A DNA stretch of 64,000 nucleotides from Candidatus Omnitrophota bacterium. GTDB taxonomy: Bacteria; Omnitrophota; Gorgyraeia; Zapsychrales; Zapsychraceae. Made by a program: the position numbers and the translations under genes. The DNA is taken from positions 155,484 through 219,483 of the forward strand of contig DATDQB010000020.1 in the NCBI GenBank assembly GCA_035292445.1. Direction: 5' to 3'. Shown piece after piece: positions 1-64,000 of this stretch. Each line of letters starts with the position of its first letter. The first letter of the stretch is position 1. The notes under the pieces are model-generated. The model was not told the DNA's origin and did no database searches. It was given only the letters and a program-made list of their open reading frames with translations.

Positions 1-567
1 CAGGCCTTGAACAATCTGGAGATGTCCCGTTACTACGAAGATGCCGTGAACCTGTCCCAAAAACTGACCCAATGGTTTAATGAGCCCAAACAACGCCGAA
101 ACCAGTTTGTCATCTGCTCCGGTGGCGGCCCCGGCATCATGGAAGCGGCCAACCTGGGGGCCCAGAAGGCCGGTGGAAAATCCGTCGGCTTGAATATTAG
201 TCTCCCTATGGAACAATATCCCAATCCGTATCAGACCAAAGACCTTGCTTTTGAATTTCACTATTTCTTCATCAGAAAATTCTGGTTTTTTTATCTGGCC
301 AAAGCGTTGGTGATCTTTCCCGGCGGGTTCGGGACACTTGATGAATTCTTTGAGCTTTTGACCCTTATCCAAACGAAAAAGACAAAAAAACACATGCCGG
401 TTGTCATGTACGGAAAAGACTATTGGGATGAAGTGATCAATTTTAAAGCTATGGCCAAATGGGGGGCTATTTCCAAAGAGGACATGAAGCTCTTCAAAGC
501 TTTTAATAAAGTAGATGAGACCTTTGAATATTTAAAACAAGAGCTCACCAAATATTATTTCAAATAA
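1..567 (+). CDS. LOG family (TIGR00730-type) Rossmann-fold nucleotide-binding protein / cytokinin riboside 5'-monophosphate phosphoribohydrolase-like. The 5' end is truncated by the window edge.
   Basis: Translation contains the family motifs GGGPGIMEAAN and PGGFGTLDEF. The ORF starts with TTG at the window edge, and the GGGxGxM motif sits unusually close to the N-terminus, so the gene probably continues upstream of position 1. Confidence 0.75.
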   Translation, partial: QALNNLEMSRYYEDAVNLSQKLTQWFNEPKQRRNQFVICSGGGPGIMEAANLGAQKAGGKSVGLNISLPMEQYPNPYQTKDLAFEFHYFFIRKFWFFYLAKALVIFPGGFGTLDEFFELLTLIQTKKTKKHMPVVMYGKDYWDEVINFKAMAKWGAISKEDMKLFKAFNKVDETFEYLKQELTKYYFK

Positions 568-569
568 AC

Positions 570-3500
570 TTATTTTCCCGGCGGGACACATTCATAACAT
601 TTGAGGATAGGACTCTTTCGGGAAGGATGAAAGAGGATCAACCCGACTTCTTCGCAATTCTCTTCCGCTTTGCAGGCTGAACAATCACGGGCATACCCCT
701 CGTCCAAACATTCGGCATCGCCCAACTCGATTGTAACTGGCCTCTTCGGTGCTTCCTGTTTCTTTTCTGCGCATTGATAGCATGTCTCTCCCTGTTTCGT
801 CTTTTGCGCCTCAACGCATTCTTTATTGGCGCTGGCAAGGCAGCTGTTATCGCATTCGCTCTTGCTTAAAGCGCCCAGATCCGCGCAAGCCTCTTGCCGT
901 ACGGCACATGTATAACAGGGCTCCCCTTGTTTGGTTTGTCCCGCGTGAGCGCACTGCGAATCGGGTTTCTGGTTACACGGCGCGCATTCCTGCTCGGACA
1001 AAAGCCCCAGATCGGCACAGGTCTGTGGTATTTCCACACAACTATAACATTGTTGCCCCTGGTTGGTCGCTTGGGCCGTGACGCATTTTTTCGAGGCAAC
1101 GGCCTGGCAGGCGACGCAATCCGCCGCCGTTATCAGCCCTAAATCTTGGCAAATCTGCGGCTTCTCAACGCAATTGAAACATTGTTTGCCTTCGTTCGTC
1201 TTTTGCCCGGGCTGGCATTGCATCTTCGGGTCTTGAGCGCACTGGGCGCATTGTGCTTCATCCAATTGGTTCAGATCCGCGCAGGCTTGCGGTTTATCAA
1301 CGCAGGAATAACACGGCTGGCCTTCTTTGGTAGGCTGGGCCGGCTGGCATTCTTTACGCGGATTTTCATTGCATAAACGGCATTCGGTTTCATTCAAAAG
1401 CCCCAGGTCTTGGCATTGCTGCGGCTTTTCGAGGCAAACATAACATTGGCCGCCCTGTTTGGTTTTATCGCCGAGTTTACATTCCGTTCTCGCGTTTGTC
1501 TCGCACTGGCGGCATTCTTCGTCGCTCAGTTGCCCGATGTCCTGACAGCTTTGCTCTTTCTCGACGAGCTTCTCAACACAAGCATAACATTGCGTTCCTT
1601 CTTTGGTCTGCTTATCCTCGCGGCATTCGGTCTTGGAGTTACGGTTACAGAGTCGGCATTCCCGCTCATCCAACAATTCCAGATCGGCGCAGGTCTGCGG
1701 CTTTTCAATGCAAACAAAACACTGCTTGCCTTCCTTGGTTTTGTCGCCAAATTTACATTCGGCTCTCGCATTCGCTTCGCAATCACGGCACCCTGCCTCA
1801 TCCAATTGAGCAAGGTCCCCGCAGGTTTGCGGCCTATCAACGCAGCTAAAGCATTGCATCCCTTGCTTGGTCTTTTTAGCGCTTTGACATTCTTTCTTCG
1901 CATCCGTTGAACAATTCCCGCAACCGGCTTCATCCAACAATTGCAGATCAGCGCAAGTTTGCGGCCTTTCCACGCAACCGTAACATTGTTTCCCTTCTTT
2001 GGTCTGTTGGGCCGGCTGGCATTCAAAATTTCCTTTTGACGTGCATGATCCACATTGTGTTTCATCAATGAGATCGAGATCTTTGCATTCCTGAGGTTTA
2101 TCTACGCAAACGAAACATGGCAGGCCTTCTTTGGTCTTGTTGCCTTCTTTGCATTCGGTCTTGGAATTGCGGTTGCACAAACGGCATTCGCGTTCATCCA
2201 ATTGCTCCAAGTCAGCGCACGTTTGCGGTCTATCGGCGCAGCTGAAACATTGTTCGCCCTCATTGGTCTTTTGAGCGATCACACATTCTTTTTTCGGATC
2301 AGATTCGCATTGGACGCACGCATCAGCCTCGACCAATCCCAGATCGGCACACACCTGCGGGCGATCCTCGCAGGAGAAACACTGCTGGCCTTCTTTTGTC
2401 CGACGGGAACTGGCGCATTGTTTCTTGGGATCCTGCGTGCAGGAGGCACAATCGCCCTCGCTGATAAGGCCCAGGTCAACGCAGGTTTGCGGCTTTTCAA
2501 CGCAGCTGAAACACTGTTTTCCTTCCTTGGTTGGCTGGGCTGGCTGGCACTCGGCATTCCCTTTGGCCACACATGACTCACATTGCGTTTCATCAATAAG
2601 ATCCAGATCGCGGCATTCCTGAGGCTTATCCACGCAAATAAAACATTGCGCGCCTTCCTTAGTTTTATTACCCTCTTTGCATTCGGTCTTGGAATTGCGG
2701 TTGCATAGCCGGCAGTCACGTTCATCCAATTGCTCCAGATCCACACAGGTCTGCGGCTTATCAATACAACTAAAACAAGCTTCGCCCTCTTCGGTCTTTT
2801 TATCCGGTTTGCATTCCTTGCCGGCCTCGACACACCCGATGCATTGATTGGCATCAATAAGCCCCAAATCGCTGCATGACTGCGGTTTGTCGGCGCAAAC
2901 AAAACATTGCTCCCCTTCATTTGTTATCTTATCGGCTTGGCATATCTTGGCGGGATCGGAAGTACATTCTTGGCATTGCGCTTCATTTAATAAATCCAAA
3001 TCGGCGCATTCCTGCGGGCGCAGTTCACAACTGTAACATTGCATCCCCTCTTTGGTCCTTTGGGAAATAACACAACGTTTTTTTGAATCTCTCTCACATT
3101 TCTTGCATTCATCAATGCTAATAAGTCCGAAATCATCGCAACTTTGCGGTTTTTCGGTACAAACAAAACATTGCCTGCCCTCTTTTGTTTTATTGCCTTC
3201 GTTACATTCCGTGTTGGGTTTTTGAAGGCACCCCTCGCAAGAGGCTTTCTCCAATTGGCCGATATCCGTGCAGGTCTGCGGTTTATCGAGGCAAACAAAA
3301 CACGCTAGCCCTTGTTTGGTTTTCTTATCCGGTTTACATTCCTTATTAGGATCTTCGCCACAAAGCTTGCAGCCAGGCTCATCCAAGAGGTTTAGATCGG
3401 CGCAGGTCTGGAGTTTATCGAGGCATCTGAAGCAGGCTTTGCCTTCTTTGGTCTTTTTGCCGGCGAGGCATTCTTTCGATGGGTCTTTCACGCATTCGGC

Positions 3501-5615
3501 GCACTGATCGGCATCAAGCAAATCAAGATCACGGCACTCCTGCGGTTTGTCAACACAGCTAAAACATGACAGGCCTTCTTTGGTTTTATCGGCTTTCTTA
3601 CATTCTTTCGATTCCTCTGTGCATAAATCACAAAATTCCTCGTCGAAAAACCCGATATCGGCGCAGGTCTGCGGCCGCTCCACGCAGGAATAACACAGCT
3701 CGCCTCCTTCAGTGCTCTTATCGGCCTTGCATTCTTTCTTCTTGTCTGCTTCACAGGAAGAGCAGCCACCCCTGGAAATTAACCCGAGGTCTTCGCATTC
3801 CTGCGGCCTTTGGACGCATTCAAAACATGGCGTGCCTTCCTTTGTTTTCTTCTTGGGCCGGCATTCGCTTCTAGGCTTTTGGGCACACTCCTGGCAGGCA
3901 GCTTCATCCGAAAGCCCCAGGTCAGAACATGTTTCAGGACGGTCCTCACACTCAAAACATGGCTTACCTTCTTTGGTCACTTTATCTTTGACGCATTGCT
4001 TCTTTCGGTTACGCTCGCAAGAAGCGCAATCTTTTTCATCCAACAAATTGAGTTCAGCGCATTCTTGGGATTTCTCAGCGCAAACGTAACACTGTTTGCC
4101 TTCTTTGGTCTTCTGATCCTGACGGCATTCGGTCTTTTTGTTGCGATCGCACGCGGGGCAATCGCCTTTATCGAGCAAGCCTAAATCGACACATTCCTGC
4201 GGCTTATCGACACAGGCAAAGCATTGTTTGTCCTCTTTGGTAGATTCCGCTTGTTTGCACTCTTTGCGCGGGTTTTGTTCGCACGAAACACCGCAATCTT
4301 TCTTATCAAGAAGCCCGATATCGACACATTCCTGCGGCTTATCCACACAAGTAAAACATGGCTTGCCTTCTTTGGTTTTCTGGGCCTCCTTGCACTCGCT
4401 TCTGTTATCTTCTTCGCATTGGGCGCAACCCTTTTGATCAAAAAAGCCGATATCTATGCATTCCTGGGGCCTGTCAACGCAGGCAAAACATGGCTTGCCT
4501 TCTTTGGTTTGCTTGGACGCTTCGCATATCTTCTTGGGATTTTGAGTACAAACAGCGCAATCTTTTTCATCGAGCAACTTCAGGTCAACACACTCCTGCG
4601 GCTTATCGATGCATTTAAAGCACGAGACCCCCTCTTTTATGTTTCTTAAAGGAACACATTGCTTGGAAGGGTCTTTGGCGCAGGATGGGCATTCTTTTTC
4701 GTCGATCAAATCAAGGTCGGCGCATGTTTCGGAGCGCGACACGCACGCGTAACATTGCCTGCCTTCCTTGGTCTGCTGGGCCGGCTGGCATTCCATCTTG
4801 AGATCGCTCGAACACTGCCGGCAATCCTTTCTCTCCAATAAACCAATGTCGGGACACTCTTGCTCTTGCTCCAGGCATTTATAACACTGTTTGCCAGTCT
4901 TTGTTTTCTTGATCTCAACGCACTGTTTATGGCGTGCAATGTTGCAGGCGTCGCATTCTTTCTTATCGATCAAACGCATATCGGCGCATTCGTTGGTGCG
5001 CAAGACGCATTCGAAACATTCCGTGCCGTCTTCCGCTGTTTCTTTCACGACGCATTCCATGAACGGATTGACATTGCAGGCCTTGCATTCGGAGATGGTG
5101 AGCAAACCGAGCTCTTTACAGACGGGTGGTTTCGACTCGCATTGAAAACAGGAATCTCCGTCAATGGTCTTGCGGACAAAAACGCATTCACCGTAAGGGA
5201 TCTTCTGGCACTCGGAGCATTGCCCTTTATCCAGAAGCTTTATTTCGCGGCATTGTTGGCGGCGCTGCAGGCATTCATAGCATTGTTCACCGCTTTTGGT
5301 CTTTAAACTGGGCTGGCAGACGTTTTTGGGGACGTCTTCACATTGACCGCAGTCTTCTCGTTTGATGAGGCCGACTTCTCGGCACGTTTGGGGGGCAGGC
5401 AGCGGGGAAACTTTAGGTTGTCCAAGAGTTTGGCGGGAGGTGGCCAAAGTATCTATTGGGAGTTTCTCCCGCTGCACAAGTGTCGATACGCTATTATTTT
5501 CAAGTTGCTGGAGCGCCTGTGGCCCCGTGGCTGCTCCAGATCTGTCTTCAGCTATTAAAGAGAAAGATATCAGTGAGCAAATAAAAACGACCGCCGCCAA
5601 TTTCGATATCTTCAT
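570..5615 (-). CDS. Giant secreted cysteine-rich tandem-repeat protein (1681 aa). It has an N-terminal signal peptide followed by about 35 copies of a 44-aa repeat with six Cys each. Function unknown.
   Basis: One uninterrupted 5-kb ORF. The N-terminus MKISKLAAVVFICSLISFSLIA is signal-peptide-like. The repeat consensus is roughly PQxCxDLGLLDxxxCxxCxxxxxxxCxxxxKTKEGxxCFxCVDKPQ, repeated throughout. Opposite-strand ORFs in this span are repeat artefacts. Confidence 0.8.
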   Translation of the reverse strand: MKISKLAAVVFICSLISFSLIAEDRSGAATGPQALQQLENNSVSTLVQREKLPIDTLATSRQTLGQPKVSPLPAPQTCREVGLIKREDCGQCEDVPKNVCQPSLKTKSGEQCYECLQRRQQCREIKLLDKGQCSECQKIPYGECVFVRKTIDGDSCFQCESKPPVCKELGLLTISECKACNVNPFMECVVKETAEDGTECFECVLRTNECADMRLIDKKECDACNIARHKQCVEIKKTKTGKQCYKCLEQEQECPDIGLLERKDCRQCSSDLKMECQPAQQTKEGRQCYACVSRSETCADLDLIDEKECPSCAKDPSKQCVPLRNIKEGVSCFKCIDKPQECVDLKLLDEKDCAVCTQNPKKICEASKQTKEGKPCFACVDRPQECIDIGFFDQKGCAQCEEDNRSECKEAQKTKEGKPCFTCVDKPQECVDIGLLDKKDCGVSCEQNPRKECKQAESTKEDKQCFACVDKPQECVDLGLLDKGDCPACDRNKKTECRQDQKTKEGKQCYVCAEKSQECAELNLLDEKDCASCERNRKKQCVKDKVTKEGKPCFECEDRPETCSDLGLSDEAACQECAQKPRSECRPKKKTKEGTPCFECVQRPQECEDLGLISRGGCSSCEADKKKECKADKSTEGGELCYSCVERPQTCADIGFFDEEFCDLCTEESKECKKADKTKEGLSCFSCVDKPQECRDLDLLDADQCAECVKDPSKECLAGKKTKEGKACFRCLDKLQTCADLNLLDEPGCKLCGEDPNKECKPDKKTKQGLACFVCLDKPQTCTDIGQLEKASCEGCLQKPNTECNEGNKTKEGRQCFVCTEKPQSCDDFGLISIDECKKCERDSKKRCVISQRTKEGMQCYSCELRPQECADLDLLNEAQCQECTSDPAKICQADKITNEGEQCFVCADKPQSCSDLGLIDANQCIGCVEAGKECKPDKKTEEGEACFSCIDKPQTCVDLEQLDERDCRLCNRNSKTECKEGNKTKEGAQCFICVDKPQECRDLDLIDETQCESCVAKGNAECQPAQPTKEGKQCFSCVEKPQTCVDLGLISEGDCASCTQDPKKQCASSRRTKEGQQCFSCEDRPQVCADLGLVEADACVQCESDPKKECVIAQKTNEGEQCFSCADRPQTCADLEQLDERECRLCNRNSKTECKEGNKTKEGLPCFVCVDKPQECKDLDLIDETQCGSCTSKGNFECQPAQQTKEGKQCYGCVERPQTCADLQLLDEAGCGNCSTDAKKECQSAKKTKQGMQCFSCVDRPQTCGDLAQLDEAGCRDCEANARAECKFGDKTKEGKQCFVCIEKPQTCADLELLDERECRLCNRNSKTECREDKQTKEGTQCYACVEKLVEKEQSCQDIGQLSDEECRQCETNARTECKLGDKTKQGGQCYVCLEKPQQCQDLGLLNETECRLCNENPRKECQPAQPTKEGQPCYSCVDKPQACADLNQLDEAQCAQCAQDPKMQCQPGQKTNEGKQCFNCVEKPQICQDLGLITAADCVACQAVASKKCVTAQATNQGQQCYSCVEIPQTCADLGLLSEQECAPCNQKPDSQCAHAGQTKQGEPCYTCAVRQEACADLGALSKSECDNSCLASANKECVEAQKTKQGETCYQCAEKKQEAPKRPVTIELGDAECLDEGYARDCSACKAEENCEEVGLILFHPSRKSPILKCYECVPPGK
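755..5375. repeat. Tandem array of about 132-bp (44-codon) direct repeats inside the Cys-rich gene.
   Basis: Periodic recurrence of motifs such as caaacaaaacattg / ttctttggtct / gcattcggtcttgg at about 132-bp spacing on the plus strand. This corresponds to the protein-level repeats. Confidence 0.8.
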
Positions 5616-5668
5616 TGCCCTTCCTTAACTTATTCGTAATCAAGAAAATAAAACTCATTACTCTATAC

Positions 5669-7759
5669 TCACATTCTACTTAAAATATCCTTTGTTTCAA
5701 GTGTTTCAAACGGAATCTCTTTGGGAATGCTCACCGTCAATTTAATTTGGCCAGTGGCCATTAACTCTTCCGACTCGATTTTCATGTAACTCGAAAGCTC
5801 AGCGGCATCTACACCCAACTCAAACGCTAATTCCTTTTGCGCCTCCTCAAGCGTCAGCTTGCGGGCCATGGCATATTTGATCTTATCCGAGGCGCTGACC
5901 ATCTCAAGGGGCTTGGAAATCTTGGTTAAATAAATACGGTTTTCCTGAACTCCCTTTTGCGCCCTGAAATTAAAAACCCCCACCTGATCCAAACCATAAT
6001 TGGCCACATAAATCTTCCCGTTGGCGACCGTTACGCTGGAAAGGCTAGGAAAATAACTGGGTCCCTGGCCGTTGGAGCCGAAATCCATCACCAATTCGCC
6101 GTTGGGATCAATGATCGTCACTTTGTGCCGGCCCCGATCCGCCACGTACAGATAATCATGCTCATCAATGCTTAGATCAACAGGGTCTTCAAATTGTATT
6201 TCCTGGTCCAACAACCCGCCGATCTGGCGGATGAATTCGCCGCCTTTGGTGAAGATCTGGATGCGCCTGTTCCTGCTGTCCAAAACAAATAACCGATCTC
6301 TTGAATCAAAAGCGACCGTTTTAGGGCTTAAGAACGTCCCCGGCGACGGGCCGGCCTCGTTCATTCTTTCTGATTTCTCTCCGAAAGCTTTCAGGTAAAT
6401 ACCGTCTTCGCTGAAGATCTGAATGCGGTTGTTCTTGCTGTCAGCGACATAGATGTTCCCCTGGCTGTCCGCGGCAACCCCGCCCAACGCGTTGAATTCA
6501 CCGGCTTGATCACCGCGCTTACCGAAAAAATAGGTCGGATTCCCTTCCTGGTCCAGAAGCTGAAGCCGATGATTCCCTGTGTCGGCGACCAAAATCCTTC
6601 CTCTGGGATCCACCTCAATGGATCCCGGCCGTTTCAATTGATGTAAATTCTCGTTCAATGGCTGGAACGTTAAATGGGCCGGGTCCTTGATAAGGATTTC
6701 TCCCCGCTTCTCGGCTAAAGCATAAAGCCCTTTTTGCTCGTCATAATTAAGATCAACAACGCTGGGACCGGCATCAATCGAACGATCATAATCAAGAAGG
6801 GGCGGTAAATAGACCGCTGGCTCAAGATTGCCCTTAGGGCTTCCTGTGATCTCCAATACCTGAACGCGCCGATTCCTGGCATCCGCCACATAAACATGAC
6901 CCGTCCGATCCGCCGTGATCCCCGATGGCCAGTTAAACTGTCCTTTACCGTCCCCTTGAGATCCGAAAGAAAACAATAACTTCTTGTTTTGATCGATCTT
7001 TTTGACGCTGTGCGAATCCGTCTCGATCAAATAAATATCCCCTCGCATGTCAACGGAAATACCCGCCGAGCTGGAAATAAGGTCCTTCCCCTCCGCCTTG
7101 AGAGTGATCTGTTCATATTCATATGTCTTCAAATTAAATTTAATGATACGCCCGATGCCCGGCATAAGGACGTAAAGATGCTCGTTAAGATCGAAAACCA
7201 AATCCGTCGGCTTAAAGCTTAACCGTCGGTAATCCAGAAATGCCCCGTTGGGGGAAAACTTGGAAATGGTCTTATTGGTGCTGTCGCCGATATAGATGTT
7301 TCCGATGTTATCAATGGCAATGCTGTCGGGCGATTTAAACTGCCCTTCGTCCTTCCCGTAATGGCCCAGCTGAAAGACAAATTCGCCTTGAGGGCCGAAG
7401 ACCTGCACGCGGCTATTGCCGGTATCCGCTACAACCACGTTTCCCGTTAATGTTAAAGCGACCGCTTTAGGCTGATTGAACTCACCGATATTCGAACCTC
7501 TTTGGCCGAAAGAACTTTTTAATTCCCCCTGTGGATTAAAGACGGATACCTTTGCCTGCTTTCGATCCAGCACATAAATGTCGCCGCTGTCATTGACCGC
7601 GGCATCAATAGGCTCCTGCAGGCCTTCCGTTAATTCCCGTACAAACTTGACCTCTTCAAGCGCCCACGAATCCTGAACATTCAGACCGATAAGACCAATC
7701 GTGAAGGCCAGCAGGAACGAATAGTTTCGGAATATTTTCCTTTGTTTCATAAACCCCAC
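5669..7759 (-). CDS. NHL-repeat beta-propeller protein (about 12 NHL blades) with an N-terminal signal peptide and a C-terminal non-repeat domain.
   Basis: Repeated GxxGxxxGQFxxPxGIAxDxxGxIYVADxxNxRIQxF-type blades (e.g. GQFNWPSGITADRTGHVYVADARNRRVQVL). The N-terminus is hydrophobic. A GGGGTGGGG ribosome-binding site lies 4 nt upstream of the ATG. The gap to the downstream Cys-rich gene is 53 bp, which suggests an operon. Confidence 0.85.
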   Translation of the reverse strand: MGFMKQRKIFRNYSFLLAFTIGLIGLNVQDSWALEEVKFVRELTEGLQEPIDAAVNDSGDIYVLDRKQAKVSVFNPQGELKSSFGQRGSNIGEFNQPKAVALTLTGNVVVADTGNSRVQVFGPQGEFVFQLGHYGKDEGQFKSPDSIAIDNIGNIYIGDSTNKTISKFSPNGAFLDYRRLSFKPTDLVFDLNEHLYVLMPGIGRIIKFNLKTYEYEQITLKAEGKDLISSSAGISVDMRGDIYLIETDSHSVKKIDQNKKLLFSFGSQGDGKGQFNWPSGITADRTGHVYVADARNRRVQVLEITGSPKGNLEPAVYLPPLLDYDRSIDAGPSVVDLNYDEQKGLYALAEKRGEILIKDPAHLTFQPLNENLHQLKRPGSIEVDPRGRILVADTGNHRLQLLDQEGNPTYFFGKRGDQAGEFNALGGVAADSQGNIYVADSKNNRIQIFSEDGIYLKAFGEKSERMNEAGPSPGTFLSPKTVAFDSRDRLFVLDSRNRRIQIFTKGGEFIRQIGGLLDQEIQFEDPVDLSIDEHDYLYVADRGRHKVTIIDPNGELVMDFGSNGQGPSYFPSLSSVTVANGKIYVANYGLDQVGVFNFRAQKGVQENRIYLTKISKPLEMVSASDKIKYAMARKLTLEEAQKELAFELGVDAAELSSYMKIESEELMATGQIKLTVSIPKEIPFETLETKDILSRM

Positions 7760-7784
7760 CCCATCAATAGATTTTTCACAACAA

Positions 7785-7812
7785 AAAAGGCCTATTCCAA
7801 AAGGAATAGGCC
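7785..7812 (-). terminator. Intrinsic terminator hairpin on the minus strand, 26 bp upstream of the NHL start codon. It is the candidate attenuator / expression platform of leader element A.
   Basis: Perfect inverted repeat aggcctattcc aaaa ggaataggcct, followed on the minus strand by TTTTTTGTTGTG. Confidence 0.6.
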
Positions 7813-8130
7813 TTAGCTAGACAGAATCTATCTGTTAAAAAAGATGCTTTGATTCGGCAGCTGGCTATCCCTTTTCAAGGACCCTTCCCCGACGCTTCGG
7901 TCGGGGCCCCGACTTCCTCATTTAATTTTTTCTGAGGAAACGTCGGGGTAGTTTTGCGACCCCGGATTACTCCGCCCCGCTTCGCCGAATTACTTTCGTA
8001 TTCGGCTACGCAGGACGTTCTGCGAAGCTCAAACGTGAAAACTTTTGAGCGAAGCAGAACGGGTGTGCCTTTTTCGTCAAAAAGACGAATTTTTAAAGAA
8101 CTGTTAGAAATTTATCTATCATCAAACAAA
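7785..8130 (-). ncRNA. Structured RNA-like element copy A (about 340 nt). It is a candidate riboswitch, attenuator or sRNA in the 5' leader of the NHL / Cys-rich operon.
   Basis: The minus-strand order is: a conserved 44-nt imperfect hairpin (GUUCUGCUUCGCUCAAAAGUUUUCACGUUUGAGCUUCGCAGAAC); a second hairpin (GCCGAAU..AUUCGGC); GC-rich stems (CCCCGAC/GUCGGGG twice); the conserved stretch GGAUAGCCAGCUGCCGAAUCAAA; then the terminator. It is paralogous to copy B, with compensatory substitutions between the two. Confidence 0.4.
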
Positions 8131-8139
8131 AAGCCTGTC

Positions 8140-8375
8140 CGCACATAAATAGAGGACAGGCCTTGAACGTCTTTCTTGCTGTTTTGATTCGGCAACTGGC
8201 TATCCTCGTGAAAGGACCCTATTAGCTTTGCGTCCCTGAGTTACCCCGCTCTACTACGCCAAATACTTAACGTATTTGGCTTCGAAGAGCGTTCTGCGAA
8301 GCTCAAACGTGAAAACTTTTGAGCGAAGCAGAACAGGTTTGCTATTATCGTCAAAAACAATGAGCAACTGACACC
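8140..8375 (-). ncRNA. Structured RNA-like element copy B (about 235 nt), a tandem paralogue of copy A.
   Basis: It shares the identical 44-nt 5' hairpin with copy A. Its second hairpin is GCCAAAUAC..GUAUUUGGC against GCCGAAU..AUUCGGC in copy A, i.e. compensatory changes. It also shares the GGAUAGCCAG(U/C)UGCCGAAUCAAA block, and ends in its own terminator hairpin cctgtcc..ggacagg plus a U-run (8147-8172, minus strand). Confidence 0.4.
8147..8172 (-). terminator. Intrinsic terminator hairpin of element B, on the minus strand.
   Basis: cctgtccgcacataaatagaggacagg, followed on the minus strand by CUUUUUGUUUG. Confidence 0.5.
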
Positions 8376-8475
8376 TAATGGAAGTATAAACTATGCCCGG
8401 CTAAAATGCAAATGATCGGAGGAAACTTCATTTAACACACCCAAATAAATCAGTACCCGTTTGACTTAACGCATT

Positions 8476-9534
8476 TTGTTCTCTAAAATAACGATATATA
8501 TGGATAATAATATTGATAAAGAGAGACGATTTCAGACCGTTTGCCTGCTCATTTTAAGCATCATCGCGATCGCCTTCGCTTTATACTGGTTAAAACCGAT
8601 GATGATCCCTTTCGTCTTGGCCCTTTTCTTCAGCCTTATCCTGACCTCATTGATCGACTTCCAAATAAAATATTTCAAGGTCCCCCGTTTCCTGGCGCTT
8701 ACAACGACCCTTATTATCGGGATTTTGATCTTGATCACCCTGGGGCTTTTGATCTCCGTTTCCGTCACCCAGATGCTGGTCAATTTCGATTCCTACCAGG
8801 AAAAGGTCTTTCAACTTCTTAACAAAGCCGCCCTCTCTCTTAATGTGGAGCGTTTTGGGATGAACCCTCAGGAAATATTGGATCCTTTAAAAAATAATCT
8901 GACTAAAAGTGTCGGGGGAATGGTGATCGGCATCGTCAATTCGATCGTTAAGCTTCTTTCGCAGGGGCTCCTTGTCCTTATCTTTGTCTGCTTTCTTCTT
9001 TTGGGAAAAACGATCCAGACGAAACCGCCCGGCAAAGAATGGAAAGAAGGCGTGTATCGGGTAAAACGCTTCATCGCGACCAAAATGGCCGTTTCCATCG
9101 TTACCGGAGTTTTGGTGGGGGCGGCGCTGATGATCTTAGGAGTTGATATGGCGCTGGCCTTCGGGTTGTTCGCCTTTATCCTTAATTTCATCCCCAGCAT
9201 CGGCTCGACCATCGCCACCCTTCTTCCCTTACCGGTTGTCCTCATCAATCCCGACATCACGCCTTTGACAGGGTTTCTCGCGATCGCTATTCCCGGTGTA
9301 ATTCAATTTGTAATTAGCAATTTCGTTGAACCTAAAGTGGAAGGTGATGCGCTGGAGCTGCATCCGGTGGCGGTCTTGATGGCGTTGATCTTTTGGGGAA
9401 TGATCTGGGGGATCGTGGGGATGTTCCTGGCCTCTCCCCTAACGGCCATCATGAAGATCATCTTTCAACGCATTGAATTTACCGTTCCCCTGGCCCACCT
9501 TCTTGCCGGGCGCGTTGACGATATCCAATCATAA
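8476..9534 (+). CDS. AI-2E family transporter (PerM / YhhT-like permease).
   Basis: 352-aa polytopic membrane protein with the typical AI-2E architecture (N-terminal TM pair, central loop, C-terminal TM cluster). The true start may be the internal Met at about 8500. Confidence 0.7.
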   Translation: MFSKITIYMDNNIDKERRFQTVCLLILSIIAIAFALYWLKPMMIPFVLALFFSLILTSLIDFQIKYFKVPRFLALTTTLIIGILILITLGLLISVSVTQMLVNFDSYQEKVFQLLNKAALSLNVERFGMNPQEILDPLKNNLTKSVGGMVIGIVNSIVKLLSQGLLVLIFVCFLLLGKTIQTKPPGKEWKEGVYRVKRFIATKMAVSIVTGVLVGAALMILGVDMALAFGLFAFILNFIPSIGSTIATLLPLPVVLINPDITPLTGFLAIAIPGVIQFVISNFVEPKVEGDALELHPVAVLMALIFWGMIWGIVGMFLASPLTAIMKIIFQRIEFTVPLAHLLAGRVDDIQS

Positions 9535-9541
9535 AATCTCT

Positions 9542-10993
9542 TTAAAGAAGCGGTGCGAACAGCCGCGCCAGTGAATTCCTTAATTTAGCGGCCGTCGTGA
9601 GATTGCTGAAATCTTCGAGGGTAAACTCGCGGCAGTCCTTAAGGTCTTCCATAAACTGCCTTTCGATTGCCAACGCGCAATCCTCCTCATAAATAAGCGT
9701 ATTCGTTTCATAATTGAGATGAAAACTTCGGATATCCAAGTTGGCCGTCCCGATGGAGCAAACCTGGCTGTCGATGGAGATGGTTTTGGCGTGCATAAGC
9801 CCTTTCTTATAGTGAAAGATGCGCACGCCGGCCTGAAGAAGATCCTCAAAATACGTGAACGCCGACCAATAGGGGAGCCAATGGTCAACGACGCCGGTAA
9901 TCATGATCTTCACCTCTATCCCGCTTAACGCCGCGGTCTTTAAGGCCATGAAAATGCTCGGGTCTGGGATAAAATAGGCTGATTGGATAAAAAGATGTTT
10001 CTCTGCCGACTTAATGAGCGCAAAATACAATTGCTTGATCGAAAGCCACTGCGAGTCCGGGCCCGAGGTCGAGATCTGGATCGGTAGATCATCTTTTAAG
10101 TCAAACGCCGGCCTATAATACTTCTCATCAAAAAGTTTCTTCTTGGTCGTGTTGTACCAATCGATCGTAAAAATGGCCTGATAAATGGACGTGGCCTCTC
10201 CCTCAACCCGCAAATGGGTGTCCCGCCAGAACTTAAATTTACCGCCGTTAATATATTCATCGCCGATATTGACGCCGCCATTGTAACCTATCGTGCCGTC
10301 GATGATAACGAGCTTGCGGTGATTGCGATAATTAAGCGTATGGGCCGTGAACAAAGACAAAAAATTAAAATACGGATAAATATCGATACCAGCTCCCCTT
10401 AATTCACGGATATATTTCTTGCTCAAAAACATGCATCCCCAAGAATCATACAAGATCCTGACCTCAACTCCTTTCTTGGCGCGTTCAATCAGTATCGCCT
10501 TGATCTTTTGGCCAAGTTCGTCATGGCGCCAAATATAATATTCCATATGGATGAACGCCTTGGCATTATTCAAATCCTCCAAAAGACAATCGAATTTATC
10601 TTTGCCGTGATGGAAAATTTTCAAACGATTATTGGCCGTCAATATGGAATTTGAGGTGTTGGCCAATAACTGCATCAATTCTCTTTTATAGGAAGTAGCC
10701 CATTTTGATTGAAGGTTCTCAAGCTCTGTTTCTTGCCTCTCAAGAAGCGGCTTTAAAGGATAGGCCAAATTCCCCTCGATAAACTGATGGACCAATTTAT
10801 CCTGGGCGCGGGAGCGTTTCCAGCTCCTTCCAAAAAAAACATAGGCGATAAAACCCAAAACAGGGAACAAAATAAAAAGGACCAGCCAGGCGATGGTGGA
10901 GGAAGGTTCACGGTTATCCAACAAAAGATAAATAGCCGTGATGACAAGGAAAATATAATAAACAATGATTAAAACAGAAAGTATATGATCCAT
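9542..10993 (-). CDS. cls: Cardiolipin synthase (PLD superfamily with two HKD motifs).
   Basis: Two N-terminal TM helices. HKD motifs HRKLVIIDGTIGYNGGVNIGDEY and HAKTISIDSQVCSIGTANLD. Length 483 aa, typical of ClsA. Confidence 0.85.
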   Translation of the reverse strand: MDHILSVLIIVYYIFLVITAIYLLLDNREPSSTIAWLVLFILFPVLGFIAYVFFGRSWKRSRAQDKLVHQFIEGNLAYPLKPLLERQETELENLQSKWATSYKRELMQLLANTSNSILTANNRLKIFHHGKDKFDCLLEDLNNAKAFIHMEYYIWRHDELGQKIKAILIERAKKGVEVRILYDSWGCMFLSKKYIRELRGAGIDIYPYFNFLSLFTAHTLNYRNHRKLVIIDGTIGYNGGVNIGDEYINGGKFKFWRDTHLRVEGEATSIYQAIFTIDWYNTTKKKLFDEKYYRPAFDLKDDLPIQISTSGPDSQWLSIKQLYFALIKSAEKHLFIQSAYFIPDPSIFMALKTAALSGIEVKIMITGVVDHWLPYWSAFTYFEDLLQAGVRIFHYKKGLMHAKTISIDSQVCSIGTANLDIRSFHLNYETNTLIYEEDCALAIERQFMEDLKDCREFTLEDFSNLTTAAKLRNSLARLFAPLL

Positions 10994-11001
10994 AGGGTTT
11001 G

Positions 11002-13068
11002 TTAAAGATGCTCGGCCAAGAATTCAGCCAGCCGCTCTTTCCATCCTTGATCCAGCGGCTCGGTCATTTCTTTCGATTCTTTAAAGTCGGCCTCGAATAA
11101 GCTCTCCAATATGCTCTCGACCGTCTTACTATCGGATGTCGCGAGATTTAATTCCAGGTTATCGACCAAACTCAGTTTATCAAAATTCGCCGAGCCCGTA
11201 CAGAGCCATCCGTCGTAAACGGCGGCTTTGATATGCGACATGCCCGGATAAAAAAAGACCCGGATGCCACTGCGGAACATCGTATTGGCGCTCACCACGT
11301 TATTGGCGTTCATGATATTATGGTTGCCGTGAATGGGAAGGATGACCCGCACATCCACCCCGCGCCGCCGGGCTTTGATCAGCTCATAAATGATCGTATC
11401 GTCCGAAAGATAGGAGTTATGGACATAAATATATCTTTTCGCCTCTTTAATGGCCAAAAGCTGGGCTTTATAAATCTGCGGGTCGTTAAGCCGCGTATAC
11501 AACGTCCGTAACGGCGGGTGCCCTTCATGCCCCCGGTTGACGGCGAGTTTATTAAAAACCGATTGTAAATACCCCAAATCGCCCCACGCGCCGGCATGGG
11601 CCCAGGCGATCTCGAATTCCTTCATGATCTCAGCCAATACGGGGCCCCGCACTTCCATCATCATATCATGCCAATGATAACGGTATTCCCGTCCGATGTT
11701 CATGCCGCCGGTAAAAAATAATTCTTCATCGATGATAATGGTCTTGGTATGGTCCGCCTTGAACCAGGCATTCGGCCTGACACGCACTTGAATATTGGAG
11801 CCTTTCCTTAAATAGCTTTCCATCGAAGAAGGCGGCGTAAACCCTTGGGGCAGATCTTCCGGGACTTTCCCCTCCCCCATCACCTGCCCCATCCCATCCA
11901 GCAAAACCCTGACCTTAACGCCTTCTTTAGATCTTTTCTTCAATAGATCCGCGATGGAAACGGCATAATCATCGTTATCAAAAATAAAAATACGCACGTC
12001 AATAGACTTCTTGGCAGCGATAATGGCATCGGTCAAGCGCGTAAAGAATTCATCGCCGTCGATAAGAAAATCCATGGCCCCATGAGAAGTTCTCGTGCCA
12101 AGGGTTTTATTGAGCTTGTCTTCAAAAGCCTTCAAGTCCATCCCCTCCCCCTTATACAAAGGCGGCGGGGGCGTGTTATCAAAGGCCGCCAAAGACGGTG
12201 GCTTGATGACATCGCGGGTCGTGGATTGGGCCCAGGAAAAAAGCCGTAAACTGGAACTGACCGGACGCTTCCACATCCCCAGCACATAACTGTCGAATAA
12301 CAAATAATCGGCGGATTTGACCCCTTTTTTAAGCAAGCCCTGGCGGTATTTGGCTTCATTACCGACAGGAAGCTTCAAATGGAAAGCGACCCTGTTGGCT
12401 ATATCAATATATAAAAAAGGATTGGTATAATCATCGTCATTCGCGACGGCTAACAAAATTTGCTCGGCCTCGATCGATTGTTTTGCAAGATACCCTTTCA
12501 TCGTCTCAACCATCTTGAAAGCAAGCTCCTGCTGGGTGAGTGTTTGCGCTATCTGAACATGCGCCGGCTTATCTTTGAGAGCCATGACCTGAAGATGCTC
12601 ATCGTCATCATAGAACAGAATTAACTCGTCCTCATTACTACGGATAACCGTTCCTTGGTTGGCTTCCTGGGGCGTCAGCGCGTGCGCCAGATCAAAACGA
12701 AAATCGTGCCAATGCTGCGCCGGAAGGGCCAAAATGCTCTTAAGTTGCTGCGGGCGACCTTGCCAGCGCTGCTCATCAATAATCTTTAAGGGGACAACGA
12801 TATTTTTAGACAGATTTATATCGGGGCTCTCGGTGGGATCCCAGTTGGCGTAAGCGTAAAACGTCTCATATTCGTCGCTGTCATTCCAGTAGCTGTTGAA
12901 ATGGATGTACAGTTCATTCTCTGCAACGGCAGCTTCGAGGACCTCCAGCGCGGCGGTTTGATTAATCCAGATGCGCGCCACATCGTTGAGTCTTGCCTGA
13001 GGGTCTTTGAGAAAAGAACAACCCCCTAACAAGAAAAGAGAAATAAAAAATAGGATCGCTTTTCGCAT
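11002..13068 (-). CDS. Lipoprotein of the phospholipase D family. The N-terminal domain of about 350 aa has unknown function; the C-terminal half carries two HKD motifs.
   Basis: Lipobox LFLLGGC after the start MRKAILFF. HKD motifs HTKTIIIDEELFFTGGMNIGREY and HIKAAVYDGWLCTGSANFDKLS. The start was chosen at the signal-peptide Met; the ORF runs on to 13161. Confidence 0.75.
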   Translation of the reverse strand: MRKAILFFISLFLLGGCSFLKDPQARLNDVARIWINQTAALEVLEAAVAENELYIHFNSYWNDSDEYETFYAYANWDPTESPDINLSKNIVVPLKIIDEQRWQGRPQQLKSILALPAQHWHDFRFDLAHALTPQEANQGTVIRSNEDELILFYDDDEHLQVMALKDKPAHVQIAQTLTQQELAFKMVETMKGYLAKQSIEAEQILLAVANDDDYTNPFLYIDIANRVAFHLKLPVGNEAKYRQGLLKKGVKSADYLLFDSYVLGMWKRPVSSSLRLFSWAQSTTRDVIKPPSLAAFDNTPPPPLYKGEGMDLKAFEDKLNKTLGTRTSHGAMDFLIDGDEFFTRLTDAIIAAKKSIDVRIFIFDNDDYAVSIADLLKKRSKEGVKVRVLLDGMGQVMGEGKVPEDLPQGFTPPSSMESYLRKGSNIQVRVRPNAWFKADHTKTIIIDEELFFTGGMNIGREYRYHWHDMMMEVRGPVLAEIMKEFEIAWAHAGAWGDLGYLQSVFNKLAVNRGHEGHPPLRTLYTRLNDPQIYKAQLLAIKEAKRYIYVHNSYLSDDTIIYELIKARRRGVDVRVILPIHGNHNIMNANNVVSANTMFRSGIRVFFYPGMSHIKAAVYDGWLCTGSANFDKLSLVDNLELNLATSDSKTVESILESLFEADFKESKEMTEPLDQGWKERLAEFLAEHL

Positions 13069-13200
13069 AAGACTTTCCAGAGCCTTGCTCCAAAACGTCC
13101 GAATGATGCCAGCCGGTGTATGAACAAGCCAATTGTAACAAAGATAAATAAAAACAGCCACTCTTTATTCTTAATAAACAGCGGCTGTTTTACTAAATTT

Positions 13201-15054
13201 CTAATTATAACTTAGGTTACGCGCAATAGGGGAAGGAACGGGCTTGATGTTCTGCAGGTTTTGCTCGACGAAATCTTCGAGCCTTGTCTTAAGTTCCTCG
13301 ATTTCCTCGATGGCTTGCAAACGGTATTCTTCCGTCTGCTCCACCATCTTGGGGAAAAGTTCTTTGTAATACTCGATGCCTTCCAGCATGTTGTTTTGAA
13401 ATTCTCTGAAGTACTGCAGTTTCTTCTCGGTGGGCGCATGGACGATCTTATCGAACTCTTTGATGAAATAATCGATGTAGATCTTAAGCTCTTTGACGAA
13501 CATATTCGACCGGTAAGTGCTGTTTAACAAATTCAGCCTGCCGTAGATGTGATCGACCATTTCCCTTAAGGTTGCGATTTTGGAAAAATAGGCGATATTC
13601 GGCCCCGGGCAGATGGCCGGAAAATGCTTGGCGGCATCCTTGACCGCGTTATTCTTGATCAAAACGCCTTCGCCTAAATCATTACAGAGGCAGGCCTTCT
13701 TGACGACTTCCTGATATTTGACATTATACGACTCATGGTCCAAATTTTGCTTACTAAGTTGTTCCAGCTTTAATTTCTGGTATTGGCGGCTGGCGGTACA
13801 GATCGGTTCTTTCGTAAATTCCGTATTGGACACCAAATACCCCTTAGGGCACGCGCTTCCCGGCTGGCCTATTTGAGAGCGCCGTTCTTTGGCGCGATCC
13901 GACGGGTTATCTCTTAGATTACTAAACGGAATGCCTAACGGTGAGACGTCGCTCATATAAATGTCTTTTTCGCCGGCTCGGGAAAGTTTCATCAACGTCT
14001 CTTGATCGACGTTCGTAACCTCAGGCACCAGCAGGAACGGCGAAGCCCACCCCGTGCCATCCAGCCCATAATATTGAAGTAAAAACTGATCTTCCAAATA
14101 CGTCCCGATGCCGCCCTGGGCGGTTATCTTCACTTCAAGCGGCTGCGAAGGACACGGCCTGTTTTGCTCTCGCAAGACCTTTTGATAAATGGCAAAAAGC
14201 TCCTCTACCAATTCAGCCCTTTTTTGTTTAAATTCTTCCAAGATCGGCCCCATCAAATACCCGTCTGTTGCGAACAAATGGCCGCCGCAATTAAGCCCCG
14301 ACTCGATACGGTACTCGGAAACCCAAATCCCTTTTTTGGCGAGGAATTTCCCTTGAATAATGGTCGAGCGGTAATCGCTGACCTTAAGGACGACTTTTTT
14401 CTTAAGGAATCCCTGTTCATCGGGAAAGAAATCATTGAATTTTTCAATATACGCATAAAGCGACCGGTTGAATCCGGCGGAAAAAACGATGGAAGATACC
14501 AAATCGCTTTGGGCATAACCGCGTAAGGCGGAGAGTGCATCCGAATATTCGGACGAAAGAGGTGTTTTATCTTTAGCAGAAAAATTGGCCCGATCGAGCT
14601 TTGTCATGATGTTGACGTTGATATCGCCAGCCACCAGTTCTTTCTTCAACTGTTCCTGGAGGCGTTTCTTCTCAACGGTACCGATAGTGGCCTTCATCTG
14701 TTCATACAAGCCATTGAGCGGTGAACTTTCCGGTAAGAGTTCGAAATATTTGGTAATCTCGCTTCCGGCTTCAAAGGCGCTTTTCTTAAGCGCCTCGAAC
14801 TTCTGCTCAACGATACGTTTGACGAGGTTCAAATAAGCCGTAATCCGTTTGGCGCGATGGTCCTCTTCATATTTGGTGATGGGCTCGTACTTTTCTTTGC
14901 TTATCTTGCAGTAATACTCGCGCATCTTCTCGATCAAGACATCGTCAACCAGAGAAATGACAGAGGAAATCCCGTATGGCGCGACCTTGACAGGCGTGTC
15001 AATCGAGAATCCCGTTCCCATGACAGGGATATGGAAGGTGTGTACTTTAGACAT
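13201..15054 (-). CDS. Hypothetical 617-aa protein with no motif I can assign. It is the first gene of the operon with the PLD lipoprotein and cls.
   Basis: Long uninterrupted ORF. It is separated from the PLD gene by 40 bp on the same strand. Glycine-rich stretches (GGHLFATDGY, ITAQGGIGTY) suggest a nucleotide- or cofactor-binding fold, but I cannot assign a family. Confidence 0.6.
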   Translation of the reverse strand: MSKVHTFHIPVMGTGFSIDTPVKVAPYGISSVISLVDDVLIEKMREYYCKISKEKYEPITKYEEDHRAKRITAYLNLVKRIVEQKFEALKKSAFEAGSEITKYFELLPESSPLNGLYEQMKATIGTVEKKRLQEQLKKELVAGDINVNIMTKLDRANFSAKDKTPLSSEYSDALSALRGYAQSDLVSSIVFSAGFNRSLYAYIEKFNDFFPDEQGFLKKKVVLKVSDYRSTIIQGKFLAKKGIWVSEYRIESGLNCGGHLFATDGYLMGPILEEFKQKRAELVEELFAIYQKVLREQNRPCPSQPLEVKITAQGGIGTYLEDQFLLQYYGLDGTGWASPFLLVPEVTNVDQETLMKLSRAGEKDIYMSDVSPLGIPFSNLRDNPSDRAKERRSQIGQPGSACPKGYLVSNTEFTKEPICTASRQYQKLKLEQLSKQNLDHESYNVKYQEVVKKACLCNDLGEGVLIKNNAVKDAAKHFPAICPGPNIAYFSKIATLREMVDHIYGRLNLLNSTYRSNMFVKELKIYIDYFIKEFDKIVHAPTEKKLQYFREFQNNMLEGIEYYKELFPKMVEQTEEYRLQAIEEIEELKTRLEDFVEQNLQNIKPVPSPIARNLSYN

Positions 15055-15255
15055 ATTTTCTCATAATAGATTACTTATATTATACATGTTTTGAATTAAG
15101 CCACAACGAAAATAACGTAAGAATGAATGACGGGCGTATTTATGAATATTGGGGAAAGTATACCATATTAAGAGAAAATGGCAAATTTTATATGGGGTGG
15201 GATAGAGCCTGCGTTGTGAGCCAAATGAGGACCCACAACGCCCCTGCAACCCTTA

Positions 15256-15774
15256 TCACTTACCGGGCATTCCTTCCTTGCGGTGTTCAAGGCGCTCTTT
15301 AAACCGTTCTTTATTGAACTTGCCTTTATGGTCTTCTTTTAGCTCCTGGAATTTCGTAAACTGTTCCGGCGTAAGGATTTTACGCACTTCAAACATCCCG
15401 TTCAAGCGATGCTCGGCCATCTTGCCCTGTAAAGTATTAACCTCATTACTAATGGCCCTGACCTTGCCTTCATCGAAATCCGCTTTTTGGATCTCGTTTT
15501 TGAGCTCCTCACGCTTGGCTTGAATCTGCTCTCTTAACGCCTTCATTTCACCGCGATGGGTTTCTTTGTGCTGCTTGAGGGCAGTACGCTGCTCTGGCGT
15601 CAAACCCAGCTCATCGTACATCTTGTTGACCTTCTCCTCCCAGTCCTTCTTATGCTCACCCATCTTACCGTTATCTTTCTCAGCATAAACATTAACGGAT
15701 GATACTAAGAAGAAACTTAAGATAAGCCCCAAAAATACGGCTGTTCGTTTAATGAATCGTTGGTCCATGTTCAT
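15256..15774 (-). CDS. Periplasmic Spy/CpxP-family stress protein (LTxxQ motifs).
   Basis: Signal peptide. Two LTPEQ motifs. Lys/Glu-rich helical protein of 172 aa. Confidence 0.7.
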   Translation of the reverse strand: MNMDQRFIKRTAVFLGLILSFFLVSSVNVYAEKDNGKMGEHKKDWEEKVNKMYDELGLTPEQRTALKQHKETHRGEMKALREQIQAKREELKNEIQKADFDEGKVRAISNEVNTLQGKMAEHRLNGMFEVRKILTPEQFTKFQELKEDHKGKFNKERFKERLEHRKEGMPGK

Positions 15775-15791
15775 CCACCTCCTTCTTTCCT

Positions 15792-16310
15792 TTAAAGAAA
15801 ATATTCCTCAATGGCCGTGCCGTAACTGGCCATTTCTGATTCTTCGCCATTTGATTCTTCAAAAGTGAATTCCTCTAACGCATATGCCAGGACCTGAATT
15901 TCCTCAGCCGGCGGCTTTTGTTGGGCAAGATGGTTGTCGTAAATGAGTTTAAACTGAAATACCATCACCAGCAGGACAATAGCGACCTTCACCGATGCCA
16001 TTACCACTTTAGGGGTCAGCAAAGCATCCTTAAGATGAGTTAAAAAGCCCATTAAGGGGTTCGATAAAAATGCCGGCGCGGCCTCTTCCTCTATCTGGTT
16101 TTTGATGTTCTGCCAGATAGCTTCTTCATCCAATCGAATGGGCTTGGCATTCTGCAGGGCGGTGACGGCCTTCTCTTTGGCCTCTTCGGCAAACGCCCGG
16201 CAGGCGAGACAACCGGCAAGGTGCTGGTCTATCTCTCTTCGTTTTTCTTCCCATTGTTCGCCGTCAAGAAAATCGGTTAAAATGATGTCCCGGATATCTT
16301 TACAATTCAT
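15792..16310 (-). CDS. Anti-sigma factor (zinc-binding, ZAS-like, single-pass membrane protein).
   Basis: HLAGCLACRAF zinc-finger motif. A central TM segment. It overlaps the upstream ECF sigma gene by 11 bp. Confidence 0.7.
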   Translation of the reverse strand: MNCKDIRDIILTDFLDGEQWEEKRREIDQHLAGCLACRAFAEEAKEKAVTALQNAKPIRLDEEAIWQNIKNQIEEEAAPAFLSNPLMGFLTHLKDALLTPKVVMASVKVAIVLLVMVFQFKLIYDNHLAQQKPPAEEIQVLAYALEEFTFEESNGEESEMASYGTAIEEYFL

Positions 16311-16854
16311 TTTTGACCACCTCTTGTCTTAAGGCCAGCATGGCCTCGCGCGCGCGCTTGATGCGTGAACGGACCGTGTTGATAGGGATCTTTAACGTCT
16401 GCGCGATCTCGTGATAACTTAAGCCCTCAATGCTTCGTAACACAATAACCGCTCTTTGCTCAGGGCTAAGGCCGGCCAATAATTGCGAAACAAGTTTTTC
16501 GTTGTCCATCTGATGCATGGATTCTCTGACGCTGTCGGCCCCTTGGGCAGCGAACACATCAGCGTATTCAACCGTATTTTTGTGCTTGCCGGTCCTTTTG
16601 ATATGGTTGATCGCGCAATTGACGCTGATGCGGTATACCCACGTTTTCAGCGACGACTCAAAACGAAAATTATTTAATTTGCGATAAATGTTCATGAAAA
16701 CGTCCTGGGTCACTTCCTGTGCATCTTCCATATTACCCACCACCCGATAAACCACGTTCGAGACAAAACCGACATGCGTTCTATAGATTTGCTCAAATGC
16801 CCTTAGATCACCGGCCTGGGCCTGCCTTATAATTTCTTGCGCTAGCTCGACCAT
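16300..16854 (-). CDS. ECF (sigma-70 family) RNA polymerase sigma factor.
   Basis: Region 2 signature VFMNIYRKLNNFRFESSLKTWVYRISVNCAINHIKR. Region 4 HTH SYHEIAQTLKIPINTVRSRIKRAR. Confidence 0.85.
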   Translation of the reverse strand: MVELAQEIIRQAQAGDLRAFEQIYRTHVGFVSNVVYRVVGNMEDAQEVTQDVFMNIYRKLNNFRFESSLKTWVYRISVNCAINHIKRTGKHKNTVEYADVFAAQGADSVRESMHQMDNEKLVSQLLAGLSPEQRAVIVLRSIEGLSYHEIAQTLKIPINTVRSRIKRAREAMLALRQEVVKNEL

Positions 16855-16915
16855 GGTGTTTACCCGTTCACTTGGTTAGACAGAAAAAAAGGCTAAAAGT
16901 TCCATCGCTCAAGAC

Positions 16916-17563
16916 TTACAAACTTTCCTCCTGGGGTACCCCTCGTAGCCGCTCCAAATGCATGACCATGATATTGGCCCAGATGCCTAAGACCTCTTTG
17001 GTGTGCCCCCATTTGGTGAGCCCCTTGGTGTAATTAAGCTTTTTCCCTTTCCTCGCGTCAATAAAGGCCAACACCCTCTCGCCGGTCAGGGAATCGACCA
17101 GTTCCGCCTCCAAGGAAGCGCCGCCGATGCCGGCGCCGATCAGGGTCGTGGACCAATGAAGATTAAGGTACACTTTATTGGGCAACACATCAGTCACCGC
17201 CGTCCTTAAAAGAAGCACGCCTTCTCCCGCTTCAGTTGTGATCGTATAATTTTCCTTAAGCCCGTCTTCCAGTTCCTTGTAAAAATAATCCGTCAATTTC
17301 TGCCGGTCTTCACCCTTCATCTGATGCGCCTCGACACTGGGATCTAACTTAAATTCAACCGGGGCAATGATGACCTTAGAGTAACCCTGCGCGATATTCG
17401 CGTTGGGATTCGTATATATATACATCCCTTTCGATTCCTCGTCTTCCTCCAACCCCGAGTAATCGCTTAAAAATCCTGTTTCTGTACGTTTCATTTCTAC
17501 GGTCGCACAGCCCGTCAAAACCATAAAAACAATACAATGGATAAACAAAAACCTCTTATTCAT
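16916..17563 (-). CDS. Hypothetical lipoprotein.
   Basis: Signal peptide with lipobox VLTGC. 215 aa. Confidence 0.6.
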   Translation of the reverse strand: MNKRFLFIHCIVFMVLTGCATVEMKRTETGFLSDYSGLEEDEESKGMYIYTNPNANIAQGYSKVIIAPVEFKLDPSVEAHQMKGEDRQKLTDYFYKELEDGLKENYTITTEAGEGVLLLRTAVTDVLPNKVYLNLHWSTTLIGAGIGGASLEAELVDSLTGERVLAFIDARKGKKLNYTKGLTKWGHTKEVLGIWANIMVMHLERLRGVPQEESL

Positions 17564-17589
17564 TTAATTTTCCTTTCTTATCGAGCGTT

Positions 17590-17655
17590 TAGATTAAAAA
17601 ATGACACACGTGTCCGGTGATGATCCCCAGATACGTCCCTACAATATTACCAATC
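17590..17655 (-). pseudogene. Displaced 3'-terminal fragment of the DUF819 gene (about 21 codons).
   Basis: Minus-strand translation IGNIVGTYLGIITGHVCHFLI-stop. This closely matches the current C-terminus of the 18386..19555 gene (LGGIIGTYLGLLVGQICHLIAG-stop), and the DNA is about 70% identical over roughly 55 bp. Confidence 0.55.
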
Positions 17656-18400
17656 ATACAACTTTGATATCATTTAATTTGAAATTATCTTTAAACTTTT
17701 TAACTAATAATACTGTGATTCATTTGAGGTTTACGCTTGGCATCCGCAGTTGTTAAATAACGGACTATCGTAATTTTAACCATTTCTGAAAATCGGGTCA
17801 TAGTTATTTTAATATCTCGAACTCCGCTGCGCCGACCACGATGACCTCGACCTATAGACAAAACACTACCCTCATCAATCCTTATTAACTCAGCTCTATG
17901 CATAAATCCATCACGCATATCTACCAGCGTCTTAAGCTTAGAAAAAGAATTTTTAATAATTCTTTCTTTTGTTCCTCTATAAATAACAATATTATCTAAC
18001 AATTCTTGCTTATCTGCGTTTGATAAATTATTGAGTAAAAAAGTAACAATTAATGGCTTGGGCACAGATTTTCTTTTTCCATTACTAATTTTTCTTTTTT
18101 CTTTTTTAGCGTTGCCTAATAAAGCCTCCATGGCAGCGATACAAGCTAAAAATCGAAATTGACTAGTTGGGGCTGAACACTTCCTACAATTACGATCATT
18201 TATATAAACATGAAATATGAAACCTATTTTAAAGATTAAAGCCTTTTCTAATTTGTTTAAATCATCAATATTTTTTCCAAAATCCTTGAACAAAGAGGAA
18301 AATTCTTTCAAGACAATTTTCTTTTTACTGTTTTGAAAATTTTTGCTGGCGTAGTATCTAAGATGAGATGGGATGTACATAAAATTTACCCTGCGATTAA
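17656..18400. mobile_element. AT-rich insertion of about 0.75 kb, integrated at the 3' end of the DUF819 gene. It carries a single orphan gene.
   Basis: Base composition drops sharply (long A/T runs) relative to the flanks. It is bounded by two versions of the same gene 3' end (17590-17655 and 18386-18450). No integrase or transposase is present. Confidence 0.45.
17700..18379 (-). CDS. Orphan hypothetical protein (about 226 aa) carried by the AT-rich insert.
   Basis: ORF in AT-rich DNA (MYIPSHLRYYASKNFQNSKKK...). An alternative start, MSLNRR, at 18406 has an AGGAC ribosome-binding site. The longer 17700..18812 ORF runs into the DUF819 gene in another frame and is rejected. Confidence 0.5.
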
Positions 18401-19555
18401 GTGACATATCTGTCCTACCAACAGTCCCAGGTAGGTCCCTATGATACCACCCAAGATGGCCAACAGCAATCCGACCGAAGCCAGCCCCGGCTGGTACACC
18501 TCCGCCACGATCGGAGCGGAGGCCACCCCGCCGATATTGGCCTGGCTGGCGACCGCGACCAAGAACAAAGGAGCGCGGATCAGCCGGGCCACGCCGATGA
18601 GGACCGCCAGATGAATAAAGACGATCAGAAATCCGGCAACGATCAAGATAAGCGCTGAGCCGATATGGGCTAAACTCGCCTTGGCGCCGATGGAGGTTAA
18701 CACGAAATACAAAAGAAAGTAGCCGATGCGCGTAGAGCCGTATTCTTCCAATCTTCTGGCCGGCGTGAATGAAAACAAAAGCCCTAGCACGGATACAAGG
18801 ATGATCGTCCACGCGTACATTGAAATGACATCTTTGACCTCCGGCAACAGGCGGGCGGCGCTGGTTGCCGCAAAGCCACCCAGGAAAGCAAATATCAAGA
18901 TAAAAATCGTGACAAAGAAATGATTTTTTTCTTTTCGCACGCTCATCATCCCCTTGATCCTTCGAGTAAGATCTTCCAGCACCTGGCGGTCACAGCGGTT
19001 CCAGCGGTCATAAATGGGTTGAAGCCCAACCAACGCGACCAGCGTTCCCATCCAAATATAGGGAACGATGGTGTCCACGATCACCATCGGCAGGAAAACT
19101 TGATCCGGGGTGCCCAAAGCTTCTTTGACGGCGATCATATTCGCGCTTCCCCCTGTCCACGAGCCCGAAAGCGCGCCAAAGCCGGACCACATCTGTGTTC
19201 CCACCACATCCTTAAAAAGAACAAAAACAACGACCGTCCCCAGCATGATCCCGAAACTCCCTGCCAACATCATCGCCAGCGCCGAGGGGCCTAATTTAAA
19301 GATCGCCTTAACATCAACGCAAAGTAAAAGTAAGAACAAACTCGCCGGCAGGAAATTCTTGGAAATAACGCCGTAAACACTTGCTTGGCTGTCAATAAAT
19401 CCCATCGTTGAGGTGACCATCGGCAAAAAATAGATCCAGAAAACCGCCGGCAGGAACTTAAAGAATCTTTTATAATGTGGATGACCGGACAAATAAAGGA
19501 TCATGATCTCGATCAACAAAAGAACGCCCACGATGCCTAAAGGATGTTTGATCAT
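18386..19555 (-). CDS. DUF819-like polytopic membrane protein.
   Basis: 389-aa protein with about 10 TM helices. Last gene of the peptide-recycling operon. Its 3' end has a displaced paralogous copy 0.8 kb downstream. Confidence 0.6.
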   Translation of the reverse strand: MIKHPLGIVGVLLLIEIMILYLSGHPHYKRFFKFLPAVFWIYFLPMVTSTMGFIDSQASVYGVISKNFLPASLFLLLLCVDVKAIFKLGPSALAMMLAGSFGIMLGTVVVFVLFKDVVGTQMWSGFGALSGSWTGGSANMIAVKEALGTPDQVFLPMVIVDTIVPYIWMGTLVALVGLQPIYDRWNRCDRQVLEDLTRRIKGMMSVRKEKNHFFVTIFILIFAFLGGFAATSAARLLPEVKDVISMYAWTIILVSVLGLLFSFTPARRLEEYGSTRIGYFLLYFVLTSIGAKASLAHIGSALILIVAGFLIVFIHLAVLIGVARLIRAPLFLVAVASQANIGGVASAPIVAEVYQPGLASVGLLLAILGGIIGTYLGLLVGQICHLIAG

Positions 19556-20634
19556 AGGCCCTGAAGGATGATCCCCACTCCCGCCTTCACTTTTCTTAAA
19601 TCATATTGGCCATCGGAACTTAAATAAGAATTACCTTTTAATCCGCCCTTGATAAAAAATGGCGTATCCAGGTCGATGTAATCAAAACACCCCAAACCGG
19701 CAGCCAGGTGCGCGGAGGCAGTCATGGCCAAAGACGTTTCCATCATCCCGCCGATCATGAGCTTTATGCCGCTCGCCCGGGCGAGCCGGGCGATCTTGCA
19801 AGCGTGCACGATGCCGCATTTCATGATTTTAATGTTAATGACGGGAACTAACTTTTGTTTTATGATTTTTCTGGCGTCGTCCATCGTACGCACGCTTTCA
19901 TCCGCGCAAACGGGAATGGTTGTCGAACGGGAAATCCTTTTAAGCCCCTCCCAATCGTCTTTGGGCACCGGCTGCTCAAGTAGATCGATCTTGATCTTTC
20001 CCTTTTCCAATAATTTCAAAAATTTCAACATCTCATCAGCCGTATATCCCTGGTTGGCATCCAGATAAATACGGCTTCTAGGGGCCGATCGTTTAACGAT
20101 CTCAAGGCGTTTGAAATCAAGGTCCATGTCCCTGCCGATCTTGACCTTAAAGGCCCGGAATCCCTGACGAAAATATTTCTTAACCGAACTTTCCGTTTCC
20201 TTAAGGCCTGCCAGCACGATCGTTATATCACTGGTGAGCTTATGGCAGCGCCGGCCGAAAAACCGCCATAAAGGCATCCTCTCCTGACGGGTCAAGGCAT
20301 CGAGCAAGGCCGTTTCAATAGCGGCAATGGCACAGGGATTGGAAGAAAGGATTTGATGAAAACGCTGCGATATTTCTTCCACCCTTGCCGGCGATTCGCC
20401 CAATAATTGTTTTTTGATACGCTCTAAATTGTCGAGGGTCTGCCGCAGTGTTTCGCCGGTGATGTGTGTGGCAACAGCGGCCTCGCCCCAGCCTTTGGTC
20501 TTATCTTCCAATTCGATGCCGAATAAAATATTTTCGAGATAATCATGGGTACCCAACGCCGTGCGGAAAGGCTGGTTAAGTTCGGCCTTGAGAATTTGGA
20601 CAGAAATGTTCTTGATCCGATGGCGCGCGCTCAA
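19552..20634 (-). CDS. Dipeptide epimerase of the enolase superfamily (L-Ala-D/L-Glu epimerase, YkfB-like).
   Basis: MR/MLE-type N-terminal capping domain and barrel (KVKIGRD..., DANQGYT..., metal-binding D/E residues). It overlaps its neighbours by 4 bp. Confidence 0.75.
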   Translation of the reverse strand: MSARHRIKNISVQILKAELNQPFRTALGTHDYLENILFGIELEDKTKGWGEAAVATHITGETLRQTLDNLERIKKQLLGESPARVEEISQRFHQILSSNPCAIAAIETALLDALTRQERMPLWRFFGRRCHKLTSDITIVLAGLKETESSVKKYFRQGFRAFKVKIGRDMDLDFKRLEIVKRSAPRSRIYLDANQGYTADEMLKFLKLLEKGKIKIDLLEQPVPKDDWEGLKRISRSTTIPVCADESVRTMDDARKIIKQKLVPVINIKIMKCGIVHACKIARLARASGIKLMIGGMMETSLAMTASAHLAAGLGCFDYIDLDTPFFIKGGLKGNSYLSSDGQYDLRKVKAGVGIILQGL

Positions 20635-21986
20635 TTTTTTATCTCAACAACGGCCGCCAAACGCCGCAACAATGAGCCTTTCTTTGAGCCCTCGCCTAAA
20701 AAAAGATCACTGACCACTACCCTGTTTAGAACGCGGATGACATCTTCATCCTGTGAAGGTTCGCGATAACCCCAAACGGAATGAATGGCATATGGATGTT
20801 CATCCACTGTTCCTAAATACAACATGATATGGCCTTTCATGGGAAGAATGACGCTTGCTCCTGGGATGTTTCCCAAGATATCGATCTTTTGATGTGCATC
20901 CACCGTTTCATCAAACCGGGCCAGCGCCCTTCCAACCTGGGCCTGATTTTTGGAATCGCGCGTTAGATTTATCCCGACGGTCGCAAAAACTTCCTGCAGA
21001 AACCTTGAACAATCTTGTTCACCATACATATCACCCCATCCGTAGGGCTTATTCAACAGCTTAAACGCCTGTTCAAAAATAGTGCGCGGTGTATGTGGCA
21101 AAAATTTATCAGAGGCCTGAGATTTTTTTATATAAGCCGTCCTTAGTTCCATCATTCCCTCGCTTGTCGGCGCGGGGATCAAAACGGCATATACCAACTT
21201 ATCGGCTTTTTTGGCCAACGGCAATATCACTCCCATGCGTACATGGTCGTAATGCTGGGTCAAGGCCTCATCAAGGTAAATATCCGCTGTCGCATCGGTA
21301 ACGACAATAAATTTACGCATAGAAATATACTGCTTAAACTGCTGGCGGGAACACAGGGCGATCGTATCAGCGGGCACCCAACCGTCGCTTAACGCAGAGA
21401 CCGCATAGAGCCAGCGCCGATCGGCACTTCGATGAAGAACAATGACAGGTATGCCGATATCAAGGCCGCTGTTTTGAAGCTCATCAAAATCAATGTCTAA
21501 CGGCTTAGCATACAAACCCAGGTCCGTCGGCAAAAACCGCTGGTCGGCGAAACGGGTAACCACCCCATATTCGACAGGAATCTTCTTGGCGATTGTATCT
21601 ACTGCCGTTTCCGCCATCATCTCATCAAAAAAACGCTCCGGAGCCGCTTGGCCATCATCCATGAAAAGCCCTCGCGCTTTCAACTCGAGAACCTTCGTCG
21701 CCAATTGCTCCTTAAGGGCCGGGCCATCATAAAACTGAGGAAACTTCTTCAGGTCTTTGGTCAGTCCCAACACCTCTTGGTTATGGCGGTTAAAATCGTT
21801 GATGGCCTGCTCATTCATGATGAGTTGGTCGGGGTCAGGATGGCGGCTGATCCAATAGCCGGCCGTTTTCATCTCGCGTGTCACGCCGGGAAGTTCACTG
21901 GGCGCGCTGTAGTAAAGCTGCTCGTGATCGGCGAACGATTGATTACTTAAAAGTATCAAGCAGATAATGAGTGGAATGTATTTCAT
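20631..21986 (-). CDS. NlpC/P60-family peptidoglycan peptidase with an N-terminal extracytoplasmic domain (YkfC-like gamma-D-Glu-diamino-acid endopeptidase).
   Basis: Signal peptide. C-terminal papain-like motif YGWGDMYGEQDCSRFLQEVF ... GHIMLYLG (Cys/His). Confidence 0.7.
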   Translation of the reverse strand: MKYIPLIICLILLSNQSFADHEQLYYSAPSELPGVTREMKTAGYWISRHPDPDQLIMNEQAINDFNRHNQEVLGLTKDLKKFPQFYDGPALKEQLATKVLELKARGLFMDDGQAAPERFFDEMMAETAVDTIAKKIPVEYGVVTRFADQRFLPTDLGLYAKPLDIDFDELQNSGLDIGIPVIVLHRSADRRWLYAVSALSDGWVPADTIALCSRQQFKQYISMRKFIVVTDATADIYLDEALTQHYDHVRMGVILPLAKKADKLVYAVLIPAPTSEGMMELRTAYIKKSQASDKFLPHTPRTIFEQAFKLLNKPYGWGDMYGEQDCSRFLQEVFATVGINLTRDSKNQAQVGRALARFDETVDAHQKIDILGNIPGASVILPMKGHIMLYLGTVDEHPYAIHSVWGYREPSQDEDVIRVLNRVVVSDLFLGEGSKKGSLLRRLAAVVEIKN

Positions 21987-22669
21987 GGATCCCCTAAAAC
22001 AATTACAGGATGTTTCGCCCCATCAAGCCATTTCAACAGCCGTTTGACATTCCGTTGCGAGAGCGCCACGCAGCCGGCGGTTGAGCTGTCCGCGCCGCGC
22101 CAGACATGCAGGAATATCGCGGAGCCGTTCCCTGCAACAACCGGGCGCGTATTATATTCGATCACCGCTGCGTATTTGTAAAGATGGTCATCGCGCTTTA
22201 AGCGTTCAAATGAATTTACTTGAGGCGTTCCTTTGACCCAAGTATTGTATTGTTCGGAAGCCGGATCATCGACCCAGAAATCATCAACTCCGACTTGAGC
22301 GTACGCGAGCTTCGTATTAACGGCCGCCGGATAACCGAACGCCCTTTCCAATCGAAAGAGGCCGGATGGCGTACGGCCGTCGCCCTCTCTTTTTTCACCC
22401 GCGCTCGCCAAGCCGTTTCTTCCAATGACCGAATTCATTGAAGGGAACACAGCCTCCCAGCCGTTTTCCCCGCGTTGCCATGCGCTCACTTTCGCTTTCG
22501 TCTGATGCTGTGGGTCGGCCTCGACAACCACCGCTTGTTGAATATCTGTTTCTAATGAACCTAAAACATTTGCCGGAGGCAAGGGTGTGGCGCATCCGCC
22601 GAGGCATAAAAGAAAGACCACAATGAACGTGTTATGAGTTTTCATTCGCTGGCAACCACTTGGGGCCAC
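21983..22669 (-). CDS. L,D-transpeptidase (YkuD domain) lipoprotein.
   Basis: Lipobox LLCLGGC. Catalytic motif HVWRGADSSTAGCVAL. Confidence 0.75.
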   Translation of the reverse strand: MAPSGCQRMKTHNTFIVVFLLCLGGCATPLPPANVLGSLETDIQQAVVVEADPQHQTKAKVSAWQRGENGWEAVFPSMNSVIGRNGLASAGEKREGDGRTPSGLFRLERAFGYPAAVNTKLAYAQVGVDDFWVDDPASEQYNTWVKGTPQVNSFERLKRDDHLYKYAAVIEYNTRPVVAGNGSAIFLHVWRGADSSTAGCVALSQRNVKRLLKWLDGAKHPVIVLGDP

Positions 22670-23867
22670 CGAGAAGGCGGGCGACCATCATGCTGGAGAC
22701 GTTGTCACCAACGGCATTGACCATCGTGGCCGGCGGGTCGACTAATACGCCTATCATTGAAATAAGCGGCAAAGCTTCTATCGGAAAACCGTATAACGTA
22801 ACGATCAAAATCTCCCCCAAGAATCCGCCGGAAGGGATACCGCTCATCACGGTCCCGCTTAATAGGGCGACACCGATAGCGGTAAGTAAGACGGCGGGGC
22901 TGGAAAAATCCATTTGATAAAGGCCGAACAATAAAGCGATCTTCAATATAGCTGACAGGCACGAGCCTTCCATGTGAATGGTCGCGCCTATTGGGATCAC
23001 CACTTCTCTTATATCTTCAGGGATCCCGATTTTTTTAGCGGCCTCCAAACTCGTCGGGATGGTCGCCACACTGCTACCGGTCGCCAACGCCGTCAAAGAA
23101 GCCGGGATAATGTTCTTCCAAAATCTTTTGATCCCTTCTTGCCCGGCGGCCAAGAACGCGTACAACGAGAACGCGGCTATAAAATAAAAGAAGGCGAGCG
23201 GGTAATACACTTTCATCGCCCGCAGGTACGAACCGAACAGCTCCGGCCCGAACACGCCCACCAGATAGGCAAAATACGCGCCTAAACCAACAGGGGCATA
23301 ATACATGATATACCCGATGACTTTCCCCATGACCTCGTTACCGCTCATAAGAAATTGCGTGAACGCCCTTCCCTTGTCCCCGGCATGGGAAGCGCCAAGG
23401 CCGATCAAAAGAGAAAAAATGATCAACGCCAGCATATTCTTCTTGGATAAAAGGTCCCCGAAATCGGAAACGGTAAAAGCCTTAACGATCTGCGCTGAAA
23501 CATTGACCGCTTCGGGCTCTGTTACCGATGGCATGTCAACACCGATCCCCTGCGCCGGCGGATAAACCTTGACGGCGATGACCATCAGGATGGATGAGAT
23601 GATGCCGGTTACGATAAAAATGAGCATCATGGCCGATAGGATCTTTCCCAGCCGCTTGCCGCTGCTCATCGAAGCAACGGCTGAGGAAATGGAGAAAAAA
23701 ACCAGCGGGACAACGCTCGTAAAAAGTAAATTAAGGAAAATGTCGCCGAAAGGCTTGAAAAAAACCGCCCTCTCTTTAAGGGCAAGCCCCGTGACCGATC
23801 CGATAACGAGCGACAAGAGCAGAATGAGGGAAAACCGATAACTTTTAAGCGGGGATGTTTTTGCCAT
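22632..23867 (-). CDS. Dicarboxylate/amino acid:cation symporter (DAACS / GltP family).
   Basis: 411-aa membrane protein with the characteristic re-entrant-loop regions (GSSVATIP, NxDG-like region near the C-terminus). Confidence 0.75.
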   Translation of the reverse strand: MAKTSPLKSYRFSLILLLSLVIGSVTGLALKERAVFFKPFGDIFLNLLFTSVVPLVFFSISSAVASMSSGKRLGKILSAMMLIFIVTGIISSILMVIAVKVYPPAQGIGVDMPSVTEPEAVNVSAQIVKAFTVSDFGDLLSKKNMLALIIFSLLIGLGASHAGDKGRAFTQFLMSGNEVMGKVIGYIMYYAPVGLGAYFAYLVGVFGPELFGSYLRAMKVYYPLAFFYFIAAFSLYAFLAAGQEGIKRFWKNIIPASLTALATGSSVATIPTSLEAAKKIGIPEDIREVVIPIGATIHMEGSCLSAILKIALLFGLYQMDFSSPAVLLTAIGVALLSGTVMSGIPSGGFLGEILIVTLYGFPIEALPLISMIGVLVDPPATMVNAVGDNVSSMMVARLLGGPKWLPANENS

Positions 23868-23916
23868 TAGCCACCATTATACATCCTGACGGTTATAGGA
23901 TAAATATGAGATTGGA

Positions 23917-24723
23917 TTATTGTGAGGGGACAGAAAATAAATCCTTAACGCGATTGAACAGCGGACGCTTGGGGGAAATTTGGCCGTTATTAACTCCCGC
24001 GTACACCTTAAGCCCGTCTTTGAGGGTGAATTGGTTTTTTAGGACGCGCATGCCTACTTTTTCCAAAAATTTACCCAAACTTTGGATGTCGAAATAATAA
24101 AAGTGATCGGAAATGAAACCTGCCCATTTGGCGCCCTGGCGCCTGACATTGCGGTGGCCGACGTTCGGCGTCCATACCTCTAAGAGCCCGTCCGATTTAA
24201 GGATGCGCCTGATCTCTTTGAAGACGGCGGAAGGATCAGGGACATGCTCGATGACATGGTAGATCGTAACGACGTCAAAGAACGCATCGGGAAAATGGGC
24301 GTCTTCCAAAAATCCGGCAAACACATTAAGCTTAAGTTCTTCCCGGGCAAATTTATAACCGATCGGTGATATCTCGACACCGTAAGGGTCAAAACCGACA
24401 TTGCGGGCCGCCTCCAGGATAAATCCGGCGGAACAGCCGATATCAAGAAACCGCCCTCCCTTTTTGTAACGGCTGATGCCCCTTAAGATCTTCTTGGCCC
24501 TGCGGCGCTTGGATTCGCTTTTTTGGATATAGCCAGCGGAATAATCGCCGTCGGTATAAACCTTATTCTGCTTTTCGATGATTAGCCGGGGATTCATGTA
24601 CACCAACCGGCAGTTGGCGCACCTGACGATATGGTAACCGTCCTTTTGGTAAAGCTGCGAAGGCGCATCGAGCCCGCACAAATTGCAGGGGACATAAATT
24701 TTATCTTGTTCCAATATTTCCAT
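23917..24723 (-). CDS. Class I SAM-dependent methyltransferase with an N-terminal zinc ribbon.
   Basis: CNLCG...CANC zinc-ribbon pattern. Motif I LDIGCSAGF. Confidence 0.7.
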   Translation of the reverse strand: MEILEQDKIYVPCNLCGLDAPSQLYQKDGYHIVRCANCRLVYMNPRLIIEKQNKVYTDGDYSAGYIQKSESKRRRAKKILRGISRYKKGGRFLDIGCSAGFILEAARNVGFDPYGVEISPIGYKFAREELKLNVFAGFLEDAHFPDAFFDVVTIYHVIEHVPDPSAVFKEIRRILKSDGLLEVWTPNVGHRNVRRQGAKWAGFISDHFYYFDIQSLGKFLEKVGMRVLKNQFTLKDGLKVYAGVNNGQISPKRPLFNRVKDLFSVPSQ

Positions 24724-24775
24724 AAGGACACATTATAACAAAAGAACGTTGGCGGCGCATATGATTTTACGGAAG

Positions 24776-26203
24776 TTAATATCCCCGCCCTTTGCCCATC
24801 ATATTATAAATGAATTTCCATACCTCAAAAGATTCACCACAGCTTAAGCCTCTATCTTTCATCAAATAATAGCGGGTATGAAAATCTTTCATCCGATACC
24901 TGACGAGAAATTGGTTCCAATCCTGGGTCGTCTTCAGCTGCTGCGCATGCTTTAGCACCCAAAACTCGAACATGCCCTTGCTGCGGTCAGGGTATTTTTT
25001 AAAAAAATCATACAAGAAATCAACAGAAAACAAAACCGCCACGGCCAAGGCGACGGCGGCCAGCCACGGCCACCATTTCTCGGCCTGCGATATCAAGACC
25101 CCGGTCAATAAACTCACAACAGGCCAATGAACGCTGGTGCGCAGCGCGTTGGGGATGTCATGGTTTGTAAGCGAAGCGGGTATCAGGGAAAGGAAAAAAC
25201 CGGCAATGCATAGAAGAATGATCCCTTCCTGCCCCTGAAAGGCCCCTCGGTCTTTTTTATACCACCTACGCCATAAAAGAAGGAATAGACCAAAGCCCCA
25301 CCCCGCGTAATCCAGCCAGCTAAATAAGCCGTTTCGGCCGGTAGAATGGACCAATAGCCCTCCTTTTCGAAAAAGGAATTCCCACGACAAATGCAGGCCC
25401 AAATTGTTGATAAATAACGACCAAACGTTCTTCATCCATAAAGGACTCAGCGCTTCTCCCTGCGCCTGGCCGAAAATACTGATCTGATTAAACCTCGTCT
25501 GCAGCTCTCCGGAGACAATGCCAAGGATCAATGGCAGCGTTATCAGGACCAAAACTAAAAAGAAAACGACCCACGGAAGAAATCCGTAACGCCATCCGCG
25601 GCATAAAACGAAAAATACCATCAAAAATAACGGAATAAACAGCCTTTCGGGAGGATAAGAATACAAGCTCAACCCGATAAAGGCGGCCGATGCCCCCATA
25701 TTCACTTTGCTTTGGGCCTTAAGCAGGAAAAATAATCCCCACCCAAAAAAAACAGCGCCGAAGATGGACTCAAGCCCCAGGCGGGAACAGACAAAAACAA
25801 TGGGCGATAAAGAAGCCGCCAGCGCTGACCACAGCCCGCAGGTTAATCCGCCGACGCGCCGGCCCAAAAAAAAGATCCCCACGATCCCGAATATGACGCC
25901 CAATGCCGTGAAGGCACGCAAAGAAGGCACCGTGGTACCAAATACTTTCGCCCACAACGCGACCGGCCACATATACGTGGGCGGCCGCGGCGTGCCGTAG
26001 CCGACATGCAAAAACAAACCGGCCTTTTCCCCCCAGCAATTCAAGCCTTCCAACGCAAAACAGCGCACCGTCACCGCGGTACTGTATTCGTCAATATTGT
26101 ATCCCAGCGGGACCTTGTCTAACTGGAAAAGCCGAAAGCCGTTAACGATAATGATGAGAAAAATCAAAAAGAAAGGAAGGAATTTTTTCACAAAATCAAT
26201 CAT
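24776..26203 (-). CDS. GT-C fold glycosyltransferase (ArnT/PMT-like, polyprenyl-phosphate-sugar dependent).
   Basis: 475 aa with more than 10 TM helices. N-terminal loop with a conserved acidic motif (NIDEYS) typical of family 39/83 GT-C enzymes. Confidence 0.6.
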   Translation of the reverse strand: MIDFVKKFLPFFLIFLIIIVNGFRLFQLDKVPLGYNIDEYSTAVTVRCFALEGLNCWGEKAGLFLHVGYGTPRPPTYMWPVALWAKVFGTTVPSLRAFTALGVIFGIVGIFFLGRRVGGLTCGLWSALAASLSPIVFVCSRLGLESIFGAVFFGWGLFFLLKAQSKVNMGASAAFIGLSLYSYPPERLFIPLFLMVFFVLCRGWRYGFLPWVVFFLVLVLITLPLILGIVSGELQTRFNQISIFGQAQGEALSPLWMKNVWSLFINNLGLHLSWEFLFRKGGLLVHSTGRNGLFSWLDYAGWGFGLFLLLWRRWYKKDRGAFQGQEGIILLCIAGFFLSLIPASLTNHDIPNALRTSVHWPVVSLLTGVLISQAEKWWPWLAAVALAVAVLFSVDFLYDFFKKYPDRSKGMFEFWVLKHAQQLKTTQDWNQFLVRYRMKDFHTRYYLMKDRGLSCGESFEVWKFIYNMMGKGRGY

Positions 26204-26285
26204 AACATAGCCGTCTTTCGGCCCATAACATTAATTCAGAAATCTTTTGCGAATTTGAGGCAGATTTGTTATAAACAAAGTACGA

Positions 26286-27071
26286 ATGAACACTCATTTC
26301 GACATCACCATCCTCATACCAGCCAAAGATGAAGCGCTGCGCCTTCCGCCCTTTTTAAATAGCGTACTTACCTTTGCCAAGAATTACCCGGGAAAAATCG
26401 AAGTCATCGTTATTGACGATGGCAGCCGTGACGATACCGGAGGTGTCGTCATAAAAGCACAACAAATGTATCCCGGCCTTAAACTTTTGAGACTTCCCAC
26501 TAATAAGGGAAAAGGTTACGCCTTAAAATGCGGGATGTCCAGCTCCCAAGGGACCATCATTGCTTTCTTGGATGCTGACGGCTCAACACCGGTTGAAGAA
26601 GTTAGCCGCCAAATAAAATGGTTTGATGAAGGTTTTGACATCGTTGCCGGATCACGGGTGTTACGGGACCCTTCTTCCCAAGTGCAGGCGTTGGCGTACC
26701 GGAGATGGGCCGGCGCCCTTTTTAACAGCCTCGTGCACATATTCCTGATGAATGACATCAAGGATACCCAATGCGGCTTTAAGATGTTCCGCCGCGGTGT
26801 TGTGGCCGAGCTTGTGAGCCGCGTGCGCTTAAACGGCTACGGCTTTGACCTGGAACTTTTATATGCCGCCAAGCAGCTCGGGCTTAGGATCAAAGAAACC
26901 CCGGTCAACTGGCATCATGTGGACGGCAGCAAAGTGAGTTTGCTCAAGGATTCCTGGCGGATGATGGCCAACATCTTTCAGATCAGATCATGGCACGCCA
27001 GCGCCCCCAAGCAGCCGCTTATGCGGGTCCGTATTGAAAATCTTGAAAATAACTACGTTGAAAAGAATTAA
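26286..27071 (+). CDS. GT2 polyprenyl-phosphate glycosyltransferase (DPM1 / ArnC-like).
   Basis: ITILIPAKDE ... IVIDDGSRDDT ... DADG motifs (DxD-type GT-A fold). Confidence 0.8.
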   Translation: MNTHFDITILIPAKDEALRLPPFLNSVLTFAKNYPGKIEVIVIDDGSRDDTGGVVIKAQQMYPGLKLLRLPTNKGKGYALKCGMSSSQGTIIAFLDADGSTPVEEVSRQIKWFDEGFDIVAGSRVLRDPSSQVQALAYRRWAGALFNSLVHIFLMNDIKDTQCGFKMFRRGVVAELVSRVRLNGYGFDLELLYAAKQLGLRIKETPVNWHHVDGSKVSLLKDSWRMMANIFQIRSWHASAPKQPLMRVRIENLENNYVEKN

Positions 27072-27076
27072 CCCTG

Positions 27077-27835
27077 ATGGACCCTGCCCAAGAGCTTGTC
27101 GTCTTACAAAAGACCCTTTACACTTCTAAGAACCCCACCAGGCGATGGCTGCATTGCCTTCGCAGGGACTGGATCATCTCAAAGATCATCGAATACAGCA
27201 AGGGAAGGGCCATTATCTCTTTGGAAACCGGCCCCGGATCGGGCGTCTACATCCCCACGCTTTCGGACGTGTCCTATGAAGTTGTTGCCTCGGACATAGA
27301 AAACGCCCATTTAAATAATATCGAAGGGCTGTTTAAGACTTATCCGAACGTCCGGCTGGTCGTGGATGACATCAGCGCCACACGCTTGCGCCCATCGTCT
27401 TTTAACTTGATATTATGCTCGGAAGTCATCGAGCATATTAACGGCTCGGCAGAAGTGCTGGGCAACTTCTTCAAGCTGCTTAAACCCGACGGGATCCTGA
27501 TCCTTTCAACGCCCCAAAAATTCAGCACGCTGGAGGTGCTTTGCAAGATCGCCTTTCTCCCCGGGATCATACAGCTCGTGAGGCTCATTTATGGGGAAAG
27601 CATCCTCAAGACCGGCCACATCAACCTGAAAACACAAAAACAATTAATGAAAGAGATCCGTCAGGCGGGCTTTACGATCGTTGAACAATACAAATGCGGC
27701 TTTTATCTGCCTTTGATCGCGGAGTTCCTTGGTGAGGCGGGATTATCGCTTGAGAAAGGCTTGGAAAAAACCATCCGCAAAACCAAATTTATGGACTGGC
27801 TGCTGTGGACCCAGGCTTATGTGTTGAAAAAATAA
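27077..27835 (+). CDS. Class I SAM-dependent methyltransferase.
   Basis: Motif I LETGPGSG, followed by the acidic motif II. Confidence 0.65.
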   Translation: MDPAQELVVLQKTLYTSKNPTRRWLHCLRRDWIISKIIEYSKGRAIISLETGPGSGVYIPTLSDVSYEVVASDIENAHLNNIEGLFKTYPNVRLVVDDISATRLRPSSFNLILCSEVIEHINGSAEVLGNFFKLLKPDGILILSTPQKFSTLEVLCKIAFLPGIIQLVRLIYGESILKTGHINLKTQKQLMKEIRQAGFTIVEQYKCGFYLPLIAEFLGEAGLSLEKGLEKTIRKTKFMDWLLWTQAYVLKK

Positions 27836-27844
27836 ACGGCCTGG

Positions 27845-28636
27845 TTACTTCTTTTCCATCCCGAAAATCTCTTTAAAAAAACCCTTCATCGCTTTCCAGG
27901 ATCGCTTGTCAGCCGTCGCATCATAAGCGTTCCCGCTGGCTTTGTCATTCCCGGCGGCTTCTTTAGTAAAGGAATGTACTGCGCCGCTATAATGGACCAT
28001 CTGCCAATCGGCCTTGGCATCGTTCATCTCTTTCATGAACGCGGCGATTTCTTCCGGCGGGACGTGCGGGTCATCGGCACCGTGCAAAACAAGCACTTTG
28101 GCGTTGATGGAATCCGTACCGGCCACTTCCCCTTTACCGAGCCCGCCGTGAAAGCTCACTACACCCGTCACATCGGCGCCGCTGCGGGCCAGTTCCAACA
28201 CCGTTGTTCCGCCGAAACAATAACCGATCGCGCCTGTCTTGGCCGCATCGACCATCGGATGTTTCTTTAATTCATTGAGCGCCGCAATAACGCGTTGGCG
28301 CAAAAGCGTCCGGTCGCCCTTAAATTTTCCGGCCTGCGCGCCGGCCTCAGCCGCGTCTTTGGGCCGCACGCCTTTGCCGTAAATATCCGCGGCAAAAGCG
28401 ACATATCCGAGTTCCGCCAGCATATCAGCCCTCATATTGCCGTACTCGCCAAAGCCCATCCAGTCATGAATGACAATGACGCCGGGGCGTTTGCCTTCGG
28501 TCGCGTTATCGTAAACAACATAACCCTCAAGCGCCGTATCGCCGTCTTTGTATTCGACAAGCTCTTTCACCAATTCCGCTTTGCTGGCCGAAACAAAAAG
28601 GAATAAAAACATCAATAACATCCATATCTTTTTCAT
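27845..28636 (-). CDS. Dienelactone-hydrolase-family alpha/beta hydrolase, secreted.
   Basis: Signal peptide. DLH-like pattern GVIVIHDWMG ... GYCFGG ... HGADDPH. Confidence 0.7.
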   Translation of the reverse strand: MKKIWMLLMFLFLFVSASKAELVKELVEYKDGDTALEGYVVYDNATEGKRPGVIVIHDWMGFGEYGNMRADMLAELGYVAFAADIYGKGVRPKDAAEAGAQAGKFKGDRTLLRQRVIAALNELKKHPMVDAAKTGAIGYCFGGTTVLELARSGADVTGVVSFHGGLGKGEVAGTDSINAKVLVLHGADDPHVPPEEIAAFMKEMNDAKADWQMVHYSGAVHSFTKEAAGNDKASGNAYDATADKRSWKAMKGFFKEIFGMEKK

Positions 28637-28643
28637 GTTCTCC

Positions 28644-28937
28644 TCACAAGGCCTCGGACTCATCGTCCGTTTTCACCAAGTTAGCGTAGACTTTAAGCCG
28701 TTCAAGAAAACGGTTATATGAACCGCTTGCACGATGGGGGATGATATTTTCAGAGGCGGTACTGACTGCGCCTAGGAGCTCTTTGAGGTCCTCGGCGTCA
28801 AACTCAATACGGTATTTTTTCTCTTCCAGGTAGGCATGCTCAAGGTTACTTAAAAGAAAAGGCTCCAAAAAAATGACCCTCTTGAGGAAATCGATCTCCT
28901 GCTTCGACACCAAAAAGGAAATTTTCTGCAGCTTCAT
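28644..28937 (-). CDS. Hypothetical 97-aa protein downstream of the receiver genes.
   Basis: ORF on the same strand as the flanking genes, with tight spacing. Confidence 0.4.
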   Translation of the reverse strand: MKLQKISFLVSKQEIDFLKRVIFLEPFLLSNLEHAYLEEKKYRIEFDAEDLKELLGAVSTASENIIPHRASGSYNRFLERLKVYANLVKTDDESEAL

Positions 28938-28952
28938 AAACCTTTCCTCCCT

Positions 28953-29333
28953 TTATTTTCCAGCCAGCGCTTTTTGGACGGCTTTTTTGATGTAACCTTC
29001 GCGAAAGGGTTTATAGAGAAAGTACAACCGGCCGCCGGCGGCGACAAAGTCCATTTGCCGCTCGATAATATGCTTATCGTACGTGCCTGTGAAACAAACG
29101 ATCTCGGTATCGGGGCTGAGCTCTTTGATCTTCTGGCAGGTTTCGGCGCCGTTCATCCCCGGCATCACCAGATCCACGAATATCAAGTCATAGGTCATTT
29201 TCCTGATCTTCTCGAGAGCCGCCTCCCCGGAGGTGACGCTTTCGACCTCATAGCCGTCTTCTTCCAGCTCCTTGATCAGCGCAATGCCGACCAATTTCTC
29301 ATCATCGACAATAAGGATCTTTTTAGCTGACAT
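28953..29333 (-). CDS. Single-domain response regulator (CheY-like receiver).
   Basis: KILIVDDE ... D54-equivalent in IFVDLVMPGMNG ... conserved T/K. Confidence 0.8.
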   Translation of the reverse strand: MSAKKILIVDDEKLVGIALIKELEEDGYEVESVTSGEAALEKIRKMTYDLIFVDLVMPGMNGAETCQKIKELSPDTEIVCFTGTYDKHIIERQMDFVAAGGRLYFLYKPFREGYIKKAVQKALAGK

Positions 29334-29742
29334 GGCTCGGCCCCCTGGCAAGATTTTTCTTGTAATTGATTTCTTTCATCAAATTCTCCGTGACCTTAAT
29401 GAGGACGCCTTCGCCCAAGGGTTTACGCAGCATCTCATCACGCCCGCCGGCGGCCGTGAAGGCCTCATGCTGCGCTTCGACCTCATAAGGATTGCCGGAA
29501 AATAAAACTACCTCAGTTTCCGGAAAAAGCCGTTTGATCTGGTGGCACAATTGCGTGCCGTTGATCTCCGGCATGATGAGATCGGTATAAACGATATCAA
29601 ACCGCTCTTTCAATAGCCGCGCGATCGCTTCTTTCGCGCTCAACGCGGACCTGGCATCGTAACCGGCCTGTTCCAATTCAATGCGAAAGGCCGTTAAGAC
29701 GATCTGTTCGTCATCGACGATTAAAATCTTACCCTTGCTCAT
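29323..29742 (-). CDS. Single-domain response regulator (CheY-like receiver).
   Basis: KILIVDDE ... VYTDLIMPEINGT. No output domain. Confidence 0.8.
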   Translation of the reverse strand: MSKGKILIVDDEQIVLTAFRIELEQAGYDARSALSAKEAIARLLKERFDIVYTDLIMPEINGTQLCHQIKRLFPETEVVLFSGNPYEVEAQHEAFTAAGGRDEMLRKPLGEGVLIKVTENLMKEINYKKNLARGPSHVS

Positions 29743-31192
29743 GCAGTGATCCCATTCTTTTGTTTAACGCCTCTGTTGTTAATGTAGGTAATCTTATGGT
29801 GAAACTCGTCCCCTTATCAACTTCGCTATCAACCGTCATTTCCCCTTTATGGCTCTCGATGATCCCGTGGGAAACCGACAGCCCCAAACCAGTTCCCTTG
29901 CCGCGGGGTTTGGTCGTGAAAAACGGATCGAATATCCTCGATAAATTCTCTTTCGGGATGCCCATACCAGTGTCGGAGAAAGTCAGAACCACGCAATGAT
30001 GCGCTTCATCATGCTGGAGCTTGATGGTCATAACACCGCCGTTGGCCATGGCATCGCGGCCATTGGTCAAAACGTTCAGGACAACCTGTTGAAGCTGGCT
30101 TTTATTGCCAAAGACCGGCGGCAAATGGACGGCATAATTCTTGACGATCTTTATATTGCCGTTGATCAGCTGGTACTGGCTGAAGCTTAAAGTGGTTTCA
30201 ATGACATCGATCAGATCGACGAAGGTCCTCTCGTCTTCGGAGGCCTTGGAGAACTGGTTTAAATCCTTGACGATCTTGGCCATGTGTTCGGAAGATATGA
30301 GCATCTCGGAAATGATCTTATGATCTTCCGAATGCGGGGAATACCGTTTTTTATATGTCCTTAACAGGCTCAAGAGCCCCGCCAAAGGGCTGTTAAGTTC
30401 GTGCGCGACGCCGGCGGCCAACAATCCCAGCGCCGAAAGCTTCTCGGCCTGCAATAATTTTACATGAAGCTCGCGCTCATTGGCCTGGGCTTTCTTGCGC
30501 TCGGCGATCTCTTCCACCAGCTCAAGGGTGCGCTCTTTAACCCTTTTTTCCAAATGATCATGTGCGCGCTTTAAGGATTCCTCCGCCTGGTTGCGTTTAT
30601 AGTGGATCAAGACCTGTGCGACCTGATCAGCTATCTCACCGGCAAAGTTGATCTCATCGGACGACCATTTCCTTGCTTTACCGACATGCTCGTGGCAAAC
30701 AACACCGACCGTTTTCCCCTTGACGCGGATCGCCGCGTTGAGGACCGACTTGACATTATTGGGGAGTAGATAGTTGCTGGCAAACCGAGCCGTGCGGTGG
30801 TCCGTCAACGCGTCATAAACGTCAATGGCACGGCCGTTCTCCAACGCATGGAAATAATTGGGGTAATCTTCCGCGTTAAAAGACATGCCGTTGGAGTGAT
30901 GGTCGGCGCTACGCTCATACAGATCAACGCAATGAAGCTCGCTTTTGTCGCTCAAAAGCCAAATACTCACCCGCTCGACAATTAAGACGTTGGCGGCAGC
31001 TTCCGTAATAACTTTTTTGGCCTCATCAAAATGGCCATTGGCGACCGCATCGTTTTTGGCGAGCTGAACAATGGTGTTTTGCTGGCTTTGAACGCGCTGG
31101 AACCATAAGAAGAGGTCTTCATCAACAATTCGGCTGGGATAACCAAGGGAAGAAAGATTGAACTGCTTCTGTTTAGATAGGATAATTTTCAT
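29729..31192 (-). CDS. Cytoplasmic sensor histidine kinase (GAF-HisKA-HATPase).
   Basis: H-box HELNSPLAGL. N, G1 and G2 boxes (LTNGRDAM, DTGMGI, GTGLGLS). No TM segments. The start was chosen at MKIIL; the ORF runs on to 31240. Confidence 0.8.
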   Translation of the reverse strand: MKIILSKQKQFNLSSLGYPSRIVDEDLFLWFQRVQSQQNTIVQLAKNDAVANGHFDEAKKVITEAAANVLIVERVSIWLLSDKSELHCVDLYERSADHHSNGMSFNAEDYPNYFHALENGRAIDVYDALTDHRTARFASNYLLPNNVKSVLNAAIRVKGKTVGVVCHEHVGKARKWSSDEINFAGEIADQVAQVLIHYKRNQAEESLKRAHDHLEKRVKERTLELVEEIAERKKAQANERELHVKLLQAEKLSALGLLAAGVAHELNSPLAGLLSLLRTYKKRYSPHSEDHKIISEMLISSEHMAKIVKDLNQFSKASEDERTFVDLIDVIETTLSFSQYQLINGNIKIVKNYAVHLPPVFGNKSQLQQVVLNVLTNGRDAMANGGVMTIKLQHDEAHHCVVLTFSDTGMGIPKENLSRIFDPFFTTKPRGKGTGLGLSVSHGIIESHKGEMTVDSEVDKGTSFTIRLPTLTTEALNKRMGSLHEQG

Positions 31193-31306
31193 GATCTTGT
31201 ATATCTGATTGGAAAATAATAGTTTATAGCTTATCAGCAAGCCATTTTCCTGTCAATACCCGTAAGGCTCCCCACCGCCAGGAAGAAAGCGGGAAAATTT
31301 TATGTT

Positions 31307-31915
31307 TTACATCCTAACCGGGATCGTTTCTTGGAACCAACTGATGAATAATCGGAGCAACTCTTGCGGAAAACTGCGGAAAAGATACTCGGCATGCGTG
31401 CCGTTCTCAAAAGAATAAATTTTTTTAACGCCTTTTTTCTTTTCAAACAGGGCTTGGGAATGCCATGGATAGATCAGCCAATCTTTTTGGCCGTGAATGA
31501 AAAAAACAGGGATCCGGACATCATTGATGGCATCAAACGGGCGGATCTTCTTAAGGAAGGGGTTCCCTAAGCGCACTCCTTTGCCGACGCGGCCTTCTTG
31601 AAAAAGGTTATACGTCACGTTCTCGGCAAAGCCCATCTTGAAAATATTAAACTCGATCTTTCTGAATTCCGTCGGGGCGCACACGGCAATCAAACTGTTG
31701 ATGGCACTACTTTGGGCGGATGCGATGATGGCCGCTGCCGCGCCCATGGAAAAGCCGATGACGCCGATCCTTGCATACCGCGCCTTGGCATAGTCCACGA
31801 CCGCCAGCATATCCAAATGCTCTTTGGCGCCGAAGGTGAACCGCCCGCCGCTTTGGCCGTGGCCGCGAAAATCCATTACCATGACATCATAATCAGCGGC
31901 CAGCGCCTGGCCCAT
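31307..31915 (-). CDS. Alpha/beta hydrolase. The conserved reading frame continues upstream to about 32107 with no ATG, GTG or TTG in it.
   Basis: Nucleophile elbow GFSMGAA and the D...H catalytic triad lie in the annotated part. The oxyanion HG motif (VIILAHGF) lies upstream of the first ATG, in the same frame, which is bounded by a stop at 32108. Confidence 0.6.
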   Translation of the reverse strand: MGQALAADYDVMVMDFRGHGQSGGRFTFGAKEHLDMLAVVDYAKARYARIGVIGFSMGAAAAIIASAQSSAINSLIAVCAPTEFRKIEFNIFKMGFAENVTYNLFQEGRVGKGVRLGNPFLKKIRPFDAINDVRIPVFFIHGQKDWLIYPWHSQALFEKKKGVKKIYSFENGTHAEYLFRSFPQELLRLFISWFQETIPVRM

Positions 31916-32177
31916 TTGCCGGAATAAAACAGCGTCTTTACTGTTGTAAAAACCATGGGCAAGGATGATGACCGTATCGCGTTTATTATCGAAATGATGA
32001 AAACTGATGGTAACACGGTCTTGGGTGGATATGGTTTGCTGAATATTTTTGTTTGTCCGGACGATGATTTTTATTATACATGAAATCTTTTCCTTATCCC
32101 TAAATATTCAACAGTTTTTCTTGCCCCTTTTACTGGTATTCTTCCCGCTTCGTTTCTTTTGCTTGCGCCCCATAAAG

Positions 32178-34385
32178 ATGTTCAGTACAATAGAGCCAGA
32201 TTTTATGATGCCGACAGACACTATCCATATTTTTACACCCGCCTCCCACCAAGATGTCCTTGCCCTCATTTTGATGATTGCCGTTTTGCTCACCACCTCC
32301 CGGTTGTTGGGGGAGCTCATGCTGCGGCTGGGGCAGCCCAGCATCATCGGGGAAATTGGCGCCGGTATCCTCCTGGGGCCTTCCATATTAGGATATTTCT
32401 TCCCCTCGATCATCGGCTATATTATTCCCGCTACCCCCACCCAAGGGTACCTTCTTGAAACCATCAGCCTCCTGGGCGCGATGTTTCTTTTGTTGATTAC
32501 CGGCTTGGAAATAGACCTGAATCTTATCAAGCATCACGCGAAAACAGCGCTGAGCGTTTCGGCTGGAGGAATTATTGTTACATTCTCAACCGGATTTATC
32601 CTCGGGCAAATGATCCCTGATGCGCTTCTGCCCAGCCCCGACCAGCGCCTGATTTTTTCTCTTTTTATGGCTACCGCCATGTCTATTTCCGCTATTCCTG
32701 TGATCGCCAAAGTTCTCATCGACCTTAATCTGATCCGCCGTGACATCGGCCAAACGATCATTGCCGCCGGCATGAGCGATGACACCTGCGGATGGATTTT
32801 ACTTTCTATCGTTACCGGATTGGCCGCCGGCCATGCCGTCTCCGCCACAACGGTACTGACATCTGTTTTTACGGTCGTTTTCTTCCTGGCGATCAGCTTT
32901 ACGATCGGCTCCGGGCTTGCCAAAAGAGCGTTGGATTTCGTGCAGGATAACATGAAAAGCCCTTATCAACTTTTGACGCTGGTTGTCGCCTTCGCCTTTG
33001 CCTGGGGCTCCTTCTCGCAGGCCCTTCATTTTGAGCCGATCCTGGGCGCGTTTATCGTAGGGATTATTTTCGGCCACCTCCCGCGGCTTCCGCGCAAGAT
33101 TCACCAGCAACTCGAGGAGATGACCTTGGGCATTTTCGCGCCCATCTTTTTTGCCGTTGCCGGATTAAAGGTCAACGTTATTGGCCTGTTGACACGGCCG
33201 GACCTATTGGCCGTCGCTTTCCTTGTCATTCTTATCGCCTCTGTCGGAAAGATCACGGGAACGTATCTTGGCGCCAGGTTTATCGGCCGGCAGGACCATT
33301 GGACAAGCCTCAGTTTCGGCGCCGCGTTGAACGCCCGTGGCGCCATGGAAATCATCATCGCCACCATCGGCCTTTCGTTGGGAATTCTAACGCAGGATAT
33401 GTTCTCTATTATCGTCCTCATGGCGATCACGACGTCTTTGATGGCGCCCTTCGCGCTGCGCTGGACATTGCGCCACGTCCATCCCAGCGAAAAAGAAGAA
33501 AAACGGATGGAAAAAGAACGCCTGGCGGAAAAAAGCCAGATCCAAAATATTCACCGCGTTTTGATCCCAATCAGAAAACGCGTCAATGACAGCAAACTGA
33601 CCACGATCCAGATCATCAAAGCCGGCCTCTTGCAAAAAATGGCCGATAAAATGGAGCTGTCCATTACGCTCTTTAGCGTCGATCTGCCGGAACACCGGGA
33701 AGCCAATTTTAAGTTCCTGCACGAGGTGGGCGCGCTTTTCCCGGGACAGGAAGTGGTGATCAAATTCGTTGAAGGTAACCCGGCGGAAGAAATCATCGAG
33801 GAATCCAAGAAAGGTTATGATCTTCTGATTATGGGCGCCTCCCAACGGCTCAGCGATGAGCAATATCTGTTCTCGGATATCATTGACTCGGTCGTCAAAT
33901 TTTCCGCATGTGCCACGCTGATTATCCACACGCCCAATATCGCCTCCGACTGGACGCCTAAACGGATTTTAGTGCCCACCAACGGTTCGGTCGCTTCCCG
34001 TCACGCCGCCGAATTATCTTTCTTATTTTCTTCTTCGCAGGACCAACAAATCGTTTTCTTACATGTCGTTGAAGCCAAATCTTATCCTTTGTCTTACAGA
34101 GAACGAGAAAGCGAACACAAGAACCAAATGGAAATCGGGAAAAAAATCATCGATGATCTAAAGGCCCTGGCCGACATGCATCATGTCAGCGCAACGACCG
34201 ATATCCAGACCCATCTCGATGCCGGAGCGGGGATCGTGCAGGCCGCCGAATCGCACAAAGTCGATCTGATCATTTTAGGAACGGACATCCGCCCCGCCTC
34301 TCACCGGCTCTTCTTCGGCCCCAGTGTTGAGCGCATCCTCAAGACCGCCTCCTGCCCCGTCCTCGTATTGAATACCGTCCAATAA
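32178..34385 (+). CDS. CPA2-family cation:proton antiporter fused to two C-terminal universal stress protein (UspA) domains.
   Basis: The membrane domain has Kef/NhaP-type motifs (GEIGAGILLGPS). The C-terminal 280 aa contain two Usp-like alpha/beta units (VLIPIR..., ILVPTNGS...). The start was chosen at MFSTIEP; the ORF track starts at 32049. Confidence 0.75.
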   Translation: MFSTIEPDFMMPTDTIHIFTPASHQDVLALILMIAVLLTTSRLLGELMLRLGQPSIIGEIGAGILLGPSILGYFFPSIIGYIIPATPTQGYLLETISLLGAMFLLLITGLEIDLNLIKHHAKTALSVSAGGIIVTFSTGFILGQMIPDALLPSPDQRLIFSLFMATAMSISAIPVIAKVLIDLNLIRRDIGQTIIAAGMSDDTCGWILLSIVTGLAAGHAVSATTVLTSVFTVVFFLAISFTIGSGLAKRALDFVQDNMKSPYQLLTLVVAFAFAWGSFSQALHFEPILGAFIVGIIFGHLPRLPRKIHQQLEEMTLGIFAPIFFAVAGLKVNVIGLLTRPDLLAVAFLVILIASVGKITGTYLGARFIGRQDHWTSLSFGAALNARGAMEIIIATIGLSLGILTQDMFSIIVLMAITTSLMAPFALRWTLRHVHPSEKEEKRMEKERLAEKSQIQNIHRVLIPIRKRVNDSKLTTIQIIKAGLLQKMADKMELSITLFSVDLPEHREANFKFLHEVGALFPGQEVVIKFVEGNPAEEIIEESKKGYDLLIMGASQRLSDEQYLFSDIIDSVVKFSACATLIIHTPNIASDWTPKRILVPTNGSVASRHAAELSFLFSSSQDQQIVFLHVVEAKSYPLSYRERESEHKNQMEIGKKIIDDLKALADMHHVSATTDIQTHLDAGAGIVQAAESHKVDLIILGTDIRPASHRLFFGPSVERILKTASCPVLVLNTVQ

Positions 34386-34386
34386 A

Positions 34387-34415
34387 AAAGGCAACCTTTT
34401 AAGGGGTTGCCTTTA
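34387..34415. terminator. Bidirectional intrinsic terminator between the antiporter gene and ssrA.
   Basis: aaaaggcaaccttttaaggggttgccttt: a stem-loop flanked by an A-run and a T-run. Confidence 0.55.
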
Positions 34416-34511
34416 ATCATGCTTGGTGGCATTTTGGTTTCCCTAAATTTATGGTAACCAAAATACCACTTAAACTCGGGTTCGCCCTATGGGCTCACCC
34501 TCGTATTTAAG

Positions 34512-34901
34512 TGGAGGTGCCGGGAATCGAACCCGGGTCCTCAAGTAACTTTCTAAAAGCCTCTACATGCTTAGACTGTTTTTAAGTTTCGTCCTGATTT
34601 TCTAAACAGACAAACGGACCAGGACCAGCCTTTAGGATCTCGCCCACATGAATAAGGCGTTCATATGAGCCAGCCTGCCAATGACCTTATTGCCCGCTCA
34701 CAGGCTAAGCAAGCATAAGGGCGCTGCGCTATTAGGCAGCGACTGTTTCGCCAGCGAAAATCGGGTTAACGATTTCGTTAGCTTGGGCTAAGATTGAATC
34801 TTCGCCGTTTAATTGGTGCTTGGGCTGATTAACGAGGCCAACCAAGCGTCCTCGGCATGCCACTGATAGTCCATCGACTCAAGTCGAGACCGATCACCCC
34901 C
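34512..34901 (-). ncRNA. ssrA: tmRNA (SsrA), one-piece, about 390 nt. The 3' CCA is not encoded.
   Basis: 5' GGGGGUGAUCGGUCUCGAC... and 3' ...GGACCCGGGUUCGAUUCCCGGCACCUCCA form the tRNA-like domain. Internal GCAUGCCGAGG and UUGGCCUCG elements are present. The tag ORF ...GCU AAC GAA AUC GUU AAC CCG AUU UUC GCU GGC GAA ACA GUC GCU GCC UAA UAG gives (A)NEIVNPIFAGETVAA followed by two stops. Confidence 0.9.
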
Positions 34902-34957
34902 ATATTTTTAAAGAACAAAAACCGTATAATTATAGAATATCTTGCGCTGAATGCAAA

Positions 34958-35620
34958 TTAATTCGCCTTCATGACCTTCTTGATCTTAAACGACTCGACT
35001 TCTAACACGCCATCTTTATTCTTGACTCTAAAGTCAACGATTAACGTTTCAGCGCTTTCGAGGTCTTTGAACGTGGCTTCGGCAAGGCTAAGGATCCCGA
35101 AATGCCTGATCTCCTTGCTTAACTCAACCAACTCCAGCCTCCTCATGATCTGTTTATCGGGATCAAAAAGCTGGAAATTCTCGGTGAATTTCGACTGCTG
35201 CGTAACGTAATCCGTCATCACCTGGCGGATCTCCTCATCGGTGTAATTCTCTTTTTTCTTAACCTTTTCTTCCGGCGCCTCGATCTTGGCGATCACCCAC
35301 TCGTTGACCACCGATTGACCGGCTTTCTTAACGATCTTGGCTTCCAACGTCACGATGCTACCGGTCGCGATATCCCGGAACTTAACCGGAACGACCGCTT
35401 CGTCGCCTTTCTGTTGAAGAAGGCCATTCTCGATCGACAGCATCCTTAGATTCAAGACCTTTCTGGTCGAATCATCGTACAGATCAAAAGTGCCGACGAG
35501 CTTTGTCCTTTTATTAAGGTCGTTCTGGATAACCTCCGTGTATGATGGGCCATCCGCAACCGCTGGATGCACCGCTAATAGTAATGCTATGAAAAACGCG
35601 TGTAACGTAATACTTCTCAT
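34958..35620 (-). CDS. Hypothetical exported protein, lying between ssrA and smpB.
   Basis: Signal peptide MRSITLHAFFIALLLAVHPAVA. No recognisable domain. Confidence 0.5.
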   Translation of the reverse strand: MRSITLHAFFIALLLAVHPAVADGPSYTEVIQNDLNKRTKLVGTFDLYDDSTRKVLNLRMLSIENGLLQQKGDEAVVPVKFRDIATGSIVTLEAKIVKKAGQSVVNEWVIAKIEAPEEKVKKKENYTDEEIRQVMTDYVTQQSKFTENFQLFDPDKQIMRRLELVELSKEIRHFGILSLAEATFKDLESAETLIVDFRVKNKDGVLEVESFKIKKVMKAN

Positions 35621-35630
35621 GATGCCCTCC

Positions 35631-36101
35631 CTAAGATCTCCTTTGACTGGCCTTTCCCTGGCGAAGCGCGCGACCAATATCCCGCTCAATACTTCTTTTC
35701 TTGATCGTTTCCCTCTTATCATGGAGCTTTTTGCCTTTGCCTAAAGCCAACTCGATCTTGACCATCCCGCGGCTGCTAAAATATATCTTGGTCGGCACCA
35801 GCGCGAACTTTCGCTGGAGCACAAAGCCCCCGATCCTTTCAATTTCCCTTTTATGCAATAGAAGCTTACGGGGCCTGTCAGGAGCGAGCAGCTGATGGCC
35901 GGCCTGAGCGTAGGGTTCAATATGAAGATTATAAAGATAAACTTCGCCTTTTTCAACCCTGGCAAAGGCGTCCTTAAAATTCACTTCTCCTGCCCGTATG
36001 GATTTGACCTCGCTGCCGTTCAAGGCAACGCCGCATTCCCATTTATCGGTAAGGAAAAAATCACGGAATGCCTTTTTATTCGTTGCGATTGATTCTGCCA
36101 T
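35631..36101 (-). CDS. smpB: SsrA-binding protein SmpB.
   Basis: Typical SmpB sequence (IATNKKA..DF....E.GV.L.G.EVKS...G...L.D....) and a basic C-terminal tail. 156 aa. Confidence 0.9.
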   Translation of the reverse strand: MAESIATNKKAFRDFFLTDKWECGVALNGSEVKSIRAGEVNFKDAFARVEKGEVYLYNLHIEPYAQAGHQLLAPDRPRKLLLHKREIERIGGFVLQRKFALVPTKIYFSSRGMVKIELALGKGKKLHDKRETIKKRSIERDIGRALRQGKASQRRS

Positions 36102-36188
36102 GACTGGTGAATTATAGCATAATCCGCCGCCAATATAAAGGCGGGATAGTCCTAACTTGCCCTGTTGATATCAGGTAAGTTGTGATAT

Positions 36189-36216
36189 TGACAGACTAAT
36201 GCACAGTAAGTATACT
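36189..36216 (+). promoter_or_regulatory. Sigma-70-type promoter for tRNA-Leu.
   Basis: TTGACA, a 17-bp spacer, then TATACT, 16 nt upstream of the tRNA 5' end. Confidence 0.55.
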
Positions 36217-36231
36217 GTGAGAAATCTACTT

Positions 36232-36313
36232 GCGGAAGTGGTGGAATTGGTAGACACGCAGGTCTCAGAAGCCTGTGCTTCACGGCATGAGAGTTCAAGT
36301 CTCTCCTTCCGCA
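36232..36313 (+). tRNA. tRNA-Leu (anticodon CAG), type II with a long variable arm.
   Basis: Acceptor GCGGAAG/CUUCCGC plus discriminator A. Anticodon stem CAGGU/GCCUG with loop CUCAGAA. T arm GAGAG-UUCAAGU-CUCUC. Confidence 0.9.
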
Positions 36314-36428
36314 TTTATCATTTCAGATAAAGGAAATTTTCTTGCAACTTCCCGCAAAGCATACTAGAATGTTGGGACAATTTTAAGAATATTAAAATAA
36401 TATTAATAATTATTAATAATACCTGCCT

Positions 36429-39110
36429 ATGAACTCGGATGGCGTCAACCACGATGAGATCAATGTCCAGGACGTAGAGATCCAGGAGTGGATGGATTCC
36501 CTGGAATATGTCCTGCAGCACGGGACCACGGAACAGGCCGCCAAGATCCTCGGGCAACTGCAGATCCGCGCCCAAGCAGCCGGCGTTACCCTCCCCTTTA
36601 CGGTCAATACCCCTTACGTCAACACGATCCACCATTCCAAGCAGCCGGTGATGCCCGGTAATAGGGAGATCGAGCGGCGCATCAAAAGCTTGGTGCGCTG
36701 GAACGCCATGGCCATGGTCGTGCGCGGCAACCGCGCGGAAGCCGGCATCGGCGGGCACATCTCAACCTACGCCTCGGCGGCGACACTTTTTGAAGTCGGG
36801 TTTAACCATTTCTTCCGCGCGCGCACCGGTAAATTCTGCGGCGATTTCGTTTATTTTCAGGGCCATGCTTCTCCCGGCGTCTATGCCCGCGCTTTTATAG
36901 AAGGCCGGCTGACCGAACAAAACATGGAAAACTTCCGCCGGGAGCTTCAACCCGGGGGCGGATTATCCTCCTATCCCCATCCGTGGCTGATGCCGAACTT
37001 CTGGCAATTCCCGACCGTTTCCATGGGGCTTGCCCCCATCTGCGGCATTTATCAAGCCAGGTTCCTGCGCTATCTAGAAGACCGCGGCCTCAAACCCAAA
37101 GATGACGCCAAAGTATGGGTCTTTATGGGCGACGGCGAGTGTGATGAACCCGAATCATTGGGCGCTATCACGGTCGCTTCCCGCGAAAAATTAGACAATC
37201 TTGTTTTTGTCATCAACTGCAACCTCCAGCGTTTGGACGGCCCTGTGCGCGGCAACGGCAAGATCATTCAGGAACTGGAAGCTATTTTCCGCGGGGCACA
37301 ATGGAACGTCCTTAAGGTCATCTGGGGCGGCGAATGGGATCCCATTTTGGATAATGATACCGAGGGCTTATTGGCCAAACGCATGGGCGAAGTTGTCGAT
37401 GGCCAATATCAGCTCTACTCGGTTTCCAAAGGCGATTTTATCCGCAAAGATTTCTTCGGGCCTGACCAGCGCTTGCAGGAAATGGGGGCGAACCTCTCCG
37501 ATGAGCAGCTGGAAAAAATCAAACGCGGCGGGCACGACCCAGCTAAAGTCTATGCCGCTTATAAAAACGCCCAGGACTTCAAAGGGGCGCCGACCGTTAT
37601 TCTCGCGAAGACAGTCAAAGGCTACGGGCTTGGCGAGGCCGGCGAAGGCAAGAACATCACGCATCAGCAGAAAAAAATGAATGAGGAAGAGCTTAAAGAA
37701 TTCCGCACGCGATTCAATATCCCGATCTCCAATGACCAGGTTGCCGATGCCCCCTTCTACCGTCCGCCGGATAACTCCGAAGAGATGAAATACATGCATG
37801 AACGGCGTAAAGCTTTAGGCGGTTACGTTCCCTCCCGCCAACAAAAAAGTAAACCGATCAAAACACCGCCGGAAGAATTGTTCGAAGAATTTTATGAGGG
37901 GACCGAAGACCGCGAAGCGTCCACCACCATGGTGTACGTGCGCATCTTAAGCAAACTTCTTAAGGATAAAGAGGTCGGCAAGCTCATCGTTCCCATCATT
38001 CCCGATGAAGCGCGCACCTTCGGCATGGAAGCGCTGTTCCGCCAATGCGGCATTTATTCCCATATCGGCCAACTTTATGAACCGGTCGACAAAGAAAGCC
38101 TTCTTTATTACAAGGAAGCCAAAGACGGGCAGATCTTGGAAGAAGGCATCAATGAAGCAGGCTCCATCTCTTCCTTCATTGCCGCCGGAACGTCTTATTC
38201 AACGACCGGTATCAATACGATACCCTTTTATACTTATTACTCGATGTTCGGCCCGCAACGGGTCGGGGACCTCATCTGGGCCGCGGCCGATTCACGCTGC
38301 CGCGGGTTTTTGATCGGCGCAACGGCCGGGCGCACCACGCTTAACGGCGAAGGCCTGCAGCACCAGGACGGCCACAGCCATCTTCTTCTTTCATCCGTGC
38401 CGACCATACGCACCTACCATCCTTCTTATGCCTATGAGATCGCCGTTATTATCCGCGATGGCATCTATCGCATGTACGAAAAACAGGATAACGCCTTTTA
38501 CTATATCAGCGTCGGCAACGAAAACTATCCCATGCCGAAAATGCCGGCAGGCGCCAAAGAAGGCATCCTTAAGGGGCTGTACAAATTCAAGGCATCGCAA
38601 CTGAAGAAAGCATCGGCCAAGGCCCAATTGTTCGGAAGCGGCGCCATTCTTAATCAGGTCATGGAAGCGCAAAAAATACTGGAAACCAAATATAACATCG
38701 CCGCCGATGTCTGGAGCGTCACCAGCTACAACGAGCTGCGCCGCGATGGCCTTCACGTCGAACGGTCCAACATGCTCAACCCGACCAAGAAGCCCCAAGT
38801 TCCCTATGTTACCGGGCAATTGCAAGGGCTCGGTGATGTTTTTATCTTCGCCTCCGATAATATGAAAGCCATGTCCGATGGCATTGCCCCATGGGTCCCG
38901 GGACCGATGGTAAGTTTGGGGACCGACGGTTTCGGGCGCAGCGAATCGCGCGCCGCCCTTCGGGACTTTTTTGAAGTCGATGCCAAACATGTGGCCTTTG
39001 CCACGCTCGGCAAATTGTTCAAAGAAGGCAAGGTCAAAAAAGGCGTTGTCGAAAAAGCGGCCAAAGATCTCAAGATCGATCCGGATAAATTGAATCCGAT
39101 GGTTTCGTGA
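36429..39110 (+). CDS. aceE: Pyruvate dehydrogenase E1 component (homodimeric AceE type).
   Basis: 893 aa. Thiamine-diphosphate binding region GDGECDEPESLGA. Collinear with enterobacterial AceE. Confidence 0.9.
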   Translation: MNSDGVNHDEINVQDVEIQEWMDSLEYVLQHGTTEQAAKILGQLQIRAQAAGVTLPFTVNTPYVNTIHHSKQPVMPGNREIERRIKSLVRWNAMAMVVRGNRAEAGIGGHISTYASAATLFEVGFNHFFRARTGKFCGDFVYFQGHASPGVYARAFIEGRLTEQNMENFRRELQPGGGLSSYPHPWLMPNFWQFPTVSMGLAPICGIYQARFLRYLEDRGLKPKDDAKVWVFMGDGECDEPESLGAITVASREKLDNLVFVINCNLQRLDGPVRGNGKIIQELEAIFRGAQWNVLKVIWGGEWDPILDNDTEGLLAKRMGEVVDGQYQLYSVSKGDFIRKDFFGPDQRLQEMGANLSDEQLEKIKRGGHDPAKVYAAYKNAQDFKGAPTVILAKTVKGYGLGEAGEGKNITHQQKKMNEEELKEFRTRFNIPISNDQVADAPFYRPPDNSEEMKYMHERRKALGGYVPSRQQKSKPIKTPPEELFEEFYEGTEDREASTTMVYVRILSKLLKDKEVGKLIVPIIPDEARTFGMEALFRQCGIYSHIGQLYEPVDKESLLYYKEAKDGQILEEGINEAGSISSFIAAGTSYSTTGINTIPFYTYYSMFGPQRVGDLIWAAADSRCRGFLIGATAGRTTLNGEGLQHQDGHSHLLLSSVPTIRTYHPSYAYEIAVIIRDGIYRMYEKQDNAFYYISVGNENYPMPKMPAGAKEGILKGLYKFKASQLKKASAKAQLFGSGAILNQVMEAQKILETKYNIAADVWSVTSYNELRRDGLHVERSNMLNPTKKPQVPYVTGQLQGLGDVFIFASDNMKAMSDGIAPWVPGPMVSLGTDGFGRSESRAALRDFFEVDAKHVAFATLGKLFKEGKVKKGVVEKAAKDLKIDPDKLNPMVS

Positions 39111-39213
39111 AAATAATTCATGGGTTACCAGTTACCCGTAACCCGTTTCCTATAGAAATCAAAACCGGCAACTGGTAACCGGTAACAGGTAACCAAACCT
39201 CCTTACTTTTACT
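39111..39213. repeat. Intergenic imperfect long hairpin built from GGTAACC-like tandem motifs.
   Basis: gggttaccagttacccgtaaccc ... ggcaactggtaaccggtaacaggtaacc. The same motif family recurs at 59258-59341. Confidence 0.6.
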
Positions 39214-40509
39214 ATGATCGACTTCAAACTCCCCGCCGTCGGCGAAAACATCGAAAAAGGAACGGTCATCAAGCTGTTGGTCTCCGTTGGCGAAGCCGTT
39301 GCCAAGGGCCAGGACCTATTGGAACTGGAAACCGACAAAGCGACCATTCCTGTCCCCTCTCCCAACAACGGTGTCATCAAAGAGATCTTCATTAAAGAAG
39401 GCGATGAGGTCAAAGTCGGCGCTGTCATTATGAAAATTGAAACCCGCCAGCATTCTTCGAATGCTGGCGAGGCCTCGCCAGATTTACAAAAGAAATCTGG
39501 CTGGCCGCCAGCCGCAAAAATTTCCGAACAAAAACCTAAAATCGCAACTAAGACCACAACAAGAGCAGTGCCTCAACCGATGTCACGCACTCCGCTGCCT
39601 AATGAAGCGATTCCCCCACAGACCAATGTCCCGGCCGCGCCGGTCGTACGGCGGTTAGCCCGCGAACTGGGAATCGTTATCTCTCAAGTGCAAGGGTCAG
39701 GCCCGGGCGGGCGCATCAGCGACGATGACGTTAAGGCGTTTGCCAAACAGATCATTTTAGGCGCCGGCCAGATGGGTGGCGGGCTGGCGAAAAAGACCTT
39801 GCCGGATTTTACCAAATGGGGCGAAGTTGAGCGCCAGCCGATGAACAACATCCGCAAAATAACCGCGGAACATTTGAGCTACTGCTGGCAGACCATCCCT
39901 CATGTCACCCAATTTGACAATGCCGACATTACGGAATTGGAAGACTTGCGCAAAAATAGATCAACAGACCATCGCAAGCTCACCATCACCGCGTTTCTCT
40001 TGAAAGTGATGGCTTGGGGCCTGAAAGAATTCCCGCAATTTAATTCCAGCGTCGATATGGACACGCAAGAGATCATTTACAAAAAATACATTCATTTAGG
40101 TGTGGCGGTCGATACCGACCGGGGGCTTTTGGTGCCGGTCATCCGTGACGTCGACAAGAAAAGCATCGTTGAACTGACCGATGAGCTTGGCAAAATGGCC
40201 GAACGGGCCAGGACCAGAAAAACTTCTTTGGAAGAGCTCCACGGCAGCAGCATGGCCCTGACCAATTTAGGGGGCATCGGCGGCACCCATTTTACGCCGA
40301 TCATCAACTGGCCCGATGTCGCCATTTTAGGCGTGTCCCGCGGCGTGTGGGAGCCGGTGTACGCGGACGGCAAATTTATTCCCCGTTTAAAACTTCCCCT
40401 TTCACTTTCCTACGACCATCGCATCATCGATGGGGCCGACGGCGCCAGATTCTTACGCTGGGTCTGCAGGAAGATCGAACAGACATCCTGGGCGGATGAA
40501 TTAAGGTAG
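39214..40509 (+). CDS. aceF: Dihydrolipoamide acetyltransferase E2 (lipoyl domain, E3-binding domain, catalytic domain).
   Basis: Lipoyl-lysine motif ELETDKATIPVPS. PSBD RRLARELGI. Catalytic motif DHRIIDGADGARFL. Confidence 0.9.
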   Translation: MIDFKLPAVGENIEKGTVIKLLVSVGEAVAKGQDLLELETDKATIPVPSPNNGVIKEIFIKEGDEVKVGAVIMKIETRQHSSNAGEASPDLQKKSGWPPAAKISEQKPKIATKTTTRAVPQPMSRTPLPNEAIPPQTNVPAAPVVRRLARELGIVISQVQGSGPGGRISDDDVKAFAKQIILGAGQMGGGLAKKTLPDFTKWGEVERQPMNNIRKITAEHLSYCWQTIPHVTQFDNADITELEDLRKNRSTDHRKLTITAFLLKVMAWGLKEFPQFNSSVDMDTQEIIYKKYIHLGVAVDTDRGLLVPVIRDVDKKSIVELTDELGKMAERARTRKTSLEELHGSSMALTNLGGIGGTHFTPIINWPDVAILGVSRGVWEPVYADGKFIPRLKLPLSLSYDHRIIDGADGARFLRWVCRKIEQTSWADELR

Positions 40510-40551
40510 GGGCAGGCCTTGCGCCTGCCCGATAACGGGCAACCATAAAGG

Positions 40552-42366
40552 TTGCCCCTACATAATATGATAGACATCAAATTACCGGAAATAGGCGAGA
40601 ACATAGAAAAAGGCACGGTCATCAAGCTGTTGGTTTCCGTCGGCGATCAAGTCACGAAGGGGCAGGATCTTCTCGAGCTGGAAACGGACAAAGCGACCAT
40701 TCCTGTCCCTTCGGCCTATAGCGGCGTTATCAAAGAGATCCTTATTAAAGAAGGCCAAGACGTCGAGATCGGCGCGGTGATCATGCGCCTCGATGCGCGA
40801 TCACTCGAAAGCGGCAAGGCTAAGCCAGCCACCCCTCAACCAAAGCCTCAAGCGCAACAAAAAACTCAAGCAGTCCGCCAACATTCTTTGAATGTTGGCG
40901 AGACCTCGCCAGATTTACAACGTAAATCTGGCGGGCAACCGCCCGTTGACCTTAAGAATATCAAAGTCGCTGTCGTTGGTGCCGGCCCCGGCGGTTATGC
41001 CGCCGCCTTTTTGGCCGCTGATTTAGGCCTAGACATCACCTTGATCGACCGTGATATCAACCCTGGCGGCGTTTGCCTTTACCGCGGCTGCATCCCTTCG
41101 AAAGCACTGCTTCATGCGGCCAAAGTTTTATCGGAATCCAAAGACGCCAAACATTTCGGTATCGAATTCAACAAACCCAAGATCGATCTCGATAAATTAC
41201 GCGGATGGAAAGACAGCGTTGTCCAGCAACTCACGGGCGGCTTAGGGATATTGGCCAAACAACGGAAGGTCAAATATGTCCGCGGGACCGCCACGTTCGT
41301 TGACTCAACCACACTGCTTATCAAAAAAGAAGACGGCTCATCGGAAAAAAGTAAATTTGATTATACGGTGATCGCCACCGGTTCCCGGCCCATTAAACTT
41401 CCTTTCCAGCCGGATTCCAAACGCCTGCTGGATTCGACAACGGCGCTCGAGCTTGAAAACATCCCTAAGTCCCTTCTGTTGGTCGGCGCCGGCTATATCG
41501 GGCTGGAATTGGGAACGGTGTATGCTGAATTAGGCGGTGAAGTTTCCGTCGTTGAAATGATGCCGGGGATCATTCCCGGAGCGGACCGCGACCTGGCCCA
41601 AGTGCTGGAAAAACGTTTAAAAACGATTTTCAAAAACATCATGCTCTCAACCAAGGTCCTGGGCATGAAAGAGACGAAAGACGGCATTAAGGTTTCTTTC
41701 GAAGACAAGGACGGCAAAAAATTTGATGAAACGTATGAAAAGGTGTTGGTCGCTATCGGCCGCAAGCCCAATTCGGAAAACTTAGGTTTGGATAAAACAA
41801 AAGTCAAGATCGACCCAAAAGGGTTTATCGAAGTGAATGGGCAACGGCGTACCGCCGATCCGCACATCTACGCCATCGGCGATGTCGCGGGAAATCCGAT
41901 GCTCGCGCATAAGGCCTCCCACGAAGGGCGCATCGCGGTTGAGGCGATCGCCGGCCATAAAGTGGCCTTCGAGCCCAACGCCATTCCGGCGGTTGTCTTT
42001 ACGGATCCCGAGATCGCCTGGGCGGGCTTGACCGAAACCGAGGCCAAAGACCAGGGCATTGAAGTGGAAGTCGTCAAATATCCGTGGGCGGCATCAGGGC
42101 GGGCCTTAACGCTTAACCGCAGCGACGGGTTTACAAAACTTTTGATACAGCCTAGAACGGAACGCATCTTAGGTGTTTCGATCGTGGGGCCCGGGGCGGG
42201 TGAGTTGATCGCGGAAGGTGTCTTGGCGCTCGAAATGGGCTCGGTCGTCTCAGACCTGAAACTCAGTATCCATCCTCATCCAACACTTACCGAAACGCTC
42301 ATGGAATCAGCAGAAATATTCTTCGGCCAAAGCACGCATGTCTACAAGCCCAGAAAAAAAGGATAG
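40552..42366 (+). CDS. lpd: Dihydrolipoyl dehydrogenase E3 with a fused N-terminal lipoyl domain.
   Basis: The N-terminal 80 aa are near-identical to the E2 lipoyl domain. They are followed by FAD-binding VVGAGPGGYAAA, the redox disulfide GGVCLYRGCIPSK, and the C-terminal HPHPTLTE interface motif. Confidence 0.9.
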   Translation: MPLHNMIDIKLPEIGENIEKGTVIKLLVSVGDQVTKGQDLLELETDKATIPVPSAYSGVIKEILIKEGQDVEIGAVIMRLDARSLESGKAKPATPQPKPQAQQKTQAVRQHSLNVGETSPDLQRKSGGQPPVDLKNIKVAVVGAGPGGYAAAFLAADLGLDITLIDRDINPGGVCLYRGCIPSKALLHAAKVLSESKDAKHFGIEFNKPKIDLDKLRGWKDSVVQQLTGGLGILAKQRKVKYVRGTATFVDSTTLLIKKEDGSSEKSKFDYTVIATGSRPIKLPFQPDSKRLLDSTTALELENIPKSLLLVGAGYIGLELGTVYAELGGEVSVVEMMPGIIPGADRDLAQVLEKRLKTIFKNIMLSTKVLGMKETKDGIKVSFEDKDGKKFDETYEKVLVAIGRKPNSENLGLDKTKVKIDPKGFIEVNGQRRTADPHIYAIGDVAGNPMLAHKASHEGRIAVEAIAGHKVAFEPNAIPAVVFTDPEIAWAGLTETEAKDQGIEVEVVKYPWAASGRALTLNRSDGFTKLLIQPRTERILGVSIVGPGAGELIAEGVLALEMGSVVSDLKLSIHPHPTLTETLMESAEIFFGQSTHVYKPRKKG

Positions 42367-42553
42367 TTGGTTATAAGTTGTAAGTTATAAGTAGTAAGTT
42401 AAAAGAAAAACAGAAAAAAACAAACAAACAAAAAAAACGATATTCATATTTTGAATATCGTTTTTTTCTTTCTTTATTCTTTATTTATTTTTTCTTTCTT
42501 TTTTGCTTTTAAGCTTTTACTTATAACCTATGACTTATTACTTATGACTCTTT
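42367..42553. repeat. Intergenic low-complexity long inverted repeat (TAAGT/ACTTA tandem motifs) around a central bidirectional terminator hairpin.
   Basis: gttataagttgtaagttataagtagtaagtt ... acgatattcatattttgaatatcgt flanked by A- and T-runs ... aagcttttacttataacctatgacttattacttatgac. Confidence 0.6.
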
Positions 42554-42925
42554 CTAAATCTCTTTCCCTATCGCCAACTTGACCACCTGGCGCACTTCAT
42601 CCATTTCAAAAGGTTTCTTCAGGCATGTGATCGCCCCCAATTCCATGGCGCGATGGCGCTTCTCATCCACCGAATAACCGCTCATCATGACAACCGGCAG
42701 GTCGGGAGCGACCTCTCTGATCTTTTCCAATACCGACACCCCATCGGGTTCCGGCATGACGATATCGATAAAAACAATATCAAACTTCTCTTTCTTGACC
42801 AATTGGACCGCCTCTTCGCCGTCCTGGACGATCTTGATGTCATGGCCCTTATAGCCCAAGGTGACCCCGAAAAGGTCCCCGATCACCCGTTTATCATCCA
42901 CGACCAATGCTTTTATTTTATCCAT
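42554..42925 (-). CDS. Single-domain response regulator (receiver only).
   Basis: KALVVDD ... IVFIDIVMPEPDG ... receiver fold. 123 aa. Confidence 0.8.
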   Translation of the reverse strand: MDKIKALVVDDKRVIGDLFGVTLGYKGHDIKIVQDGEEAVQLVKKEKFDIVFIDIVMPEPDGVSVLEKIREVAPDLPVVMMSGYSVDEKRHRAMELGAITCLKKPFEMDEVRQVVKLAIGKEI

Positions 42926-42967
42926 CGTTCTTCTCCGAATGACTTATTATAACAGAGGCCAAACCGG

Positions 42968-43864
42968 TTATGTTTTTTGTTCTTTCGTTTTAACGGCCGG
43001 GAGTTTAATGATAAAATTGGCCCCCTTGTGCGGCTGGCTTTCCACGTATACCTTGCCGCCGTGCTCGGCGATCAAGTCTTTGACGAGCGTGAGCCCGATC
43101 CCCGCCCCCTTCGGCTTTTTCGAATAAAAAGGCTCAAAGATCCTTTGTTGGTCGCCCGCCGAAATCCCCGGGCCGGTATCCAGGAAAGAAACTTCAACCT
43201 CGTTCTTCGGCGCATCAAAGCTTGTCGAAATGGCCAGGAATTTATCGCTCCCGCGCGGCAGTTCCCCCATCGCCTGCATCGCGTTAATGACGATATTCAT
43301 GAAGATCTGCTGCAGGTGGATCCCGTCGGCATAAACGAAAGGCAGGCCGTCTTCCAAATTCAGGTCCCAATTGACGCGCTGGATGCGCAATTCGTCCTTC
43401 AACAAATTGATCGAACGGTAAATGATGTCGTTGACGTTGATATAATCCTTCCTGATCTCCCGATGGCGGACCAATTCCATCAGATCGCCCAGCATCTCCT
43501 TAAGGTACACCGATTGCTCATCGATCAAACACACCGGCTTATAGAAGACGACATTGGGGTCCATTTCTTTCTTGAGGAATTTGGCGAAGCCGTGAATGGC
43601 TGTGATCGGCTGGCTGATCTGGTGCAGTATGCCTGCGCTCAAACTGGCGACGGCGGAAATTTTCCCGCTCTCCATCAATTTAAGCTGGGTGGTGCGCAGC
43701 TCCTCGACGACCTGGCTCATCTCGCGGGCCTTCTCATCCAGGGCGTTCTCGTACTGGCGCGTCTTGTCCCTGATCTGCTTATTCAGGAAGACGATATAAA
43801 TAAAAAGGACGAGGACGATGATGAACTGGATAAAAGCCAAAATGGTCAGCTGTAAAAGTGTCAT
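42968..43864 (-). CDS. Membrane-anchored sensor histidine kinase.
   Basis: One N-terminal TM helix. The H-box region is followed by HATPase N/G boxes (NIVINAMQAM, DTGPGI, GAGIGL). Confidence 0.75.
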   Translation of the reverse strand: MTLLQLTILAFIQFIIVLVLFIYIVFLNKQIRDKTRQYENALDEKAREMSQVVEELRTTQLKLMESGKISAVASLSAGILHQISQPITAIHGFAKFLKKEMDPNVVFYKPVCLIDEQSVYLKEMLGDLMELVRHREIRKDYINVNDIIYRSINLLKDELRIQRVNWDLNLEDGLPFVYADGIHLQQIFMNIVINAMQAMGELPRGSDKFLAISTSFDAPKNEVEVSFLDTGPGISAGDQQRIFEPFYSKKPKGAGIGLTLVKDLIAEHGGKVYVESQPHKGANFIIKLPAVKTKEQKT

Positions 43865-44316
43865 AGGTCCTTAATATCTAAATGGAACATCCATTGGTCG
43901 CCTTTTTTGATGCCGTGCTTCCTGACTTCCCCGGCATTGACCTCCAAGACATAGACCGCCTCTTCTTCGGGAACATAATGGGGGCAGGGGTCTTTCTCAC
44001 AGGGCACGGCCTCTTCCTTGATGTCCACGACCCGCCGGGCATCATCCAGCCATAAGATATCCAACGGGATCAATGTGTCTTTCATCCAAAATGAATGGCG
44101 GTAACTGGAAGGAAAAACGAACAACATTCCCCGGCGGCCCTCAAGCTGCTGGCGGAACATAAGCCCCTTCATCCATTCCTCCTGTGTCCTGGCCACTTCG
44201 ACCTCGTAACAAATATCTTTGAGGCAGGCCCGGTGTTGCCCCCCCGGTGCGGCGGCACACGCCAAGAATAAAAACACGACCGCCAAAATAAAATTACTCG
44301 GAAAGAATCGGATCAT
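43861..44316 (-). CDS. DUF192 (COG1430) family protein, secreted.
   Basis: Signal peptide. Conserved WMKGLMFR ... PLDILWLD pattern typical of DUF192. Confidence 0.65.
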   Translation of the reverse strand: MIRFFPSNFILAVVFLFLACAAAPGGQHRACLKDICYEVEVARTQEEWMKGLMFRQQLEGRRGMLFVFPSSYRHSFWMKDTLIPLDILWLDDARRVVDIKEEAVPCEKDPCPHYVPEEEAVYVLEVNAGEVRKHGIKKGDQWMFHLDIKDL

Positions 44317-45658
44317 CGGATTGAATGATATTCAAATAATCTTTAAATTCCAGTTTACCTGTGATCTCTTTGTTAGTGACGGCGATGCGCCGTGATATAT
44401 GCGGGTGCGTGCGCCAATAGCTGTACACCCGGATCGGGTCTTTTTCCTGCTTTTCTTTGAGCATCTCAAGAAAGACGATCATTTGGGCCGGGTCATAACC
44501 GGCATTTTTCATGTATTTGACCGCCAGCTGATCGGCCTGAAATTCATCCTGCTGGGAATATTCCGTGAACAAAGAACTGATCGCCAAGCTGACTCCCGCC
44601 GCCACATCGGAATTTTTTGTCTCCATCGATAAGATCTGCACGAGCATGGCGCCGTAAAAAGCCTGCAGCCTCTTAACGCCGTGCCGGGCAGTGATGTGCC
44701 CGACCTCGTGCGCGATGACGCCAGCCAACTGGTCATCGTTCTCGATTTTATCCATCAGGTCTTTGAATACATAAATATACCCTCCCGGAAGGCTGACAGC
44801 GTTAATGATCTCCTCGCCGCTTTCTTCTTTTTCATCGATGATCTTCGCGAAATACAGCAAGCCTTTACGGTCACAGACTTGGACGATACGCTCAAGAACC
44901 AGATCAAGCCGTTCATTAAGGTCGATGTCCTCAATGACCTCAAATTGCTCCTCGACCTGCTCGGCCACGCGTTCCCCGATACGGACTTCCTTGTCGGTCG
45001 AGTATAACAAGGATTCCTGCTGGCGCGTGGCCAGGTTATATTCGCTGGTGCATCCACAGAAAAAAACGGCCAAACACACGCTCAAGACACAAACGCCCAT
45101 TTTCTTGAGCATCCTAAACAGCTTCGCCATCGGCAATCCGATCACGTTGGTGTAACAGCCCTCGATCCGGTGGATAAAAACGCTGCCGACCCCTTCGATA
45201 TCAAACCCGCCGGCCTTATCAAAGGGGTGCACCTTGCGGTGGTAATTGCCGATCTCTTTATCCGTCAAGGCCGTCATGTACACCTTTGTCTTTTCGTAAT
45301 CAACGAGCCGCTTTCCCGAATCGGTATCGATCAGCGCCACCCCCGTATAAACCCATTGGGCCTTTGAAAAAAGGGCCTTTAAGATGCGCCGGGCATCCGC
45401 GTAATTGCGCGGCTTTAAAATAAGCCTTTTACCGCCCGCGTAAACGACCGTATCGGCGCCGATGACAATACTGCCTTTATGTCGAGCCGCCACTTCTTGG
45501 GCCTTTTTCAAAGCGTTGTGCTGGACCAAGTGGGCGCAGCTGTAGGTGATGTTCTCTAATTCTTTGGAATGGCTGGGCACGACGCAAAATTTGACGCCCA
45601 GAAGCGAAAGAAGTTTCTTGCGCTGCTTGGAAGCTGATGCAAGGATTATACGTTTCAT
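44294..45658 (-). CDS. In-frame fusion of Maf (nucleoside triphosphate pyrophosphatase) to a lipoprotein-type M48 zinc metallopeptidase.
   Basis: N-terminal 190 aa are Maf-like (ILASASKQRKKLL ... GADTVV ... IGLPM). They are followed by a hydrophobic segment with lipobox FFCGC, then an M48 domain with HEVGHITARH (HExxH). There is no stop between the parts. Confidence 0.65.
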   Translation of the reverse strand: MKRIILASASKQRKKLLSLLGVKFCVVPSHSKELENITYSCAHLVQHNALKKAQEVAARHKGSIVIGADTVVYAGGKRLILKPRNYADARRILKALFSKAQWVYTGVALIDTDSGKRLVDYEKTKVYMTALTDKEIGNYHRKVHPFDKAGGFDIEGVGSVFIHRIEGCYTNVIGLPMAKLFRMLKKMGVCVLSVCLAVFFCGCTSEYNLATRQQESLLYSTDKEVRIGERVAEQVEEQFEVIEDIDLNERLDLVLERIVQVCDRKGLLYFAKIIDEKEESGEEIINAVSLPGGYIYVFKDLMDKIENDDQLAGVIAHEVGHITARHGVKRLQAFYGAMLVQILSMETKNSDVAAGVSLAISSLFTEYSQQDEFQADQLAVKYMKNAGYDPAQMIVFLEMLKEKQEKDPIRVYSYWRTHPHISRRIAVTNKEITGKLEFKDYLNIIQSDDPILSE

Positions 45659-45665
45659 TTATATA

Positions 45666-46241
45666 TCAAGATGAATGGAAATCGCCGGCCTTAAAAACGG
45701 ATACCAGCTCACAGCCTTTTTTGGCCAGCGCTTCTTTGGCCCCTTCCCCGCGGTCGATCAGGCAAACCGCCTTCACCACCTTGACATCAAGGGCCGTTAA
45801 AACGTCCAGAGAATGGATGAACGCCTGGCCCGTCGTTGCCACATCGTCGATCAGGATAACGCGGCTGCCCTTCGCGAGCGCCGGGCCTTCGAGCAAGCGC
45901 TGCTTGCCGTGCTCTTTGGCTTTTTTTCGGATAATGAACGTCTTCAAATGTTTCTTCTGCTGGTGGCTTAACACGTTAATGGCCCCGACCAGAGGATCGG
46001 CCCCCAGCGTCGGCCCGCCGATGGCGTCATAGGTAAGGCCTTCGATCGCCTCCAGGATAAGTTTGGCGCTCAAGTACGCGCCGTCAGAGGTCAGGGTGAT
46101 GAGGCGGGCGTCGATGTAATAGTCGCTCACTTTCCCCGAGGAAAGGGTGACCTTCTCGCGGAAATAGGCGTTCTTCTTGATGATGTTCCTAAGCTGTTCT
46201 TTGTCTTGCCTGGATTCAACGCTCATGGTTATCTTATCCAT
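45666..46241 (-). CDS. pyrE: Orotate phosphoribosyltransferase.
   Basis: PRPP-binding motif VILIDDVATTG. Length and overall pattern match PyrE. Confidence 0.8.
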   Translation of the reverse strand: MDKITMSVESRQDKEQLRNIIKKNAYFREKVTLSSGKVSDYYIDARLITLTSDGAYLSAKLILEAIEGLTYDAIGGPTLGADPLVGAINVLSHQQKKHLKTFIIRKKAKEHGKQRLLEGPALAKGSRVILIDDVATTGQAFIHSLDVLTALDVKVVKAVCLIDRGEGAKEALAKKGCELVSVFKAGDFHSS

Positions 46242-46543
46242 TCATCGATGGGCGGCGGCTGCAATTCCCTTAATTGCATCTCAAGCCTTAAAGCGATGAC
46301 ATATCCCAACAATCCTTTATGCTTTTCATATTCTTTCGGCGTAAAACCTGCTTTGCCGTGGAAGGTGCGGCTGGCATCGATCTCTATCTTGACCTGGATA
46401 TAGGCGCTGATCAGGTCGGCATCCGATAATTCTTTGACTTCTTCCTTGGAAAGGACCGGCACATCGTAAAGAAAGGCCCAGGAAAGGCTTGTGGTGCACA
46501 GGAACATTCCCAACGCGATAAGAACGATGGTTTTTTTCATCAA
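46229..46543 (-). CDS. Hypothetical small exported protein.
   Basis: Signal peptide MMKKTIVLIALGMFLCTTSLSWA. Confidence 0.45.
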   Translation of the reverse strand: MMKKTIVLIALGMFLCTTSLSWAFLYDVPVLSKEEVKELSDADLISAYIQVKIEIDASRTFHGKAGFTPKEYEKHKGLLGYVIALRLEMQLRELQPPPIDEWIR

Positions 46544-46658
46544 CGACCTCCCTTATTAATTGCGTTTATTATACCTTTTCGATATGAGCGATTCAAGGCG
46601 ATTTTAACGCGAAATCGAACGGGTTGACAACAGAAGCGACGAATGTTAGGATAGCGAC

Positions 46659-47384
46659 GTGTTAAAAGACCTGGTGGATGGTTTAACTTCCCTGGTCTAT
46701 CCCCCGCAGTGTATGCTTTGCCGCCAAATGCCTCGCGCTCTTTCCCCCTCCGGTTTGGTCTGTCCATCGTGCGCCGCAAAAATTTCCAGCAACCACCCCC
46801 CGTTCTGCCTCAAATGCATGCGTCATTTACGGAATATCGGACGCCCCGTCTGTACCAATTGCTGCGATCGCCCGATTTATTTCGACTTTGCCTGGAGCAG
46901 CTCTCTGTTTGAGGAGCCTTTGAAAGAACTCATTCATCGTTTCAAATATTACCAAAAAACGCTCCTGCGGCATTTTTTCGGAGAATTAATGGCCTCCTTC
47001 ATCCGGGAGTATCATCTGGACATCGGGCAATTCGATTGGGTTGCGCCTATTCCCTTGCATCCCAGCAAGTTAAGGGAGCGCGGGTTCAACCAGAGCCTCC
47101 TTTTGGCCGAACAGTTATGCAGGAATTTTGATAAAAAACTGCGGCCTGATGTGCTGTTGAAGGTGCGCCAAACGAAGAACCAGGCGGAATTAAGCCAAAA
47201 AGAACGCTGGACAAATATGGAAGGGGCTTTTAGAATAAAACGTTCTGAAAAAGTTTCTGGCAAGAATATTTTGCTGATCGATGACCTGTTAACGACGGGC
47301 GCGACCGCCTCCGAGGCGGCAAGGGCCCTGAAAGAAAACGGCGCCCAAAAAGTGGCCGTCTACACACTGGCCGTTGCCTTATGA
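46659..47384 (+). CDS. comF: ComF-family protein (double zinc ribbon plus phosphoribosyltransferase domain).
   Basis: CxxC pairs (CPSCAAKI, CTNCC). PRTase motif ILLIDDLLTTGAT. Confidence 0.75.
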   Translation: MLKDLVDGLTSLVYPPQCMLCRQMPRALSPSGLVCPSCAAKISSNHPPFCLKCMRHLRNIGRPVCTNCCDRPIYFDFAWSSSLFEEPLKELIHRFKYYQKTLLRHFFGELMASFIREYHLDIGQFDWVAPIPLHPSKLRERGFNQSLLLAEQLCRNFDKKLRPDVLLKVRQTKNQAELSQKERWTNMEGAFRIKRSEKVSGKNILLIDDLLTTGATASEAARALKENGAQKVAVYTLAVAL

Positions 47385-47391
47385 GAAGACC

Positions 47392-48477
47392 ATGAAAATA
47401 CTGCGCACCTACATCTTGCGGGAAACATTCATCCCGTTCTTGCTGGCCCTCTGTGTCCTTACCTGTGTTTTCCTTCTGGGAAACCTGGTCAAACTGACCG
47501 ACATGGTCATCAATAAAGGAGTGGGCCTCTCAACGATCGGCAAGATCTTCATCCTCTATGTCCCGATGCTTTTGGGTTATACGCTTCCCATCGCGAGCCT
47601 TATTGCCGTCATTACAACCTTCAGCCAGCTTTCCTCCGATAACGAGATCCTGGCCATGCGCGCCTGCGGCATTCACCTGGGACGACTTCTTTTCCCTTTG
47701 TTTATCGTCGGCATCATATTAAGCCTTACCCTCATTATCCTCAATGAGCGCCTCATCCCTTACGCGCACTACCAGCAGCGCAACATCCTGAAGAATTTAG
47801 GCAAGGATAACCCGACCGCCTTCCTGGAGCCGGGCGTATTCATTGACGCCTTCGGGGACCAGATCCTTTTCATCCACAGGATCCAAGGCAATAAAATGTA
47901 TAACGTGACGATCTACCAGCCCCAAGCGAACCGCCCGACCCGCACGATCGTGGCCAAAGAAGGGGAATTTACCCCCGTGCCGGGCGAGGACCAGATCAAG
48001 CTCAAGCTTATCGATGGGACCAGTGACGAGCCGGATTTGACAAACCCGGAGAATTTCTACAAGCTGAACTTTCGAACATATTTCATGACGCTGGATTTCA
48101 CCAAAGAAAAGATCACCGCCCATAAAAAACCGAAAAGCATGAGCCTGGATGAGCTGTCCCAGGAGATCGAGCGGCTTCAAAGCCTGTTCATCGACCCCGG
48201 CAGCCTGGTCACCGAATACTGGCGGAAGATCGCCAGCTCCTTTTCCCCCTTATTTTTTATCCTCTTGGGCTTTCCGCTGGCGGTCGTGACCAACCGGCGG
48301 GAAAAATCCGCCAATATCATGCTGGCCATGATCTTTGCCGTCGGCTATTATGTGATCACCATGGGCTGCGAGGGCTTGAGTACGGAAAAGATCTTTCCCG
48401 CCCAATATATCATGTGGGCCCCTAACCTGCTGGCCGCCCTTGTGGCCGGCGCCTTATACACCAAATGCGTATCCTAG
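47392..48477 (+). CDS. lptF: LptF/LptG-family LPS export permease (YjgP/YjgQ).
   Basis: 6-TM permease with a periplasmic beta-jellyroll insert. Paired with a paralogous downstream gene as in lptFG. Confidence 0.7.
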   Translation: MKILRTYILRETFIPFLLALCVLTCVFLLGNLVKLTDMVINKGVGLSTIGKIFILYVPMLLGYTLPIASLIAVITTFSQLSSDNEILAMRACGIHLGRLLFPLFIVGIILSLTLIILNERLIPYAHYQQRNILKNLGKDNPTAFLEPGVFIDAFGDQILFIHRIQGNKMYNVTIYQPQANRPTRTIVAKEGEFTPVPGEDQIKLKLIDGTSDEPDLTNPENFYKLNFRTYFMTLDFTKEKITAHKKPKSMSLDELSQEIERLQSLFIDPGSLVTEYWRKIASSFSPLFFILLGFPLAVVTNRREKSANIMLAMIFAVGYYVITMGCEGLSTEKIFPAQYIMWAPNLLAALVAGALYTKCVS

Positions 48478-49565
48478 ACCGCTATATCCTTTCTTCCATC
48501 ATCAAGATCTTTGTCCTGACGGTCATTGTTTTCTGCCTCCTTTATATCCTTATCGATACCACCAATGGCCTGGATGACCTGATCGAACGCAAAGTGTCAT
48601 TGGGCTTGCTTTTATTCTACTACACGAACCTGCTGCCCCTGATCTTCGTCCAAACGAGCTCGACGGCAACGCTGGTGGCCATTCTTCTCACGTTCAGCCA
48701 TTTGAACGCGACCAACGAGGCCATTGCCATGCGCAGTAGCGGCATGAATTTCTGGCAGCTGACCAAACCCGCCGTCTTTTTCGGGCTCCTCGTTTCCGTC
48801 TTTGTCTTTTGGGTCAATGAGCAGATCGTTCCCCAGGCCTACTTGATGACCAAGGAGATCAGGGACGAAAAACTGCTCAGCCTTAAAAAAGTGGAATGGA
48901 AAAGGCAGGAACGCGTCAATAACCTGACCTTCTACGGGCTGCAGAACCGCCTTTATTTCATCGAACGCTATGATCCCGAGGCCGAAACGCTGCACGGGAT
49001 CACCATCATCGAGTTCGATGAGAACCAGGATATCCAGCAGAAGGTCGTGGCCTTATCGGGCACATGGACCGGGATCGCCTGGAAATTCTACAATTGCCAG
49101 ATCTCCGTGTTCGACCCCAACTCCCCCCGAACGCCCGTTAAATTCTATAAAGAAAAATTGATGGACATCAAAGATGGCCCGAAAGACCTGTTGAAACAAC
49201 GGCTCAACGTCGCCAGCATGAATTTCCGGCAGCTCGCGCAATATATCGACCGCTTCTCGACCAGCGGCGCGGTGCGGGCGATCAACAACCTGCGGGTGGA
49301 CCTTCACGGCAAGATCTCCTATCCCATGAGCAATTTCGTCATTGCCTTCACGGGCCTGCCTTTCGCGCTCATGATCCGTTCCCGCAAACGCTCCTCCTTT
49401 GCGGCAATCGGGGCGGCCATGGCGATCGGCTTTCTCTACTATGTCTTGACCGCCGTCTGCCTGGCTTTCGGCAAAGGCGGATTGTTCCCGCCCATCGTCG
49501 CCGCGTGGTCAGCGCCCCTCGTCACTATTTTGATCGGCCTGATCGTTATTGAAAGAAACTTCTAA
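48465..49565 (+). CDS. lptG: LptF/LptG-family LPS export permease.
   Basis: Paralogue of the upstream gene with the same architecture. Confidence 0.7.
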   Translation: MRILDRYILSSIIKIFVLTVIVFCLLYILIDTTNGLDDLIERKVSLGLLLFYYTNLLPLIFVQTSSTATLVAILLTFSHLNATNEAIAMRSSGMNFWQLTKPAVFFGLLVSVFVFWVNEQIVPQAYLMTKEIRDEKLLSLKKVEWKRQERVNNLTFYGLQNRLYFIERYDPEAETLHGITIIEFDENQDIQQKVVALSGTWTGIAWKFYNCQISVFDPNSPRTPVKFYKEKLMDIKDGPKDLLKQRLNVASMNFRQLAQYIDRFSTSGAVRAINNLRVDLHGKISYPMSNFVIAFTGLPFALMIRSRKRSSFAAIGAAMAIGFLYYVLTAVCLAFGKGGLFPPIVAAWSAPLVTILIGLIVIERNF

Positions 49566-49567
49566 CC

Positions 49568-50227
49568 GTGAAGAGACATATTTTCCTCTTTATTTTCACC
49601 TTCCTTTTTCTCTCCCCCGCCCTTGCCCAGCCAACATATCATTTCCGCGAATACCGCAAAAATACCAATGAAACGATCGAACGCACTACCATCCGGTTCG
49701 AACACCAAGCAGGCACTATCAAAGCCTTCTTCGCCAGGGGCCTTGAAGATTTTCCCCAACAAGAAGAATACGTTCTCAACAAGGATTACGAAACGGTTTC
49801 CTGGAGCGTAACCAACCTTCAAACCGCGACCGCCTATACGGGAGAACGAAAAGGCAACACCGTTGTCATTAAGGGAAAGTTCCTGGGCAAGGAAGTCAAC
49901 AAAGTCCTCCCCATCGATAAGCGGCCGTTCTTTGCCTTCCCTAAGATCGCGCTTACCCGCTTCGCGCTCTCCAAAAAAAAAGAATTGGTGTTCTGGGCTC
50001 TGCGTAATGATGAGCTGACCGTCTTTAAGATGCTGGCCCAGCACAAGGGGACCGAAACGATCAGCGTGAACGGCGTTCCCGTGGAGGCCGTGAAGGTCTA
50101 TTGGAGCACGGTGAACCCGCTATTTCGCATCTTTAAACGCACCTATTATTATCGGGCAAGTGACGGGATATTTCTCAAGCAAGAATATCCTGATGGAAAG
50201 ATTCGGGAATTGGTGCAGGAAGAGTAG
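49568..50227 (+). CDS. Hypothetical exported protein.
   Basis: Signal peptide MKRHIFLFIFTFLFLSPALA. 3 bp downstream of lptG. Confidence 0.5.
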   Translation: MKRHIFLFIFTFLFLSPALAQPTYHFREYRKNTNETIERTTIRFEHQAGTIKAFFARGLEDFPQQEEYVLNKDYETVSWSVTNLQTATAYTGERKGNTVVIKGKFLGKEVNKVLPIDKRPFFAFPKIALTRFALSKKKELVFWALRNDELTVFKMLAQHKGTETISVNGVPVEAVKVYWSTVNPLFRIFKRTYYYRASDGIFLKQEYPDGKIRELVQEE

Positions 50228-50247
50228 TGAACGGTCGCGACCGTTCC

Positions 50248-51369
50248 TTACTTGTAGATACGTGGAATGTTATTGCCCAGCGAACAGACGATCTCGTAGC
50301 TGATCGTGTTGGCGTACGCGGCAAGCTCATCAGCGGTAATTGTATGGGAGCTTTGTTTTCCAAGGATCACGACCGGCGTGCCCAAACGCGCGCCTTTAAC
50401 CTTCGTTACATCGGCCACGATCTGATCCATGGTCACGCGCCCCAGGAGTCGGCAACGCTTCCCGCCGACCAAGACATCCGCTTTATTGGAGAGTAACCGC
50501 GGATACCCATCGCTGTAACCGATAGGGATGGTCGCGACCGTCATCGCAGCTTTAGCGATGAAGGTGCGGCCGTAACTGATGCTTCTTCCCTTCTCGATTC
50601 TTTTAAGAAAAATAATTCTTGAATGAACGCTCATCGCCGGTTTGAGGGAAATCAATTTCTTTAACCGTGCCTGCGGATACAGGCCGTAAAGCATGAGCCC
50701 CGGGCGGAATAGGTTCAACATCTTTGTCCGGTACCCCGCCAGCCCCATGCTGTTGGAGGCGTGGATGGTGGGAATGATAATTCCCTTTCGGTCCAGTTTC
50801 CTGACCAGATCATGCAATTGACGAATTTGGCGTTGCGTAAATTTTTTGTCCGTGTCAGCCGCGGGAAAATGCGTGTAAATGCCGTCGATAATTAAATAAG
50901 GAAGCCGGCTGACCTGTTCGATGAAAGAAAAAGCGTCCGCGTGCCAAACGCCGAGGCGCCCCATGCCGGTATCGACCTTCACGTGAACTTTCACCCGCCG
51001 CCCGGCCCTTTGGGCGCAGCGGTTCAGGGCGCTGGCCAACTCTCGCGTGCACACCGTCGGGATCAGATGATGATCACAAATAGCGGAAGCTTGCTGTGGG
51101 AGCGTGCTTTCGAATAATAGGACCGGCCCCTTGATGCCTAGCTTGCGCAAACGAATCCCTTCCTGGACATCGGAGACACCTAAATAGCCGGCGTGAAGTT
51201 TATCCAAGATTTTAGCGATCCTGTCCATCCCGTGGCCGTACGCTTCGGCTTTGACAACGGCCAAGATGCGGCTCTTCGATCCGGCCAGCCGCTTGATGAC
51301 GGCGAAATTATGGCGGACCGCGCTCAAGTCGACCTCAACCCACGTTAACGGCCTTAGATCTTTACTCAT
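50248..51369 (-). CDS. alr: Alanine racemase.
   Basis: PLP-lysine motif AVVKAEAYGHG. C-terminal beta domain. Confidence 0.85.
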   Translation of the reverse strand: MSKDLRPLTWVEVDLSAVRHNFAVIKRLAGSKSRILAVVKAEAYGHGMDRIAKILDKLHAGYLGVSDVQEGIRLRKLGIKGPVLLFESTLPQQASAICDHHLIPTVCTRELASALNRCAQRAGRRVKVHVKVDTGMGRLGVWHADAFSFIEQVSRLPYLIIDGIYTHFPAADTDKKFTQRQIRQLHDLVRKLDRKGIIIPTIHASNSMGLAGYRTKMLNLFRPGLMLYGLYPQARLKKLISLKPAMSVHSRIIFLKRIEKGRSISYGRTFIAKAAMTVATIPIGYSDGYPRLLSNKADVLVGGKRCRLLGRVTMDQIVADVTKVKGARLGTPVVILGKQSSHTITADELAAYANTISYEIVCSLGNNIPRIYK

Positions 51370-52040
51370 CGATTGACCACCTGGCAGTCTTCCGCGTATA
51401 GATAAATGGGCACAAGCGTCGCCGCCTCATCAAAATCTTTCTTGGCGATCCGCGAAGAAGCAAGGGCGATCAAGTGCTTGGCTTGAGGCGCCCCATATTT
51501 TTCCGCTGCCAACGTCGCGCCGGGATGTTTAAGGACCCTTTCCTTCCCTATATTTATACCATCGCCTACAAAAACCGTCTGCCCCTTAACTGTTTTTAAA
51601 AGCTCTTCCATGGGAACGAGCATATAATCGTCGACGCGTTTAAGCTGTCCCCCTTTTTTCTCATAGCGGCAGGCGTACAATAAATTCCGCCGGGCATCCA
51701 AGATAACACAGATCTGCGCATCCTCTTGTGGCACACCGTAAGCGATCGCATCCAAACTTGCGACCCCGATAATGGGGATGCGCAAGCTGTAAGAAATGGC
51801 CTTGGCCGTTGCCAAACCGACGCGCAGCCCCGTGAAAGAGCCCGGCCCAAGCCCAACGACGATCACGTCCACTTTCTTGATCGTCAGTGAAGCCGCTTTA
51901 AGGATACTTTCAATATAACCGCTGAGCTTGGCGGATAGGTCTTTTTTAAAGCCGTAGTTCTTGGTACGGACAACCTTCCCGTCCTTGGCAACCGCCAGGC
52001 TGGCATCGCGTAATGATGTGTCCAGAGCAAGTATGTTCAT
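51366..52040 (-). CDS. tsaB: tRNA threonylcarbamoyladenosine biosynthesis protein TsaB (YeaZ).
   Basis: MNILALDTS ... VGLGPGSFTGLRVG. The start was chosen at MNIL. Confidence 0.8.
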   Translation of the reverse strand: MNILALDTSLRDASLAVAKDGKVVRTKNYGFKKDLSAKLSGYIESILKAASLTIKKVDVIVVGLGPGSFTGLRVGLATAKAISYSLRIPIIGVASLDAIAYGVPQEDAQICVILDARRNLLYACRYEKKGGQLKRVDDYMLVPMEELLKTVKGQTVFVGDGINIGKERVLKHPGATLAAEKYGAPQAKHLIALASSRIAKKDFDEAATLVPIYLYAEDCQVVNR

Positions 52041-52498
52041 GATCGTACAAATTCCTTTAACGAACTTAAAATTTTTTCGTACTTGTTTCCTTGGGCACTG
52101 CATTCCAAGCGCCTCTCATTGGTTGAAACATGAGCTAATTCGATCTTCAGGAACTCTTTGGGATACAATTCCTGCAGCTTATCCGCCCATTCGACAACAC
52201 TGACACCGTTGCCGTAAAGAAATTCTTCATAACCGATTTGCTCGATCTCCTTGGGGTTCTCCAGCCGGTAAAAATCAAAATGGTACAACGGCAGCTTCCC
52301 CTCATAAACGTTCATCAAAACAAACGTCGGGCTGTTGACCGCCTCCGGCTTGAGCTTCAAGCCCTGGGCCAGCCCCTTAACGAGCGTTGTCTTGCCGCTT
52401 CCCAGCTCGCCATGCAAACAAACGATACTGCCCGGTTTCAAATGTTGCGCCAACGCCTTGCCGAGTCTCATCGTTTCTTCAGCGCTTTTGGTGATCAT
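52037..52498 (-). CDS. tsaE: tRNA threonylcarbamoyladenosine biosynthesis ATPase TsaE (YjeE).
   Basis: Walker A GELGSGKTTLVKG. Confidence 0.85.
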   Translation of the reverse strand: MITKSAEETMRLGKALAQHLKPGSIVCLHGELGSGKTTLVKGLAQGLKLKPEAVNSPTFVLMNVYEGKLPLYHFDFYRLENPKEIEQIGYEEFLYGNGVSVVEWADKLQELYPKEFLKIELAHVSTNERRLECSAQGNKYEKILSSLKEFVRS

Positions 52499-52506
52499 GG
52501 TTTCCC

Positions 52507-53433
52507 TTAGAAATGCCGATACCCTTTAAGATTTAATGAAACAAAGCTTTTATTGGCTTTCATCAGCAAAAGCCTGCCCTTGGCCTTGGTGATCTCACCG
52601 ATACGGTAAATGCGAAAATGTTTTTGTGCCATCAAGCGGAAAGCTTCTTTCGCCGGAACCGTTACGATCAGCTCAAAATCCTCGCCGTCGTACAGGGCAT
52701 TATGTAGGGGCACAGCGCGCTGTGCCCCTACCAATCGTCTGGGAATCAATTTTTCATAAATCGTGGCGCCGACCTTGCTTTGCGTTAGGATATGTCCTAG
52801 ATCGGCCGCCAGCCCATCGGAGACATCGATCATGGATGTCGGATGGAATCTCTTCACCAAATATTGGGACTCATCGATCCTTGGAGTGAACTTAAGATGC
52901 TGGCCGCTCTTCAAAGATCCGCCCAACGCTCCCGTAACAAATATATGGTCACCGACCTTGGCACCGCTTCTTAAAACAAGCTGCTTCTTTTTAACCTCGC
53001 CGGTCAAAGCAATGTTGATGATGATTTTTTGGCTTTTGACCGTGTCGCCACCGACAACGCTAACACCGAACTTGCGCGCCAGATCATGAATGCCCCGGTA
53101 AATGTCGCGGACCTTCTCCCACGAAGTCTGGCCGGATATTCCTAAAGACACAAGCGCGTAGCGGGCAACACCTCCCATGGCCGCGATGTCGCTTAAATTA
53201 CACGCGAGCGCCTTGCGGCCGATCAAATACGCAGGATCGTCTTTCCTGAAATGCACACCCTCCATGATCATGTCCGTTGTCAGAAGCGAATATCGTTTCT
53301 TATCCAACGCCACGACCGCCGTGTCATCGCCGATGCCGGCAATAACCGACGTAGGGAACGCTCGCGAGCGTTCCCTACATTGCCTCTTGATACGCTCGAT
53401 CAAACCAAATTCACCTAACGCGGAAATCTTCAT
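52507..53433 (-). CDS. thiL: Thiamine-monophosphate kinase.
   Basis: GEFGLIERI ... GIGDDTAV ... AIR-synthase-like fold motifs. It carries the 31-bp palindrome in frame near the N-terminus. Confidence 0.85.
   Translation of the reverse strand: MKISALGEFGLIERIKRQCRERSRAFPTSVIAGIGDDTAVVALDKKRYSLLTTDMIMEGVHFRKDDPAYLIGRKALACNLSDIAAMGGVARYALVSLGISGQTSWEKVRDIYRGIHDLARKFGVSVVGGDTVKSQKIIINIALTGEVKKKQLVLRSGAKVGDHIFVTGALGGSLKSGQHLKFTPRIDESQYLVKRFHPTSMIDVSDGLAADLGHILTQSKVGATIYEKLIPRRLVGAQRAVPLHNALYDGEDFELIVTVPAKEAFRLMAQKHFRIYRIGEITKAKGRLLLMKANKSFVSLNLKGYRHF
53351..53381. repeat. 31-bp element whose core is a 28-bp perfect palindrome (gtagggaacgctcgcgagcgttccctac), copy 1, inside thiL.
   Basis: Exact self-complementary sequence. 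Identical to copy 2 at 54224-54254. Confidence 0.9.
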
Positions 53434-54443
53434 AAATGGCGGATTATCCCTTTTTCCGTCACAAACCCCGTGATCAATTCGTGCGGTGTCACATCGAAGG
53501 CCGGATTATAAACTTTGACGTTCTTGGGCGCTGTCGGAATGCCTCCCCACTGGATGACTTCTTTCCTATCCCTTTGTTCGATCGGGATGGCGCGGCCATT
53601 CTTCGTCTTAAGGTCGAACGTCGTTGACGGCGCGACCACGTAAAAAGGAACCCGGTGATGCTTGGCCAATACAGCCAGCATGTAAGTGCCGATCTTGTTG
53701 GCGGTATCGCCATTGGCCGCGATGCGGTCCGCGCCGGTTAAAATAAGATCGACTTTACCCTGCTTCATGAGTGTCGCCGCCATGTTATCACAAATGAGCG
53801 TGACATCGATTCTTCTGCGCATCAGCTCCCAGGTCGTCAGCCGCGCTCCTTGCAGGAGCGGGCGCGTTTCGCACGCGTAGACCGAAAATCTCTTCCCCGC
53901 TTCCTTGGCCGCGTACATGACGCCTGCCGCTGTGCCGTAATCGACCGTTGCCAACACGCCCGTGTTACAGATCGTCAGAACCCGAGAGCCCGATCTGATC
54001 AAAGAACTGCCCGCTTTTCCCATGGCCCGGCAAAGGCGGCGGTCCTCTTCGTACATACGAAACGCTTCTTTCTTTAACGCGGCCTTGATCTGGGAAACGC
54101 TCCGGCGCTTATTGCCCTGGGCCGCCTTTTCCATCCGTTCAAGGGCGTAAAATAAATTCACGGCAGTCGGCCGCGAGGTGCGTAAATACGCGGCGGTTTT
54201 CTTGATATGCTGTTGTAGGGAACGCTCGCGAGCGTTCCCTACATTAAATCCCTTCAATCCCAAAAGAACACCGAAAGCCCCGGCCACGCCCAATGCCGGC
54301 GCACCGCGGACCTTCAATTGCTTGATCGCTTTCCAAAGGGAAGTTACGTCAGAGTAAGTGCAGTAGACAAGCTTCTGCGGAAGCTTGGTTTGGTCGATGA
54401 GCTTGACCTTGCCGTTGACCCATTTGATAGTTTGGATGGACAT
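53430..54443 (-). CDS. mtnA: S-methyl-5-thioribose-1-phosphate isomerase (eIF-2B alpha/beta/delta family).
   Basis: VRGAPALGVAGAFG ... TSRPTAVNL ... CNTG ... CETRP ... GADRIAANGDTANKIGTY. Confidence 0.85.
   Translation of the reverse strand: MSIQTIKWVNGKVKLIDQTKLPQKLVYCTYSDVTSLWKAIKQLKVRGAPALGVAGAFGVLLGLKGFNVGNARERSLQQHIKKTAAYLRTSRPTAVNLFYALERMEKAAQGNKRRSVSQIKAALKKEAFRMYEEDRRLCRAMGKAGSSLIRSGSRVLTICNTGVLATVDYGTAAGVMYAAKEAGKRFSVYACETRPLLQGARLTTWELMRRRIDVTLICDNMAATLMKQGKVDLILTGADRIAANGDTANKIGTYMLAVLAKHHRVPFYVVAPSTTFDLKTKNGRAIPIEQRDRKEVIQWGGIPTAPKNVKVYNPAFDVTPHELITGFVTEKGIIRHL
54224..54254. repeat. Copy 2 of the same 31-bp palindromic element, inside mtnA.
   Basis: Identical 31-mer gtagggaacgctcgcgagcgttccctacatt. 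Confidence 0.9.
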
Positions 54444-54490
54444 ATTACCGAAAACTACAGTCTAGAGTCTAGTGTCTGAAGTCTCCAACC

Positions 54491-54664
54491 CTAATTTCCC
54501 GACCCCGGAGGGTTCTTCTTGATACTTTCTTCCACGTGCTCGGAGCCGCTGCTGATCCAGCCGCCCACGGTCTTGACATCATCCCCGATACCTTTTATGG
54601 TATTGCAACCATAAAGCGAGCCCATCAAGGCCAGGGTTAGAACACCTAAGATAACTTTTCTCAT
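54491..54664 (-). CDS. Entericidin (EcnA/EcnB) family small lipoprotein.
   Basis: MRKVILGVLTLALMGSLYGCNTIKGIGDDVKTVGG matches the entericidin pattern (lipobox, then NTxxGxGxDxxxxG). Confidence 0.7.
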   Translation of the reverse strand: MRKVILGVLTLALMGSLYGCNTIKGIGDDVKTVGGWISSGSEHVEESIKKNPPGSGN

Positions 54665-54744
54665 GTTAACTCCTTCCGTGAAGTTTTTCCTGCTCCCAAA
54701 GCGCGAGTCCGCCAACGGCAGACGAGCATTTGGGGTTACCTTAA

Positions 54745-55050
54745 TTATATAGGGCGCGGCGGCCGAGCGGAGCGGGCTGCGCGATCCTTGTCACCGGGCC
54801 GGAAGGGTTTCTTCTTTTCCACATACCTTCTGCCCTCATCTTGTCGCTTGTGGCTAAAAGCGCTTCCCCGCGGATTTTCATAGCGTTGATGCGCTCCATA
54901 GCTGCGGGATGATGGGGGATAACTCTTTGGCCCCGCTTGCCTGCCCGCTGACTGAGCCACCAGCGTGTCGATCTTGCGCTCAAGATAGGTGATCTGTTTT
55001 TGCAGTTCCTTAATTAAAGTAATGACTGTTTCATTGGCTTGCTGTTCCAT
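54745..55050 (-). CDS. Hypothetical small protein (N-terminal coiled coil, Arg-rich C-terminus).
   Basis: 101-aa ORF with its own upstream spacer. Confidence 0.4.
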   Translation of the reverse strand: MEQQANETVITLIKELQKQITYLERKIDTLVAQSAGRQAGPKSYPPSSRSYGAHQRYENPRGSAFSHKRQDEGRRYVEKKKPFRPGDKDRAARSARPPRPI

Positions 55051-55080
55051 AGATACTCCTTAATTTATGTGTCCCTTTTT

Positions 55081-55235
55081 AAAGTGCCTGGCATCTATTT
55101 TTTATTTTCAGGTTATTGGGTCATCAGGCGATCAGGTTGCAGGAAATCGGGGTATTGGGATATTTGGTAAAACCCGATATCCTGATAACCTAATTCCCTC
55201 CATCCTGATATCCTGATTCCCTGATGACCTTTACC
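55081..55235. repeat. Intergenic long imperfect hairpin built from ATCAGG/CCTGAT tandem motifs.
   Basis: ggttattgggtcatcaggcgatcaggttgcagg ... cctgataacctaattccctccatcctgatatcctgattccctgatgacc. Confidence 0.55.
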
Positions 55236-55507
55236 TTCTTCTTCTCCGCCAATTTTTTGGCCTTGGCGACCGCTTTAGCTTCTTTTTTGCGCTGCGCCTT
55301 TAAATTCTTATTCAACTGTTCCGTTCTCTTGATCGCGTCCTTCGCCCTCTTGGCATCGTCTTCTTTTCTCAGCTGCAGCTTATCAACATTGCGAAAAATA
55401 TTCCCGCCGTTGCCCGCGCTTGGGGCCTGGTCGGACAAAGCCAATGCGCTGGTGATGGGTATTAAGAAAATGCCTGCCGCGACCGATATAGCCTTAATGT
55501 TCGTCAT
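55190..55507 (-). CDS. Hypothetical secreted Lys/Ala-rich protein.
   Basis: Signal peptide MTNIKAISVAAGIFLIPITSALA. Highly charged helical remainder. Confidence 0.5.
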   Translation of the reverse strand: MTNIKAISVAAGIFLIPITSALALSDQAPSAGNGGNIFRNVDKLQLRKEDDAKRAKDAIKRTEQLNKNLKAQRKKEAKAVAKAKKLAEKKKVKVIRESGYQDGGN

Positions 55508-55679
55508 CCTGCTCCGCCATTTTCTTTAGGACAATCTCGATCGTTGCCGCGTCAACATCCGCTTCCCTCATGAGCGCCTCGGCGCGCTTTAGGTCATCGC
55601 CATCGACGGCGTCCATGAATTCCTCAAGCTTATCGATCCGCGCCATTTGCTCTAACACCAATGACCCTTCGAAATCCAT
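55494..55679 (-). CDS. Hypothetical small acidic protein (61 aa).
   Basis: Short ORF overlapping the downstream gene start by 14 bp. Confidence 0.3.
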   Translation of the reverse strand: MDFEGSLVLEQMARIDKLEEFMDAVDGDDLKRAEALMREADVDAATIEIVLKKMAEQDDEH

Positions 55680-55691
55680 GGAATTCCACCT

Positions 55692-56021
55692 CTATTTTCG
55701 CGGCAACTGGGAAACAAAACCAATGGCTTGATCGATCCACTCCTTCAAGGCAGCCTCGCCCTTCAACCCTTGCGGCTTCGCCATGACCCAACCCTTCATG
55801 GCCCGGCCAGTAATGTCAAAAGGCACGGTGTTCTTTTTCTTTAAAGCGATCCCGGCATTTGCCTCACCCAAGCGCAGGATCAGATTATCTTTCCAGATCC
55901 CAAAGCACATATTGCCGCGCAGCAAAAATCCCACCCCGCCGAACATTTTTTGTTGCTGGAAATCCCTTCGCTCCTCCACTATCTTCGCCAAACGTTTTTC
56001 GAGTTTCTGATCGTAGGCCAT
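55692..56021 (-). CDS. TfoX/Sxy N-terminal-domain family protein.
   Basis: Conserved MFGGVGFLLRGNMCFGIW ... LRL pattern of the TfoX_N domain. Confidence 0.65.
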   Translation of the reverse strand: MAYDQKLEKRLAKIVEERRDFQQQKMFGGVGFLLRGNMCFGIWKDNLILRLGEANAGIALKKKNTVPFDITGRAMKGWVMAKPQGLKGEAALKEWIDQAIGFVSQLPRK

Positions 56022-56033
56022 AATTAATTGAAC

Positions 56034-56066
56034 CTGTCCCCTCAGAGTGTCCTGTCCCCTTCTCCT
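56034..56066. repeat. Inverted-repeat copy (reverse orientation) of the GGGGACAGGACACTC element.
   Basis: cctgtcccctcagagtgtcctgtccccttctcc is the reverse complement of ggagaaggggacaggacactcccaagggaca at 56407-56440. Confidence 0.75.
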
Positions 56067-56383
56067 TTTTCTAAGTTACCTATACATTGATATTTAACTG
56101 TTACCAGATTGTCCGAACAAAAAGAGTTCTCACCAGATTGACATACAGAAGTTGCTTGTCCAAAGGGTTCAGCACTATCATATCCCCAAGCCTGACATCT
56201 CTGCTTCGCAGTTTGCAATGCTGACGCCCAATCTACTTCAACCGTGTCCAGCCAACTATATTGATAGGACATCTCTATAATGCCGTCTGCCCGACTTCCA
56301 CCCGTTGGTTGTAAAACTTTTACCACCGTACACCCAATGAAAACGGGCAATAGGGCTGTCATTATTAAAATCTTTGTTTTCAT
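56042..56383 (-). CDS. Small hypothetical lipoprotein (113 aa). Its coding ends run into the flanking inverted repeats.
   Basis: Lipobox LLPVFIGC after MKTKILIMTA. Cys-rich mature part. The C-terminal GEGDRTL is encoded by the inverted repeat. Confidence 0.5.
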   Translation of the reverse strand: MKTKILIMTALLPVFIGCTVVKVLQPTGGSRADGIIEMSYQYSWLDTVEVDWASALQTAKQRCQAWGYDSAEPFGQATSVCQSGENSFCSDNLVTVKYQCIGNLEKGEGDRTL

Positions 56384-56406
56384 ATTCTTTGGAAAATCAT
56401 GGAGAA

Positions 56407-56447
56407 GGAGAAGGGGACAGGACACTCCCAAGGGACACCCTTCTATT
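56407..56447. repeat. GGGGACAGGACACTCCC element, forward copy 1.
   Basis: ggagaaggggacaggacactcccaagggacacccttctattt. Repeated directly at 56578-56617. Confidence 0.75.
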
Positions 56448-56577
56448 TCTTCTCTACTTCGATCCTCGGAAACAACGCTTCGTGCGTTTGCATCCGAATT
56501 CCTCATCTAAAATAAAAATATTGTACGGGCCGCAGATCTGCGGCCCCTACTTTGTCTCGATTCTTGTATTGAAGGGG

Positions 56578-56617
56578 ACAGGACACTCCCCAGGGACACC
56601 CTTCTATTTTTTCTCCA
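56578..56617. repeat. GGGGACAGGACACTCCC element, forward copy 2.
   Basis: gaaggggacaggacactccccagggacacccttctatttt. Confidence 0.75.
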
Positions 56618-56757
56618 CTTCTCCCCAAATGCTCCCCGCCTTTACACTACAATTGTTGCCGCGCGGCAACAATTTGAATATGTGCCCGCCGGCACAAATT
56701 GTCGGCCCAGCACACAATTTTAAACAGTACGGACCGCAACAGTGTGCGGCCCCTACG

Positions 56758-57144
56758 TTATAACGCCTTAAACAACCCCTCCACAAACTGAAGATACTCG
56801 CTGGCCTCTTTTTTGGCGATCAGCATATCGGCATTATACATATCCCGATTACGGCTTTTGCGCATCCTTTCGCCGACAACCAACACATCCTGCGAACCCA
56901 AGATCTCGCTTAACGCCTCGATGATCTTCTTATGATGCCCCGGACGACTTTTGACGCGGTAACCTTCCTTCGCCAGATAATAGATCCCTATCATAATAAG
57001 CGCCATATAGGAAAAGTGAAAGACCACCTCCGGCTCCCCATGGCGGCCGGCAATATCCAGATTCCGCTTCGCCGATTTGCGATACTTTCCCAGTTGGGCC
57101 TGCGTAAATTTCTGGCTTATAAAAAAATCCTTATCAAATGTCAT
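56758..57144 (-). CDS. HEPN-domain protein, the putative toxin of a HEPN/MNT pair.
   Basis: Rx4H motif (RPGHHKK). 128 aa. Overlaps the upstream MNT gene by 4 bp. Confidence 0.65.
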   Translation of the reverse strand: MTFDKDFFISQKFTQAQLGKYRKSAKRNLDIAGRHGEPEVVFHFSYMALIMIGIYYLAKEGYRVKSRPGHHKKIIEALSEILGSQDVLVVGERMRKSRNRDMYNADMLIAKKEASEYLQFVEGLFKAL

Positions 57145-57686
57145 AATAGACGGACCGTTTTTCCGTCAAAAATGTTTTTGATGAACTCATCCTTTTGTTT
57201 TTTATTCTTGGCCAACTCCTGCGGGGTGATATCGATGACATTGATCTCGCGGCCGGTCTCTTTTTGAAGGCCATAAATGGCCTTTTGCGCCTCTATGCTG
57301 CTGTGGGTCCCGACCAGCAAAATATCGATATCGCTCATCGCTTCATAACGGCCATTGGCGTAGGAACCGAAAATATAAGCTTCCTTGAGGTTCTTGACCG
57401 TTTTAAGCCTCTCGCTCAAACCGTGCTCAAAACCCGCCGTCTTAAGGAAAATTTCTTTATAGTGCTTGTAGAGAGGGTTCCCCTTATTAACGGAAAAAAA
57501 CCTCTCTTTGCCCCTGAACTCGCTTTTAAGAAGGCCTTCCTGCTGAAGCTGCACCAGGATGCGAAAGACGTTCTTGGGGTCGGCTTCAATAAGCCGGGCA
57601 AGCTCGTTAATATAAGCCTGTTTTTCTTCGTTCAAGAAGAAGTAATTGAGGACCCTCGTTTTGGTTTGGGAACGCGCTCGGATCAT
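57141..57686 (-). CDS. Minimal nucleotidyltransferase (MNT, Pol-beta-like) with an N-terminal winged-helix domain, the putative antitoxin.
   Basis: GSYANGRYEAMSDIDILLVG (GSx9-13DxD). N-terminal HTH-like region NELARLIEADPKNVFRILVQLQQEGLL. Confidence 0.7.
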   Translation of the reverse strand: MIRARSQTKTRVLNYFFLNEEKQAYINELARLIEADPKNVFRILVQLQQEGLLKSEFRGKERFFSVNKGNPLYKHYKEIFLKTAGFEHGLSERLKTVKNLKEAYIFGSYANGRYEAMSDIDILLVGTHSSIEAQKAIYGLQKETGREINVIDITPQELAKNKKQKDEFIKNIFDGKTVRLL

Positions 57687-57742
57687 AATGGTCTTTCTTA
57701 ACCATGATTATGGTATAAATATACCATAACAGAAAAAACCTG

Positions 57743-59257
57743 TCAAGCGGCTGCCTTAGGAGTGGTTTCAATCCTCGGAAACAACGCCTCATGCGTTTGT
57801 AGCTGCGTGCCGCTTTTGAGTTCGCCCCACTTGCTCCCTGATTTAACAGCACCCAAAACTTCAAGTACCTTCTGTGTCTTCGAAGGCATAACGGGGGCTA
57901 GAAAGACCGCGCTTATGCGTAGCGCCTCGCTCGCGGTGTAAAGGATAACGCCGGCTTTTTTAAGGTCCTCTTTGGCGACCTTCCAGGGAGCAGATTCCTC
58001 CAGGTATTTATTCGCCATGCGGACAATGTTCAAGGGCGCTTCAATGGCTTCCCTTATATTCATCCGCTCGATGGATTCCGGAACGGTCTTGGCTAACGCT
58101 TCCGCCGCTTGTTTAATATCTTGTACGGAACGGTCGAGACCGTTCCCTACGGGGATTTTCCCATCAAACAATTTATTAATCAACCCGCTCACGCGGTTCA
58201 ACAAATTCCCAAAGTCATTAGCGAGATCGCTATTGAAACGTTTGATAAAGGATTCGATCGTAAAGTTCGCATCAGAACCGAGCACCATTTCACTCATCAG
58301 ATAATAGCGGACCGGGTCCACCCCATATTGCTCGATCAGATCCAATGGATTGACCACATTCCCTAAGGATTTGCTCATTTTGGACTCGCCAATAAGCCAC
58401 CAGCCGTGGGCGAAAATTGTTTTGGGCAGCGGAATGCCGAGTGAGAAAAGCATGGTCGGCCAATACACGGCGTGGGTGGTCAAAATATCCTTGCCGATCA
58501 GATGAACGTCCGCCGACCACCATTTCTTAAAATTTTTCTCATTGCTTCCATAACCTGGGACGGAAATGTAATTGATAAGCGCGTCAAACCACACATAGGT
58601 GACGTAATCTTTATCAAAAGGAATTTCAATGCCCCAGCTCATGCGGGACTTGGGCCGCGAGATGCACAGGTCCGTCAGCGGCTGCTTTAAAAACCCAAGA
58701 ACTTCATTCTTACGATGTTCGGGCTGGATAAATTCGGGATGCGTATTGATGTATTCGATGAGCTGTTTCTGGTACTTGCCCATCTTGAAAAAATAGTTCT
58801 TCTCTTTTAATTCCTTAACGTCCCGGAAGGCGCCGGATTCTTTCTCGGTTGAGGTGATGAAACGCTCCTCCGAAACCGAATACCAGCCCGTGTACTCATC
58901 GATGTAAATATCGCCCTTGTCGTAGACTTCCTGCAACACTTTTTGCACGATTGTCGTGTGGCGCTTCTCGGTCGTGCGGATAAAATCATCGTTCTCGATC
59001 TCAAGGCGCTTCCACAATTCGCTGAACCTCGGCGCCATCTCATCGGCGTGCTGCTGAGGGCTTACCCCTCTTTTTTCCGCGGCCTGGGCCACTTTTTGCC
59101 CGTGCTCATCGAGGCCTGTTAAGAAAAAAACCTCATCACCCGCGACCTTATGGTAACGGGCGAGCACATCGGCGAGGATCGTTGTGTACGCATGCCCAAT
59201 GTGCGGCTTGTCGTTCACGTAGTAAATCGGAGTTGTGACAAAAAATTTGGAGCTCAT
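57743..59257 (-). CDS. metG: Methionyl-tRNA synthetase (core form without the C-terminal tRNA-binding domain).
   Basis: HIGHAYT and KMSKS motifs (PHIGHAYTTILAD, SKMSKSLGN). Confidence 0.9.
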   Translation of the reverse strand: MSSKFFVTTPIYYVNDKPHIGHAYTTILADVLARYHKVAGDEVFFLTGLDEHGQKVAQAAEKRGVSPQQHADEMAPRFSELWKRLEIENDDFIRTTEKRHTTIVQKVLQEVYDKGDIYIDEYTGWYSVSEERFITSTEKESGAFRDVKELKEKNYFFKMGKYQKQLIEYINTHPEFIQPEHRKNEVLGFLKQPLTDLCISRPKSRMSWGIEIPFDKDYVTYVWFDALINYISVPGYGSNEKNFKKWWSADVHLIGKDILTTHAVYWPTMLFSLGIPLPKTIFAHGWWLIGESKMSKSLGNVVNPLDLIEQYGVDPVRYYLMSEMVLGSDANFTIESFIKRFNSDLANDFGNLLNRVSGLINKLFDGKIPVGNGLDRSVQDIKQAAEALAKTVPESIERMNIREAIEAPLNIVRMANKYLEESAPWKVAKEDLKKAGVILYTASEALRISAVFLAPVMPSKTQKVLEVLGAVKSGSKWGELKSGTQLQTHEALFPRIETTPKAAA

Positions 59258-59341
59258 AGATTTGGGTTACCAGTTACCTGTTTCCTGTTACCAGTTGTTA
59301 CCTGTTTTATTGGTAACCGGTAACGGGTAACCGGTAACTAT
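59258..59341. repeat. Intergenic GGTAACC-motif long hairpin, the same family as 39111-39213.
   Basis: gggttaccagttacctgtttcctgttaccagttgttacctgtttt attg gtaaccggtaacgggtaaccggtaac. Confidence 0.6.
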
Positions 59342-60124
59342 TTATGTATATACCGACTTGACCAGGCGGCCTTCACCCACATCCACGGTCACGTACTTTT
59401 TGAGGATGTTGATATCCACGACCCTGCCCTTGCCTTCGGGGAGCGTGACCTTATCGCCGACCCGAGGTAAGTTCCTGGCAAATTCCCTGTAGACCTCGTA
59501 CTCATACGCCATGCAGCATTTGATCCGCCCGCACACCCCTGATATGCGTGAGGGGTTAAGGGGCAGCCCCTGGCTCTTGGCCATTTTTATCGACAAAGGA
59601 TGGAAGCCTTTCAGGAAAGAACTGCAGCAAAGCTCGCGGCCGCACACGCCATAACCACCGATGATCTTCGCCTTATCGCGCACGCCTATTTGCTTCAATT
59701 CGATGCGCACCCTAAAAACGCGCGCCAGATCCTTAACAAGATTGCGGAAATCCACGCGCCCTTCGGAGGTAAAATAAAAAATGACCTTGCTTGAGTCAAA
59801 GGTGTATTCCACCTTCGTGATCTGCATATCAAGCTTGCGGTCGGTGATCTTGCGCACACAGGTGCTTTGGGCGTCCTTGGCCTTCATGAGGTTATTCTCG
59901 ATCTGCTTAAGGTCCCCTTCGGTCGCTTTGCGCAAGACCTTGCCCTCGACGGATTCGGGCTTGGTGTCACATACCTTTTTGATATCGGAGATGACACGGC
60001 CGAACTCACTCCCGCGCTCGACCTCCAGTATCACGATATCGCCTCTATTGCATTCCACGCTGTTCAAGTAACACAAACTCGGGCCGCGAAACTCGCCCAA
60101 TTGCACTTCGATCAGTCTATCCAT
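59342..60124 (-). CDS. PSP1-domain protein (YaaT / RicT-like).
   Basis: PSP1 C-terminal domain pattern. Conserved position between holB and metG, as in the Firmicute tmk-holB-yaaT arrangement. Confidence 0.75.
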   Translation of the reverse strand: MDRLIEVQLGEFRGPSLCYLNSVECNRGDIVILEVERGSEFGRVISDIKKVCDTKPESVEGKVLRKATEGDLKQIENNLMKAKDAQSTCVRKITDRKLDMQITKVEYTFDSSKVIFYFTSEGRVDFRNLVKDLARVFRVRIELKQIGVRDKAKIIGGYGVCGRELCCSSFLKGFHPLSIKMAKSQGLPLNPSRISGVCGRIKCCMAYEYEVYREFARNLPRVGDKVTLPEGKGRVVDINILKKYVTVDVGEGRLVKSVYT

Positions 60125-61082
60125 GGATCATCTCCCTCAATATCATCAATGACAAGCGGATGTTAAGGTTGTCCGTAAGCTGCTTGTAGGCCAGAACAAC
60201 CGTGTCATGGATCGTATTTAACTGCGCGAATGAAAATTTGACCTGGAAATTCTCCAAATCCTTCTTGCGGTCCAGATGGATGAGCCGCTGGTCAGCGACC
60301 CCCGATTTGCACAAAATGGCGTCCCTGACCCAGCTCAATAGGACTTTAAGGAACTCTTGGCATTTTTCCCTATCAGTACTCATCTCTTTGATGAACGCCT
60401 CGCTGTCAGCGCGGAAAAGAAATTCATCCAAATATTCGTTCTTGGCCTCGAAAAAACCTTCCTCCCGCAGCCGCTCGGCCCTTTTCAGGCACCCTTCGGC
60501 GAAATACGACAGGAAATGGGACGAGGCAAAGCTTTCCACATATTTTCCTTCCAGGTATTGGAGGATCCTTTCGCTGGATTCGCTTAAAAAATGCACCGCT
60601 TGGCAGCGCGAGCGCACCGTCGGCAAAAGTTTCTCAGGAACCGAGCTCGTCAACAAAAGGACGCTTGTGCTGGTAGGCTCCTCAAGCGTTTTTAAAAGGG
60701 CATTCGCCGCATCCGGCGTCATCCCTTCGGCGTCCTTGATGATGAAAACTTTCCTTTTCGCCTCGAACGGCCTTAAGCGCGCCTGGCCCAAGAGCTCTCT
60801 GACCTGGTCGATCTTGATGACGGATGAATCCTCTTCGCATTGCAGCACGTGCACGTCCGGATGATTGGATTTAATTATCTTCAGGCAGGAGGCGCATTGA
60901 TCACAAGAAATGCCTTCACCCGGCTTCTCACAATTGAGCATTTTGGCGAGCACGAGGGCCGTTTCGAATTTGCCGACCTCCTGGGGGCCGATCAAAAGAT
61001 AGGCGTGGGCCAAGAGGCCTTTCTTCTCAATCGTGCAAAAGCGCTCAAGAATATTTTGATGGATGTTGAGGATTTCTTTCAT
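60117..61082 (-). CDS. holB: DNA polymerase III delta-prime subunit.
   Basis: AAA+ Walker-A-like GPQEVGKFETALVLAKMLNC. Zinc module CDQCASC. SRC box TVRSRCQ. Confidence 0.85.
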   Translation of the reverse strand: MKEILNIHQNILERFCTIEKKGLLAHAYLLIGPQEVGKFETALVLAKMLNCEKPGEGISCDQCASCLKIIKSNHPDVHVLQCEEDSSVIKIDQVRELLGQARLRPFEAKRKVFIIKDAEGMTPDAANALLKTLEEPTSTSVLLLTSSVPEKLLPTVRSRCQAVHFLSESSERILQYLEGKYVESFASSHFLSYFAEGCLKRAERLREEGFFEAKNEYLDEFLFRADSEAFIKEMSTDREKCQEFLKVLLSWVRDAILCKSGVADQRLIHLDRKKDLENFQVKFSFAQLNTIHDTVVLAYKQLTDNLNIRLSLMILREMIHG

Positions 61083-61159
61083 GTTAGCTTTCAGTCGTCA
61101 GTCTTCAGTCATCAGAAACCATCCGTCTGACAGCTGACGACTGACGTCTGATGACTTAT
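61083..61159. repeat. Intergenic hairpin built from GTCAG/CTGAC tandem motifs, between tmk and holB.
   Basis: tcagtcgtcagtcttcagtcatcag aaaccatcc gtctgacagctgacgactgacgtctgatgac. Confidence 0.55.
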
Positions 61160-61780
61160 TTACATTTTTAACAACCGCTCAATATACGCTTTTACCTTTG
61201 CGTGAATTATCTCCGGAGATCCATTCACCTTGATCACCTTGACCCTCTTGGGTTCTTGGCGCGCGATCGTAAGATACCCCCGGCGCACCTTTTGATGGTA
61301 CGATAACTTCCTTCGTTCGATCCTATCTTTCTTGCGATGGATGCGCGAGAGGCCGGTTTGCGGTTCGATATCGAAAACAAGCGTCAGATCCGGCGTGATC
61401 CCCTGGGTTGCGAAGGCCCCCATTTTCTTGATGAGCGCCAGATCCACCCCGCAACCGTAGCCCTGATAAGCAAGCGTTGAATCCAGAAAGCGGTCGCATA
61501 AGATGATCTTGCCCTTTTGAAGCGCCGGGCGGATGACCTCGGCGACCAGTTGGGCGCGGGCGGCCATGTACAGGAATGTTTCGCATTCCTTGCCCATGCG
61601 GACGTTCTTGGCATCCAGCAGGATACGGCGGATTTTCTCGCTGATGGCAACACCTCCGGGCTCGCGCACGAACAGAACGGATCTGCCTTTGCGCTTTAAA
61701 TATTTCTTGATGAGCTCGATCTGGGTGGATTTCCCTGAGCCTTCCGAGCCTTCAAAGGTGATGAATTTACCTTTTATCAT
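61160..61780 (-). CDS. tmk: Thymidylate kinase.
   Basis: P-loop FITFEGSEGSGKST. DRF-like motif CDRF. LID-region basic residues. Confidence 0.85.
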   Translation of the reverse strand: MIKGKFITFEGSEGSGKSTQIELIKKYLKRKGRSVLFVREPGGVAISEKIRRILLDAKNVRMGKECETFLYMAARAQLVAEVIRPALQKGKIILCDRFLDSTLAYQGYGCGVDLALIKKMGAFATQGITPDLTLVFDIEPQTGLSRIHRKKDRIERRKLSYHQKVRRGYLTIARQEPKRVKVIKVNGSPEIIHAKVKAYIERLLKM

Positions 61781-61784
61781 TGTT

Positions 61785-62093
61785 TCAATTCTTTGCCAAC
61801 ATGGCAAAACGCAACGAATAGTCTTTTAAAGATTCGGGATCGATATCGTAAACTTTCGTCTGGCAATACCAATCGCTCAATACTTCCTTAAATCGGCACA
61901 ATTCCCTCAATCTCGATACATTCCTTTTATCGTCTATGGTCAGATCCAATAATTCAAGCAGCCTCCATAACGATGAGTTCATATGTTCAGTATCATTTTG
62001 GTCCTTGAACTTAATGGCCCGGCTTAACTCGCTGGCAACATTGCCCAGCTGCTGATAGAACGACAGGTTTTGCCATTTTTGTTGGCTGATCAT
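61785..62093 (-). CDS. Hypothetical 102-aa protein.
   Basis: ORF that overlaps the upstream gene by 4 bp and lies just upstream of tmk. Confidence 0.45.
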   Translation of the reverse strand: MISQQKWQNLSFYQQLGNVASELSRAIKFKDQNDTEHMNSSLWRLLELLDLTIDDKRNVSRLRELCRFKEVLSDWYCQTKVYDIDPESLKDYSLRFAMLAKN

Positions 62094-62437
62094 AAAAAGA
62101 CCTTTTCAAAAATGATGCGTTTCATTTCTTTGCGAATGGCAGGGTCCTGGACTTCTAAATTCCTGTTATTATCTCTCGGCCGAATATTGATAAACGACTC
62201 GAACATCAGGCATTCTTCTTTATTTTTATCTAAAAGAATATTAAAACCCCATAGATCAGATTGCTTCGAGCCATTCTTTAATAAAACCTCCTCGGCATCC
62301 GCATGCATCTCGCCCCCCAAGGCCACCACTTCACGCCTTATGTCAACGACGCCTTTGATCAGATCTTCGTAATATTCCTTGGCCAGGTCTTTTAATTCCT
62401 CTTGGGGAATAGGTTGACTTATAATGCGTATGCCCAT
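62090..62437 (-). CDS. Hypothetical 115-aa protein (possibly a DUF-type conserved small protein).
   Basis: ORF with acidic motifs (VVALGGEMHADAEE). First gene of the apparent tmk operon. Confidence 0.45.
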   Translation of the reverse strand: MGIRIISQPIPQEELKDLAKEYYEDLIKGVVDIRREVVALGGEMHADAEEVLLKNGSKQSDLWGFNILLDKNKEECLMFESFINIRPRDNNRNLEVQDPAIRKEMKRIIFEKVFL

Positions 62438-62492
62438 ATATAAATCCTCGGTTCAAAATTCATGGTCTTGAATGAAAAATTCCCGGATGCGT

Positions 62493-63173
62493 TTAGCTGC
62501 GGGGCTTGCCCTTATCCTCGAGGTCTCTCACCCGTTGGATAATGTCTTTTAAGTGCTGCATAATAGGATCCGTTACCTGCACGTGATCCATCATGAGGTC
62601 TATTCTTTTTCCATCTTGCTTGGTGACGTGGCCGGGAACGCCGACCACGGTCGAGTTGGGCGGCACGTCCTTCAAGACGACCGCGTTGGCCCCGATGTAC
62701 GTGTTGGAGCCGATAGTGATGTTCCCTAAAATTTTCGCGCCCGCGCCCACGACGATATTATCACCGAGTGTGGGATGCCTTTTGCCGGTTTCTTTGCCTG
62801 TCCCGCCGAGCGTCACCCCCTGAAATAACGTGACGTTATCGCCGACGATCGATGTCTCCCCGATCACGACCCCCATCCCGTGGTCGATAAAAAGCCCCTT
62901 GCCTATTTGCGCCCCGGGATGAATCTCGATGCCGGTAAAAAACCGCGCGAGCTGCGACAACCAGCGGGCAAAAAAAGTGAGCTTGGCCTCCCACAGGACA
63001 TGGTTGATCCGGTAAGCGATGATGGCGTGCAGCCCCGAGTAGATCAGGATGATCTGCAGAAATCCGCGCGCGGCCGGGTCCCTTTCCCTGGTACTGTTGA
63101 TCTCGTCTTTAAAGAAGACGCCGATAAGCACAATGGCAACAATGAATATGACCAATATTTGTATTAACATCAT
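62493..63173 (-). CDS. cysE: Serine O-acetyltransferase.
   Basis: [25 protein letters not shown]-terminal SAT region, followed by left-handed beta-helix hexapeptide repeats ([11 protein letters not shown] ... [14 protein letters not shown]). Confidence 0.8.
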
Positions 63174-63188
63174 ATCCCCTTTGGGTCC

Positions 63189-63674
63189 TTAATCTTTAGC
63201 TTTGATCAATAAAGCACTCGCGAATGCCGCGATACCTTTACCTTCTCCGATGGCGCCGAGTTTTTCCTGGGTCGTCGCTTTGATGTTGACCTGGTTTTCA
63301 TCGATCGCGAGCTTGTACGCGATATGAAAACGCATCTGCGTTTTAAAATTCTTCAAATTCGGCTCTTCGGCCTGGATCACCGTGTCAATGTTGGCGACCT
63401 TGTAGCCTTCCTTCTCGAGCATCTCATTGATGTGCCCCAAAAGGACCATGCTGGAGATGCCCTTATATTTAGGGTCGGTGTTCGGGAAATGCTCCCCGAT
63501 GTCGCCGCGGCCCAGAGCTCCCAGAATAGCATCGCAGACGGCGTGCGTCAAGACATCCGCGTCCGAGTGGCCCTCGAGGCCTTTTGAATACGGAATTTCC
63601 ACGCCGCCCAGGATAAGCTTCCTTCCGGGCGCGAAACGGTGGATATCGTAACCTATGCCGAAGCGGTATGTCAT
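63189..63674 (-). CDS. ispF: 2-C-methyl-D-erythritol 2,4-cyclodiphosphate synthase.
   Basis: GIGYDIHRF ... EGHSDADVLTHA ... zinc- and substrate-binding motifs. Confidence 0.9.
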   Translation of the reverse strand: MTYRFGIGYDIHRFAPGRKLILGGVEIPYSKGLEGHSDADVLTHAVCDAILGALGRGDIGEHFPNTDPKYKGISSMVLLGHINEMLEKEGYKVANIDTVIQAEEPNLKNFKTQMRFHIAYKLAIDENQVNIKATTQEKLGAIGEGKGIAAFASALLIKAKD

Positions 63675-64000
63675 GGCTTTAATTGACCGTTCCCTTGCGC
63701 GATGAACGCCTGCGCGATGGTCAGGTCTTCTTCGGTCGTCACTTTGATGTTACGGTAATCGCCTTCGATGATCTTCACGCTGACGCCCATTTGCTCAACG
63801 AGCATGGCGCAATCGGTCACGTCCTTGCCTTGATTCTGCTCATGCGCTTTGACTAAAATGTCCCTTTTAAAGACCTGGGGCGTTTGGATCTCCCACAAGT
63901 CCTTTCGGTCAATGGTCTGTGCCACCGACATTGATTGCGGGTCGACACGCTTAATGGTCGGCTTGATGGGAACCCCCACGACAACGGCCCCGTATTCCTG
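63671..64000 (-). CDS. ispD: 2-C-methyl-D-erythritol 4-phosphate cytidylyltransferase, C-terminal part only (the 5' end lies beyond the window).
   Basis: The C-terminal IspD region ends in ...IEGDYRNIKVTTEEDLTIAQAFI. It overlaps ispF by 4 bp. The ORF is open to the window end. Confidence 0.7.
   Translation of the reverse strand, partial: QEYGAVVVGVPIKPTIKRVDPQSMSVAQTIDRKDLWEIQTPQVFKRDILVKAHEQNQGKDVTDCAMLVEQMGVSVKIIEGDYRNIKVTTEEDLTIAQAFIAQGNGQLKP

Follow-up and report, generated by a model that had tools for sequence, protein, structure and literature searches.

How did a conserved gene come to have a second copy of its own end about 0.8 kb downstream, with a single AT-rich gene between the two? 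We studied this in a 64,000-nt stretch of a Candidatus Omnitrophota contig (the window). The gene in question encodes a DUF819 membrane protein and is the final member of a conserved YkuD / NlpC-P60 / L-Ala-D/L-Glu epimerase / DUF819 cluster, of which the epimerase-DUF819 pair is present in 72 of 80 related loci. All features of the locus lie on the minus strand.

Two DUF819 gene ends and the DNA between them

The features, in the direction of transcription, are the following.

18386-19555, minus strand: DUF819 membrane-protein gene, 389 aa, the target gene (Pfam DUF819, E=6.5e-90)
18386-18457, minus strand: attached terminus, attL-like, ILGGIIGTYLG + LLVGQICHLIAG-stop; left half judged native-type, right half foreign-type
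18425-18439, minus strand: core GGGACCTACCTGGGA (G-T-Y-L-G codons) in the attached terminus, placed by sequence reading and character mapping
17700-18380, minus strand: cargo, a 226-aa orphan gene, predicted to encode a stand-alone HEPN-like RNase (R156-x4-H161)
17658-17699, minus strand: AT-rich spacer of 42 nt from the cargo stop to the displaced terminus, part of the inserted DNA (GC 0.13-0.20 in 30-nt windows)
17589-17657, minus strand: displaced terminus, attR-like, MIGNIVGTYLG + IITGHVCHFLI-stop; left half judged foreign-type, right half native-type
17625-17639, minus strand: core GGGACGTATCTGGGG in the displaced terminus, 800 nt from the core of the attached terminus
16916-17588, minus strand: native downstream DNA, a 25-nt intergenic stretch with a ribosome-binding site (AAAGGAAAA) and the DUF3313 gene
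16916-17563, minus strand: DUF3313 lipoprotein gene (Pfam DUF3313, E=4.2e-36)

Four metagenome contigs from separate assemblies, each with 99.97-100% identity to the window, show the same arrangement, indicating that it is not an assembly artefact. The target gene ends in ...ILGGIIGTYLGLLVGQICHLIAG-stop and is still full length; its homologues are mostly 385-392 aa and its Pfam match spans positions 17-376 of the 379-position profile. The second end is a 22-codon copy (MIGNIVGTYLGIITGHVCHFLI-stop, with ATG at 17655-17657 and stop TAA at 17589-17591) located 800 nt downstream of the DUF819 end, and its stop codon directly abuts the native intergenic stretch before DUF3313. A direct repeat of the target gene 3' end thus borders the insert on both sides. 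The original prediction had described such a near-copy at 17590-17655, and only its coordinates needed adjusting. Its reading of the locus as an insertion in the DUF819 3' end with a substituted terminus also agrees with a full-length gene and with a displaced end lying before the native intergenic/DUF3313 site.

At the DNA level the resemblance of the two ends is modest. They share 38 of 60 nucleotides (63%) over 20 shared codons, below the roughly 70% first estimated. The longest exact run is 7 nt (TAGGGAC), CTGGG being the other exact stretch, and the local alignment score did not exceed the 95th percentile of the shuffled controls. In protein, half of the 20 shared residues are identical and the other 10 are mostly conservative replacements (L/I, I/V, V/T, Q/H and L/F, the exceptions being G/N and I/M). 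A tblastn search of the window with the DUF819 protein recovered the displaced terminus at E=4e-4, and at 1.6e-6 when the last 40 residues were the query. Against a C-terminus profile of 119 homologues, from which the query was left out and with which all six-frame peptides of the window were searched, it scored E=6.9e-10, the next best hit in the window being 0.14. Judged by these sequence comparisons, the displaced terminus is a true DUF819 C-terminus, and the similarity of the two ends is significant at the protein level only. We also considered the G-T-Y-L-G core as the best-conserved DNA and rejected this, as it is merely the last conserved stretch before a variable tail.

The DNA between the ends differs sharply from its surroundings. 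Comparison of GC and codon usage, proposed with the original prediction, gave a GC of 0.319 and a GC3 of 0.256 for the orphan gene, against 0.48-0.51 and 0.53-0.64 for neighbouring genes. The insert is the lowest-GC spot in the window (minimum 0.2875; window mean 0.493, sd 0.043, in 400-nt windows). The orphan gene is absent from the loci of all 80 related species, and its few homologues reside in genomes of 33-38% GC. By these measures the insert is foreign, AT-rich DNA of about 0.8 kb carrying one gene, in line with what had been predicted from the letters. The cargo begins 5 nt past the stop codon of DUF819 and probably shares the host operon's transcript. A search of the locus for shared motifs, hairpins, promoters, terminators and RNAs found nothing convincing. 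Neither the insert nor the roughly 6 kb to its left and right yielded a recombinase domain, and none turned up among those other ORFs of the window that were tested.

Clade-specific residues and the proposed integration

We mapped the origin of each half-terminus on a neighbour-joining tree of DUF819 proteins built without their tails, in which the 119 homologues comprised 13 other members of the target gene's clade and 106 proteins outside it. The target gene was sister to P0007 within this 14-member clade. In the left half, GG was present in each of the other clade members (13/13) and in no protein outside (0/106), and GN in none of the 13 and all of the 106. In the right half, TGH was found in 8/13 inside and 0/106 outside, and VGQ in 0/13 inside and 13/106 outside. 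The attached terminus combines GG with VGQ, and the displaced terminus GN with TGH, a combination seen in none of the 119 homologues. Log-odds of in-clade versus outside origin were +4.35 (left) and -2.95 (right) for the attached terminus, and -3.33 and +1.22 for the displaced one. The resulting likelihood ratios were ~65 against an attached terminus wholly native with a displaced one wholly foreign, and ~2000 against a wholly native displaced terminus, whose left half differs from that of the attached terminus at 7/18 nt.

These residues, few in number and lying in a variable tail, fit two ends that are reciprocal chimeras of native and foreign DUF819 termini. This revises the original prediction, which had taken the ends for paralogues and the displaced copy for the plain old end. 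The tail does vary inside the clade: TGQ is found in 4/13 other members, and three of these four tails, those of the P0032 subclade (LITGQLCRWIAGGG), resemble the right half of the attached terminus, with matches at 7/12 positions. The idea that P0032-type tails are themselves element-borne was rejected, because no remnant is present at the P0032 locus. All four half-termini had a GC3 of 0.45-0.55, these being too short for native to be separated from foreign.

With moderate confidence, we favour a single reciprocal crossover of foreign low-GC DNA into the DUF819 3' end, that is, Campbell-type integration of a circle. The incoming DNA would have comprised a DUF819 3'-end mimic of ~69 nt (...IGNIVGTYLG-LLVGQICHLIAG-stop), one gene and the 42-nt spacer, presumably passing through a circular intermediate. 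The crossover would have fallen in or next to the G-T-Y-L-G codons (TAGGGACsTAyCTGGG), bounded by the G/N codon on one side and the T/V codon on the other. DUF819 would have kept its own sequence up to this point and then read into the element's terminus, thereby staying full length. The native last 11 codons, stop, intergenic region and DUF3313 gene would have been shifted 800 nt downstream, with the element's left arm now preceding the original last 11 codons. The exact register, both in family length and in the stop abutting the DUF3313 intergenic stretch, would follow automatically from one in-register crossover. The recombinase may once have been encoded by the element and then lost, it may have acted in trans, or illegitimate recombination over short homology may have taken its place.

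If both ends are reciprocal chimeras, the empty site should read ...ILGGIIGTYLG-IITGHVCHFLI-stop, and not the 17590-17655 version as it stands, as had been expected. As DNA it would be ...GGTGGTATCATAGGGACNTAYCTGGGGATCATCACCGGACACGTG..., and the circular or attP junction would be ...AAAGTTGTATGATTGGTAATATTGTAGGGACNTAYCTGGGACTGTTGGTAGGACAG.... The comparison with related genomes suggested at the outset was informative in part, in that the orphan was absent from all 80 loci but no empty site was found in the collections searched, the four contigs being essentially identical. A free or circular form of the insert was likewise not found. None of the 80 related loci has DUF3313 downstream of DUF819, though the upstream genes are common to them. 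Exact matching of the displaced terminus's right half against JGI metagenome contigs gave no hit and did not retrieve even the source contig.

With a substitute end supplied within the last 20 codons of this membrane-transporter gene and the original pushed downstream, the locus shows a known type of event in a small form that lacks an integrase. According to PMC13626634 (citing Hill et al. 1989), e14 or phage 21 occupies the 3' end of E. coli icd and leaves an icdC pseudogene. The insert there also lies within the 3' end of a protein-coding gene, brings a terminus with mostly conservative or synonymous changes that keeps the gene functional, and moves the original C-terminal fragment to its far end, both ends being reciprocal hybrids. 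By contrast, e14 measures 15 kb, carries an integrase of its own and is excised upon SOS induction, whereas the DUF819 insert spans 0.8 kb, holds a single gene, lacks a recombinase, has an exact core of just 7 nt, and has no documented excision or empty site. Cis-mobilizable elements (CIMEs; PMC5704250) are a second relative. Here too repeats of the target gene's end flank the insert (attL and attR are kept), integrase and transfer genes are lacking, and mobilisation is possible in principle solely by a recombinase supplied in trans (PMC5704250). For described CIMEs, however, descent from ICE/IME families whose integrases are known has been demonstrated, and the att cores of these CIMEs are near-identical; for the DUF819 insert no parental element, cognate integrase or accretion partner is known. 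The locus is a clean small case of a foreign gene added in a conserved gene's end with gene and operon undamaged, in which the putative crossover was mapped by clade-specific residues alone in a phylum known just from metagenomes.

Remnants at other DUF819 loci and alternative explanations

Three other species-level loci carry a DUF819-end remnant beyond a small cargo, with no recombinase between gene end and remnant. Repeats of the DUF819 end are 125 nt in L053 and 76 nt in L047. L047 is not a clean Campbell product, as 289 nt of native DNA separate the gene end from the cargo. In L010, homology of the remnant begins exactly at the GGGAC core, where the shared core matches at 17/18 nt; it starts abruptly and without a foreign left arm. 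Across the cases the left boundaries of the remnants vary by ~20 codons. In total, such ends were found in 4 of 81 species-level loci, spanning Omnitrophota and Desulfuromonadota, each with a different cargo: the HEPN-like gene, a nucleotidyltransferase pair, NUDIX plus membrane proteins, and SLT plus a lipoprotein.

All four cases are tiny and lack an integrase, unlike described CIMEs, which argues against simple decay of integrase-bearing elements. The view that the insert is an immobilised remnant that has lost its integrase sits less comfortably with three further cases of the same kind than the original prediction had assumed. We scanned 6 kb of flank per locus in the relatives (122 ORF clusters, of which only the commonest families were listed). 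No recurrent recombinase downstream of DUF819 appeared among the matches listed, by motif regex or pooled Pfam, and no integrase-bearing insertion at the DUF819 end was seen within these flanks.

The DUF819 3' end could conceivably be a recurrent docking site for integrase-less cassettes of 0.8-1.9 kb that cross over at G-T-Y-[LF]-G, a generalisation we regard as doubtful. Every cassette would bring along a copy of the final 16-38 codons of the gene. Such a site would point to a trans-acting recombinase (cf. integron cassettes and Xer-exploiting elements) or to an undescribed form of capture using the gene end. The remnants in three other species raise the question of whether gene ends can serve as attachment sites for recombinase-less cassettes.

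The same remnants bear on an unlikely alternative, one-sided homology-facilitated illegitimate recombination of a linear fragment made up of a donor DUF819 3' part and the cargo. DUF819 homology would have been the anchor, and the illegitimate join at the far end would lie within the 3' end of the recipient gene, which would thereby have been duplicated. On this view the whole displaced terminus would be native, the attached tail would be foreign from a crossover somewhere upstream onward, and the uninterrupted gene, with the same gene body, would end ...LGNIVGTYLGIITGHVCHFLI-stop. This explanation accommodates the absence of a recombinase in all four cases, the differing left boundaries, which are expected of independent imprecise joins, and the abrupt start of the L010 remnant. 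It also suits a DUF819 downstream locus that is a variable hotspot in Geobacteraceae. As in described hotspots and homology-facilitated events, foreign genes lie beside a conserved gene without an element-encoded recombinase, and content downstream of DUF819 varies among close relatives (L036, L039 and L047). Homology-facilitated illegitimate recombination, however, usually replaces or deletes DNA rather than yielding an in-register duplication with reciprocal chimeras. The duplication would need an illegitimate join upstream of the homologous crossover, which is topologically awkward for a linear fragment. A wholly native displaced terminus would moreover have to carry GN and its left-half differences, yet keep a clean clade-type right half. 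Such uneven neutral decay is unlikely, and it is against this that the likelihood ratio of ~2000 counts.

Rather improbable is an attached terminus that is entirely native, with a linear fragment of the orphan and a scrap of donor DUF819 inserted illegitimately just past the native stop. The uninterrupted gene would then end ...GTYLGLLVGQICHLIAG-stop. The low DNA identity between the copies and the variation of tails within the clade, including the partial match of the remnant-free P0032 subclade, speak for it. Yet the fragment would have to start no more than 5 nt from the native stop and end exactly at the scrap's own stop, abutting the native intergenic region. The scrap would also be a GN + TGH terminus of a kind seen in 0/119 homologues, and the likelihood ratio of ~65 stands against it.

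That the displaced terminus is the last trace of a tandem DUF819 paralogue, mostly deleted or overwritten when the AT-rich gene arrived, is very improbable. The two ends do diverge conservatively and codon-wise, as two once-functional genes would, but tandem DUF819 genes occur in 0/80 related species' loci, where only short 3' fragments are seen. A lost paralogue would also leave the reciprocal chimeras and the exact abutment on the DUF3313 intergenic stretch unexplained. A chance match or assembly artefact, suggested by DNA similarity no higher than in the shuffle control, is scarcely credible given the profile E-value of 6.9e-10, the identical arrangement in four independently assembled contigs, and a position, frame and orientation that are exactly those of the gene end.

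The cargo gene as a candidate HEPN RNase

The cargo belongs to a very rare family, with 19 representatives among 1.84 billion proteins. A 370-aa ORF at 17700-18812 is a spurious upstream extension of the orphan, because homologues start at MYIPSHL. The orphan alone gave nothing usable against Pfam, PADLOC and PHROGs, and PADLOC and NCBIfam searches with all 19 family members returned nothing, as did a PDB sequence profile and a Foldseek search against PDB. An hhalign comparison of the orphan with a local 128-aa protein was uninformative. No HEPN family model reached threshold for the family. The best Pfam HEPN_Apea match was E=0.0026 (18.6 bits; cut-off 24.4) and the best RiboL-PSP-HEPN match E 0.004, each in 2/19 members.

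The remote-homology and structure check proposed with the original prediction suggested a HEPN-type protein. HEPN proteins are recognised by an Rx4-6H motif that closes helix 3, its R followed by polar N, D or H, together with a conserved acidic residue contributed by helix 2 and inserted sequence separating helices 2 and 3 (PMC3710099). In the cargo family, R156 and H161 are invariant in all 19 sequences and position 157 is N, D or H, giving R-[N/D/H]-x3-H. The predicted structure (model m4cc29890f968, pLDDT 87.6) places helices at 43-61, 69-88, 145-161 and 194-210, with an insert at 89-144. In this model, R156..H161 closes the core helix 145-161, the core helix before it (69-88) contains E85, which is at least 90% conserved, and HEPN proteins are the best structural neighbours. 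The model is thus consistent with a HEPN fold.

The compared HEPN families were HEPN-MNT toxins, AbiV, RnlA/LsoA, Csm6, Apea-like and RiboL-PSP proteins. Like them, the cargo has homologues in defence and mobile-element neighbourhoods, adjoining restriction-modification genes, RadC, a Schlafen-like helicase and a serine recombinase. Unlike them, it has no MNT or other conserved partner, carries a predicted beta-rich insert and an N-terminal extension, and belongs to an extremely rare family. Relatives of the orphan gave no matches in viral contigs, JGI metagenome contigs, plasmids or phages. In five other contexts, homologues were not flanked by repeats, in DNA or protein, and shared no conserved partner. 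The idea of a cassette invariably aimed at gene ends was accordingly rejected.

From the motif and the predicted fold, the cargo probably encodes a stand-alone RNase toxin or an abortive-infection protein, a candidate role already proposed from the sequence and one that fits the R-x4-H signature, the model and the defence genes beside homologues. It would most likely act as a metal-independent RNase toxin or abortive-infection effector. The analysis thereby flags an uncharacterised, extremely rare protein family as probable stand-alone HEPN RNases, which makes it a candidate new toxin or abortive-infection gene.

An AT-rich insert behind the DUF819 gene

All features of the locus lie on the minus strand, where the gene run reads YkuD, NlpC/P60-SH3, L-Ala-D/L-Glu epimerase and lastly DUF819. 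The source name, uncultured Candidatus Omnitrophota bacterium, comes from the identical protein P0006. The same arrangement was found in four separately assembled contigs at 99.97-100% identity:

18386-19555, minus: DUF819 gene, 389 aa (Pfam E=6.5e-90)
17700-18380, minus: orphan ORF, 226 aa, starting 5 nt past the DUF819 stop
between orphan ORF and mini-ORF, minus: AT-rich spacer of 42 nt, from the sequence
17589-17657, minus: mini-ORF of 22 codons, MIGNIVGTYLGIITGHVCHFLI-stop, from the sequence
after the mini-ORF, minus: DUF3313 lipoprotein gene, following a 25-nt gap with a ribosome-binding site, from the sequence

The orphan ORF has a GC content of 0.319 and a GC3 of 0.256, compared with a GC3 of 0.53-0.64 in neighbour genes, and its position is the GC minimum of the 64-kb window. 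The sole other low-GC patch (42201-42700, GC 0.355) is merely the intergenic space where a dihydrolipoamide dehydrogenase gene and a response-regulator gene converge. A mechanical ORF list extends the orphan frame back over the DUF819 end, giving a 370-aa ORF (17700-18812, minus) from GTG 18812. This start was rejected as homologues place the true start at ATG 18380.

The mini-ORF and the DUF819 end (ILGGIIGTYLGLLVGQICHL) can be aligned codon by codon; 10/20 residues are identical and the remainder mostly conservative. At the DNA level 38 of 60 nt are identical, a likeness by itself no better than a shuffle control. A tail profile of 119 homologues' C-termini, with the query left out, was searched against all six-frame peptides of the window and matched the mini-ORF at E=6.9e-10; the next best peptide scored 0.14. 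The protein-level resemblance of the mini-ORF to DUF819 C-termini is clear. The original observation of an AT-rich insert with a second DUF819 end is borne out.

The 11-nt sequence AAATTAAATGA (minus strand) is repeated exactly, in direct orientation, at 17560-17570 and 17670-17680. One copy lies at the start codon of DUF3313, the other shortly upstream of the displaced terminus; the pair brackets a 110-nt unit and may be due to chance in AT-rich DNA.

Two gene ends as probable reciprocal chimeras

The differences between the ends are conservative and codon-wise, and therefore both evolved as working DUF819 ends; neither merely decayed from the other. A neighbour-joining tree, built after removing the tails from the query and 119 homologues, places the DUF819 gene as sister to P0007 (70% identity) within a 14-member clade. 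The tail characters fit this tree cleanly.

Tail markers among the other clade members and outside the clade
GG (left half): 13/13 other clade members; 0/106 outside
GN (left half): 0/13 other clade members; 106/106 outside
TGH (right half): 8/13 other clade members; 0/106 outside
VGQ (right half): 0/13 other clade members; 13/106 outside

The attached end carries GG and VGQ, the displaced end GN and TGH. Position-specific log-odds (in-clade versus outside) for the left and right halves were +4.35 and -2.95 in the attached end, against -3.33 and +1.22 in the displaced end. The marker distribution and log-odds argue, on few characters, that the two ends are reciprocal chimeras. The likelihood ratio was about 65 against a wholly native attached end and about 2000 against a wholly native displaced end. 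As a caveat on the chimera argument, the P0032 group, made up of three members of the clade, has a tail like that of the attached end; no DUF819-end remnant was found at the P0032 locus.

Judged from these markers, the native DUF819 end would be ILGGIIGTYLG plus IITGHVCHFLI-stop, and the end carried by the incoming DNA (M)IGNIVGTYLG plus LLVGQICHLIAG-stop, with the crossover bounded by the G/N and T/V codons. This interval includes the G-T-Y-L-G codons (cores 18425-18439 and 17625-17639). These codons are not the family's best-conserved DNA; they simply mark where conservation ends and the variable tail begins. The first interpretation was largely right, except that the two ends are apparently chimeras of each other rather than an old end and a new one. 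The empty site, expected earlier to carry the displaced version as it stands, is predicted instead to join the attached left half to the displaced right half.

In the Campbell model, one reciprocal crossover, in register, joins a circular molecule to the gene end. Such an event would account together for the doubled gene end, the reciprocal make-up of the two chimeras, the full length of the 389-aa gene and the position of the displaced stop codon, which directly adjoins the native intergenic stretch with the ribosome-binding site of DUF3313. The circle would have been about 800 nt, comprising a 69-nt gene-end mimic, one gene and spacers. The two ends share an exact core of just 7 nt, less than ordinary homologous recombination needs, and no recombinase domain was found in the insert, in about 6 kb on either side or in the other window ORFs tested. 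The crossover may have been made by a site-specific recombinase since lost, by one acting in trans, or by illegitimate recombination at short homology, with selection keeping only products in which the gene is intact. Of the integrative element first proposed, the insertion and substitute end stand, while its integrase-bearing ancestor is an assumption.

In outline, the source on e14 and phage 21 in E. coli icd describes the same architecture, a substitute 3' end with which the gene still functions, icdC remaining as the displaced fragment (PMC13626634). In contrast to e14-type integration, the insert has no element-encoded integrase. It formally matches a CIME in having no recombinase at all (PMC5704250), but no parental integrative element is known for it. 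The insert works like e14-type integration; membership of any element family is not claimed.

About 16 kb from the insert lie a tmRNA gene (34511-34901, minus) and a tRNA-Leu(CAG) gene (36231-36314, plus). A 254-aa ORF without Pfam match (34958-35722, minus) adjoins the tmRNA gene, and no integrase was seen in this area.

A probable HEPN cargo

The orphan family comprises five clusters at 90% identity, with 19 representatives among 1.84 billion proteins and none in viral, plasmid, phage or JGI metagenome contig collections. Across the 19-member alignment G89, R156, H161, L165 and Y208 are invariant, Y59, E85, F114, R162 and P218 are at least 90% conserved, and the motif R-[N/D/H]-x3-H-R is shared. 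By the published description, HEPN domains have an Rx4-6H motif that closes helix 3 and in which N, D or H follows the R; helix 2 contributes a conserved acidic residue, and the connection from helix 2 to helix 3 often holds an insert (PMC3710099). The AlphaFold model on the 19-sequence alignment (pLDDT 87.6, pTM 0.86) has helices at 43-61, 69-88 (containing E85), 145-161 (R156-H161 at its end) and 194-210, and a beta-rich insert at 89-144. The only recurrent Pfam matches were HEPN_Apea and RiboL-PSP-HEPN, both below threshold; the HEPN_Apea match in homologue P0131, the one checked by residue, coincides with the motif. The family is likely, not proven, to belong to the HEPN superfamily, probably as a new family.

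Homologues adjoin restriction-modification genes, Vsr, RadC, a serine recombinase, a MazG-like gene and a Schlafen-like helicase, with no conserved partner gene or flanking repeats. The cargo is probably a stand-alone HEPN RNase, predicted to act as a toxin or abortive-infection effector. Homologue P0002 (gene GC 0.345) apparently has higher-GC flanks (1-118 and 818-942 of L008) and may be a second AT-rich single-gene insertion of the family, on a contig (942 nt) too short to judge.

DUF819 loci in related genomes

Among 80 species-level loci with a DUF819 homologue, none had the orphan gene, DUF3313 downstream of DUF819 or an empty site. A tail-profile scan of these loci found three further DUF819-end remnants, on the same strand downstream of an intact gene:

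L053, Omnitrophota: 125-nt repeats, about 90% identical, at 2232-2356 and 3759-3883 (copy 1.5 kb downstream); cargo an SLT-domain protein and a lipoprotein
L010, Omnitrophota: remnant VGTYFGIITGQLCHWAGQL-stop, copies at 7116-7173 and 9102-9161 (second copy 1.9 kb downstream); 1.9-kb cargo of a NUDIX hydrolase and two small membrane proteins
L047, Pelobacter sp.: 76-nt repeats, 72/76 identical; cargo an NTP_transf_8 nucleotidyltransferase and a small partner

Each is known from a single MAG contig, with no recombinase between gene end and remnant. Homology of the L010 remnant starts exactly at the GGGACGTA core, with 17/18 nt of core in common. L047 is more complicated, as its gene end and the cargo are separated by 289 nt of native DNA. 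Its close relatives L036 and L039 (91-96% DNA identity) have neither cargo nor remnant, and L039 has a different extra gene, RhuM/Fic, at the cargo spot. A secreted protein of 232-254 aa lies downstream of DUF819 in L036 and L039. The genes following DUF819 (L047 5493-7194, L036 7100-8500, L039 7100-9800) differ among these three closely related Geobacteraceae/Pelobacter genomes, which makes the position a variable hotspot. Small integrase-less inserts at the DUF819 end occur at 4/81 species-level loci, and this recurrence is the one aspect that may prove more unusual.

The L-Ala-D/L-Glu epimerase gene is directly upstream of DUF819 in 72/80 related loci (L009-L088). An NlpC/P60-SH3 peptidase often occurs as well, and the window (18386-23867, minus) adds a YkuD L,D-transpeptidase and an SDF-family transporter. 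Pairing with the epimerase and cell-wall genes points to DUF819 as a membrane transporter in cell-wall peptide recycling.

Elsewhere in the window (about 56768-57696, minus; L090 3674-4602), two overlapping genes closely follow one for a class-I tRNA synthetase: one encodes an NTP_transf_2/Polbeta nucleotidyltransferase, the other a 128-aa protein that had no significant family match. This layout looks like an MNT-type toxin-antitoxin pair.

Follow-up and report, generated by a model that had tools for sequence, protein, structure and literature searches.

Inverted pairs of heptanucleotide repeats in intercistronic spacers of an Omnitrophota genome

Cyanobacterial heptamer repeats of the STRR type were reportedly described by Mazel et al. 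in 1990. Several bacterial phyla are rich in heptanucleotide repeats, whose origin and role are left open in the accounts compared here. In the work of Mrázek et al. (2007) on long SSRs, as summarized in PMC4679880 and PMC4692102, 7-nt arrays were over-represented in comparison to other unit lengths and lay in non-coding DNA, and their formation by polymerase slippage in 7-nt steps was proposed (PMC4679880). The GGGAATC repeats of Xanthomonas (Rehm et al. 2015, PMC4692102) have a 7-nt unit in which some positions are conserved and others variable; they are mostly intergenic, and species often have them at the same position but with different length and sequence. Heptamer repeats of Xanthomonas and Nostoc show a preference for about four units, are found between co-directional ORFs at less than 50 bp from a stop or start codon, and are transcribed; in Xanthomonas, 70 to 75 cases are convergent inverted array pairs capable of forming a stem-loop (PMC4692102). 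Another word, TAACTGA, is shared by unrelated phyla (Beggiatoaceae, cyanobacteria, Bacteroidetes), in sets that are almost exclusively direct (169 direct versus 1 inverted) and predicted to be unstructured, and its arrays stop a few nucleotides short of start codons, in genomes or regions poor in Shine-Dalgarno sites (MacGregor 2015, PMC4679880).

We analyzed a window of 64,000 nt from a Candidatus Omnitrophota bacterium (DATDQB010000020.1:155484-219483), for which an earlier note had reported intergenic hairpins assembled from short tandem motifs. The elements are real and belong to the known, poorly understood class of bacterial heptanucleotide repeats, of which they are a new example, in Omnitrophota. 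Imperfect hairpins of 60-180 nt occupy five spacers of the window, and a sixth lies just past its end. Each arm repeats a unit of 7 nt (8 nt at one site) 3-5 times in tandem, and in this unit a conserved core of 5-6 nt is accompanied by 1-2 variable bases. The earlier note, which gave the word as 5-7 nt, missed this strict 7-nt periodicity and with it the link to already described heptanucleotide repeats; only at 55081-55235 is the unit 7-8 nt. The words used are GGTAAC, GTCAG/CTGAC, TTATAAG, AGACT, and CCTGAT, that is, at least five unrelated words within 30 kb. Since the cores of one arm are complementary to those of the other, each DNA strand, and likewise the transcript, can fold into a stem, of 23-31 bp (45 bp at 55118-55230) and interrupted about every 7 nt. 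Such convergent arrays of the same word, close together and stem-loop-capable, were found at the five window sites and at positions 875-958 of contig L001. All arrays are intergenic except the arm at 55176-55225, which extends into the 3′ end of an unannotated ORF. Of the six window sites, four are located between co-directional genes, as is the mlaD|radA site, and the stem bases are placed 2-12 nt after stop codons and 3-19 nt before the next start codons. Our sample covered ~78 kb of the host genome, with all sites inside 29 kb of that; array density was ~13 in ~68 kb of the host versus 12 in 1.26 Mb around the metG loci of 80 other genomes.

Tandem Repeats Finder (TRF) returned nine period-7 arrays with copy numbers of 3.3-5.1 (39124-39147, 39163-39194, 42370-42405, 42519-42549, 54455-54477, 59266-59296, 59312-59338, 61091-61115, and 61134-61156) and a period-8 array at 55176-55225. 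A strict lag-p self-match scan of the window, requiring four units at ≥80%, found six arrays at period 7 and none at periods 5, 6, and 8-12. Under a looser criterion of 12 of 14 matches, eight period-7 arrays were recovered, all at sites of the earlier note, versus an average of 0.13 (maximum 2) in 200 dinucleotide shuffles of the window. At comparable stringency, the count was 0-1 for periods 5, 6, and 8-10, and a looser 10-of-12 threshold raised it to five for period 6. The folding-energy calculation that had been suggested as a check was also run: with the exception of 54444-54500, RNA folds of the spacers were stable beyond shuffles (z = -3.3 to -8.4), at most 2 of 200 shuffles folding as well. 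The sense strand was the more stable one in only three of nine hairpins, and this lack of sense-strand bias fits a strand-symmetric origin at the DNA level.

The flanking genes had been guessed correctly for aceE|aceF, ricT(yaaT)|metG, and tmk|holB, and several elements are indeed placed inside operons (aceE-aceF and tmk-holB-ricT-metG); lpdA and a response-regulator gene, which are convergent, were identified as the other flanking pair. The aceE|aceF hairpin (39123-39194, + strand; TRF period 7) has a 5′ arm of four NGTTACC units (39124-39150) and a 3′ arm of four NNGGTAA units (39163-39194) around a 16-nt loop, and its mRNA strand folds at -28 kcal/mol (z = -3.75). The hairpin fills its spacer, starting 12 nt past the aceE stop and ending 19 nt before the aceF ATG. 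Likewise, the ricT|metG spacer is filled by GTTACC and GGTAAC heptamers, 4-5 units per arm (59265-59339, - strand; detected by TRF, folds z = -5.0 and -5.3), and on the mRNA this hairpin extends from 3 nt past the ricT stop to 8 nt short of the metG ATG. The two sites begin alike, as had been noticed, with the 15-mer GGGTTACCAGTTACC at both 39122 and 59264 (zero expected by chance). Between tmk and holB (61086-61156, - strand; detected by TRF, folds z = -4.4 and -5.4), arms of four GTCAGNN and four CTGANGA units fill the spacer from 3 nt past the tmk stop to 3 nt before the holB ATG, and GTCAG/CTGAC words are common to this site and mlaD|radA.

The convergent lpdA and response-regulator genes enclose a composite 181-nt hairpin (42369-42549, assigned to neither strand; detected by TRF, fold -48 kcal/mol, z = -8.4), the outer heptamer arms of which are TTATAAG-type (42370-42405) and CTTATNA-type (42519-42549). 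Inside these arms are A-rich and T-rich tracts and then a central AT-rich bidirectional terminator, whose core at 42431-42467, flagged by the terminator scan on both strands, confirms the one proposed within 42367-42553. A long hairpin with 7-8-nt units NNNTCAGG / CCTGATNN (55118-55230, - strand; TRF periods 8 and 23, folds between -55 and -61 kcal/mol with z-scores of -5.6 and -6.2) is flanked by two small unannotated ORFs, neither with a Pfam family, and its right arm covers the last codons of the ORF at 55190-55507. Finally, the array before mtnA (54455-54477, - strand; TRF period 7, 3.3 copies) reads AGACTTC, AGACACT, AGACTCT, and AGACTGT on the mRNA strand and ends ~11 nt before the mtnA ATG. 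It is without an inverted partner, and the fold of 54444-54500 is weak (z = -1.9); being single-armed, it is a direct heptamer array and no hairpin. The proposal that at least six spacers share one construction holds for the five window hairpins and fails for 54444-54490.

The closest known counterparts are bacterial heptanucleotide simple-sequence repeats, above all the convergent inverted GGGAATC pairs of Xanthomonas, with which the window elements share 7-nt units, arrays of about four units, inverted pairing, and intergenic sites near stop or start codons, mostly between co-directional ORFs. In contrast, a single G-rich word with G-quadruplex potential dominates each Xanthomonas genome, the window words are several and not G-rich, the host belongs to a different phylum, and the window stems are mismatched at about every seventh base. 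Three or more head-to-tail 7-nt units, a period-7 excess, and a non-coding site near stops or starts place the arrays with heptanucleotide SSR/LSSR/STRR, likewise heptamer tandem arrays over-represented in non-coding DNA. However, LSSR/STRR arrays are described as direct, often long, and length-polymorphic, whereas those in the window are short (3-5 units), imperfect, almost always provided with an inverted partner, and identical in every other contig covering them. Proximity to starts, scarcity of Shine-Dalgarno motifs, and a core related to GACTGA/CTGANGA recall the TAACTGA repeats, for which 54455-54477 is the best fit, although the window elements are mostly hairpins. TAACTGA itself was rejected as a class, since no array uses this exact word and only the near-start position and the related CTGA core are common to both. 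G-quadruplex-type G-rich units were also rejected, as no word holds a G3 tract and none can form a G4.

REP, BIME, and SMAG families are short intergenic imperfect palindromes, often co-transcribed in operons, for which roles in mRNA stabilization or partial termination have been proposed. Within one genome, REPs follow a common palindromic consensus of 20-40 bp with a conserved terminal tetranucleotide (GTAG or CGTC), and RAYT (Y1) transposases are associated with them. The window elements resemble them as short intergenic imperfect palindromes inside operons but differ in having internally periodic arms and no consensus across sites. With at least five words and no terminal GTAG/CGTC tag, they were rejected as REP elements; MITEs were rejected on the lack of direct repeats flanking the hairpins and on the unit-by-unit differences between the two GGTAAC copies. 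Of the earlier suggestion of a genome-specific, REP-like class, what stands is a lineage-enriched class defined by its architecture; a REP-like shared sequence or terminal tag was not found.

Comparison with other contigs provided information on the history of these sites. Three to four further contigs, from different samples, carry the ricT|metG and tmk|holB hairpins without any change, and three carry the mlaD|radA hairpin in identical form; the hairpin sequences are therefore not assembly artefacts. No unit-number polymorphism was found among the covering contigs, which is a weak test as the samples may represent one clonal population. In two relatives at 77% identity (L212 and L215), tmk and holB overlap and the hairpin is absent. 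Among ~30 Omnitrophota relatives, ricT and metG are adjacent in most and separated by unrelated inserts in a few, and the ricT|metG hairpin was found in none. Since tmk/holB and ricT/metG abut or overlap in the 77%-identity relatives, the hairpins are lineage-specific insertions. A sister contig at 89% identity (L085) keeps the tmk|holB hairpin with 71 of 77 positions identical (92%) and an unchanged unit count, and downstream of ricT it has another heptamer element, composed of AAGATAC words. A 12-nt tandem duplication adjoins the tmk|holB hairpin in the sister, indicating slippage-type mutation at that spot; the identical hairpins and constant unit count give no sign of ongoing slippage. Third-codon positions of the genes flanking the tmk|holB hairpin are only 66-68% identical to the sister, and none of the six changes in the hairpin falls in the paired cores, all being in the loop, at variable positions between units, or in the flank. 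This conservation resembles constraint, but 90 nt of tmk and 50 nt of holB next to the hairpin are conserved to the same degree (~250 nt overall), and the signal is therefore not attributable to the hairpin itself.

On balance, we favor with moderate confidence the explanation that the elements are heptanucleotide simple-sequence repeats in inverted pairs, born by slippage and co-transcribed as intercistronic stem-loops. The arrays would have grown in place by replication slippage in 7-nt steps, and the second arm may have come from a near-palindromic unit (GGTNACC, TTATAA, TCTAGA, GATATC) or from hairpin-templated strand switching. The elements would then be transcribed with the operon without terminating transcription and would fold between the cistrons. 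The hairpins may be tolerated in these gaps because the folded stem would leave the stop codon 2-12 nt and the start codon 3-19 nt from its base. A role in processing or stability, among those raised for these hairpins, is possible: the stem could act as a barrier to 3′ exonucleases or as an RNase III site, uncoupling the stability of neighboring cistrons. RNase III sites of T7 early mRNA and REP stabilizers are precedents for such long stems. Long imperfect non-terminating stems between cistrons, as in T7 early mRNA and SRPS operons (for the latter, PMC8219983), are how the window elements would work, although the T7 and SRPS hairpins are not built from tandem heptamers.

The words were also traced beyond the host. 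In IMG/VR, (GGTAACN)3 was found in 99 stretches and (GACTGAN)3 in 69, compared to 8-31 for six control words of the same composition, an excess of 3-4.5 times over the control mean. This excess suggests that the words are non-arbitrary, which pure slippage does not predict. The same words and design occur in unrelated metagenomic and viral contigs: one IMG/VR contig holds at least five copies of a conserved ~130-nt element with outer arms of GGTAAC heptamers, and the composite design of heptamer arms around a terminator was likewise seen in an IMG/VR contig. Together with the conservation of the tmk|holB hairpin (92% versus ~67% at synonymous positions), these observations hint at a broader reading, which we regard as speculative: an unrecognized, cross-phylum class of modular intergenic element, in which a small set of preferred 7-nt words, GGTAAC and GACTGA among them, would be placed symmetrically around a loop, terminator, or gene by a dedicated process and kept for preserving or tuning the expression of flanking cistrons. 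Polymerase stalling and 7-nt slippage at the hairpin base, followed by templated copying to the other arm, could be that process, as could the action of a specific enzyme or binding protein.

Word preference also speaks for the rather unlikely alternative that the heptamer cores are binding sites for an RNA- or DNA-binding protein, such as a post-transcriptional regulator or ribosome-associated factor, that tunes downstream translation, as has been put forward for TAACTGA repeats immediately upstream of start codons; roles of this kind are proposed in PMC4679880 and bioRxiv 10.1101/2022.06.06.494920. In line with it, the 3′ arms reach to within 0-19 nt of start codons in the host and in other organisms (L065 before tatD, L155 before rseP, and L016), the one-armed array precedes mtnA closely, and Shine-Dalgarno motifs, present upstream of about one-third of the window genes, are found upstream of none that follow hairpins. 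However, with at least five words in one genome, a single sequence-specific factor cannot explain all sites, the window words are sequestered in stems whereas TAACTGA arrays are direct and predicted to be unstructured, and 7-bp spacing leaves little room for one protein per unit on duplex DNA. No candidate protein was identified.

We consider it improbable that the elements are small non-autonomous mobile elements of REP or MITE type, copied between intergenic sites by a transposase or RAYT-type enzyme encoded elsewhere. Such copying would account for words that occur at more than one site (GGTAAC both at 39123 and at 59265, including the identical 15-mer, GTCAG/CTGAC at tmk|holB and mlaD|radA), for presence and absence among relatives, including the replaced occupant downstream of ricT, for the repeated GGTAAC-armed element on one IMG/VR contig, and for the several contigs that break inside arrays. 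It fits poorly with at least five unrelated words in 30 kb, with elements that have no sequence in common apart from the repeated word, with flanks showing neither target-site duplication nor a common terminal tag (e.g., GTAG), with GGTAAC copies whose arms differ unit by unit, and with annotated parts of the window that contain no transposase-like gene. Nothing was found in support of recombination scars, which had also been put forward.

There is similarly only a slim chance that the elements are selected structured RNAs, that is, intercistronic processing or stability hairpins under purifying selection whose heptamer periodicity is incidental. The retention of tmk|holB in the sister, with changes confined to positions outside the paired cores, and stems long enough at 23-31 bp to be RNase III substrates would agree with selection. 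Against this, the flanking coding sequence is equally conserved, the ricT|metG spacer of the sister holds a completely different element, the 77%-identity relatives have none, and the folds show neither a sense-strand nor a G-U bias. In a scan against Rfam 15, no hairpin reached the gathering score, and the only matches, including those at 55118-55230, were to miRNA-precursor models below threshold. Elsewhere in the window, a tmRNA and one tRNA were the only features above the Rfam threshold.

Terminators or attenuators had been suggested from the position of the elements. In the terminator scan, only the core at 42431-42467 qualified among the sites, with the heptamer arms merely flanking it. 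No in-operon hairpin was flagged whole on the transcribed strand as a G+C-rich stem directly followed by a U tract; only inner sub-stems were flagged, at ricT|metG (59316-59335, + strand) and tmk|holB (61140-61123, - strand). Although the elements occupy expected terminator positions, one holds a canonical bidirectional terminator, and a heptamer-armed terminator recurs in IMG/VR, it is very improbable that they are ordinary intrinsic terminators or attenuators that are repetitive by chance, as the in-operon hairpins part genes that abut or overlap in relatives and are expected to be co-expressed (aceE-aceF, holB-ricT-metG) and a period-7 excess is not a property of terminators.

These elements add Omnitrophota, a phylum not named in the accounts compared here, to the hosts of heptamer repeats. 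They do so in a clean design, with several unrelated words in 30 kb, nearly all of them as hairpins fitted exactly into the gaps between cistrons of essential operons. Empty sites are available for comparison in relatives, and the sister lineage shows both retention and replacement, making the locus a compact test bed for distinguishing neutral slippage products from working RNA elements. In practice, metagenome assemblies break at such elements, and ORF calls can run on into the repeats, as for the ORF at 55190-55507. If upheld, the word preference and conservation would indicate an as yet unknown, sequence-specific process.

The hairpins consist of inverted pairs of heptanucleotide repeat arrays. 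Tandem Repeats Finder reported period-7 left and right arrays in the spacers between aceE and aceF (39124-47 and 39163-94), lpdA and a response-regulator gene (42370-405 and 42519-49), ricT and metG (59266-96 and 59312-38), and tmk and holB (61091-115 and 61134-56). Between two small ORFs, only a right array was reported (55176-225, period 8), and upstream of mtnA a single array (54455-77) has no right counterpart. Each unit comprises a conserved core of 5-6 nt and one or two variable bases, and in paired sites the core of one arm complements that of the other (e.g., NGTTACC and GGTAACN, GTCAGNN and CTGANGA, or TTATAAG and CTTATNA). The predicted stems, of 23-31 pairs (45 at 55118-55230), are broken about every 7 nt. 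The single construction that the earlier note saw in at least six spacers was found at five of the six sites it listed; the sixth, 54455-77, has one arm and a weak fold (z = -1.9) and is a direct array rather than a hairpin. A predicted 105-aa ORF on the minus strand (55190-55507), without a Pfam match, has its last ~14 codons inside the right arm of the hairpin at 55118-55230 and is either a spurious call or an ORF extended by the repeat.

The 7-nt periodicity is specific. A strict lag-p self-match scan (4 units, at least 80%) returned six arrays at p = 7 and none at p = 5, 6, or 8-12. With a looser period-7 criterion, eight arrays were detected, every one at a site named in the earlier note, versus a mean of 0.13 in dinucleotide shuffles (n = 200). 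Folding energies, which that note had suggested calculating, gave hairpin z-scores from -3.3 to -8.4, and the sequence it described as common to the two GGTAAC hairpins is an exact 15-mer present in both, with 0 expected by chance. Three to four further contigs, derived from different samples, carry the ricT/metG and tmk/holB hairpins unchanged, and unit numbers were identical across all assemblies. An assembly artefact is ruled out, since the same sequences recur in independent assemblies. All sites fall in 29 kb out of the ~78 kb of genome read. No period-7 arrays were found in the ~9.4 kb to the left of the window (L091), and the contig ends in the added flanking sequence (~9.4 kb left, 3.7 kb right) are unrelated to heptamers.

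As the earlier note had proposed from sequence, the flanking genes are aceE and aceF, ricT (yaaT) and metG, and tmk and holB, the last four lying in the order tmk-holB-ricT-metG. The lpdA and response-regulator genes are convergent. Read along the mRNA, the stems inside operons start 2-12 nt past the upstream stop codon and finish 3-19 nt before the following ATG. A further hairpin of this kind, built of the same GTCAG/CTGAC words as the tmk/holB element, occupies the mlaD/radA spacer on contig L001 (875-958), which extends 3.7 kb beyond the window end; it is identical in three other contigs from different samples. A relative whose RadA is 80% identical has a 92-nt gap ahead of radA, compared with 91 nt between mlaD and radA here, and the gene upstream of its radA showed no MlaD match.

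Several other features of the region were recorded. The lpdA ORF (40552-42366, plus strand) has TTG as its listed start and an N-terminal extension of ~135 residues, the dihydrolipoyl dehydrogenase match starting at residue 138. A 716-nt spacer carries, at 7845-8357, two ~175-nt non-coding units that are 81-83% identical, contain internal hairpins, and matched no Rfam family; they may represent paired small RNA genes or a further family of repeats. The 822-nt AT-rich tract at 17564-18385, with no ORF of at least 80 aa in the gene selection used, could be a decayed gene. The 251-nt spacer at 56507-56757 is full of near-perfect GC-rich palindromes (e.g., 56523-50, 56651-74, and 56731-52) and has a direct repeat, TGCGGCCCCTAC, at its borders (56539 and 56745); within it, contig L003 skips from 56569 to 56736. 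A single 10-nt gap is the sole difference between L001 and the window.

The host is an uncultured Omnitrophota bacterium, the name under which NCBI lists the identical RicT, AceF, and RadA proteins. The closest MetG relatives (73-77% identity) belong to Omnitrophota MAGs, and in most of ~30 Omnitrophota metG loci the ricT-metG gap measures a few nucleotides at most, with unrelated inserts at this junction in a few. In the 77%-identity relatives, ricT and metG overlap or lie 3 nt apart, and tmk and holB overlap in the two contigs that include tmk (L212 and L215). Because both junctions are tight in most relatives, the hairpins represent insertions or expansions between genes that are specific to a single Omnitrophota lineage. 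For the aceE/aceF hairpin (39123-39194), the database offered no closer comparison than an AceF of 66% identity. Period-7 arrays were scarce elsewhere, with only 12 in 1.26 Mb of 80 other loci versus ~13 in ~68 kb here. Three of these 12 form hairpins of exactly this design from different words: AGCTCGT/ACGAGCC in L016 (5937-6018), from 3 nt past a stop codon to 2 nt ahead of an ATG; AGACT/GGTCT in the same contig (510-600), ahead of a gene having a Shine-Dalgarno site; and GTTAGGT/ACCTAAC in the Marinimicrobia MAG contig L065 (11879-12000), terminating at the tatD ATG.

A sister lineage (contig L085, 89% RicT identity) retains the tmk/holB hairpin (61086-61156 in the window) with 71 of 77 nt identical (92%). 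At third-codon positions, tmk, holB, and ricT reach just 66-68% identity. The six hairpin differences are confined to the loop, the variable positions between units, and the 3′ flank. Taken alone, this hairpin identity would suggest constraint. The adjoining sequence is likewise conserved, with 92-97% identity over the terminal ~90 nt of tmk and the initial ~50 nt of holB; with the flanks included, the pattern may instead reflect recombination over a short tract or constraint on a wider region. Directly past this hairpin, L085 also bears a 12-nt tandem duplication (TGAAAGCTGACA, 395-420) that yields two in-frame holB ATGs. Downstream of ricT, the sister contig carries a quite different element of AAGATAC words (2161-2268), which is complete in L212 as a composite hairpin of ~250 nt (4138-4386). 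This composite combines AAGATAC/GTATCTT words on the outside with A/C-rich and G/T-rich tracts and a GC-rich hairpin on the inside, and its position in both contigs is that of the GGTAAC hairpin in the window organism (59265-59339). The picture is one of gene junctions undergoing gain, retention, and replacement of these elements.

Among the alternatives raised in the earlier note, termination fits one site in part. The AT-rich core of the lpdA/response regulator element (42431-42467) was flagged on both strands, as expected from the bidirectional terminator described there, and is the only terminator at these sites. The terminator scan never flagged an in-operon hairpin whole, picking out just inner sub-stems at 59316-59335 and 61140-61123; these data demonstrate that the elements themselves are not terminators. 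The REP-like class also put forward did not hold, as the sites have no common consensus, terminal tag, or target-site duplication and therefore do not qualify as REPs or MITEs as these are defined. Selection at the RNA level, looked for as a sense-strand bias, was rejected: both strands fold about equally, the sense strand being more stable in just three of nine hairpins and having no excess of G-U pairs, leaving no sign of transcript-specific selection. A known RNA family was likewise rejected, since the hairpins gave only sub-threshold matches to miRNA-precursor models. In the Rfam search of the window, only a tmRNA and one tRNA reached threshold, both away from the hairpins; the tmRNA gene (34509-34901, minus strand, 166.6 bits) and the tRNA gene (36232-36313, plus strand) lie in long spacers upstream of aceE. 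Each hairpin spacer carries stops in all three frames, which is expected of any ~90-nt non-coding stretch, and the words AAGATAC and GGGAATC (the latter from Xanthomonas) contain no stop codon, so a three-frame stop function was dropped. A special absence of Shine-Dalgarno sites at the downstream genes does not discriminate, since such motifs precede only some one in three of the ~59 ORF starts inspected across the window. A link to the neighboring small ORFs was dropped after a Pfam search returned no relevant match.

The same words recur in unrelated contigs. JGI metagenome contigs contain at least 120 stretches of (GGTAACN)3, and most of the 80 that were read are unpaired arrays. Window-like hairpins were present in L104, L116, L140, L147, L155, and L160, that of L155 extending from a stop codon to the rseP ATG. 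Pairing as a general trait of GGTAAC arrays was rejected: with an inverted partner at only ~5-9 of the 80 loci, pairing belongs to this organism and not to the word. On two JGI contigs, inverted GGTAAC arrays enclose longer segments: in L120 (2570-3508), 600 nt with a long internal palindrome, and in L125 (118-898), a whole small gene whose product, judged by eye, seems to resemble a four-helix-bundle/23S rRNA intervening-sequence protein. On the 29.4-kb IMG/VR contig IMGVR_UViG_3300042691_041112 (L219, L261, and L265), five or more copies are present of a conserved element of ~130 nt, (GTTACCG)3-GTTGCACC-bidirectional terminator-GGTGCAACC-(GGTAACC)3, which shares one common design with window element 42369-42549. 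A TCAGTCN/GACTGAN hairpin on a viral-classed IMG/VR contig (L391, 5218-5285; sample 3300025326) closely resembles the tmk/holB element. When (wordN)3 stretches were counted in IMG/VR for eight words that all have the same base composition, the window words GGTAAC (99 stretches) and GACTGA (69) ranked first and second, ahead of the controls AGGCTA (31), GCGATA (29), ACGGTA (28), GGATAC (21), GTGCAA (13), and GCATGA (8). With several stretches per contig in some cases, this ranking is no more than suggestive of a word preference.

The window elements agree feature by feature with the heptanucleotide repeat class. According to Mrázek et al. (2007), as cited in PMC4679880 and PMC4692102, heptanucleotide tandem repeats are the top over-represented long simple-sequence repeats in many prokaryotes, and slippage of the ~7-nt segment bound by the polymerase has been proposed as their cause. 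The closest match is with Xanthomonas, where transcribed GGGAATC repeats, preferentially of four units, occupy the gaps separating co-directional ORFs, no more than 50 bp from a stop or start codon, often keep their position across species while varying in length, and form convergent inverted pairs capable of stem-loops in 70-75 cases per genome (PMC4692102). The TAACTGA repeats of Beggiatoaceae, cyanobacteria, and Bacteroidetes, which are direct and unstructured, stop a few nucleotides short of start codons (PMC4679880), and a preprint on Nostoc links heptamer repeats close to promoters and start codons with regulatory effects but gives no mechanism (10.1101/2022.06.06.494920). What sets the window elements apart from the Xanthomonas type is their host phylum, the use of at least five words within 30 kb, none of them G-rich, and mismatches that recur periodically.

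By analogy with this class, the arrays would arise through 7-nt slippage, and where the core is near-palindromic, as in several units (GGTNACC, TTATAA, TCTAGA, and GATATC), expansion of the array alone would go half of the way to an inverted repeat. The elements are probably co-transcribed and would be tolerated because the folded stem holds the upstream stop near the downstream start; the stems may also block exonucleases or be cut by RNase III. Two residual puzzles are the apparent preference for certain words in unrelated contigs and the locally conserved sequence of the sister lineage. Taken together, these elements are a real and tidy example, in a new phylum, of a repeat class that is known but still unexplained.

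Follow-up and report, generated by a model that had tools for sequence, protein, structure and literature searches.

The stretch of DNA analysed here (64 kb; hereafter the window) derives from an uncultured member of the Omnitrophota. Its minus strand carries the neighboring genes thiL, encoding thiamine-monophosphate kinase (52507-53433; PDB ThiL matches at 6e-42), and mtnA, encoding a methylthioribose-1-phosphate isomerase of the IF-2B family (53430-54443; PDB MtnA matches at 1e-101), as well as metG for methionyl-tRNA synthetase (57743-59257). An earlier note on this sequence, which named thiL and mtnA correctly, had reported an identical palindrome in both genes. This pair is real: the 31-mer GTAGGGAACGCTCGCGAGCGTTCCCTACATT occurs twice in the window, its 28-nt core is a perfect palindrome, and dinucleotide shuffles yielded no match. 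The first copy lies where it had been placed (53351-53381); the second, however, is located at 54215-54245 instead of 54224-54254, and the distance between the two is 864 bp rather than 873 bp. The peptides quoted for the two sites were correct, i.e., QCRERSRAFPTS in ThiL (frame xGT AGG) and FNVGNARERSLQQ in MtnA (frame GTA GGG).

Seven Related Hairpins Cluster within 8 kb

In the 64-kb window, the pair belongs to a set of seven related hairpins that follow the pattern GTA[G/C]GG...CC[C/T]TAC; six measure 28 nt, and a degenerate seventh measures 30 nt. As argued below, they are very probably REP copies. All seven lie within 50.2-58.2 kb, and none was found in the remaining 56 kb; shuffled or resampled sequence contained 0-2 copies. 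Four copies are located in frame in genes (two in thiL, one each in mtnA and metG). The first thiL copy, GTAGGGAACGCTCGCGAGCGTTCCCTAC (53351-53378), lies in the variable loop near the N-terminus of ThiL, where frame 2 yields CRERSRAFPT, and forms a hairpin of -13.9 kcal/mol (z -5.6). The identical copy in mtnA (54215-54242) is read in frame 1 as VGNARERSL. At the metG site, where only a half-site had been noted, the related sequence turned out to be a full, though diverged, 28-nt palindrome, GTACGGAACGGTCGAGACCGTTCCCTAC (58123-58150; frame 1, VGNGLDRSV). Four further copies were absent from the earlier note, including a second one in the C-terminal half of thiL, GTAGGGGCACAGCGCGCTGTGCCCCTAC (52704-52731), which has different arms, is read in frame 1 as VGAQRAVPL, and forms a hairpin of -14.1 kcal/mol.

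The other three are extragenic, at or near gene ends. GTAGTGAACGGTCGCGACCGTTCCTTAC (50224-50251; hairpin -7.2 kcal/mol) lies between convergent genes and provides both stop codons: TAG for the ORF 49568-50227 (plus strand) and, on its other strand, TAA for alr (50248-51369, minus strand). The intergenic copy GTACGGGCCGCAGATCTGCGGCCCCTAC (56523-56550; hairpin -11 kcal/mol) is found 17 nt upstream of a YecR-like gene (56042-56506, minus strand). The degenerate 30-nt copy, GTACGGACCGCA-ACAGTG-TGCGGCCCCTAC (56727-56756), has the arm type of the 56523 copy and abuts the stop codon of a HEPN-like gene (56758-57144, minus strand). Small ORFs of the 3.3-kb island matched YecR, TfoX_N, and NTase in Pfam, besides a weak, sub-threshold match to DUF1598; no HUH enzyme was among them.

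GTAG...CTAC feet are present on both sides of the copies at 53351, 54215, and 52704, and the copies at 50224, 56523, 56727, and 58123 combine one canonical with one degenerate foot (GTAC or GTAA). As single-stranded DNA, the copies are predicted to fold into hairpins with 10-12 paired bases (11-12 stem positions), free energies of -7.2 to -14.1 kcal/mol, and z-scores of -3.4 to -6.2. No Rfam family matched at any copy. The copies at 50224, 56727, and 56523 at or near gene 3' ends would suit structural signals in RNA or DNA that are selected by the host, like transcription terminators or mRNA 3' stabilizers, instead of selfish repeats. We consider this unlikely, as a terminator would do harm in essential coding sequences, which hold four of the seven copies, as the flanks of the window copies show no T-run after the hairpins, and as the same sequence recurs in about 15 phyla in unrelated contexts, which argues for a mobile origin.

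Intragenic Copies Differ in Their Effect on Protein Length

Comparison with orthologs revealed net changes of 0 codons at the metG site, +2 at the mtnA site (against 25 Omnitrophota orthologs), and +5 and +6 at the two thiL sites (52704 copy against three orthologs; 53351 copy against the orthologs L125 and L126). None of the four is a clean insertion, and at two of them, metG and mtnA, the signature expected of an insertion is lacking; in metG, the loop length is unchanged, and the segment carrying the REP has the same length in 103 of 120 sequences (119 orthologs and the window protein). A simple insertion of 28 or 30 nt was rejected for both metG and mtnA by these alignments. REP-type peptides were found in none of the 119 other MtnA and 119 other MetG orthologs.

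Stop codons are absent from two of the three reading frames of the REP (GTA GGG... and xGT AGG...); the third gives TAG. Intragenic copies may persist only where they are harmless, that is, in stop-free frames and variable loops; in the third frame, retention would then be limited to gene ends, the 50224 copy being an example.

That the copies in thiL and mtnA are identical could reflect short-patch gene conversion between REP neighbors that already existed (concerted evolution) and not two fresh transpositions. That REPs evolve by gene conversion was proposed long ago (Higgins 1988, cited in PMC6006769), and conversion between nearby copies would account for a match of all 31 nt at a distance of just 864 bp. 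Furthermore, the mtnA ortholog L124 carries a REP-like sequence, GGCAACGACCGCAAGCGTTTCCTC, at the homologous site (18 of 24 nt matching), suggesting a decayed old copy that was later refreshed. However, this match only modestly exceeds the background identity of the neighboring codons (about 50%), the more distant orthologs L125 and L126 lack a remnant, and no conversion tract is visible beyond the 31 nt. On balance, we regard conversion as a tentative explanation with somewhat less than an even chance of being right. It complements the REP reading and does not replace it.

The Same Repeat Occurs in About 15 Phyla

A scan of public genomes for GTAGGGAACG-N8-CGTTCCCTAC matched more than 120 loci, distributed over about 15 phyla, whereas an arithmetic estimate predicts about 0.5 matches by chance in 596 Gb. 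The palindrome is consequently not limited to the two sites first described, given seven copies locally and these loci elsewhere. The outer arms are GTAGGGAACG, the center is variable yet self-complementary, and the flanks are unrelated between loci. For the four central pairs left unconstrained, Watson-Crick pairing holds in 98, 98, 96, and 85% of 123 matches, and 12 distinct perfect centers occur. Of the near-perfect 28-nt palindromes in the retrieved loci, 136 of 144 had a GTAG head. Across phyla, only 23 of 131 copies lie in long ORFs, compared to 55% expected at random, and 108 lie outside (45% expected); the frames used by those inside are distributed 15:8:0. In the flanks, T or C is modestly favored at positions -1 and -2, with no other bias, and visual inspection of the printed flanks revealed no target-site duplication. 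The exact 28-mer was matched eight times in a scan of metagenome contigs, in unrelated organisms with GC contents of 36-61%; none of these eight matches came from the organism studied here or lay in a RayT gene. A literal search of papers for GTAGGGAACG and CGTTCCCTAC only retrieved unrelated primers.

With its perfect 28-bp dyad symmetry and conserved outer bases, the 28-mer might be taken for a recognition site, be it of a dimeric DNA-binding protein, a site-specific recombinase (a dif/Xer-like 28-bp site), or a restriction-modification system, and a restriction or recombination site had indeed been proposed. We judge this very improbable. Arms and centers differ between copies (52704 and 56523 versus 53351) yet stay complementary, and such compensatory changes point to a constraint on the hairpin and not on the sequence. 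In addition, there are many copies per genome, and clustering of the neighboring ORFs identified RayT as the only family overlapping or abutting the palindrome, with no methyltransferase or recombinase seen to co-occur with the repeat. A dif/Xer-like site has conserved arms, a non-palindromic spacer, and one copy per replicon, in contrast to the variable arms, palindromic centers, and high copy number observed here.

All loci listed in the public genome scan (80 of the 120) stem from MAGs, as might be expected of palindromic chimeras arising from assembly or sequencing. The probability of such an artifact appears negligible to us, since the window copies are identical in three independent assemblies (i.e., fixed) and internal to intact, in-frame conserved genes, and since the repeat also occurs in megabase-scale Poribacteria records labeled as single chromosomes. 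The assemblies of the window differ by a 10-nt indel, which is a tandem duplication beside a palindrome and not inside one.

RayT-Like Transposase Genes Carry the Palindrome

In nine of the more than 120 loci, all in other genomes (L030, L032, L045, L076, L095, L104, L060, L093, and L013), the palindrome lies in frame inside a gene for a RayT-like Y1 transposase, between the HUH and Tyr motifs. These ORFs were identified by ORF clustering combined with matches to Pfam Y1_Tnp and the NCBIfam model 'REP-associated tyrosine transposase'. RayT-like proteins scored 69.7 and 74.5 bits against a curated NCBIfam cut-off of 80, a small shortfall that probably arises from the REP inside them, which splits the match. 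Most of 120 RayT homologs contain VGNADLRSLQ, VGNGHARSLQ, VGNAYMRSLQ, or VGAKNFSPLQ after the HUH strand. No RayT gene was detected in the 64-kb window by tblastn with the RayT-like proteins.

Taken together, we conclude that the palindromes are very likely 28-nt copies of a double-foot GTAG REP, a class of repeat that goes with subclass 2.4 RayT/TnpA_REP Y1 (HUH) transposases and is their presumed substrate. On either strand, the stem of a double-foot REP starts with GT[AG]G. The window copies would stem from the action in trans of a RayT whose gene lies elsewhere in the genome. By analogy with E. coli TnpA_REP and IS200/IS605 TnpA, this enzyme would bind to the hairpin as single-stranded DNA, with cutting and rejoining beside the GTAG foot; copies close to each other may be homogenized by gene conversion. 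Subclass 2.4 enzymes are not known from experiments to mobilize double-foot REPs. Like the lack of a RayT gene in the window and the scores of the RayT-like proteins below the cut-off, two further observations run against this reading: the intragenic copies do not resemble simple insertions, which peel-and-paste transposition does not predict, and the copies are clustered in 8 kb and not spread over the window.

Comparison with Known Repeat Systems

The finding is a new example of a described phenomenon, the basis of which is already in the literature. Quentin, Siguier, Chandler, and Fichant (2018, BMC Genomics 19:475; PMC6006769) reported double-foot REPs, including in-frame REPs inside subclass 2.4 tnpA_REP genes, and found this subclass to be abundant in Cyanobacteria and Bacteroidetes and scattered over other phyla. 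The long hairpin with the feet 5' GT[AG]G and 3' C[TC]AC is common to their double-foot REPs and the window copies, the scattered distribution over phyla is likewise shared, and the internal REP in the transposase gene recurs in the RayT-like genes of other genomes. In contrast to their data, the host is an uncultured member of the Omnitrophota, and the same 28-mer is present in about 15 mostly uncultured phyla; moreover, the window lacks a cognate gene, and at least two of the copies inside genes leave the length unchanged or nearly unchanged instead of being insertions.

Di Nocera, De Gregorio, and Rocco (2013, BMC Genomics 14:522; PMC3733652) described GTAG REPs, including intragenic ones in genes such as those for tRNA synthetases, which they treated as insertions adding residues. 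The present repeat shares with the GTAG REP superfamily a short palindromic unit (20-40 bp) with a GTAG tag and stems of up to 13 bp, dispersed in multiple copies with unrelated flanks, as well as the association with RAYT genes. Superfamily members mostly lie outside genes near ORF 3' ends, with a minority in ORFs for known proteins; of the present repeat, 108 of 131 copies across phyla lie outside long ORFs, and in the window three of seven copies are extragenic, all of them at or near gene ends. However, their GTAG tag is unpaired and present at one end only, whereas it is base-paired and present on both strands here (double-foot variant). For E. coli REPs/BIMEs with TnpA_REP (Ton-Hoang 2012; Messing 2012, PDB 4ER8), cleavage and rejoining of the GTAG-footed ssDNA hairpin by the Y1 HUH enzyme provide the mechanistic model used above. 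The REPs of E. coli differ from the present repeat in being species-specific, imperfect, and bulged, with a single foot; they go with enzyme subclass 2.2 and are not known to lie in frame in genes.

The likeness to Rickettsia RPEs suggested by the earlier note holds in the broad sense that a dispersed palindromic repeat is tolerated in frame inside functional protein genes. RPEs are about 100-150 bp long. Identity with them does not hold: the unit here measures 28 nt, the tag is GTAG and not CGTC, host range and sequence differ, and net changes of 0 to +6 codons replace the long in-frame insertion that adds a peptide segment. RPE-4/6 have been equated with CGTC-type REPs, and RPE-1 was described as longer palindromic insertions (PMC3733652). 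A relation to HIP1, the octamer GCGATCGC iterated at very high density, had also been considered; here, the sequence differs, and seven copies in 8 kb are opposed to none in the other 56 kb.

Our data extend double-foot REPs with subclass 2.4 RayT, described but little studied, to Omnitrophota and many candidate phyla, and they offer a compact natural example, in which 8 kb contain seven copies and the four in thiL, mtnA, and metG are in frame. How REPs enter coding sequence is a mechanistic question, if a modest one, raised by the length-neutral metG and mtnA copies. A bolder and rather improbable reading is that (1) short-patch overwriting (templated conversion), and not insertion, installs or renews intragenic REPs, and that (2) RayT genes carrying their own substrate hairpin act as a portable unit. 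If so, REPs would spread by length-neutral overwriting, a separate mode not yet described that can rewrite loops of essential proteins. A subclass 2.4 RayT gene transferred horizontally on its own could then be enough to establish the same REP family in a further phylum, and the identical GTAGGGAACG arms in about 15 phyla would result from the substrate hairpin in the RayT ORF. With regard to annotation, the hairpins create recurrent peptides (VGNxxxRSL and CRERSRAFPT) in unrelated proteins and can supply stop codons.

Seven related hairpins in and around thiL, mtnA and metG

The perfect 28-nt palindrome GTAGGGAACGCTCGCGAGCGTTCCCTAC occurs twice in the window, at 53351-53378 in thiL (52507-53433, minus strand) and at 54215-54242 in mtnA (53430-54443, minus strand), and three further identical nucleotides beyond the core extend the shared sequence to a 31-mer. 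Shuffled sequence yielded no palindrome matches. The identity of the pair described in an earlier note is real, but its second coordinate was wrong by 9, and the true spacing is 864 bp. The host genes were named correctly, with matches to PDB sequences of ThiL (6e-42) and MtnA (1e-101), and the palindrome is indeed read in different frames, i.e., xGT AGG GAA... in ThiL (...QCRERSRAFPTS...) and GTA GGG AAC... in MtnA (...FNVGNARERSLQQ...). Either a very recent copy event or gene conversion between the two neighbours best accounts for their identical sequence.

Although rightly spotted, the feature is no mere pair. Scanning for palindromes and, less strictly, for "foot + stem" matches, we identified seven related hairpins, every one within 50.2-58.2 kb, and none in the remaining 56 kb of the window; Markov-resampled sequence gave 0-2 matches per 64 kb. 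Named by start position, the copies comprise 50224 (GTAGTGAACGGTCGCGACCGTTCCTTAC) between convergent genes, 52704 (GTAGGGGCACAGCGCGCTGTGCCCCTAC; peptide VGAQRAVPL) in thiL, 53351 in the N-terminal loop of thiL, its identical counterpart 54215 in mtnA, the intergenic 56523 (GTACGGGCCGCAGATCTGCGGCCCCTAC), the degenerate 30-nt copy 56727, which has arms as in 56523 and abuts the stop of a HEPN-like gene, and 58123 (GTACGGAACGGTCGAGACCGTTCCCTAC; peptide VGNGLDRSV) in metG, identified by a MetRS match in PDB sequences (3e-140). The arms vary in a compensatory manner, with complementarity kept, and all seven copies are predicted to form stable hairpins as ssDNA (-7.2 to -14.1 kcal/mol). The 50224 copy supplies both the TAG stop of the ORF 49568-50227 (plus strand) and the TAA stop of alr on the opposite strand. 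Since the frame xxG TAG is closed, intragenic copies are confined to the other two frames. Those intergenic copies that lie at gene ends may have a further role as 3' structures in RNA; none of them is followed by a T-run.

Distribution of the palindrome in other genomes

A public scan with one genome per species recovered the pattern GTAGGGAACG-N8-CGTTCCCTAC at at least 120 loci, with a chance expectation of about 0.5 in 596 Gb by our own arithmetic. Among the matches listed, Poribacteria carried many copies per genome; further hosts were Omnitrophota, several CPR lineages, Firmicutes, Desulfobacterota, Elusimicrobiota, Bacteroidota, Chloroflexota, Spirochaetota, Planctomycetota, and others, and the sequence around the dispersed palindromes was unrelated from locus to locus. 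The eight free central bases are self-complementary: in the 123 matches listed, the four pairs were Watson-Crick in 98, 98, 96, and 85%, and 12 distinct perfect centres occurred, while a random octamer is perfectly palindromic in 1/256 of cases. The fetched loci (~950 kb in all) contained 144 near-perfect palindromes of 28 nt, of which 136 started with GTAG, and further arm types were present among them (GTAGGGGCG..., GTAGAGACG..., and GTAGGGAACAACG...). Long ORFs contained 23 of 131 copies among the matches listed, compared to 55% with the palindrome pasted at random positions; these 23 were read as GTA GGG (15) or xGT AGG (8), and never in the TAG frame. Being mostly extragenic, hairpin-constrained, dispersed, and headed by GTAG, the palindrome bears the signature of a REP element. 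The sameness of its arms across phyla is a remaining point of interest.

At several Poribacteria loci (e.g., L009, L022, L038, L043, L056, L070, and L075), a second conserved motif (~GGACTTACGCACTTCA / TGAAGTGCGTAAGTCC) repeatedly flanks the palindrome; the latter thus appears, in these genomes, to belong to a larger composite repeat.

Association with RayT transposases

When ORFs over the fetched loci were clustered, one family was found to overlap the palindrome itself. Its proteins, ~190 aa long, carry the HUH motif MPNHVHGI and the tyrosine motif WQKSFYDHVIR, match Y1_Tnp in Pfam above threshold, and have "REP-associated tyrosine transposase" (RayT) as best NCBIfam match (E ~1e-20; 69.7 and 74.5 bits, below the cut-off of 80). 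At 9 loci, the palindrome lies inside the RayT-like gene, between the HUH and Tyr motifs, and translates as VGNGRDRSLQ or VGNADLRSLQ, the peptide type of the window's MtnA and MetG. Searching for homologues yielded 3586 relatives, named RayT or transposase by their sources. In most of the best 120 of these, the HUH strand is followed by a GTAG 28-mer translated in frame 1 (VGNADLRSLQ, VGNGHARSLQ, VGNAYMRSLQ, VGNKNFCSLQ, VGAKNFSPLQ, and VGDADLRPLQ), often partly duplicated in tandem. The 64-kb window itself contains no RayT homologue.

The GTAG REP superfamily was defined by Di Nocera et al. 2013 (PMC3733652), who found REPs within genes too, tRNA synthetase genes among them, and Quentin et al. 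2018 (PMC6006769) described the TnpA_REP subclass 2.4 with "double foot" REPs (5' GT[AG]G, 3' C[TC]AC). Hence, the system rebuilt here from sequence is one already described: the window's palindromes are double-foot GTAG REPs and belong to the system of RayT subclass 2.4. To it, the window contributes a host lineage that is new and a compact group of intragenic copies; those that are length-neutral, and the tight local clustering, remain of interest.

The Y1 HUH enzymes E. coli TnpA_REP and IS608 TnpA served as model for a possible mechanism. By analogy, a RayT encoded elsewhere would bind the hairpin in ssDNA, e.g., on the lagging-strand template, and would cut and rejoin beside the GTAG foot; owing to the double foot, both strands would be substrates.

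Intragenic copies compared with orthologues

The nearest MtnA and MetG relatives of the window's Omnitrophota MAG are ~70-76% identical. The gene order metG-mtnA-thiL-tsaE-tsaB-alr is kept in the relatives L124 and L126, and in a third, L125, ~7 kb of other genes separate mtnA from thiL. Conserved synteny made codon alignments possible. Aligning ThiL and MtnA with orthologues, as the earlier note had proposed in order to see whether the encoded peptides are insertions, revealed gained residues, but a clean insertion of 28 or 30 nt was found at none of the four intragenic sites. The gain amounts to two residues at the mtnA site (all 25 orthologues aligned), five codons at 52704 (orthologue codon alignment), and six codons at 53351 (versus L125/L126). 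The metG site is net neutral: 103 of 120 proteins (119 orthologues and the window protein) have exactly this segment length, and S. aureus MetRS aligns without a gap. In the closest clade, the DNA at the mtnA site (GGCAACGACCGCAAGCGTTTCCTC, encoding GNDRKRF) agrees with the palindrome at 18 of 24 nt. No REP-type peptide was found in the other orthologues of MtnA or MetG (119 each), and the window's copies are therefore lineage-specific; they are unchanged across three independent assemblies. The intragenic copies may plausibly have arisen by insertion with later, selection-driven trimming of the loop, or by short-patch conversion from other copies, which in mtnA may have overwritten an older, decayed one.

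One MtnA orthologue (P0025) has an 8-residue insertion, SGSRSRNR, exactly at the REP loop of the window's MtnA. In L124 (Omnitrophica WOR_2-like), the thiL orthologue contains an unrelated 28-nt palindrome (11234-11261; GGCCGTAAACC-ACGTGG-GGTTTACGGCC) in the same N-terminal loop as the 53351 copy, the loop being ~16 residues longer. It seems that palindromic repeats recurrently land, or are tolerated, in this loop.

Other features of the window

A 3.3-kb island (54444-57742) separates mtnA and metG, which are neighbours in L124 and L126. It encodes a nucleotidyltransferase (57141-57686) and its HEPN-like partner (56758-57144), a YecR-like lipoprotein (56042-56506), a TfoX_N protein (55692-56021), and four small ORFs without family, and harbours two REP copies. 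At ~56565, 15 nt from the 56523 copy, two other assemblies of the organism (L121 7869-7878 and L123 85-94) have a 10-nt tandem duplication, CCTTCAATAC, that is absent from the window and is the sole difference across ~20 kb. Between the 56523 and 56727 copies lies a perfect 24-nt palindrome without GTAG feet (56651-56674; AATTGTTGCCGCGCGGCAACAATT), which was not found in other fetched loci. Also in the island, a long imperfect hairpin of ~120 nt (55110-55235) is built from ATCAGG/CCTGAT-type repeats (-24 kcal/mol, z -4.3). It gave weak, sub-threshold matches to miRNA precursors in Rfam; as an inverted repeat, it may be MITE-like or regulatory.

In holB (60354-60380), 8 substitutions within 27 nt set a further assembly (L122) apart from the window, against a single other one across ~16 kb; the patch resembles a short tract of recombination or conversion between strains. 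In the metG-PSP1 intergenic region, GTAACSG heptamers form a short tandem array (59313-59338; GTAACCGGTAACGGGTAACCGGTAAC), and at 42401-42497, two 46-nt arms that are 74% complementary make up an A/T-rich inverted repeat.
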